Origin: Antedon mediterranea
Taxonomy: Eukaryota > Animalia > Echinodermata
Length of the DNA: 64,000 nt
Direction of reading: 5' to 3'
Assembly (NCBI RefSeq): GCF_964355755.1
Contig: NC_092671.1
Location: forward strand, 3,844,001-3,908,000
The notes under the pieces: generated by a model
Database searches by the model: none
Seen by the model: the letters and a program-made list of their open reading frames with translations, nothing else
Told to the model about the DNA's origin: nothing
Made by a program: the position numbers and the translations under genes
In this document: positions 1-64,000 of the stretch, piece by piece
Layout: every line of letters begins with the position of its first letter
Position numbering within the stretch: position 1 is the stretch's first letter

Positions 1-156
1 GCGTCTTGTGTACTTCTCAATGCTGCAAATGACAGCGTAGTGTAGTAATGAGTTAGAAATTCAAATATGGTATATACTTATTCGTTTTTTTCCTCGAGTT
101 TAACGGTGCAATGGTTGATTTAATTGATCGTATGGATTGATACAATACTATAAAAT

Positions 157-232
157 ATGTCGTCGCTGCATAAGAAAAAACTAACCCGAGCTAAGGTTGT
201 GGTGCTAGGAAATGAAGGGTGCGGTAAGACAG
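157..232 (+). pseudogene. Orphan duplicate of coding exon 1 of the RERG/RERGL-like GTPase (could be an alternative first exon)
   Basis: ATG at 157 reads MSSLHKKKLTRAKVVVLGNEGCGKT, followed by the donor G|gtaagg. 1-290 is nearly identical to 8193-8460. I found no exons 2-4 before the next exon 1. Confidence 0.75.
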
Positions 233-2102
233 GTAAGGCCGGATAAAGGGTTGGTTTTCATATGGTGTCCATTTGTGGTAATACTGTATCATTTGACTTT
301 CAACTTTTATTCTTTTTTGGGTTTAATATGGCAGTGTGTATATATCCGGTGTGTGACGAATCGTCATACCATTCATGCTACCAGCTTACTTGGTTCAGGT
401 CCTTTCACGGATCACTGTTTTGTTTGAGGAATGAAAATTTCCATGGAGAATATGGAACTGCTATTTGCATTCAACTGTTGCAATTAGGATATTTTTGTAC
501 CAGTGGAGATTCATCCAATTGATAAGTATGACAAACACCACATCGTGTCGGCCTAACTACATAACATTACGCCATGTTTAAACGTAATGTTATGGACATT
601 GTGTTATATATCTTGATTTATTTTGTAATATTTAATGCAATCAATGAGTAGCGAGTGGTATCCGTCGCATAGAATTCAAAGACTATCCGTTGAACCATTT
701 CGAAATTTACGAAGAGAAAAGAAGTTGGTGTGTGGTACCGTACCAAATTATATATACAGCTAGTAACCCAATGGGCAAAATTGTTGATTAACACTGGTTT
801 TGTGAGGTGTTTGTACATAACATGATTCCACGCTGCAAATCACAATTGTTATAAACTGTCTCTCCGTTGGTAGGAATATAATCGATCCTATGACTGTCAG
901 TTTGTAATAAAAAGCCCTCAATTTATTTATTCAAGTTTATAGGTTTAATATAATCGACTCTCATCCTATATATACGTTGTTAGTGATAAAATAAACGATA
1001 GTCAGTTCACTGGAACTTTACGGTGAATTTAATTTGGTGCTTAGCGTAAAACGCCAATAACATATACAGTACCCGCCTTCTCTGCACCCTGGCAAATCAC
1101 ATTAAACTCAACCAATGGAAAACAAACCCAAATACTATGTGTATTCATGTGTGTATTCATTCAAAGAATTAAAAAATAACTGAAATTCAAGAAACTGTAT
1201 TCTGCCGTAACCCTTTCATTTATTATTTTAAAACATTAAAAAAAATTACATACAAATTATAAGAAAATATTGTTTAATATAATTAAAGTGGAAGACGACC
1301 TCATTCGTGACATTAGAGGACCGTCGTCGGGATTCAAACCAGGATCTTCTAATAGTACGCGAGGTAGCCTACTGCATGAGGGTAAATGCCAAGGGCAATG
1401 CGTCACCAGAACTTTAAAAACATCTTGTCTTTGAAAACCTAAAAAAATATTATGACGGTTCGCTGATTGAAGTACAGTAATAAGCTTAAAATCATTTTAC
1501 AAAGAAGCTAAATTGCCGAGAATGAGAAGCTTCTATATTATTATAAAAACAATTACTAATTTTGATCTACTTTGGAGTAGCTTTGCGTCATGGTGTTGAG
1601 TGATTTGTACTTTATACTATAAGTACATTGAGACTTGCAAAAAATTCGCAAGTAATTCTCGGGTGGGACTCGAAGATAAATACCTTCATTACTTTAAGAA
1701 TCCCACTAATTCTAATGATCCGCATACTTTTCTTTTCTTGCTACTTATTTGATTGATTCCTTCTTTGTTGCTTCTTATTTTTCTTCTCAGTGTTCAAAGA
1801 AAGCACTCTAAAAATGTGGTATTTATGAAGTAGTAATAGCAATGTTAATAGTGTAGAAGTGCTTGATACATAATGCAGACCAGAATAGAAATTTAATTCA
1901 ACTTATTCCAAAAGACACTAAATCCGGTTTGTTTTATTTACTGACTGAACTGTCGACGTGAATATTATTTTTTAAAGATGATGAAAAAGAACAATAAAGT
2001 ACATACACGGATCCAATCAACTGATTTTGATTTATTTCTAAGTATCACGAGATCTGAGTACAACACTTCGATAGGCATCATGTGTATGATTAAAACACGT
2101 TA

Positions 2103-2513
2103 TTAACTTCTCTCTGGCCCGCCTCCTCTTATCCTTACATTTTCAGCTTTCCTCACTTTAACAGCTTTTGTTTTCTTGGCTTTAAACCAGCCATCTGGTA
2201 AATGTTGTTTCTTATTACATGAATGACAAAGTGGTATAATGTAGTAAAATGTGTCTGTATCTGTTTCTCCTCTAATATAAACATGGGCTCCGTCAGTGGG
2301 TTCTTTGTTCCTTCCGTTTTTTGTGTCGCAGTATTCCTCAGTAGGGCATATTTTTGGTTTACTTGTTCTGCCAACGTTTTTTAACCAAAATTGTATCCAG
2401 CTTCCTCCACCGGGAGGCGATTTATCGTGCTGGCCGGTCAAACGTACGTTTTTCACTTCTTCACCAGCTACAATATCTCGTACAGGAAACCGTTCCTCGC
2501 CACCTTCAGCCAT
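2103..2513 (-). CDS. HNH-like Cys/His small protein, paralog 1 (136 aa, intronless)
   Basis: ATG at 2513 (MAEGG...). Motifs VKNV..T, SWIQFW, CPTEEYC, DGAHVY and IIPLCHSCN are shared with six paralogs in the window. Confidence 0.8.
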   Translation of the reverse strand: MAEGGEERFPVRDIVAGEEVKNVRLTGQHDKSPPGGGSWIQFWLKNVGRTSKPKICPTEEYCDTKNGRNKEPTDGAHVYIRGETDTDTFYYIIPLCHSCNKKQHLPDGWFKAKKTKAVKVRKAENVRIRGGGPERS

Positions 2514-3320
2514 ATTCGTCAGATACCCAAAACGGTAGTGTGGAAAAAACCAATACCAATCCAAAAAATAAGCAGTACGATTGCCTGGCTGTCGATTCGC
2601 GAATACAATAATTGTGAAAATATTTCTTGAAGGTTCGATGAGTCCATTATACTTATATATTTTAGGTTTATATCTAAAGGTTTTTGTCGTGATTAGCATT
2701 ATTACATGCGGGGTAAGTGTAAACAATGATAGTTTTGCTGAAAAGAAATATTTTGTGATAGTAGTATTTCATTGTCAAGTTTTTACTACAAAATTTGGTT
2801 AGAATAACATTACGTGTTATACGTTTCACAGTAGGTTCGTTTATATAATAACCGAATTGTGGACATTTGAGTGATTCTTTTTAAAAATGGATTACTATAT
2901 TAGCCTAGACTTCTATTCATTCAAATAATGAAAAATAACTAAAGAACTGGTTTTCAAAAAACTGTATTCTGCCGTCACCTATTTATTTATTATTTTTTTG
3001 CAACGTAAAAACATTCAAAAAATTACATACACATTATACACAAATATTGTTTAATATAATTAGTCGAGTTAAAGCCAGATAAAACAACTATGACGAACCG
3101 TCATCGGGATTCAAACCAGGATCTTCCAATAGTACGCCATGTACGGTAGCCTATTAAATGCCAATGAAAATGAGACACCAGAAATTTAAAAACATTTTGC
3201 TGCGATTATAATAGTCTTTAAAAACTATAAAAAAAACAATACGACGGTTCGCTGATTGAAGTGCAATAATAAGCTTAAAATCATTTTACAAAGAAGCTAA
3301 CTTGCCGAGAATGAGAAGCT

Positions 3321-4226
3321 TCTATATATAAAGTTACGTTAAGGGCAAAATTCGGTAAATCCCGCGTAACTTCTGTAATTTTTACACGATGGTATATAAA
3401 ATTGGTACATACTGTCGATACTGATTTTTAAAACTTACTGAAAACCATTACACTAATTAGGTTAAGTTAGATAATGAGTTATTGGCAATTGAAACGAATT
3501 TAGGTTCAAAGATTTGCCCCAAATAGGAGTGTTTTCCGATCGTGGTATACACACTGTATAATGGATGTCGATGCTGAAAAATACCCGCACACAAGAATAC
3601 GAGGATGCTTCGCATTTATCCTATCTCCTTCAAGTTCTACGATAATTGTTTTTAATAGCTGAAAATAGCTCGAGTACAGAATTATAATGTTGAAGAAAAG
3701 CCGATTTTCTTTAAAAAAAAATACTTTTTATACAAATGTATTGATTTGCGATGAAATCTCTCAGTCTCCCAGTATAATGATTTGGTTTAACACAAGTAGG
3801 TAAAGTTTTGGGCCCTTGGGGAAAAAACTTAAAACCTTTAGATATAGTATTGCAATACTGTACTTTGGCAATACAATACTGAGTGTGGGTATACTCTGTT
3901 ACATATATAAATAAACACATAATATACAAATAAACTTTATTACTGACAGTTGCTTCTCAACGTGTGTATTAATTAATAATCACTATAAAACATGAACAAA
4001 CTATTTCGTTACTGATTGGATAAAGAATATATTTAAAAATTGTTCCTCTTTGTACCCATCCTCTTCACCATCTCTCAATCCTAATGTTACATACAAAACA
4101 CAAATTGGGTTTATTCAAACATTTGGACTAATTTCTTTCTTAACGGTGAAATTACTGTGTATTCGAGAACCATCTGTGGGAACGACCTAGATGGGACACG
4201 AGCGAAGCGAACGTGCCACCATCTAG
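3321..4226 (+). mobile_element. Non-autonomous Helitron, copy A (internally deleted)
   Basis: 5' TCTATATATAAA..AAGGGCAAAATTCGG and a 3' GC hairpin plus CTAG|T. Homologous to 6282-7838, 31880-34230 and 43493-44959. A paralogous empty site lies near 1521-1575. Confidence 0.75.
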
Positions 4227-4269
4227 TACTCTATAATAAAGATAATTACTAATGTTGATCTACTTTGGA

Positions 4270-4605
4270 GCTTTACGTCAGGTGTTGAGTAATTTGTACT
4301 TTATACACTATACATTGAGCATAGTTCCGAATTCGCAAGTAATTCTCGGGTGGGATTCGAACTCACATCACTACTAGCCTGGCGTTCATACCTCTAGACC
4401 ACCGACCTTGCGATGATGGCTAGAGGTTAGATTCGAGCCCAAGTAAACAGTGGGTATTGTTTGTAACTATGTGGAGCAGCTATGCGTCAGAGTGTCGAGT
4501 ATCTGACCAAGAGTTAAGGGCTACTATTTTGAGTGTCACTTTCAATTAACAATGTTCCAAATATTAGTAGTACATTGTAGATTGTGTACCTTCATTGTTT
4601 TAAGT
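4270..4605. repeat. tRNA-derived interspersed repeat (SINE-like); other copies at about 1585-1695 and 13760-14085
   Basis: The minus strand has A/B-box-like TGGTCTAGAGG...GAGTTCGAATCCC. There are three copies in the duplicated blocks and no intact cloverleaf. Confidence 0.55.
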
Positions 4606-4616
4606 TATTCACCTTC

Positions 4617-4967
4617 CTATACTCCGCCACCTCTTCCTGTTATACGGTCGGTTTTCTTCACTTTCACAGCTGTTATATCATTGATTTCAAACCAACCTTC
4701 AGTTTCCCTGTGTTCGTTATTAATGCATGAACGACAAAGTGGTATAATGTAGTAAAATTTGTCTCTATCTGTTTCTCCTTCAATATAAACATGGGCTCCG
4801 TCAGTGGTTTTGTTGTTGCAATCTACAGCAGTGCATGATGTTGGTGGGTAGTCTGCTCCAACGCTATAGACCCAATAGTCAATCCAGCTTCCACCACCGG
4901 TAGGCGATAGATCTTTCGTGGTGACGTTCTTTACTCTTTTACCTTTTGCAATCTGTTTTCTAGCCAT
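4617..4967 (-). CDS. HNH-like Cys/His small protein, paralog 2 (116 aa, intronless)
   Basis: ATG at 4967 (MARKQ...). Motifs VKNVTT, SWIDYW, CTAVDC, DGAHVY and IIPLCRSCI. Confidence 0.8.
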   Translation of the reverse strand: MARKQIAKGKRVKNVTTKDLSPTGGGSWIDYWVYSVGADYPPTSCTAVDCNNKTTDGAHVYIEGETDRDKFYYIIPLCRSCINNEHRETEGWFEINDITAVKVKKTDRITGRGGGV

Positions 4968-6281
4968 ATTTATCAGATAACGAAACGGTAGTGTTGGCCC
5001 TAAACTAGTGTAAACAAAATCCAAAAGGAAGCAGTAACAGTAGTCTACGTTTTTAATTGGAATGATACATGCTGTCGATCGTGCATAGGCCTACACTTAT
5101 AATATTGTGAAGTGAAATGAGTCTATTACTTATGAATGAATGCATTATTATATCCGGGAAGAAGGAAACGCTTCCCTGATTATATACAATAGGTCATGTG
5201 GTGATAAATAATGACTCAAGTTTTGCTGAAAAGAAATCTGTTGTGATAGCAGTATTTCATTGTCAAGTTTTAACAACAAACATTTTGCTTAAAATATATA
5301 TTACGTGTACTTCACAGTAGGTTCATTTATACAATAACCGAATCGTGGGCATATAAATAAACGTACCATCATTAGTTTGATTATGTTTTTGACAAATATA
5401 CAAAACAGGCTAAAAGTAGGCTATTGCTAGCCTACCCGGAAAAATATTACGTTTACAATTTCAACAGACGTGTGATAGGCCTAATTGGAAAATATCTTTA
5501 ATCCACAGTTCTATCTTGTTTTTCAATTATAATGAATTTTGCTTTATTGGGTTTTAAATAATAAATAAAAAAAATATTGTCAAATATAGAGTCAACTGGA
5601 CCTAAATATGTGTATTTGTATACCTTTTTTATTTCAATGTTTACAATATATACATTATGTGAAAGTAGTAGCCTACGATATACGGAATATTAAAAATAAA
5701 AGACATTCTGAGGAGAATGTCGAGGGTGCAATAAATCCACAAACCATGGAATGTAGGCCTACCAATCAGTGTATCACTGGTAGGCCTACTACTGCTACGT
5801 TATAATATTGTTAGAATTTGGAAATTCCCCACATTTTATGGGCATGCATCCGTATGTAGACCGCTAATCAGCATGCCAATCCCTATAGTGTTTTCTTTCA
5901 ATATAGTGTCGTTAGCACGGTGTACAGTTTTATCCAAGTCTTCTTTCTCTATATAACTTTGCTAAATAGCCATTCTTGAATGTCAAATATTATTTATAAA
6001 ATTCTAATCTTAAATTTTGAAATAATTAATTCGATCATGATCAATGTATTCCAATTTTATACTTTTGATTGAAGGATATTTTTGAATTGTAAAAAATATA
6101 CACATCATTTTAGCAAAATAGCCTACAATGATTTCAGGCCTCAATGGTTGTATAAACCAGAAGCTCCTGAAATTAAAAGTGAAACTGATGGAGAAGTGCG
6201 TTTAAAAAATATTATATTATTTTCTGCAGGTCAGGCATATTTTCTCCGTAGCGCCCTCTATAAATTCAACTTCTTGAGACA

Positions 6282-7838
6282 TCTATATATAAATTTACGT
6301 AAGGGCAAAATTCGGTAAATCGCGCCTTACTTCTAGAATTTTTACTTGATGGTATATAAAGTTGGTTCGTACTTTCGGTACTGATTTTAACCACCTGATG
6401 TAACCCTGTTTACTAATTAAATTAAGTTAGATAATTAGTTATTGACGATTAAAATGAATTTAGGTTCAACGATTTGCCCCAAATAGGGGTGTTTTCCGAT
6501 CGTGGTATACACTGTCTAATGGATGTCCATCTTGAAAAATACCCGCCACAAAAATGCGAGGAGGCTTCGCATTTTCCTATCTCCTCCTACGATAATTGTT
6601 TTTAATAGCTGAAAACCGGTTGAACAGTTCGAGTACAGCATCATAATGTTGAAGACAGGCCGATTTTCTTTAAAAAATACTATTTTGATACATTTAATAT
6701 ACGTTTTTACAAATGTATTGATTTGTGATGAATGGAACATTCCAAATTATTTGGTTTAACCATACAGGTATAGATTTAGATTTATGGGCCCCCTCGGAGA
6801 ATAAACATAAATAGTATTGCAACGCTGTACAATACTGTTAAGGTATTTTAATGGTTAAAACCACTTTTGATCGCAATTTGAATCGCAAATTTCTTACTGT
6901 GAGTGTTGGTACTGTTAGATGTAATATAAAAATATATACAAATAAACTTTATTACTGTGAGTGTGGGTAGGCCCTACTGTTAGATTATAAACATATAATA
7001 TACAAATAAACATTCCAAATTATTTGGTTTAACCATAGAGGTATAGATTTAGATTTATGGTCCCCCTTGGAGAATAAACATAAATAGTATTGCAATGCTG
7101 TACAATACTGTTAAGGTATTAACCACTTTTGATCGCAATTTGAATCGCAAATTTCTTACTGTGAGTGTTGGTACTGTTAGATGTAATATAAAAATATATA
7201 CAAATAAACTTTATTACTGTGAGTGTGGGTAGGCCCTACTGTTAGATTATAAACATATAATATACAAATAAATAAACGTTATTACTGACAGTTGCTTCTC
7301 AACGTTTGTATTAATTAATAATTTAAAAATATATAAACGTCGTAGTGGTGTATCGTTACATGTACTTTACTATTTCAATCGACTATGACAGTGAAAGTTT
7401 TAACAAAGTACCGTATTAAATCGTAAATGTTTTACTGTATTTAGTGGTATATTATTTATAGGCCTATAAAACATTAAAAACAATATTTCGTTACTGAGTG
7501 GATAAGAATATATTTTAAAATGTTTCCTCTTTGTACCTATCTTCTTCCCCCATCCCTCAACCCTTAATGTTACATACAAAACACAAATTGGGTTTGTTTA
7601 AATGAGTCCAAATAAAAAAATTTGACTCATTTTGTTTCTCTCTCGGAAGTCATTCCCAGGGTGCTAATTTTGGTTGACTACATAAATAATTGTGTATATT
7701 TATTCGTTTCTGTAAACGACAATGTATTATAGTACATTTGAAATCTCCATTTTTTTCTCGCTGGAAATACTGTGTATTCGAGAACCATCTGTGGGCACGA
7801 CCTAGATGGTACGCGAGCGAAGCGAGCGTGCCATCTAG
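6282..7838 (+). mobile_element. Non-autonomous Helitron, copy B, with an internal ~273 bp tandem duplication (6737-7270)
   Basis: A|TC start, then CTAGATGGTACGCGAGCGAAGCGAGCGTGCCATCTAG|T end. Inserted between A and T with no TSD. Confidence 0.8.
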
Positions 7839-8350
7839 TATCTAATAATTGTACGTGTCTTCAACTTAAGTTATTTTGTTCCCAATCTGTAGATTTGATC
7901 GTGTATTTGTTCATATTTCACTTCAACGATCATAATTTCCATCCCGAATAACAATATGTGATTGTGATATCGATTTTTATCAAGTGGCAGGATGCTATCT
8001 AACTTTAATTTAATTACTAAGAACTTGGCCCGATAATAGTAATGCTGACTGGACTAATCGACAAATTATAAAGTGGACACCGGGATGGATCTGTTGACGT
8101 GATGACATTCTGCTCATCTACTTCCGATTGTTTACATTATAAAACATCTGCTGCTTTCGCCAGTCAACTGAATTATTTTGGTGGACGATGACGCGTCTTG
8201 TGTACTTGTCGGTGCTGCAAATGACACAGCGTATAGTAATGAGTTAGAAATTAAAATATGGCATACATTTTATTCGTTTTTTTGTCTTTCGAGTTAACAG
8301 TGCAATGGTTGATATAATTGAACGTGTGGATTGATACAATACTAGAAAAT

Positions 8351-11300
8351 ATGTCGTCGCTGCATAAGAAAAAACTAACCCGAGCTAAGGTTGTGGTGCT
8401 AGGAAATGAAGGGTGCGGTAAAACAGGTAAGGCCGGATAAGGGTTGGTTTTCATATGGTGTTCATTTGTGACTAAAATTATAACACACATGATTTGACAT
8501 TTTGAATATTTTTACAGTCAGTCTGGGCAGATCTGATTTTTATTTGGAGGAGAGAAGTTCCTCAAAAAGGGGAAGGGAATTATCATTCGAAGACCGAAAT
8601 TGTGTTTAGCCCACATTCAATTTTGATACTGTCATCGTTGGGAATAGAGTAGTACTATAATCGTGTCGGACTAACACATTATTTTGAATTGTATTTACCA
8701 TTATATTGTTACATAATATTTACCATAACTAAACATACGTCATGTTTAAACGTAAATGCTTATATTATATGGTCTCAATTATGATTTGTAATATTCAATT
8801 TAATAGCAATTATTTATATACCAACTATCTAACTGACATACATGGCATAACAATTAAACGTTTAAACATTAAACCTTATTATATGAAGAAAAACAAAATT
8901 ATGTATAAATATTATACTACAAATTAAACTATTGAGCAAATTCTACATCCAAACTGATTTATTACAATAGGTTGCAAATCTAATGCCCGTCTCACGAAAA
9001 ATGTAATACAGGTAAAACCTAACCATGCCCATCACTTTATTTATTCAGTTTATAGGCAAACTGGAGAAATGATATATACCACGGTCAATTTTTAGAAACA
9101 AAGCTAAAGTTCATAAACCAGTTTAATTGTACTTGACGTTTCAACAACACTGCTCGGATTCAATTAACTACCCCACAATCTACTAAACAACTTAACCCAA
9201 TCAAAAGAAAACTAGCTACTATAAACCTTCACAATTTTTAAAAATATTACTTTAATACATAAAATATGTTTACATATAATTTGAGGTACTGTGTAGCCAA
9301 ATTAATGTTTTAACAGATTTATTATATGACGTCATTAGGGTCTAACATTCTGATGAGCTTATAGCCTATATCGCTTGATTTCCTGTTGAAAATTATTTTC
9401 TTTATGCATACTTATACAGGATAGATAAGTTATTGATTTCACTAACTGACCCAAAGAATGTTACTGTTTGAAACAGATTTTTCTAAGTATGGATGAACTA
9501 CCGGTACTGTACGCTGCGCGGTAGCGACACTGACGGGACAAAACCTTATTTGGTATAACACAACAGAACATCTTTCGACTTTTAAAAACTGGCAGCTAGT
9601 TTTATTGTACTAATGACTGTAATACTAGTAAAACTTGATAGATCAAGTAAGTCTTAAAACATTCTTATAATAACCTTAAACAATTCTCACTCCTGAGGAC
9701 GATAAAAGTATATTGATCGAAAGGACGAGGAACTTAACAGTTCTTTTCAGAACTAATCATGGTGTACCGCAACATTTATATCACCTTCAAACAATTATAA
9801 TGTCAAGCACTTTAGAATCAGAGTTGTAACCTCTTTCATTCTTCCAAGTCAGAGTGTACTGAAAGGCTTGTTCACATCACAAAATTAAACATCAAATGTT
9901 GATATTTTGAAGAATCGAAATCATTTCCTCTGTGGGTCAGCTGACAAACATCATTGATTAAAAGTTTTTTTTTTTTTCGCTGCTTCGGCCTCTTTTACAC
10001 AATCGGGTATTCTCAATTTAAGGGCGTGCGTATTGTTGACAACGGAAAACCAACCATCTGTTTCCTCGTGTTTATCTTTATTGCATCCATGACAAAGAGG
10101 AACGATATAGTAAAACGTTTTTGATTCTGGTTCAATATGAATATGGGCTCCATCAGTGGCTCCGTTAGTACATCTATACTTGGCGCAATATTTTGGAAAT
10201 TCTACATTTCGTCGTCTTGGAAATTCTTTTCTAACCTCTTCGATCCATTTTTGTTTCCAAGTACTCCATGGCAGTACATGACAACTGGTAAATTGTGCGT
10301 TTTTTATTCGTTTATCATCAATTATTCGTATGCCTAATATGTTATTTACAGATTGGCTAGGATTAGCCCCACCAGCAGCCATACTCATTAGTTAGTAGTA
10401 CACTATTAGAAAGTGTAGCAAATGTTCAAACCAACTCACACATCCAAATGGCAAGCAGTACGTTTGTAATTGAAATCATCGTCGCGCACAGTTTTTGTAT
10501 TGTATTTGTTATTTTCTAAAATTACAATGGATACAATAATCTGAATTGATTAGTGAACCATGAACCATTCTGTTTATGTAATTTAAAACTTCCAATATGC
10601 ACTCCATTGGTGAGGTTGGGTTTCAACTTCTCCAACAGATTGAAGAACACATCAGTACAAACATAACGTAGTTGAGTATTCTTATCTCATTCTTTAACAA
10701 AAAAATATCAGTAAAAAAACTGAATGGAAAAGCGCAATGCAAAAACATTTTTGAGGGCAAGTTCTTGCTTAAAAATATTGAATTACTATATGAATCTATA
10801 TATGTTATATATGCTTTCATGTGGCAATTAATAATGTATGTTTCTGATTTTATAGCATTTACGGTTCGTCTTCTAACAAAGCGTTTTATCGGAGAATATT
10901 CACAAAACGAAGGTTGGTACATTCCTTATTATCATAGTCATAATACAGATGAATCATTCTCATAATTATTATCATATTAGTTGTAGTTTACGAAATAATA
11001 ATATACGATATAAAATGTGTTCATCAGGAAAGGAATGATTATTAGGCCTATGTATGTTTCCTTACCATTTAAACAACAAAATGAGTTATGACATTTTTAG
11101 TATTATTATCTTTTAATAAGCCTATTTTATTTTTTGTTTAAACTTAATAGCTGAAATGACGTATCGGCAAGCAATGGATTTTGCTGGTGAATGCATAAAT
11201 CTGGAATTACGGGATATTAAATCTGAACTACTGGTTAGTATCCTTGTTTCATTTTAAATTAACAATAATATTTATCAAATTATAGTATATTACAATTATT

Positions 11301-12116
11301 TTATTCCAAGGGTGTATTCAATATGATTTTTATATTTGATATCCGTGTTTGAGAGATATCAAAACCTTTCCCGCCAAATTTTAACTGGACAAGACCATCT
11401 TGGTCCACATAACAATAGGTTTGGTTTCCACTAACACAGCGCGTGAACGTACATGCCACATAGAGCTTGGTTCCCTCATCGGACGCAATGCAACAACGTA
11501 GGCACAACGCATGAATTGACCAACGACAAGCGAGAGTTTCATGATTCATCATCGCGTCGTGATTGGTCAATTGACCAATTGCATTGATTCATAGCCTATG
11601 GAAACCAAGCTATATAAATAATTTACCAATAACATCATTTCTTTAATGTTTCTTTTTAGTTAATAATCTTTATGATTATTTTATATTTTTCATAAAATCA
11701 AGAAAAAAGACGAATCGATTCAACTAGAGTCTGCTATAAAATGGGCCGATGGATTTGTTCTCATATACGCTGTTGATGACAGAGAAAGTTTCAATGCTGT
11801 TTCAGACTTCCGTAAATTCATTGACATTACAAAACGAACTGTAAACACACCAGCTATAATAGTTGGCAACAAAACGGACAGTGTGAACAGAGAAGTTACC
11901 AAAGAAGAAGGCGAGCGTATTTCCGAAAACCTTAAATGTCCATTTTACGAATTGTCTGTAGCCGAAAGCTACGAGGACGTTAAGACGAGTTTTGATGGAA
12001 TTCTCTTAGAGATGAGATCAGAATATTTCAAACATTTAGCGGCTGTGGAAAAGTTTTCTCGAGCAATTCATATGAAACCGTTTAAGTCGACACGGAGTCG
12101 AAGTAAAACAATGTAG
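8351..12116 (+). CDS. RERGL: RERG/RERGL/RASL11-type Ras-family small GTPase (209 aa, 4 coding exons)
   Basis: Exons 8351-8426, 10856-10912, 11151-11233 and 11703-12116, all GT-AG and phase-compatible, total 630 nt. G1 GNEGCGKT, TVRLLTKRFIGEY, WADGFVLIY, G4 GNKTD, G5 ELSVAE. The subfamily is confident; the exact orthologue is less so. Confidence 0.85.
9951..10388 (-). CDS. HNH-like Cys/His small protein, paralog 3 (145 aa), nested antisense in GTPase intron 1
   Basis: Motifs IKNAQFT, TWKQKW, CAKYRC, DGAHIH and IVPLCHGCN. It lies inside intron 8427-10855. Confidence 0.8.
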   Translation of the reverse strand: MSMAAGGANPSQSVNNILGIRIIDDKRIKNAQFTSCHVLPWSTWKQKWIEEVRKEFPRRRNVEFPKYCAKYRCTNGATDGAHIHIEPESKTFYYIVPLCHGCNKDKHEETDGWFSVVNNTHALKLRIPDCVKEAEAAKKKKTFNQ

Positions 12117-12809
12117 CGACATGTTACATCCGATTCAATTCTCTTTGCTGTATCTCCAGATATTATCTCCCCAGTATCAAGGCAAATTCTATAATACAGT
12201 AGTGTGCACATATTAATGGCATGTGTCGGTTGCATAGTTAGGACTTATGCTTATGACATGTGTGATACATCTGACACTGATCACAGAATTTTCCTGATAC
12301 TGAACAAATTACAGATACAGTACCGAGACTCGGCTAGACATAATGCTAATATACATAATAAAGTTAATTATTTATTTTCAAATATCTTGGATGTTTTGTT
12401 TTACAATAAAAATAAAGATTGTTACAAGTAGTGTATTCTTTATTGATAACAACATTTCATTTGTTTACAAGGAAAAGGAATATTGTAAGAATTATAAGAT
12501 CCTCCATACATTGTTATTGGTGAATTTAGTAAAACGTGGTGTGTACGAGAGTGGTGACGTCACTTGGTGATGATGGTAATGGTAATTATAGGGTTCGATG
12601 TTGATGATGATGGTATAAAAATGGTGATGATAACAATAATAATATTAAGCACAGCCTGAAATTACTTCAATATGCCAGAATAATAATATTCAAGTTGTTA
12701 TTACATCTAACATAGAAATGGTGCTTCTTTTTGATCGGTATACAATTACTGGTAATGGATTAGTACAACTGGGTACGGTCCTGTATTGTAAAGAGAAGAG
12801 ATTAAAGTT

Positions 12810-13145
12810 GAAGACCTCGATATTGCTTACAGTAGTATAATGTTAACAGTACCGATTTAAGGTAAAAAATAAAGACCGGTAATTTACACAAGGACACTGT
12901 TTAAAAGGAAAATGGAGACCTCGGTATTACTTGCAGTAGTAGAATGTTGACAGTACCGATTTACGGTAGATAAAGGACAGTCCAGTAATTTACACCTACA
13001 ACAATGTAACTCTGAGAGAAGTTTGACACTTCGATATCACTTGCAGTAGAAGAATGTCCACATGTAAAGTTGATGAAGGACAATCTAGTAATTTACACTA
13101 ATAGGACATTGTAGCTCCGAGGGAAGTTATACACTTAGAATATTC
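12810..13145. repeat. Degenerate ~105-110 bp tandem repeat, paralogous to 18270-18880
   Basis: Recurring CTTGCAGTAG.AGAATG...AGTAATTTACAC units. Confidence 0.6.
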
Positions 13146-13182
13146 CTAGCAGGAATATAATTTCAACAATACACAACACGCC

Positions 13183-13745
13183 TCATTTCGTGGCGTTTGA
13201 ATATTCATTTTCTTTGCTTTCTACTTCTTTGTTGCTTCCTATTTTCTCTATTGATTGTACATATGAATTTTTAGGAACTTTAACAGCTTCCGTACCATGG
13301 GCAACTTGAAAACAATCTTGATATATATTGCATTCATCACAAAGTGGAATAATAAAACATGTGCTTTCATCATAACCATTAATGTAAATATGAGCTACGT
13401 CTTCGTCTACTTTTCAGATTTTCAGATTTCAGATAATATTTATTTAGATAATAATGAATGAATATATACAAAATAGAAAAAAGATATTAAAGTGAACATA
13501 GATAAAGCAGTAATTGGTAGTCATTATTATCATGGATCCCTTCTAGAAGTTAAAAACTTGTCTCGTAGGGACCCACAACAAAACACTTTCATGCGACATC
13601 TAGGGCAGCGGTCTGGAAATTCTTGCTTAGCGTATTTGCACCATGTAGCTTTCCAAGACCCATCAGGTACTTTATCACACGATGTAAAGTGTGCGTTTCT
13701 TACGTCTTGTTCACCGTCAAGTATTTTTACATCAGCATCATCCAT
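13183..13745 (-). pseudogene. HNH-like paralog 4, disrupted by a 176 bp insertion
   Basis: Near-identical to paralog 6 on both sides of an insertion at 13414-13589. The 3' part reads DEDVAHIY...IIPLCDECN...SNATK* (TGA at 13183-13185). The upstream flank is replaced by a repeat from about 13756. Confidence 0.85.
13414..13589 (-). mobile_element. 5'-truncated non-LTR retroposon 3' end (CR1/L2-like)
   Basis: ACTTT duplication at 13409-13413 and 13585-13589. The minus strand has a GGGTCCCT...AGGGATCC stem-loop, AATAAA and an (ATCTGAA)n tail. Confidence 0.7.
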
Positions 13746-14473
13746 ATTTGTTTTACCCTAGTCTGAGGTAATTTGTACTTTATATACTAAGTACATTGAG
13801 AATACGAAAAATTCTTGGGTGGAACTCGAACCCACATCACTACTAGCCTGGCGTTTATATATCTAGACCACTGAGCTTGCGCTGATGGCTAGAGGGTAGA
13901 TTCAGCGGGTACTGCACCAACAGGATTGTAATTGTTTGTAACTATGTGGAGCCGCTTGCGTCAGGGTGTATCTGACCAAGAATAAAGGGCTACCATTTTG
14001 AGTGTCACTTTCAATTCACAATGTTCCAAATATTAGTACCGTAGTAGTAGACAGTTATGTAGATTGTGTACCTTCATTGTTTTAAGAATCCCACTAATTT
14101 TAGATCCGCATACTTTTCTTTGCTTGCTACTTATTCGATTGATTCCTTCTTCGTTGCTTCTTATTTCTAATTCTCAGTATCCAAAAAAGCACTCTAAAAA
14201 TGTGGTATTTATAAAGTAGTAATAGCAATGTTATTAACCAGATAATGTAGAAAGTGCTTGACACATAATGCAGAGCAGAATATAAATTAAAATCCGGTTT
14301 GTTTTATTTACTGACTGAACTGTCGACGTGAATTAGATTTTTAAAAGAAGATGAAAAAGAACAATAAAGTACATATATACGGATCCAATCAACTGATTTT
14401 GATTTGTATACAAGTATCAAGAGTTCTGAGTATAAGACTTCAATAAGCATCACGTGTGACAAAAAAAAACACG

Positions 14474-14839
14474 TTAGCCATTTCCCTCTGCTCCTCCTCT
14501 TACATGTACTTCTCTGGCTTTCTCCACTCTAACAGCTGTTATATTCTCGACTTTAAAATAACCATCTGTGTCACTGTGTTGTTTCTTATTACATGAATGA
14601 CAAAGTGGTATAATGTAGTAAAATTGGTTCCTGTTGTTTCTTATCTTTTTAAGATAAACATGGGCTCCATCCATGGGTTTGTTGTTGCAATCCACAGTAG
14701 GGCATTCTGTTGGTAAATCACTGCCAACTTTTTTGATCCAAAATGTTATCCAGCTAGTGCTACTTGAAGGCGATCTATCGTACGTACCGGTAAAAACTAC
14801 GTTTTTAACTTCCTCACTTTCAATATCCTCTAAATCCAT
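14474..14839 (-). CDS. HNH-like Cys/His small protein, paralog 5 (121 aa, intronless)
   Basis: ATG at 14839 (MDLED...). Motifs VKNVVFT, SWITFW, CPTVDC, DGAHVY and IIPLCHSCN. Confidence 0.8.
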   Translation of the reverse strand: MDLEDIESEEVKNVVFTGTYDRSPSSSTSWITFWIKKVGSDLPTECPTVDCNNKPMDGAHVYLKKIRNNRNQFYYIIPLCHSCNKKQHSDTDGYFKVENITAVRVEKAREVHVRGGAEGNG

Positions 14840-16119
14840 GTTTGTCAACCAAACGGTAGTATTATTATCTTCTTATCAAATCCAAAAGTCAAGTCTAATC
14901 GGAGGCCCACGTTTTAAACTTGAATGTATGCTGTCGATCGTGCATACAATTATATTGTGTGCATTTTGCTCAAAGGTTCAATGACTCTATTATACTTATT
15001 TATTTTAGGATGATGGCAGTTTTTGTCGTGATTAGCATTGTTATATACGTGTGGTGATAAACATCTTTTCAAGTTTTGCTAAAAAGAAATATTGTATGAT
15101 AGTAGTATTTCATTGTCAAGTTTCTACAACAAACATTTTTGTTAAAATATATATTACGTGTATTTGTCACAGTAGGTTCATTTATACAATAACCGAATTG
15201 TGGGCATATAAATAAATTGAATAATTCTTTTAAAATATGGATTACACAATAGCCAGTTTAGTAGAATGATATAGACAGTAATTTTATTCTTTCTTCCTCA
15301 AACTAACTAGAACCTTTTTAGCAAAATGAAGTCGGTGCTTCTATGTCTAGGTCATATACTTGATATGACATAAATTCACAATGCTAATAGATACCCAAAT
15401 TATGGCAATGTTTAAAACGTTTATTTCTCAAATTTCAATTCAATTCATATTTCAGTTTCCAGTGTTTTCAAATCCATGAATGCATTTTAACAGCTACAGC
15501 AATGTATTTTGCTTGAAGTACGAATGTAGAAGGTGAATAGATACCAAGAAACATTTAGGCCCGGAGGTTCTGAATGAAAAGCAAACACAAAATATTGTGC
15601 ACAAATACCACTAGCATGCGTATGCGCAACATAAATGCCTTAGCTAATTATACTGATTGGTTTGCTATTCAGTAGAACTGAGTTATTCCTTGATGGTTAA
15701 TTCTCAGTCTCGGTGCAAAAAAGGATGTGCATTTTTTCAACCACGCTCCATCCAACCTCCCTAATCTGCTTTAAAAACATGTAAGATTAACACACAACTT
15801 AGGCCTACCTACAATCGTATTATAATATTGTTATCTATCATCTATTACAGTAGTTTCGTTCTTACCTTTATATATATATACTGTCTAATCTATCTATCTA
15901 CTATCTATCTAATAAGTGAGATATGCATATAAAAATGATAAAACAAAAACCTCGAAAATGTGAGGCAAGCCATTATGATTCTATATTTTGAAAAACAGAA
16001 GCATAATGGACGTTTGCCTCCCTTTTTTGGGAGATCATGGGTTTGTTGTTCATACTGCATTTATAATATTGTTTCTGTGCTTTTCTGTTTTCACTAATCA
16101 TTTTATTGTGATTTTACAG

Positions 16120-17578
16120 CATTTACAGTTCGTCTTCTAACAAAGCGTTTTATCGGGGAATATTCACAAAACGAAGGTTGGTACATTCCTTTCCTTATGA
16201 AGCTTTTTAGTTTTGGGACGGTAGATCGACGAAGACAATAATTTATACAGAATATTAATCTGTAAAGGGGCGAGCCCTACGCAACGTTCCGTTTATTATC
16301 GGTAATGTATTCCGTCATTCTTATGATACTGTTCCGAAACGAAGACTCACTATTATTATCATCACTAACATGACATTAATAATCATTGGAATCATTGGTA
16401 TTGTCACGACGTCCATTAGTGTTTCGGGTTTTATTACGATCCAGTCTCATCTCTTTATAGCATGCGTATAGCATGCGTTTATCATAGAATGATTAGGCAT
16501 ATAGAAAAGAATGTATTATATATATAACCAGGGACTTCCGTAGTTATACTTCTATTTATAATAATACGTGTTAAGATTAAGAACTAAGTGATACACATTG
16601 TTTATATAATATACTATTGTAGGCCTATGTATATATTTGTTCCATGTGTTTACCTTAGCAGCTGAGATGACGTATCGGCAACCAATGGATTTTGCTGGTG
16701 AGTGGATAAATCTGGAATTACGGGATATCAAATCTGAACTACTGGTTAGTATCCTTGTTTCATTTTAAATTAACAATAATATTTATCGAATATTTAATAG
16801 TAGGCCTAGGCCTATATTACAATGATTGTATTCCAATGGTGTATTTTCCCGCCGAGTTTTAACTGGACAAGTCCATCTTGGCCCACATAACAATACTATA
16901 CGTTTTGTTTTTACTAGTATTTTAGCGCCACACAAAGCTTTTCCCTCCTCTGACGCAACACAACAACGCAGGCGCGGCACAACGCAAGTTATCCACCACC
17001 GCGTCGTGATTGGTCAAATTACATGTGGCGCGCTTACGTTGCGTTGATTCTTAGCTTATGGGAACCAAGCTATAAGTAATTCTACGAATTACATCATTTT
17101 TCTTTTTAGCCATTAATCTTTTTTAAGAATTAATTATTTAATATTTTTCATAAATCAAGAAAAAAGACGAATCGACTCAACTAGAGTCTGCTATAAAATG
17201 GGCCGATGGATTTGTTCTTATATAATCCGCAGATGACAGAGAAAGTTTCAATGCCGTTTCAGACTTTCATAAATTCATTGACATTGCGAAACGAACTGTG
17301 AACACACCAGCGATAATACAGTAGTTGGTAATAAAACGGAGAGTGTGAACAGAGAAGTTACCAAAGAAGAAGGCGAGCGTATTGCCGAAAACCTTAAATG
17401 TCCGTTTTACGAATTGTCTGTAGCCGAAAGCTACGAGAACATTAAAACGAGTTTTGACGGGATTCTCTTAGAGATGAGATCAGAATATTTCAAACATTTA
17501 GCGGCTGTGGAAAAATTTTCTCGAGCAATTAATATTAAACATTGTAAGTCGACACGGAGTCGAAGTAAACCAATGTAG
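16120..17578 (+). pseudogene. RERG/RERGL-like GTPase pseudogene (exons 2-4 only)
   Basis: Exons 16120-16176, 16662-16744 and 17160-17578. TAC>TAA stop at 17223-17225 and a 5 nt CAGTA insertion near 17319-17323. No exon 1 of its own was found. Confidence 0.85.
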
Positions 17579-18269
17579 CGGCACGTTACACCCGCTTCTC
17601 TGTACTGTATCTCCACATATTATCAAGTCCAGTTTCAAGGCAAATTCTATAATACATATGGCGGCTGCTTCATGTTATGGCTTAGTAACTCTTATGACCT
17701 ATGATACAGGCATCACATGCGATATATGTGACACTGTATCAAAGAATTTGCCTATGATACTGATTATATATAGATACAGTACCGAGAATCGGCTACACAT
17801 ACTGCTAATATACATAATAAAGTTGTTAATTATTTATTTTCAAATATCTTGGATGTTCTGTTTTACAATAAAAATAAATAAAGGTTGTTACATGTAGTGT
17901 ATTCTTTATTGATAACATTTAATTTGTTTTACAAGAAAAAGGAATATTATACGAATTATAAGATCCTCCATATATATATTGGTGAATTTAGTGAAACGTG
18001 GTGTGTACGTGTCGTGATGTCATTTGGTGATGATGGTAATGGTAATTATAGGGTTCGATGTTGATGATGACGGTGTAAAATGGTGATGATGATGACAATA
18101 TTAAGCACAGCCTGAAATCACTTCAATATGCCAGAATAGAAATAATAGTCAAGTTGTTATTACATCTATACATAGAAATATTGCTTCTTGATTGGTATAC
18201 AATTATTAGTAATGGATTAGTACAACTGGGTACGGTCCTGTATTGTGAAGGCAAGAGATTAAAGTTGAA

Positions 18270-18880
18270 GACCTCGAAATTGCTTGCAGTAGTTTAATGT
18301 CAACAGTACCGATTCACGGTAAAATTAAAGACGGTCCGGTAATTTACACATGGACAAATGTAACTTAACAGAAAGACGGAGACCTGTATTACTTGCAGTA
18401 GTATAATGTCAACAGTACCGATTTACGGTAAAATTAAAGACGGTCCGGTAATTTACACATGGACAAATGTAACTTAACAGAAAGACGGAGACATGTATTA
18501 CTTGCAGTAGTATAATGTCAACAGTACCGATTTACGGTAAAATTAAAGACAGTCCGGTAATTTACACATGGACAAATTAATGTAACTTAACAGAAAGACG
18601 GAGACCTGTATTACTTGCAGTATACTAGAATGTCGACAGACCAAGATAATTTACACCTACAACAATGTAATTCTGAGAGAAGTTGGACATCATGCAGTAA
18701 TTAGTAGTAGAATATCGACAGTACCGATGTGCAGTAAAGTAGATAAAAGACAGTCCAGTATTTTACACCAGGAAAATGTAACTCCGAGGAACGTTGGACA
18801 CTCGATATTACTTGCAGTAGAAGAATGTCGACATGTAAAGTAGATGAAGGACAGTCCAATTTACACTAGAACATTGCAGC
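18270..18880. repeat. ~109 bp tandem repeat (three near-identical units plus degenerate ones)
   Basis: CTTGCAGTAG recurs at 18283, 18392 and 18501, and the units decay afterwards. Confidence 0.8.
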
Positions 18881-18937
18881 AGGAATATAATTTCACAGTA
18901 TACAACATGTCTCATCTTGAAGAACCAATGGCCTTAT

Positions 18938-19324
18938 TTACTTTGAGGCGTTGGAATATCCATTTCCTTTGCTTTCTACTTCTTTGATCCTTCCTATTTT
19001 TTCTATTGACTGTAAATATGAATGTTTAGGGACTTTAACAGCTTCCGTACCCTGGGCAATTTGAAACCAATCTTGATACATATTACATTCATCACAAAGC
19101 GGTATAATAAAACATGTGCTTTCATCATAACCTTTAACGTAAATATGAGCTACGTCTTCGGCTACTTTCGTGCGACATCTAGGGCAGCGGTCTGGAAATT
19201 CTTGCTCAGCGTATTTGCACCATGTTGCTTTCCAAGACACTTCAGGTGGTTCATCACACGAGGTAAAGTGTGCGTTTCTTACGTCTTGTTCACCGTCAAG
19301 TATTTTTACTTCACCATCATCCAT
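18938..19324 (-). CDS. HNH-like Cys/His small protein, paralog 6 (128 aa, intronless)
   Basis: ATG at 19324 (MDDGEV...). Motifs VRNAHFT, SWKATW, CPRC, DVAHIY and IIPLCDECN. Confidence 0.8.
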   Translation of the reverse strand: MDDGEVKILDGEQDVRNAHFTSCDEPPEVSWKATWCKYAEQEFPDRCPRCRTKVAEDVAHIYVKGYDESTCFIIPLCDECNMYQDWFQIAQGTEAVKVPKHSYLQSIEKIGRIKEVESKGNGYSNASK

Positions 19325-21269
19325 ATTTTGTAACAATAAATGATCACACAAAATAGTAACTAAGAGGTAAGTAAGTTGTAAAAAAAACAAAACACATAAA
19401 TCCAACTGGCAATCAATATGGAATATACACTCATACCAAAGTCTATTCATTCATTCGTTCTTTCATTTGGTCAAAATCAATAAATGAATGATTGCTTTTC
19501 CTTTGAATTTAAATATGAATATCAATATTAATGTTTTTCATCACATCGCATTTCTGTATTGGTTTACAATTATTAATAGTGAATGACAATGGGGTTACCG
19601 TATGGCGATAATACACAACAACGCCTGTTTTGATAACTGACACTTTTTAATTTTCTCGGCTTTAAAATTCATTGGAATAATTGATTTTGTTAGGTTTTCC
19701 AGGTTGTTGTTTTGTTTTTATTCCCAGTTACAAAATGTCTATATGGCCTCGTGGAGTTATCTAAATGCATTGGAATAATTAATTACAATAGTGTGTAGTG
19801 GATTTACGAATCAGTTGGCTAATCGGTCGTCTACATTATAATATAGTATTGATATAAAGGAAAATCTCCTTAAATTAATTATATAACAAGGTGCTTTTTA
19901 GAAATGTATTATTGCAAAATGTTATCTTTTAAATGCATTGTATATAATAGTTGTGTTATATAGTAATATGACATTTGGGTATGAAGGGTCTCAACGCACA
20001 TACAGAGCCAAAATAACATTGTAAACTTGCACAGTGACGTGTATGGCCTCTAACCTAACCTAACCTTACGATCTTTTCATTTTTTCATGTTATCATTCTA
20101 AATATCTTATTTTCAAATTCTTTTGCATTCTTTTATTCATCTTTATTCATTTATTTCTTGGTGAAAAGGAGGGTATTTGATAGTCCTCCCCTGAGTTTAT
20201 TATAAGAGAATATAACAATGACCACTGTCATGAACGATTTTAATAAATTTTTATCGTCTTTTTATTACCATTTTGTTATTTATAAATTTTAATTAATTTT
20301 ATCATTGTAAATGAAGGCAAATTTGGTGTATGACATCGAAATCAATCATCTTATGTATATATAAGCATCACTGATATTTTGATAAGCATATATTTATTTA
20401 TTTTAACTACTTTAAACACTGTAACATAATAACGACATACAAATGCAAATAACGCCTCATGTTACGAAGCTTTCATTCGACACACGTGGTGTTAATTCGT
20501 GAAAAAAAAGAGACTAAGAACAGAAATTCAAGAGTTCTACTATCACAATTATTATTTAATTCCGCTTAAACACCATAAATGATTGAGACAAACAATAACA
20601 ATGGACGTATATTCAAATGTTATTGGAAAAAGATGATGTCATGGAATCAAAACAATGCTGTTAGTGCTATCCCGATCAAGGTCTTGGGTTAAGTTGTACT
20701 ACGTCACCAACTGTAGTTGTCTGAATATTACATCACAGTTTAATATAATACAAATAGATAATAACAGTAAAGTGTATGATATACCAAAACCAAAGAAGTT
20801 TTAAAATCATATTTAAAATCAAAAGAAGCAGCCATATGATGATATTTTGTAAAATGAAACATTTAACATTCAATTTAGAAATACTTAATACATTGTAACC
20901 AGTAAATAATCTAAATAACCGTAATATCCAAACAAACATACAAGCGATCTTCAATACAAATTTTACTGTTTTACAAAAGTTCTGCGAAAAATGATAATGT
21001 TGTTGAACCGACCAGAGTGTTACTGCTCTCTTTACTCTATCACCTCTTATCAGGTGTTTTACTTACAATCAGTCATGATAATTACAACAAATTCGATCAA
21101 ATTTAAAGCAAACTGCAAATGACAAGCAGTCGAACACAACATTGCAAATAAGTTGAACTGAAGCATTATACAGCATTGCTATAAATACATTAAAAACAAA
21201 TATTTGAAGCTTTCTTCTGAGTAGACGTCTGTGGTTCTTTACTGACAAAATGCTAATTCCCCAAGGTAG

Positions 21270-21440
21270 ACCGGTCTTAGGGACGACAGAGAACAGTAGT
21301 GAGGTGCTGAAATGTTGGTGTCCGAGTGACAAGACGTGCAGCACTATTCATTAGTAGTTGAAGTCTTATAGATGTTTGAGACATGCATTCGTAGAAAACT
21401 CCATTGCAATAGTCCAATCTGGATGAGTTCGCATTCATTG
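21270..21440 (-). mobile_element. Decayed L2-type LINE fragment (C-terminal part of ORF2)
   Basis: Minus-strand translation SSRLDYCNGVFY...RLQLLMNSAARLVTRT matches the L2 motif SRLDYCN...LQxxQNxAARL. Confidence 0.7.
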
Positions 21441-21526
21441 GTTAAATGGAACTATCCATAATTCATTTGTGTGGTTAGAAATAATGGTAATTATGATGAA
21501 TCTAACCAGTTTTTCTTCGTTGCTTC

Positions 21527-21865
21527 CTACTTCTTTGTTTTTTCACAGTCCTTTCTTGGCACTTTAACAGCTTTCGTACCGTTAACAACTCGAAACCAAC
21601 CTGAAACCCTCCTACTGCATTTATGACAAAGCGGTATAGTGTGCAGGTAATCATTATCAGTATATTGAACTTCAACATGGGCTCCGTCAGTGGGTTCCTC
21701 CGTGCCACCAAACCTAGCGCAGTGTCCTGGAAAATCTCTTGCTACGTGTTTGCACCATGTTGATTTCCAAGACCCATCGGGCGAATTATCACACCAGGTA
21801 GACGATGCGTTTTTTACTTTGCTATCACCAGGTATTGATATTATGGTAAAATTTGTATTAGGCAT
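21527..21865 (-). CDS. HNH-like Cys/His small protein, paralog 7 (112 aa, intronless)
   Basis: ATG at 21865 (MPNTN...). Motifs VKNASST, SWKSTW, CARFGG (second Cys lost), DGAHVE and TIPLCHKCS. Confidence 0.75.
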   Translation of the reverse strand: MPNTNFTIISIPGDSKVKNASSTWCDNSPDGSWKSTWCKHVARDFPGHCARFGGTEEPTDGAHVEVQYTDNDYLHTIPLCHKCSRRVSGWFRVVNGTKAVKVPRKDCEKTKK

Positions 21866-23729
21866 ATTTAGGTTGATACAGTATAATTCTTCAATAAACC
21901 AACACACAAATTATAATGACAAGTAGTACGTTTCCAGTTTGGAATTTTACTCATAGTGTCACGCCTATAATGAAAAGATTGTTTTTTTTCTCTTTAAAAT
22001 TTTAATAAGAATACAATCAGTATTCATGTATTTCATAACATCCTAACATATATTGCTTTTTTGGTCTACAATAATTAATAGAACGATGCGAGTACAATGG
22101 CTTCGATGGAACACTATGCATTAGAATAATTGGTTATCCGCACTTGGAGGATAACCTACTGTGATTATTATGAATCTTTTTTCCAAAACTATATTCTTAT
22201 TTCTTTTTGCCATTTTCTGTACAGATTTTCTCTAAAACTTGTAAAAAGAACATTATGAAACTTTGTCCGTATGAATATGAAATAACTTTAAATATCCGAA
22301 TGGTTACAACATTTCTTTATGGCTAGCTTCAAATCGACGTAATGCACTTGAACGTTTTACTGTTATTGCATCATGACATACTGTAGGCCTATAGTAATCT
22401 GTTTTTCTATCCAATGTTCTTATGACATTTGTCAGGACTCATTTTGGCGATTGGTTATCACAATGGAGCTATATGCCCACCTAATTTTATAAAGCTTTGT
22501 TCCAACTAGAAAGAGAAATGTCTGCCGCAACGTAAAGAACATACTCTGCTATTAGTTTGTGTTCATGAAAAAGAAACTAAAGAACGAAATTCAAGATACT
22601 GTATTCTACCTTCACCATTTTAATTCATTCCGCATAAAAGCATAAAATAAGAAAGCAATATGATTAATAATAAACATTATTGACATAATTATATCAAAGT
22701 TTAAAAAAAAGAATAATCTAATTTATGTCAACAGAGGCATTAGCCGGTCAGTAATTATATGGTAACTTTTTTTTCGGACTCAAAACAGTCACAGCTAAAA
22801 TCTTAAAAGCTAAAAGTTCATAAAGGATGATTTAAAATCTGGATGAAGTTAGTTTAAACAATATTTTGAGCGGTGCTTGTAACTTTCTTACACTTATTTC
22901 AAGATAGTAGGCCTAATCCAGTTTTAAGTTCGTGTTTAATATGTACCGTTCACTTGCATCTCACGGATGACCGGTAATAGTTGCATGATGAAGGTGTTGA
23001 TGGCGACGATGACTTATGATCGATATTGTTTCATGTTATTGAAGACTGAATTGAAGACTATTCTTTCTACACAATTTTCAACTTATTTAATTATCTATTT
23101 ACTAATTTATTTTACTTTTTTTTTTTAATTTTTTAAATATTTGTGTTACTCATCAATTTACTGTAACGAATTTTAAGTATACATGTTTAACATGTTATCG
23201 TAACTGGAATTATATAATTATTCGGTCCAGTCATTTAAAGATTTAATAAAACACTAATAAAACTAATAAAAAAACTAATATGTAGTGGTCCTAATGAGCC
23301 ATTTTTAAAAAATGATTTCCATTGGTAACAGCAGCATCAGCATTTTAAAATGTGCATAGTTCATTTTATTTGTTTTAAATACAATTGCGTAAATTTAGTT
23401 AAAGTTAGTAACACAGAAAAAGATAATAATATTTGAGAAATACAATACTCTGATAAACCATTAATTAGCCTAACTTAGTTGATTAAAGAGCATAATTTAA
23501 TGTAGCATAATTTAATGTGGAATAAAAGAAGGAAGCGTTTCGTTCTTACCCTAAATCGCCTTCTAGAGCTTAACCATCGATAATTACTATAGAGTGGATG
23601 GGACAAAAAGATTGAGAAAGGAAATGTGGAAACCGAACCCACACAAATGGAAGTAAATAATGCTGATTCTGATTGGTAACAAAAAATCTTGGCTACAACT
23701 GGGTCCATAAAAGGGTGACGCACATTATT

Positions 23730-25289
23730 TTAAGGCATACATGTCTCACTTTTAAAACTACAGGCACAATGAGAAAATGCCGCCTTATAATAACAACAAG
23801 CTTTCTTAAAGTCACATATCTTTTCATGTAGCTCTGCATTTTTTAGCATAGATGCTACTTTATTTTGACCTTGCAAACTTTCGATTTCAAAACATCTTTT
23901 TAAGTACTTAATAATCACATCAACCTCACTCTCTTGCTCATCTATGAATTCGATGGATCCATTTCCACTGTTCTTTACGAATGACTGAAGAGCAATATCT
24001 AAACAATCTTGTTTTCTGGACACTGCATCGTTAAATTGTTTTCTCAATATAAGATAATATGAATAGTCTCGGTTTGCGTCAAACAATACAAATGGATCGT
24101 GTTTAAAATCAGATAATATACTTTTATAAACAGCAGTCACAGCCTCATGGTCTTCCAAAAAAGCCAAGACACGTGCCTTCGATAGTTTGGCTCTGGCATA
24201 ATATGGGTCCAGTCTAATTACATTGTCAAGACACTTCAATTGGTTGTTTGCGTCGTTCATTCTCCGGTAAAGAAGCGCCTCTTGAAAAACGATACGCGAT
24301 GATTCATTGCAATTTTGCTTCGCATATTCAATAACTTTACGAGCTTCTTCAAAGTATATTGAATCTTTAGGCTCACTGCAATTCTTCTTGTTTCCTTCCA
24401 CTCTTCTGCATCTACAAACACCCATTTGGATATAACAGTTAGCTATGCGACTTAATATGGCTGGTCCAAAAGCGTTTTGTTTTGCTTCCGTGAGTAGCTT
24501 CATTATTTGTTGTACACGAGAATCATCCTCATCTTCAAATACAAGACTGTGGCCAACATCTTGTTCGGATGATGTACGGTTCATAACCTCTTGTTCATAT
24601 TTTCTTCTGTGTATATCAGCTAGTATCGTCTTGGCATAGGCATGATCAGCATCTAGTTGCAAGACGTTCTTCATGATTTCTTTAACACCCTTCATTCCAT
24701 CAGACCCCTGGGACTTATGCATATTTAATTTTTTTCTTCGCCATGTTATGAGTCCAAGCATAAACCTCCACTCGACATTTTCTGGGCATTTCTCTGTTGC
24801 TAGTTTGAGCTCAGTCTCACTTTCTTCGTACCTAGAAAATAACAACATAGACAGCGCGAAGCCTTTAGTCGCATGAACACTTGCTTGAAACTTGTTTTTG
24901 TCCTCTTCTTCCATATCCTGATATGTTGTAAGCAGATATTTGAGTTCTTTGTAGATGATTTCCTGTTCTATTTGATTAGTCGTAAACCAACACTTTAATG
25001 CCAAATGTATTGATTTATAACCATCTTTGATTGATTCAGTTGTATCTAAGTCTGTTATGGCCCAAAATGCTTCCTCATTTTTTTCTTTCGCTTTTGCAAT
25101 ATCCTTCTTATCGTTTCCATTAAAATCTGACATGTATAAGTAGCTTTCGAATAAAAGAGCTTCTATGACGAACGATTTCTTATCCTCCTGGTGTTCAATA
25201 GATTGTTTTAAGGATTTAAATGATTGACTTCTATTTTCAAGTTCCCAATTAGCATGAAAGTTAATATCTTGTAAATTCATCGGTTCCAT
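23730..25289 (-). CDS. IFIT/TTC22-like tetratricopeptide repeat protein (519 aa, single coding exon)
   Basis: Long uninterrupted ORF with ATG at 25289, just after an acceptor (ttttcttttggcag, ~25316). N-terminal FHANWEL resembles IFIT CHFTWNL. KGFAL..RYEESETELKLATEKCPENVEW and VLQLDADHAYAKTILA resemble IFIT TPRs. Further TPR-like units include CLDNVIRLDPYYARAKLSKA. Confidence 0.75.
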   Translation of the reverse strand: MEPMNLQDINFHANWELENRSQSFKSLKQSIEHQEDKKSFVIEALLFESYLYMSDFNGNDKKDIAKAKEKNEEAFWAITDLDTTESIKDGYKSIHLALKCWFTTNQIEQEIIYKELKYLLTTYQDMEEEDKNKFQASVHATKGFALSMLLFSRYEESETELKLATEKCPENVEWRFMLGLITWRRKKLNMHKSQGSDGMKGVKEIMKNVLQLDADHAYAKTILADIHRRKYEQEVMNRTSSEQDVGHSLVFEDEDDSRVQQIMKLLTEAKQNAFGPAILSRIANCYIQMGVCRCRRVEGNKKNCSEPKDSIYFEEARKVIEYAKQNCNESSRIVFQEALLYRRMNDANNQLKCLDNVIRLDPYYARAKLSKARVLAFLEDHEAVTAVYKSILSDFKHDPFVLFDANRDYSYYLILRKQFNDAVSRKQDCLDIALQSFVKNSGNGSIEFIDEQESEVDVIIKYLKRCFEIESLQGQNKVASMLKNAELHEKICDFKKACCYYKAAFSHCACSFKSETCMP

Positions 25290-28200
25290 GGTGTTGACCA
25301 AATATATCGTGACACTGCCAAAAGAAAATACTGTAATAATATATTTTACTATCTGACTGGTAAGATTAGAAGTAAATTGTTGTTTTTATTTATTATAAAA
25401 ATGAAATAAAACCTTCCACACGTTCAGAAAAACTAAATAGAGTTCTGGTGAATGAGTTTATATTTATATTGAATACAAAATATTGTACTTTTGAATGATT
25501 AGGCCTATACTTATTTTGTACTTTTTAAATTTAAAACTATAGGCTACATGAAACGGTTTGTTTTAGAGTACTCCCAGGTAGTTAAAGTCCCAGGCCTAAG
25601 CGCAAAAGTATAAAAGAGTTAAATTATAGCTATAACTAATGTCAATCGAAACACTCAACTTTCGAATTTGCATGTCAAAACGTTCTGTCCTACGCTTGAG
25701 TGGACTACAGAACGAATTTTTCACACACAGTTTGAATGAATTCATAGAATTTTGTTTAGACAGAATGAATTTCGACTAAACAGAATGTGTCGACACAAAT
25801 GATTTTATTTGACACAGAATGAATTCTCTCCACGAAATAATCAATTATTATTCTTAACATAATTATGTTTTGATTGAATTAATATTAGGAATTAATTCTG
25901 TACCTACATTACATGTGCGTACCTGAATAATTATTTAAAAGTTTATTATGTTTGTAAATATTTATGTCTCAATAGAATCAATTCACATAATTGTATTATG
26001 TCGAAAAAATTTCCCAAAGGCGCTTCGTAAATGTTAGTTTTATGTTTTTAAATCTTATATTTAGTCACATAAATATGTGCCTGTAAAAATTAATACAAAT
26101 ATTATGTTCTTGAAAGTACGAGCTTCCAGGGACTTTTATTGGTTACTAATATTTCACTTCTCTGTACGATTTTTCTACATACAAAATTGTAATTGACAGC
26201 TGAATTAGTGTTTATAAGTTGTCTTAAATAACATAAATTGCAAACTTACGTAATTATTATTGTCCTGAAAATCTTGTAACTTGCAGCAAAAATTTGACTT
26301 TTCGGGCCCGTCTATCTTCAACTCTTGTTCGTAAGAGCAACTGCGCTCCAACTACTCCCAACTTTTTATTTATAATATTATTGATAATGGACGTCACAAA
26401 GCTTGCTAACGGTCAATGAATTTTTGTAATGCTAGATTTTTGTTATTTGTTATTTTGCAAATACAATAATCGATAAATAAATAAATCGGTCAACCAATCA
26501 TATCACTGTGGGAACATGACTATGAAAGGGTGTTTCTGTAGCTGATAAGGTTAAAATCATGGCTCTGTGTAACAAAAGTAACGAGGGAGTTAGTTCTATT
26601 TCTGTTGCGTTACCAGGCCTATTTAAGTTTATTTATTTGTTTATTCACCTTTGATTCGATGGCACTTCCATTCGGTCCTCACAAACTAGATTTGAACTCG
26701 TCACGGTGACGAGTTAGGCTACACGCAACGCATCGTAACATACACATGTTATTTATAGCTTGGCCTACAGTAGGCTGCACTACGACGAGTGTACAAACAG
26801 CATACTTTAGTCGTAGGCACGATCAAAAAGGCAATCTCTACATGTCCAACAAGCGTCAATAGTTGACGGTATTAGCATTATAAACGTTTTAGTTTAAATA
26901 TAATAACTTTTTCAAACTGAAAAATAATTATATAGGCCTATGTCTGAAAGAAAAAATGTTTGGGCAATAACATAATTAAAATTTGGGAGAAAATTAATAA
27001 CGGATACGTGATATACGCTCTATTGAATGTGATGAAATGAACAATTTTAAAATTCAGATGGCCATATGATGCCGTCATAACATCCTACTGGTCTAAATGT
27101 TAACTGAATCACGATTGATTCTGATGAGCTATAATCGATTCATAATCATTGACACAATGATCATCATCACAACAACACTCAACATGACCATGTGACTTGT
27201 TTCTGTGCAAGCAAGATGTATTTGTATAAAATCAGACTTCCAATAGGCCATTCAAGTTATTCAACTTCCATAGGAAAAAACACATTGTCTGACCAGGGAA
27301 GAATGATTAGTTTGTCTGACAGACAATTTGCCTTTTTTTCCCCAGTTTTTATTAGTTTTTTTCAGGTGAATATTTTTTTTCGACCCAATAAACTATTATG
27401 TGACATTATTGGAATATTCTTTAAAAATATATTTCAAATACAAGTATTTTATAAAATAAATATATACAGCATTATACTCTACGCATACTATGCACGGTTT
27501 CCCATAATGTCTGTGATCTAATTGATTTAAAACAACGGTTTACACACGAATATTACGATTTTCGCATACAGACTAACATGTGGGGAGCAATCGTATAGTA
27601 AACAGCATATGTACACAGAAATAGTTAACTTATCACATAAGAGTACATTTGCTGTAGGCCTAAGTTTAATATGGGATGAGTTTCACGTTAGTACCAAGCC
27701 GAGGTTCAGTGGCACGTTCAAATGGGTTATACGCGTGATATACCGACACTCAACATACCTTAGAACATAATCCAGTTCGTTAGACATTGATGAGTTATTG
27801 GATCATACAACTACATTAAGTGCACTCAAACGTATACGATTTCAGATACGTAATCTCCTTAAATGCGATTACCGCCTATCATTCTATCTCATTTAGCATT
27901 ATTTATTGTATCACATAATCTTGACATTTTTTTTTCTATGGCACATGAGAGTAATACGATGAAGGAATCATAAGTGTTGGAGGGCATAATGTTCGCTAAT
28001 GGGGTATATTGGATTAATCAGTAGTAGATCGTATTGACACAGTCAACATTTAAAGATGTATACTTTAATAGTATAATAATAATAATAAATACTATACTCT
28101 TTACATTTTAAATAAAAAGAGATTTCTGAATATTTAAAAACTAATAATAAAATAATCTGTAATATCAACAGTTTCTACCGAAAAGATGAGTGAAAAGTGA

Positions 28201-28937
28201 TAATGACGTCTTTAAAAATAGAAAATATTTTCTATAGAATAATAAAACCGATGTGTTCTAAACAGTGGATTTATCGCTTTCTAAAGTGTACGCATCCAAT
28301 CAAACGTCACTCGTGTTTAAAAAACGGTCAGAAACGTAATTTAGAAATACAATCAACTAAACATGGAATGGAAATGTCCTACTACACAGTATATATACTC
28401 AAGATCGTACGGATATTGAAGGGTCATATAGAATCTAAAGGAAAATTGACTAGAACGCACGTGAATAATAAAACTATTACAGGAGCCGTAATGTTCTAAA
28501 ATCAAAACAGTACTTATAAAAAAAAACCATACAGACATTAGATTGAGTGTTATTGACTAACGTTAAGTCTATTTTCATCCATCTAACGATACATTCCATT
28601 TCGGAGACTAAATATTAAGTAAATACAGAGTGACGTCAGCCAAATCGCAACTAGTAATATAGAACATTGATGTGTGGAACGAAAATAACTTTACTCGTTG
28701 TTATGGCTGCTTACAAAAAAAAAATCACGAAAATGACGAGTATTGAAACACAATTACTGTATATGATTTGGTTGGAAAATTATACTGTAATGACAGTCAA
28801 TATATTCATGCTTTAAAACCAATGTGCCGATAAGTAATTGTCTGGTCATGATGATGTATGGTGTATTTTATTTTCTTGCACGTGGACTATACACATCACT
28901 AAAGCTTGGAGTATATGTAATAATCTTTTTTTTTCAG

Positions 28938-29045
28938 GTCTGTCTACACTATCAAACTAGTTTGACAACACAAGTGTGATGTGCCTAAATATGGTAGCGA
29001 CATGCCCAAATATGGTAGCGACATGCCCAAATATGGCAGTGATAT
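28938..29045. mobile_element. Partial copy of the ~150 bp AGCTCTGTCTACAC MITE
   Basis: TCTGTCTACACTATCAAACTAGTTTGAC followed by internal GCCCAAATATGGTAG repeats. Confidence 0.65.
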
Positions 29046-29330
29046 GGGTTGGGTTCAACTGTGGTAAATCGAACGAGGGGAAATAACACTATGGTCAAGC
29101 CTTATTTCAGGGAACAGTTTGTTTGGTCGCCTCCAGGGTTGGGTACTACTGTGGTAAATCGAACGAGGGGAAAATAACACTATGGTCAAGCCTTATTTCA
29201 GGGACCATGTTGTTTGGTCGCCTCCTGGGTTGGGTTCTACTGTGGTAAATCGAACGAGGGGAAAATAACACTATGGCCATGCCAAACCTTGAACAGTTTG
29301 TTTTGTTTCCTCCTGGATTGTGTTGGGTTC
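29046..29330. repeat. ~90 bp tandem repeat, 3 units
   Basis: GGGTTGGGT..ACTGTGGTAAATCGAACGAGGGG at 29046, 29136 and 29227. Confidence 0.85.
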
Positions 29331-29699
29331 TTACTGTACAGCGATTTGATTTATGTTACAAATCGTTGAGACTGTATAGCAAAATACAAAATAAACCAGT
29401 GATGGAAAAATTCATATAGTCTAGTCGATGTCATTTTACAATTTCTGCATTATGACTGGAGTGAATTCTCGAACACAATCAGTTTAAAACATGACTTTTC
29501 CACGATATAAAAATCATATTTATAAAAATCAATACATTATTCATAAATGCAAGGCAGAATAATAATAATCGACATGTAACATGACACTTTCGATTACGTA
29601 AATTTGTTTTCATTAAATCTAAGTTAGTTTTAGTTAGTTAGATTAGTTAGTTTAAATCATTTTTTTTTTGCAAAATTTCTGTAAATATAGCTTATATTA

Positions 29700-30192
29700 T
29701 ATAAACGACGACAAAAATATTTAAGAATAATGTTGACAGTTTTTAAAGTAACGGCGTCGAAATTTATGACAAATAACAGCGACTAAAACATTGAAAAATA
29801 ACGACGACGAAAATTGTAAAAAATAACGGCGACAAATTAGTGAAAAATTACGCCGACGAAAATATTGAAAATAACGGCGATAGATTATTGAAAAAATAAC
29901 GGCGACGAAAATATTGAAAATAACGGCGATATATTATTTCAAAAATAACGGCGACGAAAATATTGAAAATAACGGCGATATATTATTGAAAAAATAACGG
30001 CGAAAGAATATTGAAAAATAACGGCGACGAAAACATTGAAAAATAACGGCGACGCAAACATTGAAAAATAACGGCGACGAAAATATTGAAAAATATTACA
30101 GCAACGAAATAGTGAAAAATAACAGTAACAAATAATGCCGTCATATTTAAAAATAACGACGACAAAATTCTGGAAAATAACGGCAACGAAAC
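29700..30192. repeat. ~24 bp minisatellite (AAAATAACGGCGACGAAAATATTG)n
   Basis: About 20 imperfect units are directly visible. Confidence 0.9.
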
Positions 30193-30199
30193 TTTGTTA

Positions 30200-30360
30200 A
30201 GGCCAATTTACACACACGAGCGGTAACGGTAACACAGATATTAAATCTATGTTATTCCTTATGACTGATTCCGATCAAGATAGATACAGATTCTACTGTA
30301 TGTGCGACAAGCTACACGGTTTTCCACTTACCGTTAATGCTCGTCTGTGTGAATTGGCCT
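30200..30360. mobile_element. Small MITE inserted at the end of the minisatellite
   Basis: TIRs AGGCCAATTTACACACACGAGC / GCTCGTCTGTGTGAATTGGCCT, flanked by TA/TWA. Confidence 0.7.
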
Positions 30361-31289
30361 TAACGGCGAAAGATTTAGAAAAAGAATGTGTGTTTTGAAA
30401 CTGTGTGAAAACTTATTCATTTCAGATAAATGTGTGCTTGCAGATGATATTATTTTAATATTTTCAGCATAAAATTCCCATGAAGTATCGGATACAATAT
30501 CATACCTCAACATACAAAGTTTGTTCTATGTACAAAAAATATATCAGGATAATTATTGATAGCTATTACCTGGCTACTGTACCTTATGTTCTCTTGCTGT
30601 GTGATAAGCTTTGTACTTAGTGAAGCGTGTCACATCATTAAGTAGGAACTTGGGTGTTTGGTTTTACACCAACACAGCCTGATAAAGGTATGATCATCCA
30701 CTATACTTAAATGTCATCACCTATAAATTGATTATTTTGTACTAGAGTTAATACATAAACATTTTAATCTAATTTAAACAGTCACACTGCCTAGAAAATT
30801 GAAAAACAAAAATTGAGACACTTGAAAAACAAAAATTCAGACAAATTATATTACCTACTACTATTGCCTAAAATATAGACATATCGCATGTTGTTTGGGA
30901 AATCCCTATTAACGAGGAACAACCTCTATTCAGGGGACACTTTCCAGTAAAAATGAACACAAACAAGTGTCACAATTATATCTTTTAACACCACAGCCAA
31001 CCCCTATTCAAAACACTTTCTTCAGTTCTGAAAATGTCCTTTAGGGCTCGAGTTGTACTGTATAGACATTTCAATACAAAAATATCATAAATTATTTTTT
31101 TTAAACAATAAATCTGAATTATCATTTACAAAATATAACTGTAATGTTACATGCATTTTTATAAATAAATTGTAACTCGGCATTATCAATGTCAATGAAT
31201 TAAAAAGCTTTCCTTTTTAATTGCTTTGCTGATATTTTAAAGTAGATTGATAGAAGGATGCGAAAATTGGTTCTAAATTACCAAGCAAA

Positions 31290-31460
31290 CCCATTCAAGG
31301 GACACTCCTATTCAAGGGACACTTCCATTCAAGGAACACCCTTATTCAAGGTACACCTCCATTCAAAGTACACTCCCATTAAGAGCACAGTTTCCTGTGA
31401 AACGAACAAGAGGCAATATGTTACAATGCTACAGGCAACCTCTATTCAAGGGACACAAGT
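31290..31460. repeat. ~18 bp (CTATTCAAGGGACACC)n repeat of a dispersed Tc1-like MITE family
   Basis: Tandem units at 31290-31390; related motifs at 30925, 34360-34440 and 51525. Confidence 0.55.
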
Positions 31461-31638
31461 ATAATTAAACGAACAAGGGGGAATATGTACCGGCACCCCT
31501 ATTAGGGGGAAAATTTATTCAAAATGTTTTTACTGTATATAATCTCTGTGAAGCGACACTTCTTGAATAAAAAAAATGTCACTACATACAGTAATTGTAT
31601 TTAGGAATTTAATAAGATTACATTACATTTAATAACAT

Positions 31639-34600
31639 TTATTTCTTAGCACCGGTTAACTTATGAATCATATTTTGAATTTCGTCATGTTTTTGTAGTT
31701 CTGTAGTTAAGTTCACTACATCTGCTTCCTTTTCTGCAATGACTTTTTTAAGTGTCTTTATCTTTGATTCCAATGCAGTAACCTAAAATAAAAAACATTA
31801 AATTATTACAATATTGGTTGTACAGTATTGGGACCATGTCAAAATTATTCTGCTGCAATTACTGCAGTAATTGTAAAAACTAGATGGTACGCTCGCTTCG
31901 CTCGCGTACCATCTAGGTCGTGCCCACAGATGGTTCTCGAATACATAATAATTTCAGCGTTAAAAAACTGGCGATTTCAAATGTACGTACAATAATAATA
32001 ATAATAATGTCGTTTACAGGAACGAATAAATAGACAATGATTTATGAGATGGTTCTCGAATACATAATAATTTCAGCGTTAAAAAACTGGCGATTTCAAA
32101 TGTACGTACAATAATAATAATAATAATGTCGTTTACAGGAACGAATAAATAGACAATGATTTATGTACTCAACTAAAATTAGCACCCTGAGAATTACAGT
32201 ACTTCCGAAAGAGAAACTTGTCACAAAATGAGACCAATTGTTTAAGTCAAATTTAAACAAACTTAATTTGTGTTTTGTATGTAACATTAGGGGTGAGGGA
32301 TGGGGAAGAGGATGGGTGCAAAGAGGAACAATTTTTAAATATATTAAATATATTCTTTATCCATTTAGTAACGAAATATTAATTGTTTTCATGTTTTACA
32401 AATAATATACCACTAAACACAGTAAAACATTGCTATGTAATACTTTGTTGAAACTATCACCGTCCAAGTCGATTGAAATAGTACAGTACATGTAACGATA
32501 CATCACTACGACGTGTATGTTTATATAATGTAAAACAATTTGTGAAAACCACCTTTATTCGAGGAAAATCATAATTTCGATTTAATCGTCAATAAATATG
32601 AAATTATCTAACTCAACTTAATTAGTAGGCCTAATGGTTTTCAATTGTTTCTTAGGTCGTGTTTATACAACACCCTAAATTTGAACACGGCTTTAATTTT
32701 TAGCGTGTTGTTCGGACCGAGGTCAACCCACCTTAACGTTTGCTGTTATACTAGAAATCACGATACCGTGTTATACCGGAAGTTTCATCAACACGCAGTG
32801 CATGCTAGGATAAAAGGTCAAATCGTTGATCGCGCTTGAATTGTCTGAGTTGTCAACAATCATCGTCGCCTCCTCGCTGTCCGATGTATTCGCGCGGTTT
32901 TTACCATTTTCATTATATTGTATTCGTTCACGTTTGCATTGTTGTTTATTTTGTTCTCGGTTCATTTAAATTAATAAAAGTTATTTTAAGGGTTTCATTG
33001 TTTCATCTATACACTATGCCCGACACTATGGAAGAAGATGCCATTTTTGCGATGTTATTTTTTTAATTCTGTTTGGAGTGGGAAACGATAGAGGCCTACT
33101 ACCACTACGAGTTGGCCCCACTAGGCTAGGCGTAAGACGTGGTAGGAGGATGATTGCTGGCAGCGAAGCAGCAATAAATGGGCCCAATCTTGTTAGCAAT
33201 GATTGATATTACGACCTGTTTTAACGAGAGGTCAAAATATACCCTGAGGACACTTCCAACACGGTAACGGCGACCGGGAATCCACCAAATTTTAGGATTC
33301 AGCCAAGTAGCCTTTTTTGCAATTAAAATCTCATTACACGGAATCTCTTTGTTGTTATACAACACACTTTTCGTAGGCGTGTAGAATATGCGTGTAATAG
33401 CGTGTTGTATAAACGCGCCCTTAGAGCCAATTCATACTTAAGTTGGTTTTTACCCCCGTTCTTACCCTACCCACCAAAGTTGTTCTGCGTTTAGGGGATG
33501 TGATGCACCGTAGGCCTATCCTGTACTGGCTTTACAACGCTACTCATGCCAGTGAGGGAAGGGTGATGATGTGGGTGGTTTAAATGCAATAAAGATGTTT
33601 TACATAATATACTGCGACTGAAAACGCTAGCTCATTATCCGTTTAAAAAAAATTATATCCAACCTCTGCAGCACAGATTGAAAAAAAAATGGATCAAATT
33701 TCTGTTATGAGTATACAGTACTTGCCTTTACGACGCCTGAGGGAATAGACACTTGTGGAACAGAGATTGGAATGTTCCATTCATCGCAAATCAATACATT
33801 TGTATAAACATATATTAAATCTATCAAAATAGTATTTTTTAAAGAAAAGCGGCCTGTCTTCAACATTATGATGCTGTACTCGAGCTGTTCAACCGGTTTT
33901 CAGCCATTAAAAACAATTATCGTAGGAGGAGATAGGAAAATGCGAAACATCCTCGTATTATTGTCTGTGGGTATTTTTCAAGACGGACATCCATTAGACA
34001 GTGTATAGCACGATCGAAAAACACCCCTATTTGGGGCAAATCGTTGAACCTAAATTCGTTTTAATTGTCAATAACTAATTATCTAACTCAATTTAATTAG
34101 TAAACAGGGTTACATCAGGTGGTTAAAATCAGTACCGAGATTCTAACCAACTTTATATACCATCGAGTAAACATTCTAGAAATAACGCGCGATTTACCGA
34201 ATTTTGCCCTTACGTAAATTTATATATAGATAAATTTAAAGGTCTGCATGGCAAAAATCCACATGTTGATATAAAGTTTACAGTACATCACATGTGTAGT
34301 TCTGAAAAGAATGATGTAGGGGGACATCCATTACAGGACACTTGAAATGAACATATACCCCTATTCAAGGGACACCCTAAATTAAGGAAGAATGAACAAG
34401 GGGTCATGTATCCATATACCCCTATTCAAGGGACACCCTAAATTAAGGAAGAATTAAAGTACTATAACCATCAATTACAAATTAGTTATTAATTTATTCA
34501 ATTTTATTTGAAGAAGATAATCCCTTTAGGATTTAAGATAAGCATGATTGATTAACTGGGATTAAGATGTTAATCTCATAGATCACATTATCAAGGTTTT

Positions 34601-37600
34601 ACATGCTAATAGTTCTGCATGAATAAAACTCATTTTCTTAGTTCAAGTACAAAGTATAACTAAAAATACATTTTTTTTAAAGAATTATATTGAAGTATTT
34701 AATACAGTATTATAAATAACAATTTTGTTTTCAACCTCTCCAAAATACTAAAATACTAACAGTATTTACTTGTAAAGCTCTGTCTACATTATCAACTTTG
34801 TGACAAAAAATGTGATGTGCCCATATTATGGACATGATGATGTCATATCACTACCATATTTAAGCATATCACTGCCATATTTGGGCACACCACACCTTTT
34901 TGTCACATAAAGTGTAGACAGAGCTTAATGCACAGATCTTAAAACACTGTGCTCAAAAGGCTTTCAAACCATGCCAAACTGTAATTTATATACAGTAATC
35001 ACAGCGCTGTTTTTTAAATAAAAATAATAACATGAGTAAAAACTATAAATTTGTTTTGTTTAAATTGTGGCTATGATCAAACTATTTTAAAATATTGTTA
35101 AAATTACATTTTTCTTAGTACAGTGTTTGTTCAATTTCAACATTTCTCATACCTATTTCACTATATAATAATATTTAAATAATTACACTATCTTTTTAAA
35201 ATGCTGTCTTGCCAAATTTGTATTAAGTATATTTAATTAATTTATATTGTTTATAGATTATTAACATTTTATGCTCACTAACTTCCAATTTAATCTAATT
35301 AACTAATTAAAAATGGACTAATAAACAATCTGAGAATCTGTCATCATTAAGTTAATTAGGTCTTTACCAGATCATACATCTACGAACAAGCATAGAGATA
35401 TTATGGAACAAGCTATCTAGTTATTGGGACGTTTGTTATTCGCATAAGAGCGGCGCCATTGACTCGACAAAATTAACCAACTGAAGATAACCTTCAATAA
35501 TTTGTAGTAGCGTTAAAGGCTGAAGAGGTCACGTTGAGGTCGTAGAAAAAATAAAACAAATTTAATTGGAAAAATTTTAAGTCTTACTTGTTGTTTGAAA
35601 TCTTTGTTTGATTTTGTGCTTTTTGATATTTCTTGACAAAGTTGGTCGATCGCCATTTCCTGGTCATCTTTTTCCTTCTCTAAACTACTGTAATCGTCTT
35701 CCAGCTCTTTTATGCAAAGTTTGGCACTAGAAAGTAATTACAAAATTATACTTAATATTATAGTCGAGTATAAATACACTGCATGTATCCTTAACATCTG
35801 ATTGGTTAATTTTGTATCATGTTGCATTAAGTACTAACTCTATTGCTGCCTAATACAATTCTATTTAATGTCAGCATTTTTTATAAGAAAAACCAAACCA
35901 GTGTAGATGTGTATCTATAATTTCAGTGGCCTAAATTGGAGATCTGCCTTTTAAAAGCTCTTGACTTTGACATTGAATAAAGTATGGAAGGAAAATATTT
36001 GAATACAATTTTACTTTCCAGCTCTGTGTATATTATCAAATTTAATTTGAAAAAATAATGTGATGCGTGAGTGAGTGGCCGAGCGGTTAAGACAGTGGAA
36101 CCGTAATCACGTAGCCATAACATCGGCAGGGGTTCGAGGCTCACTCACTCCATGGTTCTGGTGGTAGAACGAGTCTTCTCGGATAAGGACTATAAGGGTC
36201 ATTCCATGTCAGATCACCCAATGGTAAACACCCTACTGACTCGGATTTTAATGAAAATTGGTACAGGTGGTTATTAGCCTAAAAAAAGCTTAAATATAAA
36301 ATTTTACGTAATTCAGAAAAACAGATTAAAAGTTACGGGCTGGACAAATTGTGGAAAAAACGCAAAAAACCGTAAAAATGGGTGCGGCCGCCAATTTTCA
36401 AAAGACCATAAAACAAGAACTACAAGTCCAATTAAAAAAAAATAAACAGTATGGGAAAGGAAATGCCCCAAATATTCCAAATTTGTTATCAGAATTGTAG
36501 TAGAATGTCTTAAAATATATTTGACCTTTTGATATATAAAATGACCCCCGGTTTGACCTTGTGGAACGTATATTTTTTTAATGTCATTACTTTTTTTTAA
36601 AACTATAAAGTGGTATTTATAACATATGTAAAATGCTAAGATGTCTTTTACCTCATTTAGAAGATATAGTTATATCATGTTGTCTGGGTTTGTGTTTTGT
36701 ATCAATCTATGTGTTAATTGATATACCAGGAGGATATTGATGAAGTAGAATACTGTACAACAAGCAATGGGTAACAACAGACCGCACAACATTAATAACG
36801 GTGAAAAAGTATTGAAGAATGCGGTGATGAGCTAGCTGACCAAATGAAGCTAACAAGGCACCAGTTACTGTTGCTGAAGCTCAGGGGTCATTTATCCTTT
36901 GCAGGAGATGATTTTGCTGAAAATTACGCTTTTGTCATCCAAGATGAAATAAAAAGCTTTCACTGGAAAAACAAACAGGCAACACTGCATCCATTTGTAG
37001 CATACAGATGTGAGGTGGATGGAAATTTATCTAATTGCAATACACTCAACAACAGTGTGGACTTTCCAAAAAGTTGTTTTAAATCATTTGAAGGGTAAAT
37101 TTTACGAATAAAGAAGGTTCACTACTTTACCGATGGATGCGCAGGTCAATATAAAAATAAGTCCAATTTTATCAATCTATGCAATCACAAACATGATTTT
37201 GATTTAAATGCCGAGTGGAACTTTTTCGCCACATCACATGGGAAAAGTGAATGCGATGGAATTGGGGGGACATTACAACGACTGTTAACCAAAAAGAGTC
37301 TAAAACGTCCATATCATAATCAACTACTAACATCAATAGACATGTTTAATTTCTGTGTTGAAAACATTCCTGGTATCATTTTTTTTCATTTATGGGAAAT
37401 GACTGTTTTACCTTTCTATTTACTTATATTGTTCTATGTAAAAGGGTCCTACAAAAAAACAAAGCTACAGCTTTTTTATGCAGGATCCTTGTTATCAGTT
37501 GTATTGCAATTATCTTGTAATTGATGACTAAATAAATGTGGAATAAATTGAAATTTCATCCGAAGAAATTAAAGAATCTGTAGCTCGACTGAAATCTCGA

Positions 37601-40600
37601 TTTTCTGAAGCCAAAACCATCAAAGGCACCCTTCAACTGCACAGATTTGTACCGCAACAAGATGGTTCTCTTATGGTATACAAGTGCACAAAAAGATGAA
37701 CCAAGGAAAGTAAACGTAACAAGCTGCCCATCAACATCTACTACATTTGCACGAGAAGTTCCACAATATGCAATTTCTCAAAATCATTTTGTGGCGTGTT
37801 TGTATGATGGTGTGTGGTGGATTGGGATGGTGCTGGATGTCATTTCAGCTGAATTTGGTGACTAAACAGTACTTTAAATCATTTATGCATCATCCTGGTC
37901 CTTCAAAAAATGTCCATTGGCCAGATAAAGCTGATGGATTGAAGAATCAAGTGACCTATGTCTTATTGATGCACCATCACTAACATCATCATCAAGTAGG
38001 AATTTACAGTATATCAAAACAAGAAGAAGATGCAATATTGACTACTTTCAACAGGAATGATATCTTTCAATAAAACATTTATAGAGGCAATGTAAAATAT
38101 AACTGATTAAACATGTTAAATGCTGTTTTTCACATAGAATTTGTTTGATGTGCAATTTTGAAAGCCTATAAAATAGAACTGGTACAAAAGACATCTTAGC
38201 TTTATCTAACATTTTACAGGCAAGAAGTGTGAAAATATAAAAATTAATATTTAAACATTATAATTTTTGTTCCACAAGGTCATGGCAAAGGTCAAATTAT
38301 AGGTCAATAGAACATTTTAAGTGAAATTTATAAGAGTTAATTCTGATTGCAGATTTGGAATCCTCCTTAAATGGCCATTAATTTGTTACTTGTTTCATTA
38401 AAATCGGACTAGTAGTTTTGAAAATATTCACGTTTTAAAATCGACAGTCTCGCGATATTTTGCTCTTTTTAACGATTTTCGGCCATTTTAAATTGCCCGT
38501 AACTTTTTAACGGTTTGTCAGATTTGAATAAAATTTGAAATTTTGGAATTTTTCATAGTGATTACCATATATTTCAAATTTGATCAAAATCTGAGATGGT
38601 GAGGTGTAAATTTTGGTTTTTTTTGGGTGATTTGACATGGAATGACCCATAAACCGTAGGTCCAGTGTACACAACTTGCTCGTGTGCACTTTAAAGAACC
38701 TAGTACATCTTTCGAGACGAGTAGGGGGTTACCCCGGTGTACTAGTACATCACAGCCACTGATCACCAACTGGGCCCTCTGGGAGATCAGTCTTTGACTG
38801 AAGAGGTCACCCAGTATAAAGATAAAACAAACAAACAAACAATGCCCATATATGGACATGATTATGTCATATTACTACCATATTTGAACACATCACACTT
38901 TTTTTGTCAAACTAGTTTGGGGGGTTATAACAAATTAATGTTGTATTAATTGAATGGGAAGAATATTTCCATGTTGAAAGCCAGACTGACCTACTGTATT
39001 TAACAAATAATTGGTCAAAATATTTTAATATAAATATTATACTACAGTACATTATAATCATAAATGATTTTCAATATTGTAATGGTTTGTGTAAAAAAAT
39101 CATTTCGATCTCATGAGTGCAATGTACTGAAAAACTCGCTAATTCTGGAATTTCCCCGTGCATTATTTGGTTTCCACTTCAATACACTCCTTTAACAAAA
39201 TGACACAAAAACAAATATCAAAACAACACTCTATCCACAGTAGTTTCAGCTAAATTGTAAAACTTGCTGATTTGAGAATTTACCGACATATTTTGCTTTA
39301 TAAAATACAACAAAAGAATTCACAGCTTGTTTGATTTTATCGAAATTTGTAACTAAAACTTCCTAATTTTGGAATTTCCCAACATTTTTTACTGTACATA
39401 ATAACCACAACAAAATATTCAACAATTACACACAATATCATATTTCCTATCATTAAGTACAGTATTTACTAGCCTACAGTATTTTCAGTTTTGCTATATC
39501 CAAAACAATATGTTTCTTTTGCACAAAATAATTTTTCAGAACTACAGTGTATTTGATTTCATAAACAATCTCAGTAAAAATTTCATCATAAATAAAACAG
39601 CCATCAAAATTTGAATTTCACATAAATGAACAAACATAGAATTAACTATTTCTGAAGGCGGATTTTCATTTTTAAGTGTTAAAAAAAAACACAACAATGG
39701 TATTTACCTAGGGATAAAGTTTAGCTATAAAACCATCCAGGGCAGTGGAGTGGGTGGTGACAAGAGATTCCCATTTGAATCCTAACTAAATTTATTTCAT
39801 AGTTAAATTTAGCACCTGGGTTCGCTGACCAATAGTCAATAATAAATCTCACAGGTACTGGTCCATTGGCCAGTCAACTTTTTACATAAACTTTAATGTT
39901 TTAAAAATGATGACCAGCAAAAATTAAAATCGGGCAGGTATAAAAACTGGTTTACTGTACTTTTCAAAATGGGCTAGTTAAAAATAATCTTAATTAAGGA
40001 CGGCCCCTACAGTATTTATTACCTCCGCCAAGGTTATGTTTTCACCCCTGTATGTTTGTGTGTGTGGGTGTGTGTGTGTGTGTGTGTGTGTTTGTGTGTG
40101 TCTGTGAACAGCCTGGAGGCCACAGTTGTTATCCGATTCTAACCAAATTTGGACACAATGATCTATGCCCAAAAAGCTCGGAGTTCGAATTTGAGGGGGA
40201 AAGGTCATAGGTCAAGGTCACAACTAACAAAAAACTATATTACTGCCTAGAGACCACAGTTTTTATCCGATTCTCACCAAACTTAGCCACAATGATCAAT
40301 GACTCATCATATAATTTTTGTTACATTTTGAAGGGTCAGGGTTAAAGATCAAGGTCCACAAAAAAAAAAAAAAATAAAAAAATTTTAAAAAACTCTCAGC
40401 GGGACTTGAACAAGGGACCTTAACTGTGAGAGGCTGGATACATAACCATTACACCAAACTCTCATCCTCAACTTTGTAGTGTGCAGTTAGCCTATTTACA
40501 CTTTAGAACTAATAAAAAAAATGTAAAAAAAAAACATTTTCGGGGGGAATTTTATGTAGGGGAATTTTACAGTAGGCGGAGGTTTGTACTCTCGGAGTAC

Positions 40601-43600
40601 CCTCTAGTTTGTATTTATAATTATTTACAGTGACATACAGTACTCCAAGATACAGACATGCGTCCAAAAACAAAATATTAGTTATAATATAAGTTGAAAC
40701 AACAGTTTGCTTCTCTAGTATAGCTGTGTCCCCTGAATAGGTTGTACTGTATATGACTATATCCACACATGATAAACTAAAAGATTTTCCTTTAAATTGG
40801 CATAAAAATATTCAGAAATAAATTTGAAATTCTTTACTTTAACCATTTGAGTACTGCCTTAAGTTTACAATTACCATCAAAATATATTATTTCATACATC
40901 AGGCAATATTTGCATTTACAAATGGCATGTGCCATTAATGTGTATGAAACTATTGATGTTTAAATCTCATTAAGGGTTGTAAATCAACAACTCAACACTG
41001 TCAAGCTGTAGTTATGATGCAAATACACTCATTATTCTTGTTATTAAAAATTATTGAACACATCTCAAGTTCCAAATCTTGTTAGGGAATTAGTAATTAA
41101 GTCTTTATTCAATATTTTGTGCATTAGGCAGAAGCAGTGCGGATCAAAGTCAAATATATGAATGTTGGACAATAGCCAGCTACAACATGGCAAGGAACTT
41201 TAAATGTGCGTGTAAATTCGTCAGCATGGCAATACATTTATTATTAACACAAAATATATGTCATTGTCTTTTATATGAAACACATGTATTTATTTATACT
41301 GTTATAATTTGTAAACACCGACATATTTATTGTATTTGAGTATTTTTTATTTTTCAACAATTATATTAAAAAAAGTAAAAGTAATATAAAGTGTGAAAAA
41401 CAGGATTATCACAAGCAAGCATGTACGGTACATAAAATGAAATGGCCAAACATTTTTTAATATAGGCCTGAGGATGCAATTATGACAAAGGGGTTTAAAA
41501 GTAGCAAACAATAACATATTACAGTACATATTATTTTTGTACAGAATATACTTGTACAGTACCTCTATGAGATAGGCTTATAATGTCTCTTGTGATAATA
41601 TTTCATTCAGTATTTTCTTTTAATGCAACATTTATTTATTTATTTATTTATTCGGTATATAAAAATATATTGCAAAACGACAGTCAAGGACTGAAATGAA
41701 TTGTATTACAAATAAATAAAAATTAGTTAAAATTGCTATAAAAATAGAAACATCTTATTAAAATTAGATACCACATTAACATGCATTGAATACCGTAATG
41801 AACAAGCAGTATCCCAAATAGGACTCTTAGTTTCTTATGGAAATTTATGGAATGAAAATCAAAATTTATAGATTATAAAAAATCTATTCTTGAGTTCTTG
41901 TGTTCGTCTTTTAATAAATTAATCTTTTCATAAAGCATTTAATAAAACATGATACGATTAGTTAAGTTCATAGAAGGAACAAGCTTAAACAATATTAAAC
42001 ATCACATTAAATATTAAAGAGACAGCACTTTAAAATGAAACTAGATATTACAAAATAATTCAGTAAATTCCTCATTTAGTGACAGAAGTGCTAAACAAAT
42101 CCAAGAGTAGGTGTGATTAATACGTGTTTTCAGACGTTTGAATCCAATTTAAAGTCATATTTTAAGATTTAAGTGGGTGTATTGTATTTGTATCATTTTG
42201 AATAAATAAAGGCAATCTAAAAACAGGACACTTTGATCTTACTGTATGTCTGGCTGCAACATATACCAACAGTACTGTACTATGAACATATTCTCTGCGG
42301 CGTGCAGTGTAATGTGTGGTGTGGGGACTGAACGTGTTGCAGCCACAGATCCATTTGATCGCCAGAGCTCAGCATCCTGTTAGATTGCCTTGCTTAAATC
42401 TGTTTCAGGACATTATTATACTAGATATTAAAGCATCAACATTTTTCTTTTTATGGCTGCCACAAATCTCGCACCCCGCCCACTGATTATAGAAATGACT
42501 AAAAAATTAGCATATAAAAATCTTGATTTTTTTTCATTTATGTTCGTAAGTCAAAATCCAACCTAGACAGTATTAATTTGTATTTCTTGAAAAAAAATTG
42601 TAAAACTAAATGCCTGATTGGTTTGTGCTGTTCCAAAATATTACCTCGCGACTATATTTTCCCTTAGTGCAATGGGATTTGGGAAAATATAATCACCCAA
42701 AAAAAATTCTATACAAATAATGAATGTTTAGTAAATGGCACAAATAATTTCACGGTGAGAGATACTGTACTGTATTATAAAGATTATATATTAAATATAA
42801 ACAAATTTTCCCTTGGAGGATCTCAATACTGTACACCTCTACATTACTGTAACTAAGCAGTCAGTATCTGGTATATGGTTTTAATTTTTTTAAATTAATA
42901 CCATGCTTTTATTTATATTCCATTCATTTCTTTCCTCAACATAGGTTTTTATCACTCTGTCATACCATGATCATAGAAAACAATATTTTTAGTTTAGTTT
43001 CCAAATTACAAGAGGAATTTAAAGCAGCCTGATGATATCAACAGTTCATGGTTGACAAATGAATTGCTTCGTTGTTATTAATTACAGTTTCTTTTAAGGA
43101 TCATGAAAAAATTATTTTAAGGCAGTTACTGCAGTAAATATATTATTTTTGCAATTTTTACTACAATAACATGTATGATTTGAGTTTGTTCAATGTAGTT
43201 TTAAAAAGGCAGTCACTACAACAAAGTCACTACTTATTCTTAAACATTACAACAGCTTAAACATGCTTTTGTAATGCGGTATTGATTATGACATTAGCAG
43301 GTACTCAAAATGTTTGCTAAATAATTGTACTGCAGGTTAAAGAATAACAAAAGTAATTACAACGTAGAATCTTTTGAATAAATGTTCACAAAAAATATTC
43401 ACACACAGCAATGGTTCAAAGTTGAATTGTAATAAGGACATGCTGATACAGCAAGAAGATGTGTATATGTATGACAAACAGTCTGGTTTGCTTCTATATA
43501 TAAATTTACGTAAGGGCAAAATTCGGTAAATCGCGCGTTATTTCTAGAATGTTTACTCGATGGTATATAAAGTTGGTTCGTACTTTCGGTACTGATTTTA

Positions 43601-46600
43601 ACCGCCTGATGTAACCCTGTTTACTAATTAAATTGAGTTCGATAATTAGTTATTGACGATTAAAACGAATTTAGGTTCAAAGATTTGCCCCAAGTAGGGG
43701 TGTTTTCCGATCGTGGTATACACTGTCTAATGGATGTCCATCTTGAAAAATACCCGCCACAAAAATGCGAGGAGGCTTCGCATTTTCCTATCTCCTCCTA
43801 CGATAATTGTTTTTAATAGCTGAAAACCGGTTGAACAGCTCGAGTACAGTATCATAATGTTGAAGACAGGCCGATTTTCTTTAAAAAATACTATTTTGAT
43901 AGATTTAATATACGTTTATGCAAATGTATTGATTTGCAATGAATGGAACATTCCAAATTATTTGGTTTAACCATACTTGCATACCTCCATGGTTTAACAC
44001 AAGTAGGTAAATTTATAGACCCTTGGAGAATAAACAGAAATAGTATTGTAATGCTGTACAATACTGCAAATAGGTATTAACCACTTTTGATCGCCATTTG
44101 AATCAAAAGTGTGTTGGTACTGTTAAATATAATATAAACAAATATACTAATAAACTTTATCACTGTGAGTGTGGGTAGCCCCTACTTTTAGATTAAACAC
44201 ATAATAATATAATACTTTATTACTGTCGGTTGTTTCTCAACGTTTGTATTAATTAATAATTACAAAAATATAAACGTATTAGTGGTCTTTAAATGTACTT
44301 TACTATTTCAATCGACCATGAGACAGTGACAGTTTTAATAAAGTATTAAATCGGAAATGTTTTACTCTATTTAGTGGTATATTATTTATAGGCCTATAAA
44401 AAAATATTTCGTTACTGGTACTGGTACTGGTACTGGTTCAAATAACCGTCTCACAGAGACATCTGGTAGCCATTGACTTGAAGTTGGCATTTGGATGTGT
44501 TACTTTTAAATGTAGGCCTACAGTATGAGAGTGACTACTACCAAATTACACAGTCACAAAACAACTGAGAGTGGATAATAAAGAAATATATTAAAGAACC
44601 ATTTAATATAAAGAATATATTAAAAAATTGTTCCTCTTTGTACCTATCCTCATCCCCAACGCTCAACTCTAATGTTAGATACAAAACCCTAAACTCTAAT
44701 AGATACAAAATTGGGTTTGTTTAAATGAGTCCAAATAACAAATTTGGACTCATTTGTGACAATTTCTAGGTGCTAATTTTGGTTGACTACATAAATCACT
44801 GTGTCTATTTATTTGTTTCTGTAAAAGACAATGTTTTATAGTCCTGCCGTACGTACATTTGAAATCGCCAGTTTTTTTACGCTGAAATTACTATGTATTC
44901 GAGAACCATCTGTGGGCACGAACTAGATGGTACGCGAGCGAAGCGAGCGTACCATCTAGTTAATGATAATGAATCAAATAACAACCTGGATTTATGTAGA
45001 GTATCGTTATTTATAGCAATAATCAATCATCTATTTCCAAAATTATGGGGGAAGTTACAGTTTATTGATTTGAAATTTAACAATTTATGTTGCTAGTCTT
45101 AGGTAATACAAAATACAATAAATCACTTAAATAACATTTTATTTATAGTTGGTTGAATGTTATCTAACTTTAAATAAAATTTGAAACAAAATATTAAAAT
45201 AATCAAATTAAATAAGATCTAAAAAAATATCAGTATCAACTATCATGTTGACCATGTACTCAATTTAAAAACAAGATCAGTCAATTTCTTTTTACATTTA
45301 TTTGAGGTTTTTTGCCTATTTTGTGGTTAAACAAGTAATTCTGGACACAATTACTGAAAATTGAGGGTGCTATTAACAATTGCTTATGCATACAAATTCG
45401 CCTCAAATAATTATGTTATTATAATATTGATAACATTTTTTTGTCAGTCAGGCTTAGGACAACAGAATTTTTAAGGGGAGGGGGGGGGGGGCTTTAATAA
45501 TTAGTTATTTCTCCATGGTTATATGAAATTTTAGTTTTAGTAAATTATTATGAATTATGCTATTATATTGATTTCTTTTTCATTGCGGATACTACATGCT
45601 AATTATTTAGGCTTGAATTGAATAATTTAAATTAATTTAATTTTAATTTAATTTAGAGTAATTTAATTACGGAGTGACTCCGAATGTTTATTTGTATAAG
45701 GAATGTAAGTGTGATGCCATCTGGTGCTATAAGGTTTAACAACATGCATGTTGCACTTAGCTACTGTAGTACTGTAATAGTAATGAAATTAATTGATTTA
45801 TAATACTCTACAGTATTATTAGTGACAGATTGTATTCAATGTTCATTGCAGGCTGTTAACAAGTTATAATCAATAAAACCAGCAAACTAAAAACATTTAA
45901 GTAAAACATAGTATTACAGTATAATTCTTATTTTTATTTAAAAATGCAAAGCGTAAGCGCAAAGTGATTTGACCAATCACAAGCGATGGATTATTCACAC
46001 TGTTGGTTGATAATTGGTCAAATTGCTTGCTGTTGCGTCTAAATCCTACGTTGTGTCTCTAGTGGGACCAAAAGTCTGACTTTCGAAAACCATAAAGTTT
46101 AAATTTCGGAAACATAGTTTTGTATTGTATTTTTTTGCTGCATCAATTGATAAATGCATAGTAATATGGGTTGTGTTGTAGCATTATGCTTATTGATACA
46201 CTAGCGAAAATATTCCCAGATTTAAATATTGCATGTCAAAAAATCATAAATCTATTTTTTTACAGCTTTCTATCTAAAGGCTTAATAAAATTGAAATGCA
46301 GAATAAAATGACTGAAAGAGGCATCAATCTCTTGAGCCAATTAGCTTAGCAGGTTTAGACAACTCATCTATTTTAGAAATGCTGACATAGATTACACGTA
46401 ATATGTCAAGTGAAGTTGATTAAAAGTGGTGAAATTCGTCTCTGAATAGATTACAAAAGACCGAGTAATAATATAGTGCACGTATTAGTAAAATTTGCAA
46501 TTAAAAATCGGCTACAACCTGCCATAATATACTGCATTGTTGTGTTATGACCTTTGTGAACTTTCAATCATGTTATAGTCAACTTTCTATAAATAATATC

Positions 46601-49600
46601 TTCAAGTATTATATTGACATTATCAAACAAGTGGATTTACAGTAATGATTGAATTGAGAATATAATGTCATTCAATAAATAAAATGCATAGATGCAAGTT
46701 TTTATTTTTTTCTATGAATACGAATAAAACTTTACTGCAATCAAAGAGATTGAAGTTTAAAAAAAAGATGTTTATCTAAAAATAAATATATAAAATCATT
46801 AAAAATGTTCCTATATCCATTAAAAAATATACAAAAAAAAAACATTACACGCATATCAAATGTGTTTTTGACAATGACATGCATGTAAACTTAAAAAAAC
46901 ATAATGATATTGACATAAAATATTCCAGTGAGTGCCAATTAAGGTAATATGTTGTGTGTGTCCGTTTATGTACTGCACTTACTAGTAATCAGGATTTTTC
47001 CAATTGAAAAAGATTAAATGAAACTTTTGTAACTAATCAGTGTCATACGACTCTGATTGCTCCAATGCTGATTGCTAGATTCACAAGATCTGATAAATGT
47101 TATATGCCAGTAGTCTGAGCGCTTCTCAGAAAAGGTAAACCTGTTTTTCATTATGGTCTTCAATCAAAAAAAAAACTTGCTGTTCAATAGAAGCATTCAA
47201 TATAACTAAAACCAATGGAATGTTACAATAATGAATGTTTATGAGTTAAATAGTGAGAATATTTTATGAACAATTGACTGCTTGGCTTTGCCAGGTTAAA
47301 TATGTCAGGATACACTCACGTGTGTGAAAAATAAATAGTGAATGGAATGTAATACGAAATTAACAAATCAAATCGCAAAGATACACTCAGGTACAGTATG
47401 TTATAAAACACACAATAACCAACTCAATTAATCCAAGTGTCATATTAGTGTGTTATAAATGTAAAGAATATAAGGAATACACTCACTTTTCTAATTGTCC
47501 TTGCAAACCGTCGGCATGCTTTTTTAATATTTCATGTACATCTCTTAAATTAGAATGTTCATCTCTTTCTGTATTTAATTCATTTCCCACTGATTGCAAT
47601 CTGCAAACAAATAGATAATTGTTCATGTTTTTAATTAATTTTAAGTGTTTTTGGGCACAAGCTAGGGACACACCCTTCCTTAACTAAAATTAAATTTTAA
47701 ACTCCTTTATTAATATTATATCACTTATTTGTAAGCGCTTCTTCTTTTAACACTCCTGAATCCACCCATATTTAACAATACTTGAAGAAAAATTATATGC
47801 CAATCTAATACCATACATAATAGGCAAATTAGGTTATGAGAAAAGTTCAATTTTTATCACCTACAAAAAAACCAATTTCATTCTTAAAAATAAATTAAAT
47901 TTAAACATTTTTTATTCTATTATCATTTTCAATTGTATTTTCACCTTATTTATTTAACAGTATTTATATTTTAATGTATCCTGAAATTTAAAGATATCTA
48001 TTGAAATAAAATGTCTATATTGTTATCTCTAACCAAATGTATTGCGTAAGGCTAGCCATTGTGAACAATTAGATATATGTTACATTACATATTTTATCCT
48101 TAGCTTACCGCGCTTCCATTTCTTGCAGACGAGTTTGTTTCTCGCTGTATTTTTCTTCCAATTGTTTTTTTTCCTGCATGGACTGCTTTTTTTCATCAAG
48201 GTAATTTTCTATTCGATTTTCAGATTGTTGAAGAAGCAACCTTATATCATGAGCCTAAACAATATAAAACAAATACAAACAAAAATGATATTGAATGGAT
48301 ATTCATGGATAAAAACTATGGAGAATTATATGAAAAGAAAATATTAAGTTTATGCACACTTTGGCCAATAATTGCACTCATTTGAGATATCTTGTAATGT
48401 GTTCTATGTCAAAAGACATTCAGTGTTTGTGATGATGAAACATAATGCATTGCTAGAAATGTATTTTTGCTCATAGCATGTATGGCTCATTGTTCATAAT
48501 AATATGTACTTTCATGTGTAAAATGTCTGTAGTATGAAATAGATATGAACCATAATAAATGCTATGTATACACATTTTATAATTTCAAAACTTTCACAGC
48601 AGTGCAATGCCTACCCGGATTTTTTAATAAGGTTAAGGTACAACAAAAGTAAAGTATTTCAGCGATACAATCAATAAGGCACAGACAGACTCGAACCCAT
48701 GGTCTCTCACATGCTAATGTGATCCCATACCATTACACCATATCACTCTCTCTAGTGAGTTTATTGAATGTTTGTTTGTCATCTTTATTATACTATAAAT
48801 TTACATTAAACAGTACCTCTGTTTCAATATGACACAGACAGACACGAACCTATGCCTCTCACATGCTAGTCTGATCCCTCACCTATACACCATATCACTC
48901 TAATGAGTTTATGTTTGTTTATGTTATCTGTATAACTATACATTGATTTAGTTCATTGTACAGTACCTCAGCTTCAATATGTCACAGACAGACTCGAACC
49001 TATGCCTCTCACATGCTAGTCTGATCCCTCACCTATACACCATATCACTCTAATGAGTTTATGTTTGTTTATGTTATCTGTATAACTATACATTGATTTA
49101 GTTCATTGTACAGTACCTCAGCTTCAATATGTCACAGACAGACTCGAACCTATGCCTCTCACATGCTAGTCTGATCCCTTACCATTACACCATATCACTC
49201 TAATGAGTTTATGTTTGTTTATGTTATCTGTATAACTATACATTGATTTAGTTCATTGTACAGTACCTCAGCTTCAATATGACACAGACAGACCCGAACC
49301 TATGCCACTCACATGCTAGTCTGATCCCTTACCATTACACCATATCACTCTCTCTAATGAGTTTGTTTACGTTATCTTTATAATAGCTGTACATTGATTC
49401 ATTGTACAGTACCTCAGCTTCAATATGACACAGACAGACTCGAACCTATGCCTCTCACATGCTAGTCTGATCCCTTACCATTACACCATATCACTATCTC
49501 TAATGAGCTTGTTTACGTTATCTTTATAATAGCTGTACATTTTTGATTTATTGTACAGTACCTCAGCTTCAGATTGAGCATTTCTTGATTTGTATCGTGT

Positions 49601-52600
49601 CAGTAAGCGATCTGCTTGAGTCAGTGCCAATTCCTTAGCTTCAAGTAAGTCTTGTAAATCCCTCTTTTGTGTCTATAAATAAGAGTCAAGTTCATCAACA
49701 TGGTGTTAGATAATTATAAAGCTCTGTCTACACTATCAAACTAGTTTGACAAAAAAAGTGTGATGTGCCCAAATATGGTAGTGATATGACATCATCATGT
49801 CCATATATGGGTACATCACATATTTTGTCACATAAAGTTTGATAGTGTATACAGAGCATTAGATATAAAGCTCTGCGTACTATCAAACTAGTTTGAAAAA
49901 AAAGTGTGATGTGGCCAAATATGGTAGTGATATGACATCATCATGTCCATATATGGGTACATCACATATTTTGTCACATAAAGTTTGATAGTGTATACAG
50001 AGCATTAGATATAAAGCTCTGCGTACTATCAAACTAGTTTGAAAAAAAAGTGTGATGTGGCCAAATATGGTAGTGATATGACATCATCATGTCCATATAT
50101 GGGTACATCACATATTTTGTCACATAAAGTTTGATAGTGTATACAGAGCATTAGATATAAAGCTCTGCGTACTATCAAACTAGTTTGAAAAAAAAGTGTG
50201 ATGTGGCCAAATATGGTAGTGATATGCCCAAATATGGTTGTGATATGACATCATGTCCATATATGGGCACATCACATTTTTTTTGTAACATAAGTTTGAT
50301 AGTGTAGACAGAGCTTAAGATATTGCCATTCAGTTTAAAGGGGTAGTTCAGTGTTTATAATTCCTATTGTTTATTATAAATTAATATTAATAAACCCACT
50401 TATTTGCAACAGTGGAAAAAGTTGTGCTAAAGGAGTTTTTCGTAATGATAAAAATTCAACAAAATCTTCTAATTTTGTAAATTTTTTTCATTTTTGTTTC
50501 AGGAAAAAAGTACTGTATATAAATCTATTTTACATACAAAGTAATTATTACAATAGTTACCTGGTTAACGATTGTAAAAAAAAAAACATTATGAAAGTCA
50601 TGTAGCACAACTTTTTAAAAAGGGGGCTTATTTCATGAATCTCATGCTTTTGAAAAATAAGTGGGGGTAATATAATCAATATGGTTGCAAAAGTTTATAC
50701 ATAACAAACAACAGAAACTATAAACATGAAGTTCCCCTTTAAGCATTAATCAAATGTCTGTAATACTATAAAACCTGACACACATTTGAACCATCAATCA
50801 GTGTGATTATATGGCTTTATGTTCTTATACAAGTCTAATAAAAACATGCAATTTAAGTATAAGTAAATCAGAATCAAGAAATATTCAAGTACAGTAAACT
50901 TAATTTTTCTGTTACTAAAGCTAAAAATATTATCAAATTTTATTTTCATCACAAATTGTGTTTTTTAAAGTGTGTCTGCAAAATGAAACTACTTATTACA
51001 CTATTACAGTAGTACATATATATTTATATATTTTTATTTATTTATTTATTCATCAGTCTAAGACTGTTCTCCCCAGAGGGCCCAGTGTATATATATATTG
51101 TGACAGTGGCTGTGTGTGAACTAGTACACCAGGGTAACCCTCCACTCGTGTACTAGGTTCTTTCAAGTGCACATGAGCCAGATGTGTACCTTCGGTTTAT
51201 AGACCTTATCCGAGAAGACTTGTTCTACCACCACCAGTGAGTGAGCCTCGAACCCTTGTTATGGCTACGTATTACGGTTCCACCTAACCGCTTGGCGACT
51301 CACTCGCTGCACACATTTTTGTATCATCACAAGGGAATTACATTTTTATTTAGATCCAGATCACGTCTTTAATTAATTTTTACCTCTCTAATTGCTCCTA
51401 CTAAATAACGTTACCTGGAGTGACACCACTTTGTGTTCATAAATTGCCATCATGTCCGAGGCTCTTGTATCTTTAAGCTAAAAGAAAAGGCAAAATTAGC
51501 GAGTAAATGTATGTTTTTCAATCCCTATTCAGAGGACACTATTAGAGGACACTTTGTTGGGTCCTGAAGATGTCCCCTTAAAGATATATTGTCCCCCTGT
51601 CACTTTTTTTTGTTAATTATGACATTTTAATGTCCAAAAATTGGATCGAAAAAAACAAAGTGTAATCAAAAGCAAAAAATAGTCGAATTGGCTGCCAGCC
51701 AATGGGGTTTTGGTTGAATTTAAACGTTTTTTTTTTCTCATTTTATACGTAAAAACATTATTTAGTGATTAATTAAAACTACAAAGTGGCCTATTCATAG
51801 TTTTAATTTATCAATCTTAATTTTTCATGTTTTGGGGGGACAATATATCTTTAATATGGGTTCTATATTTCCCTATTCAGTGAAGACCACTATTAAAGTG
51901 TACCTTTAATAGAGGTTCTACCACATGTTAAACTGTAGAAAAACATTAAATTAAATGTGCTCACATCCATGCTGGTTTTCATCTTTTCAATTAATGAATC
52001 CACTTGGCTCTGACATGGCTGCCTTCCCTGTTGATCTCCACTACCATGATATATGCTGTGGGTTGGAGGTGGTGACAAGGGTTTATCACATGGCCTGTAC
52101 CGTAAACCATCCAACTCAGTCGGTTTTAAAGAATTAATAGCAGTAATATTCTCTCCGAGGCTGTAATATAAAAATCTCACATTACTTCTTAAACTCCCAT
52201 TATATACATAATAACATTATGACAAATAAGAATAGCACTTCAAGAGAGTACACACTTAATGTATAATGCACTTTCTAGTTTTAATTAATGTAATAATCAA
52301 TATGGGTAAGAAGTATGCTATCTGGGTTAGAAAACTGTAAAAAAAAATTAATTTCTATTGGGAGCAACAAAACAAGGAAACAGGGGAGGGGTTGATGTTG
52401 ATGTACTTACAGGGTTATTGGAAAGTCGGTTAAGCTGATTGAGATACTGAGTAACTCTAAACATATGTGTATTCTTTCTCTTGTGGCTGATGTCAGCGTG
52501 TAAGCCAGGAACGGCATAAATAGTGCATTCTGTAATACAATTTGTATTATTTTGTGTATTATGCTCATTTTACATACAGTCATACCGTAAATCATAGAAA

Positions 52601-55600
52601 AGATAGGATATAGTTTTAAGCTGTGGTTTATGCCAATAGGCTTATTTAGCTTACCTGCGTTACATTTTGTCCAAACAAAGAAACAATTCATTTCAAGTCT
52701 GGCTTAGGTTGTTTTCTCGTTTGTGGTTTACCAACGCTTTTATTCATTCATCTTTCGAAAGTTCAAGATTTTATTTTTGTCTGTTTAGAGTGCTGCCTTT
52801 TCAATTGGTTTAGGCCTTGACATAACAACCTCTTGTTAAAGGTAAGTTTGTTTTATTCATGCAATGGAACAATTTCATTTGGGGAAAAATTTTCTATTTT
52901 TACGCCATGAAATTATTTGTACCATTGCACTCAAACATTCACTATTTGTATACTGTACACAGCGAGCAAAGCATGAAATTCAGTACCAATTAAATATCAT
53001 TTCATTAATATTTATTATTAATATTTATATTTTATTACCTGAAGTACTTTTGCGATCAGTTGATTGATTGCTTGTATACCATTTCTCAAATGGTACATCA
53101 GATCCAATGTATGGAACACCAAATCAACTCCAGTGTCACTGAAATAAAATATACTATTTTAAACATATATACCCATTTTCTGACTGCCAATTAAACAGTA
53201 CAACTCAAATGACCATCAATTACACACGACCTCGGCTTTACGTACCTCCAATCAGATTGTTTTGGCCTTTGACCTTTTGTCACTTTGTTATGATGTAGTT
53301 GAAATTCTAATATCCCAGATATTACTTGTAGATCAAGACTCTGTGCAACATGTTTTCGGGCAAATTCATCTGTACACAAAGGTGGGATTCAGTTAAAGAA
53401 AACAAAAATATAAGATATAAATAATATTACAACATTTTAAATGCATGTACATTGCATTATACCATGTCAGATTGGAACTGGATATGTATGTAACATGGTT
53501 ACATTTATGTTGCATTTGTGCTATACGTGTGAATTGGCCAATAGGATAAAATTTAGACAAACAAATCGTAAAACTTACTATATTATTTTTATTTTACATA
53601 GTGTTAAATTTTAGTAATGTACAACAAGTCATTTGCTAATTGTTTAAAAGAAATTTTGTATTTGTTCTTTCTTTTAAAGGATATTTCTCAGGAAGTCAAC
53701 CACCTTCTTCATCTTTAGGCAATGAAGGTTTAGTGTAGGGCTGTCAGCGACCGCCTGACATGTCAACAACTCAGTTGCTATCGGCAAAGTGACATCAAAT
53801 CTGAGGGAGACCTCAACAGTTGAACCACTATCAATCATCTCCTGGTTTGAGGAAAATAGAGAAATTATTATATAAAAAGAAGTACAGTAGAATCTACGTA
53901 CATTTTAAGTACGATACGGGGATCAAAAGATGGATTCGTAAAGTTGACCCCCAAATATGTGGATCACAGCTAAATGCTACTTTATTTTTTTGCATGCAGC
54001 TGTCACTAGCCAGGCCAACAGGCTAGACTCAGGGATAGACTAATCTAGGTCAAGCTAGGCCTCACATCTAGCTAGGCCTACGTATGTAGGTTGTGCGATG
54101 TTTAAATAAAATGTTATAAATAAAAAATCAATGTTCTTGTAATTGTATTTCCTATCAATGTGTGACTGACCATGACATTTACATGATTGACCATGACATT
54201 TACATGATTGACCATGACATTTACATGATTGACCATGACATTTACATGATTGACCATGACACTTACATTAATGACCATGTTATTTGCAAGATTGACCATG
54301 CCATTTGTGTGATTGGCCATCACATTATTTTACGTAAACCTACCTCATTCATTTCTCTTAAGACATCAACAGCTTTCAGTGAAACCTGACTGTTAGTTGA
54401 TATCGGTTGGCATGCCCACTGTACTAATTTAAAGAAAGGCTGTTCAGGTGCATTCTTTAGAGTGCATCCCTGATTCTGTACAATTTGATTGAACATTAAA
54501 ATTTTGCACACATGATTCCGCAAATAAGGAAGCCCACAGAACACTAACACAAGTTCTAGAACCTGAAATAAAAACATGTTTGTATAACTGTAACTTTATA
54601 ACCGTTTGTTTCACGGGAACGTGTCCCCTCAAGAGGGGTGTCTTATGAATAGAGATGTCCTAAGGCTTCCAATAGGACGCAATGCAAAGAAATAAGAGTC
54701 AACGTAAGTGAAAAGACTAATGACAAGCGACAGTTCTCATAATCTATCGCTTTTAATTGGTCAATTCGCTTGCATTGCAACTTTACATCATTATTGCAAG
54801 CTAGTGGGAACCAAGCTTTGAAGGAGAGGTTTTACTGTATTGTATTTTATAGTAAGCAACATATTAAGCAACAGTGTTATCTCAATACTAAAAGGTGTGT
54901 GGTTTAATTGTCCTTACCTTCTCTGTGATTTGTGAATCTGTGCAGTTTAGAAGCATCAAAGTTTCACCTAAACACTTGCCAAATTTATCATAACTGAAAT
55001 TTAAAAGGAAAGAAAAAGTGAAAAGATGGTTTAGACTTTGTTTATGCTTTATGACAAGAACTGTACACACACACTAAATTCTGAGGACAATCAAACATAT
55101 TATTAGCTAAGATTTTTAAATGTCCTGCTCCTGTTAACACTTTGTTGGACATGTTAAATACAGTATATCTACCAACCAGTGGCATAATGGCTATGAGCGA
55201 TCACTGAAACCCAGGGCCCCAGGACTTACCCCCTTCTACCTGAGCAGGGCCCAAAGGAAAAAACCGGCATTAAAGGACAACTTGACAGAGGACCAAATTT
55301 TAACAACATATTAGGGATGTACATGATTTCAGAACAATCGTGAGATTAAGGACATCGCCGCACGTGCTCGCGGTACAGCCGTCAATTGCTGTGACGTCAA
55401 TGGTGCATCGCAAAATCTACATAATGAGTTTTCACTGTTGTTAACATACAAGAGATAGGTACTGTCACTTCAATTGCTAATTTGACCTGTATTCGGCTTA
55501 AATTTGCCAAAATGTTTAGTCTGGTATTTTGAAGAAACACTTCAATATCCAGATAGACAAAAGAAACAAGAAAAAATTCAGGTCAAGTTGTCCTTTAAAA

Positions 55601-58600
55601 TATGTCGAAAACATGTTAAAATTGCCCAAGGCCTCCAGTGTTGGGCCACTTAGGGTGTCCCTAACCAGGTACACCACTTTACATTCTTCTAATTCAACTT
55701 TGACATGGCTAATGCTACTCACGTAATAAGCTCTTGCTGTATATTTTCATCTTTTAAAACGTCTACAAACATGTCAACAACATATCTTTTAGTTGCAAGA
55801 TCACCATGTATTAGCACGTTAAAGACAAGCCGAAATGTTTCCTTATTATTTCCTTTACTAAACAACTGTTTTGATTTTAAAAAATTATAACATGTTAAAA
55901 TAATATGTTGAATTTAAAATGATCAATTAACGTGATCATGTTAATTACCCTTTCATGATCATTGGTAAAAGTACAATTTAACATCCAAGTTCAAAATTAA
56001 GCCACCCTCTTTGGTCTGCAAAAATAATCTCTAAAAGTAGCCCATCTCGAAATTAAGCCCAACAGGATTATTTTTGAGATACTATTTGAATATCAAAGCA
56101 ACAAGGTGATTTAATGCCACATTACTTGATTCATTTATTTAGTTTATCCTACATTCATGTTACAGTTTAATCTGGTATTTTGATTGCAAATATGTAAAAT
56201 TGGCAGGTAATGTCTCAAAAATCTATTATTCACAAAATGTACAGCAATAATCTCAAAAGAAGCCCTTCTTGAACAGGCCAGGCCCACCAAAGACTACAGT
56301 ACTAAACAATTGAGTATATTCTTACTTACTTAAGTTCCACTTAATTAAAAACAGTTAAAATTAATTCACTATATCAATGCACTATGTACTGTATTATATT
56401 CAATAAAACATAATTGTGGTTAACCTCTGACCTTTTCTCCGATGAATTTATAAAAGACAGGAGTGGCAAGTATAGAAAGTGTCAATGCAACAATGGTAAG
56501 ATTTGGATGCCCAATATAATTCAACAATGTCTTTGCAATGACCATTAACTTATTCTGTAACAAAAAGTAAAAAACATGTTGAAATTATTTTCATTGCACA
56601 GTTATTAAACTAGATTTTTTAATGTTTGTTTGTTTCAATGTAGAAGTTTATTAGGCAGTCACTACAAGTAAAAACAGTGTGTATGATCAAGGAAATCTAA
56701 CAACAGGATGCTTAGCTTGAATAGCTAAAGCTCTTTCTTCACTATCAAACTTCATGTGACAAAAAAATGTGATGTGCTCATATATGGACATGATCTCATA
56801 ACACTACCATATTTAACCATCTCACTACCATATTTGGGCACATCACACTTTTTTTGTCAAACTAGTTTGATAGTGAGACAGAGTTTAACTCTTACCATGA
56901 CCTTAAGATGGGTTTGAATTGCAATCGAATTTCTACATAAATTAGCAATTAAGCTTAGACATGGCAACGTCATCTTACTTTCTTCTTCTTGGCTAAAAAA
57001 AAAATATTTTAAAATACAAATTAGAGAAAGTATACCATTATCATTCAAAAAATGTGTGGTTGACCTTGTATCTAGATTTAATTTAGACAAACACAATCAT
57101 TGTTATTCAGGAATAATCTTTATTTTTTATTTAGTTCACTAAAGTGTTGAACCTCTACTTATAATGTTCCATTCAAAGAGACACAAGGTTATTCAGAGGA
57201 CACTTTCCCATTTCCAGCATTAAACCTACTTTCACATCACGCGCAGATTCGGTCTGGCGGCATGAGGAAAATATTTAGCGTTGAGCATGCTTTCACATAG
57301 AGCACAAATTTGATTAGCAGTTGTCAGGAGAGGTCATTCATCTCACTGTTGCCAAAAGAAAAAAATCGTATGATTTCAGTAAAAAAATGGCTTCATGATC
57401 CATTGCACCAAAATGAGTCTGAATTACTGAAGTACTGTACTGAATCGTACAAATTTGGTGTGAGCTGAACCCATTTTCCAGGATATTTTCTTTCAGGGCA
57501 CCGAACCAAATCCGGGCAGCTTAAATGTCCGAATTCGGGCAGCTTAAGTGTCCGAATCCGGGCAGCTTAAGTGTCCGAATCCGGGCCGCTTAAGTGTCCA
57601 CTTAATAGAGTTTGTGAAAATTACTACTTACATATTTGTAACTAGGAACTCAACGATATCTACGATAAAACTGTTTGGAAAGTCAATCTTGTATTGGTAT
57701 GTGACTATCTGTAGTGTCTGTACACACTAAAAAAAAAGATGAAAATAAAGAAAAGATGAAATTTTAAAATTATCCTCATGTTTACACACAAACTTAAGGA
57801 AATGCTGTACAGCCTTTCTACTGGCCCAAAGCTATTAGCAGTATGGTGCTTACCAGACCAGCACACCCAGAGACGATCCCATACTATTTTTTAATAGTGT
57901 GTAGTGTACTAACATGCATGGTACTCTATGTACTATACTTTACGTCCCTTTTGAAGGACGAGGCAATGAGTGTGAATACAACATTAATTCTTTTAAATTT
58001 AAAAGACATATTCTATCGTTAATTGTTCAATATAATGTATTTTTTTATATTGTACAGTATCTTAAATTGTAAAGAGTTTAATTTTAGTTAAGTATAACAT
58101 ATGTTTATATTTTATCATTTTAAAGAGGTTCATGGATATCAACTGGCATGCAGGTTCAGCTGGAAGGGTTACCCTCTCTAAATAAAGTGAAAATAACAAA
58201 ATAAATAAGCAACTACAGTACTATGCTTTCATAAATTCTCCATAAATATAGTTCATTTTTAGCAAGTCGGGATTTCTGCATATCACTCTCTAAAGGGTCT
58301 ATCTACGTAAAGCACCTAATGATGATGAGCTCGTAACAGACACACACATCGGCTATCTGATCCGTCAATAATGATACTTAAAATACAGCCATCTATTAAA
58401 AAACCAACTCACATTTGAATATATATATATAAACGGTGAATACAACTGCACGTCAACATGAGCCGAGAAAGAAGAAATAACAAAAAAGATAAAGAAAAAG
58501 ATCGAGTTCTACTAGCCCCAGAATCATCAACTCTTGACTCTGAATGCGGGGACCCTGACGGAACCGAAGCAACAGAAGTGGGTATGCTGAGGCGGGAACT

Positions 58601-61600
58601 TCGAACATTTCAAACCATCATCAAGGGTAAGCTAAACTCGATCATTTTAAATCAAGAGGCCTTACTTAAACGAATTGACAAGATCGAACATAAACAAACG
58701 GAACTAGAAAAATCGATCGCATTTACCAGTGATTCAATCGTAGAGATAGAGAAGAAAATCGTATCATTTTGTACGGACATTGAAGCGGTTAAGACATCAA
58801 TGGACGCCGACCGGAACAACGTCACATTACTTCAAAATCAAATCCTTAAACTTGAGAGATACACTAGAAGTTTTAATTTGAGATTCGGTGGAATTAAAGA
58901 AAGTATAGATGAAATTCCTATTGAGAAAATTAATGAAATTATAAAGAACGATCTGAAACTACCGAACATTACAGTCGAAAATGCCCACCGTACAGGCAAA
59001 CCCCGTACTTCACCGACCGGAGCACCTAGACATATTATCGCTAAATTCCTGTTTCGACCGCAACGCTACCAAGTACTGATGCAAGCCAAAACAGGTCATG
59101 TGTTGAAAAATAAGGGGATCTTCGTACTAGAGGACTTACCAGAAACTGACCTTAAAAAGAAACGTAATCTCAGAGAAATAATGGCAAAAGCATACGGAGA
59201 AAGGAAACGACCAGTGTTTAGAAACGGGAACCTCTATATTAACGGAAAACTCCACTCATAAGCCGTTCATACGACTTTTGTTTTTTGTCAACAAAGTCTT
59301 CGTAAAAACTACGATGTATGTAAACAATCAATTACATTTGCATATGAAAGGGTGTCTCCTGTCAAACGTGTTATTGTTCTCACCTACTATTACGCCACAA
59401 TTAAGTAACAATCATTTGCATACAGATGAGAGAATGTCCCATGTCAAACACATATTGCTGCCATACTACCACTGTATGTAAACAAACCAGCTAATCAATT
59501 ACTAAAGTAACCTAATCCAAGACACATTGGGATACAGGTGAGAGGATGTTCCAGTCTATAACGAACATGTGATTGTCTAGTTAATTGTACGTACTATCTA
59601 GAAAATGGCTGAAATAGTACCGGTATGTTTATATTGCTGCTTCTTTTTTTTTTTTTTTTTTTTTATATTTTATATAATACATCTGTATTATAACTATATA
59701 ATGTACCGACGTACTGTGTATTATTATTTATGTTATGTCTTTGAGTTTCTCATTGACGTAAACATGACGGATACACTAGATAGGCCTAGATAGTTATCTT
59801 ATTACTCTACTGTATAAACATCTGTTACAGTATATAGTAATATTTTTTAATTAAACTTATTTATTTTATTTATTTATTTTTTTAAACTATATATATATAT
59901 TTATTTATTTATTTATTTATTTTTTTTTTTTTTATTTTTCTTTTTATTAATGTTACCTTTTTTAAGCAATACTACTGATGATGATGATGAAGATCTCAAT
60001 CCCTATCTTAAGTATAATGAATCTAAATACTACCATGTTGAAGAATTTAGACAAATTTCAAACATATCAGATGATGTTTCTTTTCTGTCACTTAACTGTC
60101 GTAGTATCGTCAACAAGTTTGACCAGTTCTCACAATTTATTGACTCACTTAATTATAAGTTCTCTGTCATTGCCCTTCAAGAGACATGGTTGAGCGATAA
60201 TGATGAAGTTTCATTTTTTAACTTGCCGAACTATGTGCTTGTAAATCGTAATCGTACGGGTAGACGGGGCGGAGGCGTAGCTCTATACATTTCTGACAAT
60301 TTGTGTTACAAACCACGAGATGATTTATCTAAATTAATTACTGAAGCTGAATCCTTATTCATAGATATAATAATTGACGGGAAATATATTTCAGCTGGGG
60401 TCATTTATAGACCACCTGAATCTAAAATCAGTATATTTAATAATCAATTTACAGAAGTTATGAATATAATTACCAAAGAAAAGACGCACTCATACCTAAT
60501 GGGCGACTTTAATCTCGATCTTAACCTATACCATTCAAACTGTAATGTTCAATGTCATGTGGACGCCACTGTTTCCAATTCTTTCTTGCCCCTGATTAAT
60601 AAACCGACTCGTGTAACAGAAAATACATCTTCTATTATTGATAATATATATAGTAATTCTACAAATAATCACAATATCAATACTGGAATTATTTACACAG
60701 ATATATCAGATCATTATCCTATATTTGCAATCACAAAATCTGAGAATCGTAAAAAAAATACAAAACAGTCATTTATTTTAAAACGCACTTATTTCCACCA
60801 GCAAGTCGAATCCTTTAAGGAAGACTTGGCAATTGAAAACTGGCAACCTGTCCTAAGAACAGAAGATGCAAACATTGCATATTCAACATTTGCTCACAAC
60901 TTCAAACATTTAATTGATAAAAACTTTCCTTTGAAAAAAATTAAGGCAAAAGCAAATAAAGATCGATCTCCATGGATCACCGAGGCCATAGCAAAGTCAA
61001 TAACAACTAAGGGCAGGTTGTATAGTTCATACAGAAAAAATCCCACTCCCTCAAATAAACTGAAATATACTAAATACAGAAACAAACTTACAGCACTTAT
61101 TAAGAAACGAAAAGAAGAATACTACTTTACTCAATTTGAAAATAATAAAAGTAATACCAAAAAGACATGGAAAACGATTAACACTATAATGGGAAGGACA
61201 AAAACACGACAACTACCACCAACAATAAATCATGACTTTAAGCAATTTAACACCCCCTCAGAAAAAGCAAATGCGTTTAATACTTATTTCACAAGCATTG
61301 GAGAAACGTTGGCAAAACGAATCTCACAAGAACCACAAATAACAGAATCATCTTCGTATTTAACAGGAAACTATGTTAATTCTATGTTTCTAAGACCTGT
61401 TACTGAGGATGAAATTAAAACTCTCCTCGAAAATTTGGAAACTAATAAAACACCTGGGCACGATGACATTGGAGCACTATATCTAAAACCATACTCAAAC
61501 TATCTTAAACGACCGATTACTCATTTGATCAACATATCACTCGCCACCGGTTGTTTTCCGGACGAACTTAAAATTGCAAAAACAATACCTATCTTCAAGA

Positions 61601-64000
61601 ACGGAGATAAATCAGAAATTAACAATTACCGTCCCATATCTATACTGCCATGTCTTTCGAAGGTTTATGAACGGGTTGTTAGCAATCAAACTATTTCATT
61701 CCTAAATAAGAACAATGTACTTAATAAATCACAATATGGTTTCCGACAACAACATTCTACTATTCACGCATTATTAGATACATTTGAAAAAATTACCTCT
61801 GCAATCGAACAAAAATGCTTTATGATAGGAATATTTTTAGATTTATCAAAAGCGTTCGATTCAATGGATCATCACATTTTATTACAGAAGATGAGACATT
61901 ACGGTATCAGAGGTGTCGTTTTAGATTGGTTTAAGAGTTACTTATCAACTAGAAAACAATTTGTAAACGTAGAAGGTAAAAAATCAGAAACCAAATACAT
62001 TAAGTACGGTGTTCCACAGGGGTCCATTCTTGGACCCTTACTATTCCTGATTTTTATAAATGATATGCCATTTGCCTGTAGAAACACAAACGTTATTATG
62101 TATGCAGATGACACTAATGTGTTCCTGCAACACAATGATATTACAAGAGCATTCGATATTTTAAACTATGAAATGGCATGTCTTTCTAACTGGTTTATTG
62201 CAAATAGATTAACTGTGAACACCAAAAAAACGAATTATATTGTATTTACTAGTAGAAATGTAAAAATTGACACGTCAAATCTAACTTTGCTAATTAATAC
62301 TGATATTATAGAACGAGTAAATCAAACAAAGTTTCTTGGTGTTCATCTAGATGAGAAATTATCATTTGCATATCATATAAATTCAATCGCAAAGAAAGTT
62401 TCAACAGCTATAGGCACCATGAATAAAATAAAATGCGTACTCCCATACGAAATCCTATTAAAAATATACAACTCTCTCATATTACCTAACCTAACATATG
62501 CCATAACACTATGGGGATCTACTAATCAAACTATTTTAAATCGTCTTTATATTTTACAAAAGAAAGCACTTAGAAATGTTTGCAACGTTCCTTTTCATCA
62601 TCCTTCTCTACCACTCTTTGCCCGCACAAAAACATTAAAATTATCTGAGCTGTACCAAAAAAGTGTTGCGATATTCATGTTTAAGTTTCATCATAAGAAG
62701 TTGCCTATTACTTTTGACTCTTTCTTTGCTACAAACAATTCCAAACATAATTATGAGACAAGGGCTAAAGACAATTTAAGCACTGCTTTCAAAAGGACCC
62801 TATTGGGCCAACAAAGTGTCACATACAGAGGCACTAATGTGTGGAACTCACTACCCAATGACATTAAAATGTCAACCAGTATTGGTATGTTCAAACATAA
62901 AATTCATGATATGTTTGTCACCAGTTATCTTTATTTTTAAGCTACTGGTTAATTCATTTTCTCTCGACATTTGATTTGTTATTATCACTGCATTATTTCC
63001 ATTGTTAGTATTTTTATCGTTACAATTAATATGGTACATTATACAGTTTTTATCTATTTATTTATTTAATTATTTATCTATTTCAATTTCAATTTTGTTT
63101 GTTTTGTTTTGTTTTTTTTCTCGTTTTAAGGGGCTTTGCGTCTAAAGCATTAGCTTACAGCTTAACCCCGTTCACAACCTCAATTAATTTTGCATGTACT
63201 TTGTATTATCTGAGATTGTGAATAAAGTTATATATATTAATATAACCAGATGAGATGGTTTGCCATCCAAATTCTGCCAGGCCCAACATTGCTTATGTAA
63301 CTTCAGTCATCCTACAAAGAACCAGTGTTTTAACATGGTATACAGTATATTGTTGCATTCATAGGGCTGAGAAATTTTAGATCGTCTTACCTGTAAAACC
63401 ACCTTATCACTTAGGCCACCTCTGTAATAATGTTTGAGAACTGATACAAGTGAGGCTGTAATATCAAACTCACTTTGAAGTGTCTTGCAGATTTCACTGT
63501 CGGAAACTGTAATATACAATTGGTCAGGATTTACTGGGTGTGTGTCAAACATGTGGTGGAAAAAATCATTACTTTTAGGCATCCAATCTTAAGTGGGCAC
63601 TGGGCTTAAATTAAGCTGGGTATAAAAATGTCTTAAAACAAGTTTTAAAGATGAGTGGTAATACTTTAATTCTTTTATGATGAAAACAAAATGATAATGA
63701 ATATAAAGATTATTTACAGTGCTGTAATTGTTTTCGGGCAGAAATACAATAAACATTTAAACCATTTATAAGCAATATTTACATTCATGATCAACATGAA
63801 ATTTAAGGAAAGAAAAATACAATCAAAATGAGAATAATGGATGAGATGAATGATAAAGAGGACAACATTTGTACAAATTAGTATCACGCTTACCAAGATT
63901 GAATAGCACTGATAATGTCTTTGAAATGAGTTCCATGGGTGAGTTTAGATCATAGAGTAATTCCACCACACATGTTAAGAAGGTTGTGGGAAGTAACTTC
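31639..64000 (-). CDS. CIP2A: CIP2A (cellular inhibitor of PP2A, KIAA1524); 19 coding exons in the window, 5' end beyond 64000
   Basis: Exons 5'->3': 63894-64000 (partial), 63391-63506, 57632-57726, 56896-56992, 56432-56554, 55723-55865, 54918-54993, 54344-54562, 53685-53841, 53246-53381, 53039-53138, 52411-52529, 51965-52160, 51415-51477, 49562-49672, 48109-48254, 47487-47600, 35588-35726, 31639-31782 (TAA). All phases join in frame. Peptides LPCLSLIANLCRNSIAIQTHLK, VLELVLVFC, LQDLLEAKELALTQADRL and ELQKHDEIQNMIHKLTG match vertebrate CIP2A in order. Confidence 0.93.
31880..34230 (-). mobile_element. Non-autonomous Helitron, copy C, carrying a nested MITE and extra internal sequence
   Basis: Reverse-complement termini (CTAGATGGTACGCTCGCTTCGCTCGCGTACCATCTAG at 31880; TATATATAGA ending 34230) and an internal ~119 bp duplication at 31928-32165. 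Confidence 0.8.
32655..33420. mobile_element. PIF/Harbinger-type non-autonomous element nested in Helitron C
   Basis: TIRs GGTCGTGTTTATACAACAC / GTGTTGTATAAACGCGCCC, with a TTA TSD at 32652-32654 and 33421-33423. Confidence 0.75.
34777..34925. mobile_element. ~150 bp MITE (TIR AGCTCTGTCTACA)
   Basis: AGCTCTGTCTACA...TGTAGACAGAGCT flanked by TAA; same family as 49720-50315 and 56729-56885. Confidence 0.75.
36064..38842 (+). mobile_element. tRNA-derived SINE split by a DNA transposon (SINE parts 36064-36195 and 38649-38842)
   Basis: A box TGGCCGAGCGG, B box GGTTCGAGGC and an (AAAC)n tail. An uninterrupted relative lies on the minus strand at about 51045-51310. Confidence 0.8.
36196..38648 (+). 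mobile_element. Decayed Sola2-type DNA transposon
   Basis: TIRs GGGTCATTCCATGTCA.ATCACCCA and a 4 bp TSD ATAA (36192-36195, 38649-38652). Frameshifted transposase remnants DFAENYAFVIQDEIKSFHW..QATLHP, FTDGCAGQYKN and FFATSHGKSECDGIGG. The superfamily call rests on recalled motifs. Confidence 0.75.
40015..40610 (+). mobile_element. Helentron-associated / DINE-1-like non-autonomous element
   Basis: Subterminal inverted repeats ACCTCCGCC (40021) / GGCGGAGGT (40575), a (GT)n microsatellite at 40057-40101, a duplicated core, a 3' stem-loop GTACTCTCGGAGTAC and a CTAGTTT end. Confidence 0.7.
43493..44959 (+). mobile_element. Non-autonomous Helitron, copy D
   Basis: TC start, hairpin plus CTAG|T end, colinear with copy B. 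Confidence 0.8.
48677..49570. repeat. ~150 bp tandem array built from a tRNA-like fragment plus the CIP2A exon end and splice donor
   Basis: CAGTACCTC at 48811, 48961, 49111, 49261, 49407 and 49556. The minus strand has TGGTGTAATGG...TAGCAT...GGTTCGAGTC. Confidence 0.85.
49720..50315. repeat. Four head-to-tail copies of the ~150 bp MITE
   Basis: Units start at 49720, 49869, 50015 and 50161, each bounded by AGCTCTG.../...CAGAGC. Confidence 0.85.
50339..50738. mobile_element. Kolobok-type MITE (TTAA TSD)
   Basis: TTAA|AGGGGTAGTTCA...TGAAGTTCCCCT|TTAA. Confidence 0.7.
51045..51310 (-). mobile_element. tRNA-derived SINE, same family as 36064-38842
   Basis: Reverse-complement match including CTAGGTTCTTT, CCTTATCCGAGAAGAC and GAGCCTCGAACC. 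Confidence 0.75.
51582..51850. mobile_element. Kolobok-type MITE (TTAA TSD)
   Basis: TTAA|AGATATATTGTCCCCC...GGGGGACAATATATCT|TTAA. Confidence 0.75.
53382..53684 (-). other. U12-type (minor spliceosome) AT-AC intron of CIP2A, 303 nt
   Basis: 5' splice site ATATCCTT, branch point TTCTTTAAC about 10 nt before the 3' splice site CAC|. Removing it joins ...VDFLR-T-LCTDEF in frame. Confidence 0.9.
54166..54320. repeat. 21 bp minisatellite (GACCATGACATTTACATGATT)n
   Basis: Four near-perfect and about three degenerate units. Confidence 0.9.
55274..55594. mobile_element. Kolobok-type MITE (TTAA TSD)
   Basis: TTAA|AGGACAACTTGAC...GTCAAGTTGTCCT|TTAA. Confidence 0.75.
56729..56885. mobile_element. 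~150 bp MITE, diverged copy
   Basis: AGCTCTTTCTTCACTATCAAAC...GTTTGATAGTGAGACAGAGT. Confidence 0.7.
57508..57600. repeat. 23 bp tandem repeat (AATCCGGGCAGCTTAAGTGTCCG)x4
   Basis: Directly visible. Confidence 0.85.
58458..59261 (+). CDS. LINE ORF1 (coiled coil + RRM + CTD, transposase_22-like), 267 aa
   Basis: Heptad region followed by LERYTRSFNLRFGGIKE, VENAHRTG, PRHIIAKF and IFVLEDLP...GNLYING. Confidence 0.88.
   Translation: MSRERRNNKKDKEKDRVLLAPESSTLDSECGDPDGTEATEVGMLRRELRTFQTIIKGKLNSIILNQEALLKRIDKIEHKQTELEKSIAFTSDSIVEIEKKIVSFCTDIEAVKTSMDADRNNVTLLQNQILKLERYTRSFNLRFGGIKESIDEIPIEKINEIIKNDLKLPNITVENAHRTGKPRTSPTGAPRHIIAKFLFRPQRYQVLMQAKTGHVLKNKGIFVLEDLPETDLKKKRNLREIMAKAYGERKRPVFRNGNLYINGKLHS
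59950..62940 (+). CDS. LINE ORF2 (AP endonuclease + reverse transcriptase), 996 aa
   Basis: APE motifs LNCRS, LQETWL, GGGVALY, YRPP, GDFN and ISDHYP. RT motifs NYRPISIL, QYGFR, FLDLSKAFD, GVPQGSILGP, YADD and KFLGV. Confidence 0.95.
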   Translation: MLPFLSNTTDDDDEDLNPYLKYNESKYYHVEEFRQISNISDDVSFLSLNCRSIVNKFDQFSQFIDSLNYKFSVIALQETWLSDNDEVSFFNLPNYVLVNRNRTGRRGGGVALYISDNLCYKPRDDLSKLITEAESLFIDIIIDGKYISAGVIYRPPESKISIFNNQFTEVMNIITKEKTHSYLMGDFNLDLNLYHSNCNVQCHVDATVSNSFLPLINKPTRVTENTSSIIDNIYSNSTNNHNINTGIIYTDISDHYPIFAITKSENRKKNTKQSFILKRTYFHQQVESFKEDLAIENWQPVLRTEDANIAYSTFAHNFKHLIDKNFPLKKIKAKANKDRSPWITEAIAKSITTKGRLYSSYRKNPTPSNKLKYTKYRNKLTALIKKRKEEYYFTQFENNKSNTKKTWKTINTIMGRTKTRQLPPTINHDFKQFNTPSEKANAFNTYFTSIGETLAKRISQEPQITESSSYLTGNYVNSMFLRPVTEDEIKTLLENLETNKTPGHDDIGALYLKPYSNYLKRPITHLINISLATGCFPDELKIAKTIPIFKNGDKSEINNYRPISILPCLSKVYERVVSNQTISFLNKNNVLNKSQYGFRQQHSTIHALLDTFEKITSAIEQKCFMIGIFLDLSKAFDSMDHHILLQKMRHYGIRGVVLDWFKSYLSTRKQFVNVEGKKSETKYIKYGVPQGSILGPLLFLIFINDMPFACRNTNVIMYADDTNVFLQHNDITRAFDILNYEMACLSNWFIANRLTVNTKKTNYIVFTSRNVKIDTSNLTLLINTDIIERVNQTKFLGVHLDEKLSFAYHINSIAKKVSTAIGTMNKIKCVLPYEILLKIYNSLILPNLTYAITLWGSTNQTILNRLYILQKKALRNVCNVPFHHPSLPLFARTKTLKLSELYQKSVAIFMFKFHHKKLPITFDSFFATNNSKHNYETRAKDNLSTAFKRTLLGQQSVTYRGTNVWNSLPNDIKMSTSIGMFKHKIHDMFVTSYLYF

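Follow-up and report, generated by a model that had tools for sequence, protein, structure and literature searches.

A Tandem Array of Fast-Evolving Zinc-Finger Genes in the Crinoid Antedon mediterranea with Likely, Distant Kinship to HNH Nucleases

The window analyzed here, a stretch of 64,000 nucleotides from the genome of the crinoid Antedon mediterranea (contig NC_092671.1), contains an array of small zinc-finger genes that are tandem-duplicated host genes and belong to a large family spanning bacteria and eukaryotes. New here are two observations: the paralogs combine a constrained core with fast-changing sites elsewhere, and the bacterial members of the family are rare and lie beside defense genes. 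From sequence comparison and structure models, we consider it an even bet that the proteins are fast-evolving, stand-alone, nuclease-like defense effectors directed against invading DNA or RNA.

Anatomy and Genomic Setting of the Gene Cluster

The initial annotation had described seven co-oriented, intronless paralogs sharing a common motif. Seven matches to the motif AH[VI]-x(8-25)-PLC-x2-C are present in the window, all of them on the minus strand and within 2103–21865, while 100 base-shuffled windows contain none; yet seven intact genes are not there, since g4 is split by a frameshifting insert and only six copies (g1, g2, g3, g5, g6, and g7) are intact single-exon open reading frames (ORFs), with pairwise identities of 33–51%. 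Along the minus strand, g1 (2103–2513) encodes 136 amino acids from the aligned Met, or 198 in an alternative ORF from an upstream ATG, and has both the His and the helix Asn discussed below; g2 (4617–4967; 116 amino acids) shows CxxC-I-N-N instead of CxxC-N, with Ile at the final Asn position; g3 (9951–10388; 145 amino acids) lies antisense within intron 1 of a Ras-family gene; g5 (14474–14839; 121 amino acids) is the basis of both structure models; g6 (18938–19324; 128 amino acids, or 170 if an upstream ATG is used) carries DVAH; and g7 (21527–21865; 112 amino acids), though an intact ORF, lacks the first pair's second Cys and carries Ser in place of the final Asn, so that on its sequence it is likely to be catalytically degenerate. 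The common motif holds mostly, with these exceptions in g2, g6, and g7.

The remaining copy, g4 (13183–13745, minus strand), is broken. It is a recent duplicate of g6, to which its two pieces are 82–85% identical, and is interrupted at 13411–13586 by 176 AT-rich nucleotides (27% GC) bringing stops and a change of frame, into which one contig of the sequencing run X1 extends unspliced. An intron is ruled out for this insert, its ends being GT..AA with no terminal AG. A simple Kyte-Doolittle check found neither a hydrophobic N-terminus nor a membrane segment in any copy, in agreement with the earlier view that signal peptides are absent. Local expansion is equally borne out, for the flanking DNA between copies aligns at 70–80% and dS ranges from 0.34 to 1.0.

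Exons of Ras-family genes, missed by the initial annotation, are interleaved with the cluster on the plus strand. A spliced Ras-family GTPase gene, which we take to be RERG-like, occupies 8351–12116 (exons 8351–8426, 10856–10912, 11151–11234, and about 11703–12116; Pfam Ras, E = 7e-16), with GT..AG joints in X1 contigs, among them the joint 8424>10854 that spans g3. A duplicate of its first exon is found at 157–232 on the plus strand (90% identical to 8193–8470), and a second Ras-family gene body at 16120–17578, also on the plus strand but damaged by a stop and a frameshift in its last exon, is part of a duplication of ~5.5 kb that also produced g4/g6. Beyond the cluster, at 23730–25289 on the minus strand, there is an intronless TPR-rich ORF of 519 amino acids, a shortened copy of crinoid proteins of 829–870 amino acids, which points to a crinoid host.

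Because they are interleaved with spliced Ras-family genes, the zinc-finger paralogs are not contamination. Intronless genes with many bacterial relatives might have suggested bacterial contamination or mis-assembly, but we give this explanation next to no credence: g3 sits inside a GT–AG intron that RNA contigs join, two DNA-type runs of one sample give even cover of the unique parts and near-identical contigs, and the GC3 of the cluster genes (0.26–0.34) agrees with that of the adjoining TPR gene (0.33).

No run is recorded as RNA, and X1 was handled as RNA-type because GT..AG joints are present in it. X1 contigs cover g1 (2221–2938), g2 (about 4540–5090), and g6 (18593–19206 and 19227–19514) together with parts of g4, g5, and g7, but these contigs do not give the strand, and at g3 and over the 5′ part of g5 there is little cover or none. 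This low cover is evidence neither way, and the same is true of the lack of a minus-strand splice joint at g3–g7 in X1. The cover of g4 and g6 may represent antisense Ras 3′ UTR.

Distribution of the Family and Its Bacterial Neighborhoods

The family comprises 1,349 clusters (50% identity) at E ≤ 0.001, with bacteria, a soft coral, and a EukProt protein among its members, and several relatives are tandem proteins of 2–3 domains. An informative source name was attached to only two of the 30 top matches examined, so that its spread across eukaryotes is sparsely documented. Pfam, NCBIfam, PHROG, and PADLOC hold no model for it, and literature listings yielded no description of it. Bacterial proteins of ~100 amino acids with the same pattern, mentioned in the initial annotation, do exist (118 confirmed stretches, with 80 loci kept) and occur on plasmids too; they are nonetheless rare, being found in 4 of 401 genomes, seed included. 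The fusion protein P0007 was represented in a single one of 401 genomes, by its C-terminal domain only. Metagenome scans did not place P0007 or a second fusion protein, P0011, and gave 2 weak loci with window-like patterns. Word-indexed homolog searches, of low sensitivity, gave 1 and 10 matches. Viral contigs contributed only 3 loci for the family and none in the scan with P0148, and the link to giant viruses consists of one Atlas cluster label. No named family stood above the bar of the Atlas, in which HNH reached 0.75.

Of 119 immediate neighbors of the bacterial members, 23 match a PADLOC model, versus 1 of 85 for controls (Fisher p = 3e-5); with generic and duplicate matches set aside, the count is 13 of 116 (p = 0.005). 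Since the controls were genes next to the core genes for DksA and Zn_ribbon_8, this contrast indicates a variable or defense-rich region, not a function. The members themselves match PADLOC models at a best E of 2e-4, and no single model matches more than 3 of the 138 members. Across 82 loci there is no fixed partner gene, the largest neighbor cluster spanning 8 of them, and some loci contain integrases or transposases.

How, then, did a crinoid come to share this family with bacteria? The initial annotation suggested horizontal acquisition. In a search of 1.84 billion representatives, a soft-coral protein ranked first and the EukProt record second. A tree was built on 106 columns with 20 named bacteria, all taken from a single subfamily pattern; 19 of these bacteria share a branch that does not include the window proteins. 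A sister position of the window genes to one named bacterium is rejected (p-AU 0.001), that to the coral domains is borderline rejected (p-AU 0.047), and P0007 and P0011 group with g1/g2/g5 at 96/88. On these sequence comparisons, a recent bacterial transfer into the host lineage is not supported.

Kinship with HNH and Other His-Me Finger Nucleases

Among 138 aligned sequences (g5 numbering), C80 is conserved in 100%, H60 and P78 in 99%, C46 in 98%, C51 and C/H83 in 97%, and N84 in 95% (His in 2%). Positions C46, C51, C80, and C/H83, at 97–100%, have a treble-clef layout, with a putative zinc knuckle ahead of the hairpin and two further candidate ligands where the helix starts; g7 departs from it in lacking C51. 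All seven window copies possess the equivalent of H60, which aligns to the HNH His, and N84 is kept in 4 of the 6 intact genes, being absent from g2 and g7. The loop position corresponding to the middle N of HNH is occupied by Tyr (64%) or Phe (28%), together 92%; the residue preceding the His is Ala (76%), Gly (14%), or Ser (6%), not D/E/H; and no conserved polar residue follows N84 at +4/+8 in the 138 sequences.

When the family was aligned by hhalign to 29 Pfam-HNH domains, the probability was 55.5% (pairwise E 1.2e-4, 41 columns), with His aligned on His and CxxCN on CxxCN, compared with 4% for HNH_2 and 0.15–1.2% for three control zinc-finger sets. None of the six window proteins reached the curated cut-off of Pfam HNH PF01844, HNH_2, HNH_5, DUF968, or Endonuclease_7; across the 138 members the best values, also below that cut-off, were E 0.0065 for HNH (2 members) and E 0.0088 for DUF968. 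Subthreshold library matches lean to HNH, including IscB, PtuB, 3 of 7 PHROG families, and DUF968.

The g5 model (pLDDT 85, core 90) predicts a strand-loop-strand-short helix arrangement around H60 and N84, whose elements (E57–63, E73–79, H81–85; pLDDT 86–97) recur in the core model. A beta-beta-alpha core is therefore predicted, with a helix of only about 5 residues. At E ≤ 0.001, Foldseek matched neither the full nor the core model to any chain in PDB and gave no match in BFVD either; HNH chains were absent among the rows listed. VIA-align of the core against 48,161 chains returned 13 rows with Z ≥ 2, five of them HNH nucleases (two IscB, GVE2 HNH, McrA, and Gme HNH) at the noise-level scores of Z 2.1–2.6 and rmsd 4.1–4.9 Å over 57–60 of 70 residues, tied with Lsr2, the ClpG zinc finger, and thymidine kinase; the full g5 model gave a match at Z 2.2. 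A deaminase fold, the signature of which is HxE..PCxxC, was ruled out, there being no Glu and the His lying within a strand.

Several lines converge, though weakly, on the HNH assignment of the initial annotation. The profile match well above the controls and the retention of His and helix Asn argue for it, whereas the loop Asn and a ligand before the His are missing. In His-Me fingers the helix Asn is mostly the sole direct metal ligand, and the superfamily is defined by its core (PMC5714182); therefore, the missing loop Asn excludes the canonical HNH motif, not the superfamily. Profiles and models together suggest that the family is likely, though this is weakly shown, a divergent offshoot of HNH (His-Me finger) proteins.

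Rates of Evolution in the Paralogs

For two alignments of the six intact paralogs, M2a improved upon M1a (p = 0.006 and 0.001) and M8 upon M8a (p = 0.001 and 0.002). On 73 agreed columns a class with omega > 1 gave p = 0.0096, with a test statistic as high in 1 of 46 null simulations; these tests used custom code, with alignment error, multi-base changes, and gene conversion lying outside the model. About 40% of sites have omega 0.13–0.24 and the other sites omega of about 2 or higher (p 0.001–0.01, six sequences). Much of the divergence nevertheless reflects relaxed selection, because overall omega is about 0.8, with pairwise dN close to dS, and 13 of the 18 differences listed in the RNA-type run are non-synonymous, near neutral expectation. 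The six frames are still open at dS up to 1.0.

Discussion

The data above establish gene anatomy, host integration, the breadth of the family, its conserved residues, the bacterial neighborhoods, and the uneven rates among sites; fold class, metal binding, cutting, and an immune role we infer along the following lines. C46/C51 and C80/C83 (g5 numbering throughout) presumably bind one structural zinc; H60, where the first strand of the hairpin ends, would activate water, and N84, in the first turn of the short helix, would coordinate the one catalytic metal. Two further conserved elements, the N13/T17 segment and the W30/W34 helix, would likely stabilize the finger, replacing the missing loop Asn, and shape substrate binding. 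A conserved core with a fast-changing rest is what a conflict with viruses, or with their inhibitors, would be expected to produce, with g7, and perhaps g2, as putative weakened or decoy copies. Extended across kingdoms, the proposal becomes one of minimal HNH-variant nucleases, forming a one-gene anti-phage system in bacteria that expanded into rapidly diversifying antiviral arrays in invertebrates, with an active site devoid of the canonical loop Asn; this extension is possible and we offer it tentatively.

Do these proteins cut at all? They could instead be noncatalytic treble-clef zinc fingers, HNH-derived or not, binding nucleic acid or protein as sensors, decoys, or adaptors, a parallel being Smad MH1, an inactive His-Me finger. 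The lack of a loop Asn and of an acidic residue or a His as ligand ahead of H60, the short helix, the loss of N84 from two paralogs, the nonnuclease zinc fingers among the top structural rows, and the tandem domains of several relatives, which are common for binding modules, all fit this explanation. We find it rather unlikely, however, because H60 and N84 are so widely kept in the 138 sequences although four Cys suffice for zinc, because the His is lost from the groups known to be inactive (PMC5714182), and because the HNH profile match exceeds that of the controls.

Alternatively, the proteins might be nuclease-like but without immune role, their copies and divergence arising by birth and death under relaxed selection in an unstable, repeat-rich tandem region. 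The adjoining Ras and TPR genes are likewise duplicated and damaged, g4 is broken, g7 is degenerate, and dN is near dS; the strongly constrained sites, the frames remaining open, the better fit of an omega > 1 class on three column sets, and the defense genes next to bacterial relatives make this account improbable all the same. More improbable still is a selfish element that spread by copying itself, whether a homing-type endonuclease or the ORF of a transposon. Homing endonucleases often contain HNH domains, integrases or transposases accompany some bacterial loci, and three of the copies are located within Ras genes or between their exons. Against this, host flanks and Ras exons were duplicated along with the copies, which share one orientation and one 20-kb cluster, the other 42 kb containing none; nor do they have a transposase or RT ORF next to them.

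Returning to the reading of nuclease-like defense effectors, one close known system is HNH/His-Me group 1 with a zinc knuckle (PF01844; McrA, GVE2 HNH 5h0o, Gme HNH 4h9d, and IscB HNH), which shares the Cys pair, a His ending strand 1, the hairpin, and CxxC-N at the helix start, and which provides the best profile match and the five structural rows. The window family differs from it in remaining below the Pfam cut-off, in its loop Tyr/Phe, in the Ala before the His, and in the very short helix, and it has additional elements: a conserved N-terminal N-x3-T, a W-x3-W helix, and two paired strands at the C-terminus. Another relative in layout, DUF968/YbcO (PF06147, group 7 of PMC5714182), also consists of small stand-alone C..C..H..PLC..C proteins with weak cross-matches to the family, but has HH, a final His, and a prophage context, in contrast with AH, Asn, and the few viral-contig loci found here. 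Septu PtuB and other stand-alone anti-phage HNH effectors are comparable in weak matches to PtuB (E 0.002–0.006) and in defense-rich neighborhoods, and at one locus a PtuA-like ATPase adjoins a family member; unlike them, the window family has no fixed ATPase or other partner and includes eukaryotic members. In animals, DFF40/CAD, EndoG, ZRANB3, Smad MH1, and teneurin Tox-GHH are multi-domain proteins. They have a His-Me-type domain in an animal genome (Table 1 of PMC5714182), as the window genes likely do, whereas the window genes are stand-alone tandem paralogs of 112–145 amino acids that diverge rapidly and lack Pfam matches to those families.

A large family present in bacteria and eukaryotes has had no model in four curated libraries, and the connection between bacterial defense genes and animal immunity is an active field. 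Stand-alone proteins of ~100 amino acids with a clear His/Asn pair are cheap to test. Should the nuclease and defense reading be false, the family would still be an unannotated, fast-evolving group of zinc fingers. Should it be true, a further group would be added to the His-Me fingers, crinoids and corals would gain a candidate class of antiviral effectors, and the proteins would represent a new kind of defense enzyme common to bacteria and animals.

Organization of the Gene Cluster

The motif AH[VI]..PLC-x2-C occurs seven times in the window, always on the minus strand and within 2103-21865, and never in 100 shuffled windows; searching the window with the family profile found no copy beyond these seven. 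The initial annotation had proposed seven intronless genes. Seven motif copies do exist, but only six are intact single-exon ORFs (112-145 aa, 33-51% mutual identity), namely g1 (2103-2513), g2 (4617-4967), g3 (9951-10388), g5 (14474-14839), g6 (18938-19324), and g7 (21527-21865); g4 (13183-13745) is a recent duplicate of g6, split by a 176-nt insert carrying stops and a frame change. The protein of g7 is devoid of one zinc cysteine and of the helix asparagine, a position at which g2 has Ile. As originally claimed, no copy has a signal peptide by hydropathy; a membrane segment is likewise absent from all copies. The flanks of the copies align at 70-80% (e.g., 11135-13062 with 16647-18523 and 1681-2905 with 14069-15254), which shows that the cluster arose via local tandem duplication.

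Interspersed with the cluster are the exons of a spliced plus-strand Ras-family gene, presumably RERG-like, at 8351-8426, 10856-10912, 11151-11234, and about 11703-12116; g3 lies antisense within intron 1 of this gene. The plus strand also carries a spare Ras-family first exon (157-232) and a second gene body damaged by a stop and a frameshift (16120-17578). GT..AG joints across the Ras-family introns are seen in sequencing run X1, which thus contains spliced RNA; in this run the exon 8351-8426 is spliced to either duplicated body (joints 8424>10854 and 8422>16116). In one 911-nt X1 contig, the 3' part of g7 (21603) runs into Ras intron sequence (11391), a hint that this individual may carry another duplication haplotype or an additional copy. 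The next gene past the cluster is an intronless, TPR-rich, minus-strand ORF of 519 aa (23730-25289), which may resemble IFIT-type proteins. Its closest named relatives are crinoid proteins (Antedon mediterranea, 57%; Anneissia japonica, 38%), which makes a feather star the likely host. The ORF is a shortened copy of crinoid proteins of 829-870 aa, the C-terminal ~300 aa of which have no clear Pfam match. DNA-type runs cover the unique parts of the window evenly and this, together with the Ras interleaving and the crinoid-like neighbor, excludes contamination for practical purposes.

Elsewhere, the plus strand contains an apparently intact LINE, presumably CR1/L2-type (58458-62940), in which a 267-aa ORF1 with a weak Transposase_22 match precedes a 996-aa endonuclease/reverse-transcriptase ORF2. 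It also contains broken ORFs (36805-37862) in which the motifs DGCAGQYKN and HGKSECDG occur, likely a decayed DNA transposase; the piece tested has no Pfam match. Tandem repeat arrays lie at 48671-50323, 29704-30191, and 18279-18833, with periods of ~150, 100-120, and 109 nt, respectively.

Fold and Candidate Active Site

Over 138 sequences, near-invariant positions are N13, T/S17, W30, W34, C46, C51, G58, H60, I76, P78, C80, C/H83, and N84 (g5 numbering). The AlphaFold2 model is confident (pLDDT 85; core 90) and predicts two strands (57-63 and 73-79) and, after them, a helix of five residues. PMC5714182 defines the His-Me finger as a hairpin plus helix, the arrangement of our model, with His ending strand 1 and, in the first helix turn, an Asn or His that is often the sole direct metal ligand. 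Profile comparison with individual domain sets gave 55.5% for HNH (E 1.2e-4), with His and CxxCN in register, 4% for HNH_2, and 0.15-1.2% for the control profiles DksA, Zn_ribbon_recom, and Zn_ribbon_8.

The HNH reading of the initial annotation finds weak, partial support in the profile match and the hairpin-helix model. In contrast to canonical HNH domains, the loop Asn is replaced by Tyr/Phe, a small residue precedes the His, and a further ligand is not conserved. Structural scores are at noise level. When the core model was compared with 48,161 chains, HNH nucleases accounted for 5 of the 13 rows with Z>=2; their alignments were the longest (57-60 residues out of 70), but their Z was only 2.1-2.6 and their rmsd 4.1-4.9 A, tied with non-nuclease rows. 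The full model retrieved HNH in one of six rows. We class the family as HNH-like without assigning it to any Pfam HNH family; it probably descends from HNH proteins, and retention of catalysis is somewhat favored.

Distribution and Bacterial Neighborhood

No model in Pfam, PHROG, NCBIfam, or PADLOC names the family, and no literature description was found, including by accession, in listings and abstract openings (the supplement of PMC5714182 could include some members). Among 1.84 billion representatives, a six-protein profile matched 1,349 clusters at E<=0.001, of which 110 also passed E<=1e-10. Top-ranked is a two-domain, uncharacterised protein from the soft coral Dendronephthya gigantea (XP_028414996.1), followed by a EukProt record; the other 28 of 30 matches looked up are unnamed or "hypothetical." Three unnamed Atlas clusters match at 0.95, two of them bacterial; the third has 534 members, 43% bacterial, with Nucleocytoviricota as the commonest known phylum. 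Bacterial relatives, as put forward in the initial annotation, are real: 118 of 127 stretches matching a bacterial subfamily pattern were confirmed in GTDB genomes of many phyla (80 kept), and plasmid-borne copies were found.

Domain architecture varies among the relatives. Tandem two- or three-domain proteins (P0002, P0005, P0006, P0016, P0018, P0038, P0053, P0080, P0130, P0141, and P0143) may point to dimer action. Three 259-aa fusions (P0007, P0011, and P0153), which group with g1/g2/g5 in ML trees, add an N-terminal domain of ~160 aa that has no Pfam match and that may be GIY-YIG-like. The bacterial subfamily of loci L009-L064 (e.g., L010:1273-1590) carries an extra C-x-C-x2-W-x2-H-W and a C-terminal TC, possibly a second zinc site.

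Few genomes carry the gene: in the phylum to which locus L025 belongs, it is present in 4 of 401 (this seed included). It has no fixed partner, the biggest neighbor cluster covering 8 of 82 loci. PADLOC models (E<=1e-10) matched 23 of 119 immediate neighbors of at least 80 aa, versus 1 of 85 neighbors of the core genes DksA and Zn_ribbon_8. The matches include type I/II restriction-modification, GmrSD/HEC-05, Cas9, ThsB, a patatin effector, AbiLi, PtuA, TmtA, PD-Lambda-4, RdrB, and others. A stricter count, with seven generic matches scored as misses (RT, two ankyrin, one rRNA methylase, three HTH) and three near-duplicate loci removed, gave 13 of 116 (p 0.005). Since the control consists of core genes, this excess speaks not for function but for location, and shows that family genes reside in variable, defense-rich regions. 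At L071, L072, L076, and L083 a divergent block of three genes (sigma-like protein, small protein, ImmA/IrrE-type metalloprotease) adjoins the family gene, and in six other loci DUF2188 lies directly upstream.

Origin of the Animal Genes

The horizontal acquisition initially suggested is not supported in the form of recent transfer from sampled bacteria, given the trees, the p-AU tests, and a paralog GC3 matching that of a host neighbor gene. In the FastTree analysis of 282 domains, the six paralogs grouped together (0.934); the larger group of 122 tips around them includes the coral and EukProt proteins and, of the named bacterial loci, just one. IQ-TREE with 57 chosen rows set the window and named eukaryote proteins apart from 20 named bacteria (84/90), placing two fusion proteins with g1/g2/g5. 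In tests limited by 106 columns and biased naming, a single clade of the six was not rejected (p-AU 0.49), their sisterhood with the coral domains was borderline rejected (0.047), and that with one named alphaproteobacterial gene was rejected (0.001). The genes may stem from an old eukaryotic lineage in which they were retained only patchily, or from repeated transfers via unsampled microbes or giant viruses.

Expression and Selection

X1 contigs cover g1 (2221-2938), g2, and g6; of g5 and g7 they cover the 3' end, and of g4 the 3' part. These contigs carry neither strand nor expression level, and the cover of g4 and g6 may be 3' UTR of Ras transcripts. No plus-strand exon was found near g1 or g2, and these two are therefore likely transcribed, on the basis of one run of inferred RNA status.

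Pairwise dN (0.40-0.82) and dS (0.34-1.0) are near-equal among the six paralogs, with 16 invariant alignment columns. Codon site models, run with our own code on two alignments of 83 codons, assigned an omega of 0.1-0.25 to ~40% of sites and favored the addition of a class above 1 (M1a vs. M2a, p 0.006 and 0.001; M8a vs. M8, p 0.001 and 0.002), as did the 73 columns agreed by three alignments (p 0.0096; the observed value reached in 1 of 46 null simulations). This class is unstable in size (13-55% of sites, omega 2-5.5). Among the X1 differences listed in g1, g5, and g6, some of which may derive from other paralogs, 13 of 18 are non-synonymous, near neutral expectation. Together, these results lend moderate support to diversifying selection on top of relaxed constraint.

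A Candidate Defense Effector

What, then, could these proteins do? Beside the altered helix position of g2 and g7, and facing a candidate active site that is near-invariant across the family, the proposal of a non-catalytic binder or decoy is doubtful, if worth keeping in mind. That the genes are tandem duplicates under relaxed constraint, with no part in immunity, is improbable when the near-equal dN and dS are considered beside the site class above 1; a selfish element, considered beside the tandem duplication, is more improbable still, and an artefact, with the Ras gene spliced through the cluster, is barely conceivable. To the nuclease reading, the best of these, we give an even chance: a zinc-stabilised, one-metal enzyme of His-Me type, ~100 residues long, would act alone inside the cell as a defense effector, and its genes would have multiplied and diversified in Antedon mediterranea.

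Follow-up and report, generated by a model that had tools for sequence, protein, structure and literature searches.

A putative nuclease array beside a truncated TPR gene in a crinoid genome: probably two separately evolving families rather than one module

Overview

The window (the whole stretch of 64,000 nucleotides analysed here) holds an array of predicted, likely defence-related nucleases next to a truncated TPR gene, and the reading that we prefer, with a probability of roughly 60%, is that these are two adjacent, separately evolving families and not one module. Both families evolve fast and are likely immune. The gene layout, the duplication together with a Ras-like gene, the truncation of the TPR gene and the swapped C-terminal modules of its paralogues were observed directly, and sequence comparison shows bacterial homologues both for the small protein of the array and for a helical module of the TPR family. 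An innate-immunity locus had originally been predicted here; the defence-like credentials of both gene types agree in part with this side of the prediction, but its further claim of a single module found no support.

Gene Layout and Growth of the Array

The minus strand carries seven paralogous genes for small Cys/His proteins, with pairwise tblastn E values from 1e-32 to 1e-3; six are open frames and p4 is interrupted (Table 1). A GT-AG intron was tried by hand for the insertion in p4 and ruled out, a frame-keeping splice not being found. The range 2103..25289 also contains an intact Ras-like gene on the plus strand and its decayed duplicate; the G3 motif of the intact gene A is DIKS, and we take this gene to be RERG-like.

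Table 1. Features of the window (positions counted from its first nucleotide).
Feature	Position	Strand	Description
p1	2103..2513	-	136-aa Cys/His protein with the full consensus (C..C, DGAH, PLCxxCN)
p2	4617..4967	-	116 aa; Ile at the helix Asn position of the family
p3	9951..10388	-	about 145 aa; full consensus; antisense, nested in intron 1 of Ras-like gene A
p4	13183..13745	-	duplicate of p6; split by 170-bp insertion 13414-13583; likely pseudogene
p5	14474..14839	-	121 aa; full consensus
p6	18938..19324	-	128 aa; DVAH replaces DGAH; CxxC knuckle and CxxCN retained
p7	21527..21865	-	112 aa; knuckle short of one Cys; no helix Asn (CxxCS)
TPR gene	23730..25289	-	single ORF, 519 aa; truncated copy, crinoid TPR-effector family
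TPR post-stop remnant	23688..23729	-	14 codons alignable with paralogue P0002; similarity ends there
Ras-like gene A	8351..12116	+	exons 8351-8426, 10856-10912, 11151-11233, 11703-12116; open 209-aa frame
Ras-like copy B	16120..17578	+	exons 2-4 only; frameshift in last exon; pseudogene
Ras-like exon 1, second copy	157..232	+	lies in block 1-277, which shares 90% identity with 8193-8470
Duplicated block	11135..13749		Ras exons 3-4 and p4; partner 16647-19328 (Ras copy B and p6); pieces 80-93% identical
Duplicated block	1681..2905		surrounds p1; partner 14069-15254 around p5; 73% identical

Birth-and-death duplication had been proposed for this region, and both duplicated blocks and decayed gene copies are indeed present. 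The blocks combine Ras exons with small genes: Ras exon 1, and Ras exons 2-4 with p4/p6, were copied together with small genes, and decay after duplication was reciprocal, p4 being broken beside intact Ras gene A and Ras copy B broken beside intact p6. The TPR gene lies in none of these blocks, and no self-similarity block of more than 82 bp was found to touch 21900-27500. The array expanded by duplication of a unit that included the Ras-like gene and left out the TPR gene.

The Small Cys/His Family

An unnamed family of 1,344 clusters from bacteria, giant viruses and cnidarians includes the small genes; its members were recovered by profile search (a word-based search with p5 gave no matches). 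Judged from sequence and a structure model, their products are likely zinc-stabilised nucleases of the His-Me-finger type, as that type is defined in PMC5714182. The signature His occurs in 131 of 132 sequences and in all six intact paralogues, the helix Asn in 125 of 132 (His in three) and in four of the six intact paralogues (not in p2 and p7), and the zinc-knuckle ligands are Cys in 130, 123 and 132 and Cys or His in 127 of the 132 sequences. The AlphaFold model of p5 (pLDDT 87.8) has a strand-strand-helix core with the His strand at 57-63. As in His-Me fingers with a zinc knuckle (HNH_5, DUF968 and Septu PtuB), the His lies on the first strand, an Asn stands in the first helix turn after CxxC, and a second Cys pair is located upstream; the spacing from His to Cys is 20 residues, compared with 19 in a bacterial HNH protein (L064). 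Unlike these nucleases, the family has mostly Ala before the His (Ala in 105, Gly in 15 of 132; the residue is not a metal ligand) and has an N-terminal helix with a pair of Trp that never vary; neither a D, E or H before the His nor the loop Asn, features that are common but not universal among His-Me fingers, is characteristic of it, and the loop position is aromatic.

The array had been described as HNH-like, a description which fits the His/Asn/zinc signature and the weak similarity to the HNH clan seen with Pfam, PHROGs, PADLOC, NCBIfam and the ESM Atlas, but no family model reached its cut-off, a further difference from known His-Me fingers, and fold searches did not confirm it. No structural match was obtained in the PDB (Foldseek) or in a viral library, searches that can miss a core of this small size; a wide VIA search gave a best Z of 2.4 and a second VIA look likewise no match, and HHalign of the family against seven HNH neighbour proteins reached only 17.9%.

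In the predicted reaction the His would serve as general base for cleavage of nucleic acid, with the metal bound by the helix Asn; each small protein would act alone and inside the cell, and its fast divergence may reflect a role in conflict. Across 15 paralogue pairs dN/dS ranges from 0.36 to 1.0, with frames and motif retained. Bacterial members of the family often neighbour defence genes: an AAA-ATPase cluster adjoins 15 of 80 loci and an RloB cluster 12 of 80, the latter against a background of 36 RloB matches in 151 genomes (the one background count available), and these 15 and 12 loci represent few independent events because they are partly kin. One bacterial member matched a plasmid, and a search for phage matches returned none. 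In a quick version of the tree most forks stayed open, and we claim no donor.

The region could also be an unstable, repeat-rich stretch in which a Ras-like gene, non-immune small zinc-finger genes and a TPR pseudogene have accumulated neutrally, the small proteins binding zinc or nucleic acid and not cutting it. Such a history would suit the missing fold match, the reciprocal decay after duplication, the failure to find any of the five small paralogues looked up in the protein collection, and the several paralogue pairs with dN/dS near 1, a value also compatible with relaxed selection. We nevertheless consider it unlikely, as six of the seven frames have stayed intact and retain the motif at dS 0.3-1.6, His and Asn are near-invariant across the family, and the bacterial relatives occur in defence neighbourhoods. 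That the small genes are active defence nucleases is itself a tentative reading, to which we assign a little under even odds; if it holds, an unnamed family common to bacteria, giant viruses and invertebrates has been missed by the annotation here.

The TPR Gene and Its Paralogues

Alignment with its paralogues indicates that the TPR gene of the window is a C-terminally truncated copy. TPR-type Pfam matches to its ORF all fall under the curated cut-offs, and its close homologues are all labelled crinoid. TPR paralogues are recorded under the accessions XP_071941227, XP_071943583, XP_071956018 and XP_033122939. The full-length family members of 829-935 aa (P0002, 829 aa; P0003, 870 aa; P0157, 935 aa) align across the whole window protein and then extend beyond it. 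The window copy has an internal deletion of about 36 aa and an early stop, the latter resting on the present assembly and its NCBI annotation, and no C-terminal module for it was found in six frames. Its 519-codon frame is open at 57% identity to a paralogue, and this effector-less copy is likely either decaying or a decoy. In a run of presumed RNA (X1), which also covers intergenic DNA, 23583-24216 was uncovered, an observation that proves nothing.

The paralogues differ in what follows the TPRs. P0157 ends in a caspase (PF00656 at 700-931, E 1.7e-60), in which SHG and QACQG correspond to the Peptidase C14 His/Cys dyad, and P0002, P0003 and P0158 carry a helical module instead. HHalign relates this module to a family from bacteria (95.7%, E 8.5e-9, 95 columns), two members of which sit in type I restriction-modification operons, and the module's His is invariant in 3/3 crinoid and 8/8 bacterial sequences as N-x-x-K-H. 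The helical module is likely HEPN-like, and we lean towards its being a HEPN-type RNase. The Arg of the HEPN motif Rx4-6H is absent; section 6 of PMC3710099 mentions families that retain only the His. In the whole-chain model of P0002 the order of the helices is compatible with the HEPN arrangement of two hairpins, in which an insert separates the second helix from the third. Searches with the module gave no match in Pfam, PADLOC, NCBIfam or the PDB, including HEPN models and structures, a best value of 0.77 without a family in the ESM Atlas, and no match among plasmids; it was not found in 391 genomes of a third phylum. Nine weak matches appeared in 800 scored genomes, of which only one (L082) has both motifs, and the other eight were discarded as chance.

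Several known systems resemble this architecture. In PMC3710099 and PMC9646362, DZIP3/hRUL138-like and LA2681-like HEPN domains are fused to or located beside TPRs, as the helical module with its invariant His is joined to TPRs in the crinoid family; expansion in an invertebrate lineage is likewise shared, and the HEPN RNases PrrC and RloC occur in R-M operons, as do bacterial homologues of the helical module. Differences from HEPN systems are the N-x-x-K-H in place of Rx4-6H, the lack of a Pfam HEPN model match, the exchange of the module for a caspase in one paralogue and its loss from the window copy. NLR-like and TPR-caspase/TPR-CHAT immune proteins (PMC8195603) also combine a constant repeat scaffold with an exchanged nuclease or protease effector, but no NTPase domain was seen in the crinoid TPR family. 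A description of this family was not found in the literature. In a full-length member, ligand binding within the superhelix would activate the C-terminal effector of the same chain. The family would be a new animal example of a sensor in which the scaffold is kept and the effector, a death or an RNase module, is exchanged.

Relation to IFIT

The TPR gene had been called IFIT-like, which according to our models is valid only as a general resemblance of TPR superhelices; membership in IFIT is not supported by sequence searches. An all-helical TPR superhelix is indicated by the P0002 model (pLDDT 68.5; a paralogue, not the window protein) and by the TPR matches, and the N-terminal H-x-x-W-x-L motif presumably resembles that of IFIT. 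The coding sequence is one exon, with a splice-acceptor-like site about 26 nt upstream of the ATG, and the net charge over the first 520 aa is approximately neutral. Against PDB chains no IFIT sequence match was obtained at E<=1 with the single protein or at E<=10 with a shallow 3-sequence profile. Foldseek with the P0002 model retrieved IFIT at E 7e-7 to 2e-5, and IFIT1 and IFIT5 have the highest target TM (0.46-0.50) for natural proteins among the matches listed for this paralogue model; IFIT1 ranks 4-6, after CTR9 and SKI3. A second structural comparison placed IFIT2 at rank 19 (Z 15.2, rmsd 12.7, 322 aligned), compared with LGN at Z 20.2, rmsd 5.3 and 296 aligned. No ISRE was found within 1.5 kb upstream of the TPR ATG (counted from the ATG, not from the transcription start).

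In PMC3688568, IFIT is placed in jawed vertebrates only; its superhelix is of comparable length to that of the crinoid family, and one-exon coding and family expansion with decayed copies are common to both. The crinoid family differs in that sequence searches did not link it to any IFIT chain in the PDB, in that other TPR proteins match its model equally well or better, and in that its full-length members carry a fused effector. A common origin with IFIT is doubtful; the family would be a candidate model for the emergence of effector-less IFIT-type scaffolds.

Sensor and Effector as One Module

The original prediction had combined the TPR gene and the array into a co-regulated sensor/effector module. 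In this scheme foreign RNA would be sensed by the TPR protein, which would then act in trans on the small nucleases beside it, either recruiting or activating them; the strongest version has a TPR member without fused effector that was re-paired with the array. The reported adjacency was confirmed, the TPR stop being separated by 1,864 bp from the ATG of p7 on the strand shared by all seven small genes; the modular TPR family with an effector-less copy in the window, its frame open despite the divergence from the paralogue, and IFIT1/IFIT5 among the top Foldseek matches of the paralogue model would also suit it. We judge such a module improbable, however: the TPR gene was not co-duplicated with the array in the window, the Ras-like gene being the co-duplicated partner; the nearest paralogue, p7, lacks one predicted zinc Cys and the metal-binding Asn and is degenerate; the TPR family carries its effector in cis; IFIT does not rank first among the structural matches obtained; and none of 498 ORFs at the 80 bacterial loci resembles the crinoid TPR or the helical module. 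A functional pair of small gene and Ras-like GTPase, proposed because the two are both nested (p3 inside intron 1 of gene A) and duplicated together, is very improbable, as they lie on opposite strands and a decayed copy B beside an intact p6 is the pattern expected from passive co-duplication.

A joint reading would see two unrecognised feather-star immune families with counterparts in the defence islands of bacteria. One would be a TPR sensor related to IFIT, its effector interchangeable between a caspase and a HEPN-like RNase, and the other a new family of small antiviral His-Me nucleases; the effector-less sensor would work here in trans with the nuclease array. We regard this whole as remote, its parts being likelier than their combination. 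A two-gene module, if true, would matter more than two neighbouring families, but has little support.

With respect to co-regulation, the 1.5-kb segments preceding the eight start codons have no ISRE or NF-kB site in common, a weak point of the argument because the distance was counted from start codons and not from transcription starts. ISRE-like sites number 7 against 5.4 expected, which is at chance level, and none is shared; NF-kB-like sites number 6 against 1.3 expected, only a single one of which is closer than 1.5 kb to a start codon.

Layout and duplication of the locus

The AT-rich window carries seven small Cys/His paralogues (p1 to p7) and a neighbouring TPR ORF of 519 aa, all on the minus strand, and this layout, the starting point of the original prediction, was borne out by the six-frame listing and the self-comparison, with 1,864 bp between the start of p7 and the stop of the TPR ORF. 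Frames are open in six of the seven small genes, p4 being broken up by a 170-bp insertion. The duplicated blocks include exons of a Ras-like gene on the plus strand, and no self-similarity block >82 bp in the window touches the TPR region; therefore, the duplication unit is the small gene plus the Ras-like gene, not the small gene plus the TPR gene. Ras-like copy A has four exons and an open frame (209 aa), its intron 1 housing p3, and copy B shows a frameshift in the last exon. Decay is reciprocal: copy A is intact and p4 broken, copy B broken and p6 intact. The GTPase encoded by copy A retains the P-loop, NKTD and ELSVA, with DIKS replacing the DTAG motif and an atypical switch II. A single contig of run X1, a read set only guessed to be RNA, connects 21024-21603 with 11391-11731, which suggests that the array haplotype is rearranged or of different copy number.

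Table. Coordinates of features in the window
Feature	Position	Strand	Remark
p1	2103-2513	-	
p2	4617-4967	-	
p3	9951-10388	-	
p4	13183-13745	-	
p5	14474-14839	-	
p6	18938-19324	-	
p7	21527-21865	-	
TPR ORF	25289-23730	-	single ORF
Ras-like copy A	8351-12116	+	
Ras-like copy B	16120-17578	+	exons 2-4 only
Duplicated block	11135-13749		partner 16647-19328
Duplicated block	1681-2905		partner 14069-15254
Duplicated block	1-277		partner 8193-8470
NF-kB-like sites	5820, 30897, 31299, 39147, 39371		
Dispersed repeat	3318-4237, 6281-7839, 31878-34231, 43490-44961		four copies
Fragmented frames	36805-37980	+	
Tandem arrays	48671-50323		two, ~150-bp units
CIP2A-like exons	54323-57096	-	
LINE-type retroelement	58440-62940	+	

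The TPR gene and its relatives

The closest relatives of the TPR protein are labelled Antedon mediterranea and Anneissia japonica: P0002 (829 aa, 57% identity), P0157 (935 aa), P0158 (546 aa, N-terminal part absent) and P0003 (870 aa, Anneissia). These labels make a crinoid origin of the window very likely. In the window copy, ~36 aa are deleted internally and the frame stops early; past the stop the alignment continues for 14 codons and then diverges; no C-terminal module was found for it in the window (best profile match E 0.008). P0002, P0003 and P0158 end in a helical module of 170 aa with N-x-x-K-H; the C-terminal part of P0157 is a caspase that retains its two catalytic motifs. The caspase of P0157, which lies on another contig, looks intact and sits on the same scaffold that bears the helical module in other paralogues.

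The TPR protein may work like an IFIT; membership in the IFIT family is not established. The protein showed no sequence match to IFIT chains, and the P0002 model matched IFIT1/IFIT5 (E 7e-7 to 2e-5, target TM 0.46-0.50) alongside CTR9, SKI3 and OGT; VIA placed LGN first and IFIT2 19th for this model. An excerpt of PMC3688568 confines IFIT to jawed vertebrates, with invertebrate TPR matches falling outside the family.

Starting from L082, a bacterial locus with a weak genome match to the crinoid module, seven more bacterial proteins were found (L091, L092, L120-L123, L125), forming a family without a name (~240 aa; RSxLDY...FP...QP...W...NxxKH). The eight align with the module in HHalign at 95.7% (E 8.5e-9, 95 columns spanning both motifs), a test that is not fully independent because L082 was picked for its resemblance to the module. 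HsdM/S and HsdR flank one member, HsdS and Fic another, and a third has a TIR gene close by; type I restriction and TIR neighbourhoods are typical of HEPN RNases (PMC3710099, in part), and the family is a candidate new HEPN-like defence protein. For the crinoid module, the motif, the helix order in the model and the gene context of the bacterial family provide a lead towards HEPN, which stays a lead because the Arg of Rx4-6H is absent from the module and no library matches it.

The small Cys/His family

The small genes appear to be unannotated, because five of the six intact paralogues were looked up in the protein collection with 0 matches and a word search with p5 was likewise empty; in Pfam, no family reaches the cut-off. 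A search with a profile built from these six intact paralogues retrieved 1,344 clusters at E<=0.001, and the 20 top matches looked up were mostly without a name, the cnidarians Dendronephthya and Clytia being among the named. In an alignment of 132 sequences (six paralogues and 126 of the 150 matches listed, longer ones excluded), a PLC Cys is conserved in all 132, a His in 131, a helix Asn in 125 and the two Cys of an upstream pair in 130 and in 123. The structure model (pLDDT 87.8) places the His on a strand, after which come another strand and then a short helix opening with CxxCN, a predicted arrangement like that of the His-Me finger as defined in an excerpt of PMC5714182.

Five libraries weakly suggest the HNH clan: Pfam (HNH_5 E 0.31, DUF968 E 0.039, HNH E 0.0065), PHROG (HNH E 8.5e-5, in 1/132 sequences), PADLOC (PtuB E 0.001-0.006, single members), NCBIfam (IscB E 0.08) and the Atlas (HNH-clan hint 0.75). 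Four fold searches with the small protein returned zero matches, HHalign of the family against seven HNH proteins gave 17.9%, and the position preceding the His is Ala in 105/132; therefore, the nuclease activity that had been predicted is one that we only infer. The full residue set is present in p1, p3 and p5; p2 is without the helix Asn, and p7, adjoining the TPR gene, without this Asn and one Cys. Across 15 paralogue pairs with open frames dN/dS ranged from 0.36 to 1.0 (near 1 in p1/p2, p1/p5 and p6/p7), reflecting either rapid change with some constraint or relaxed selection.

Many bacterial phyla contain relatives (80 of 125 loci retained). Further relatives come from 26 viral loci, of which four are giant-virus assemblies to judge by their names; the Atlas gives a 534-member cluster in which Nucleocytoviricota are commonest. 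L096-L117 form a tight viral clade with giant-virus assemblies among its members. A quick tree built from 117 rows (the window paralogues, the top matches, alternate bacterial loci and 11 viral ones) unites the six window paralogues with two other proteins in one group (SH-aLRT 98). P0008 and P0013 (259 aa each), which cluster with the window paralogues in this tree, carry the small domain fused C-terminally to another domain, which we take to be GIY-YIG-like and which has no match in Pfam or NCBIfam.

At the 80 bacterial loci the small gene is standalone (90-110 aa). Among its neighbours (up to three ORFs per side; 498 ORFs listed, 106 chosen ones run against Pfam), 15 loci have an AAA-ATPase cluster and 12 have an RloB cluster, two of each confirmed by Pfam; the pair is presumably AbiL. 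Against a background of 36 RloB matches in 151 genomes (one phylum), the chance estimate is well under 1%, but the loci are partly kin. Further Pfam-matched neighbours include Eco57I, HaeII, C5 methylases, HsdS, OLD, GmrSD, DndB, DncV, ThsB TIR, Schlafen, DUF4145, SieB and HNH, together with housekeeping genes and many unknowns.

One module or two families

The proposal that TPR sensor and nuclease array form one co-regulated antiviral module did not find support: the eight genes have no ISRE or NF-kB site in common in the 1.5 kb preceding their starts (the TPR gene has neither), the TPR gene was not co-duplicated, and 0/498 bacterial neighbour ORFs resemble the crinoid TPR protein or its module. 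ISRE-like sites in the window are at chance level (7 vs 5.4 expected). We give a single module a probability of about one in ten; what was uncovered are two nameless families, both likely functioning in defence. Invertebrates are known to have TPR-HEPN fusions and lineage-specific expansions of conflict-type effectors (PMC3710099; PMC9646362; PMC8195603, all in part). In excerpts of the literature we found no description of either family, and PMC9334734, in part, holds nothing relevant to them; the supplements of PMC3710099, PMC5714182 and PMC8195603 may list them.

Other features of the window

NF-kB-like sites gave 6 matches (one palindrome counted twice) vs 1.3 expected, with four sites located upstream of the TPR gene at distances of 5.6-14 kb. 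The fragmented plus-strand frames, without a Pfam match, presumably represent a DNA-transposon remnant. PF21044 was detected in 3/82 scanned frames at the CIP2A-like exons, and the retroelement has an open ORF1 (273 aa) and an endonuclease/RT ORF of 1029 aa.
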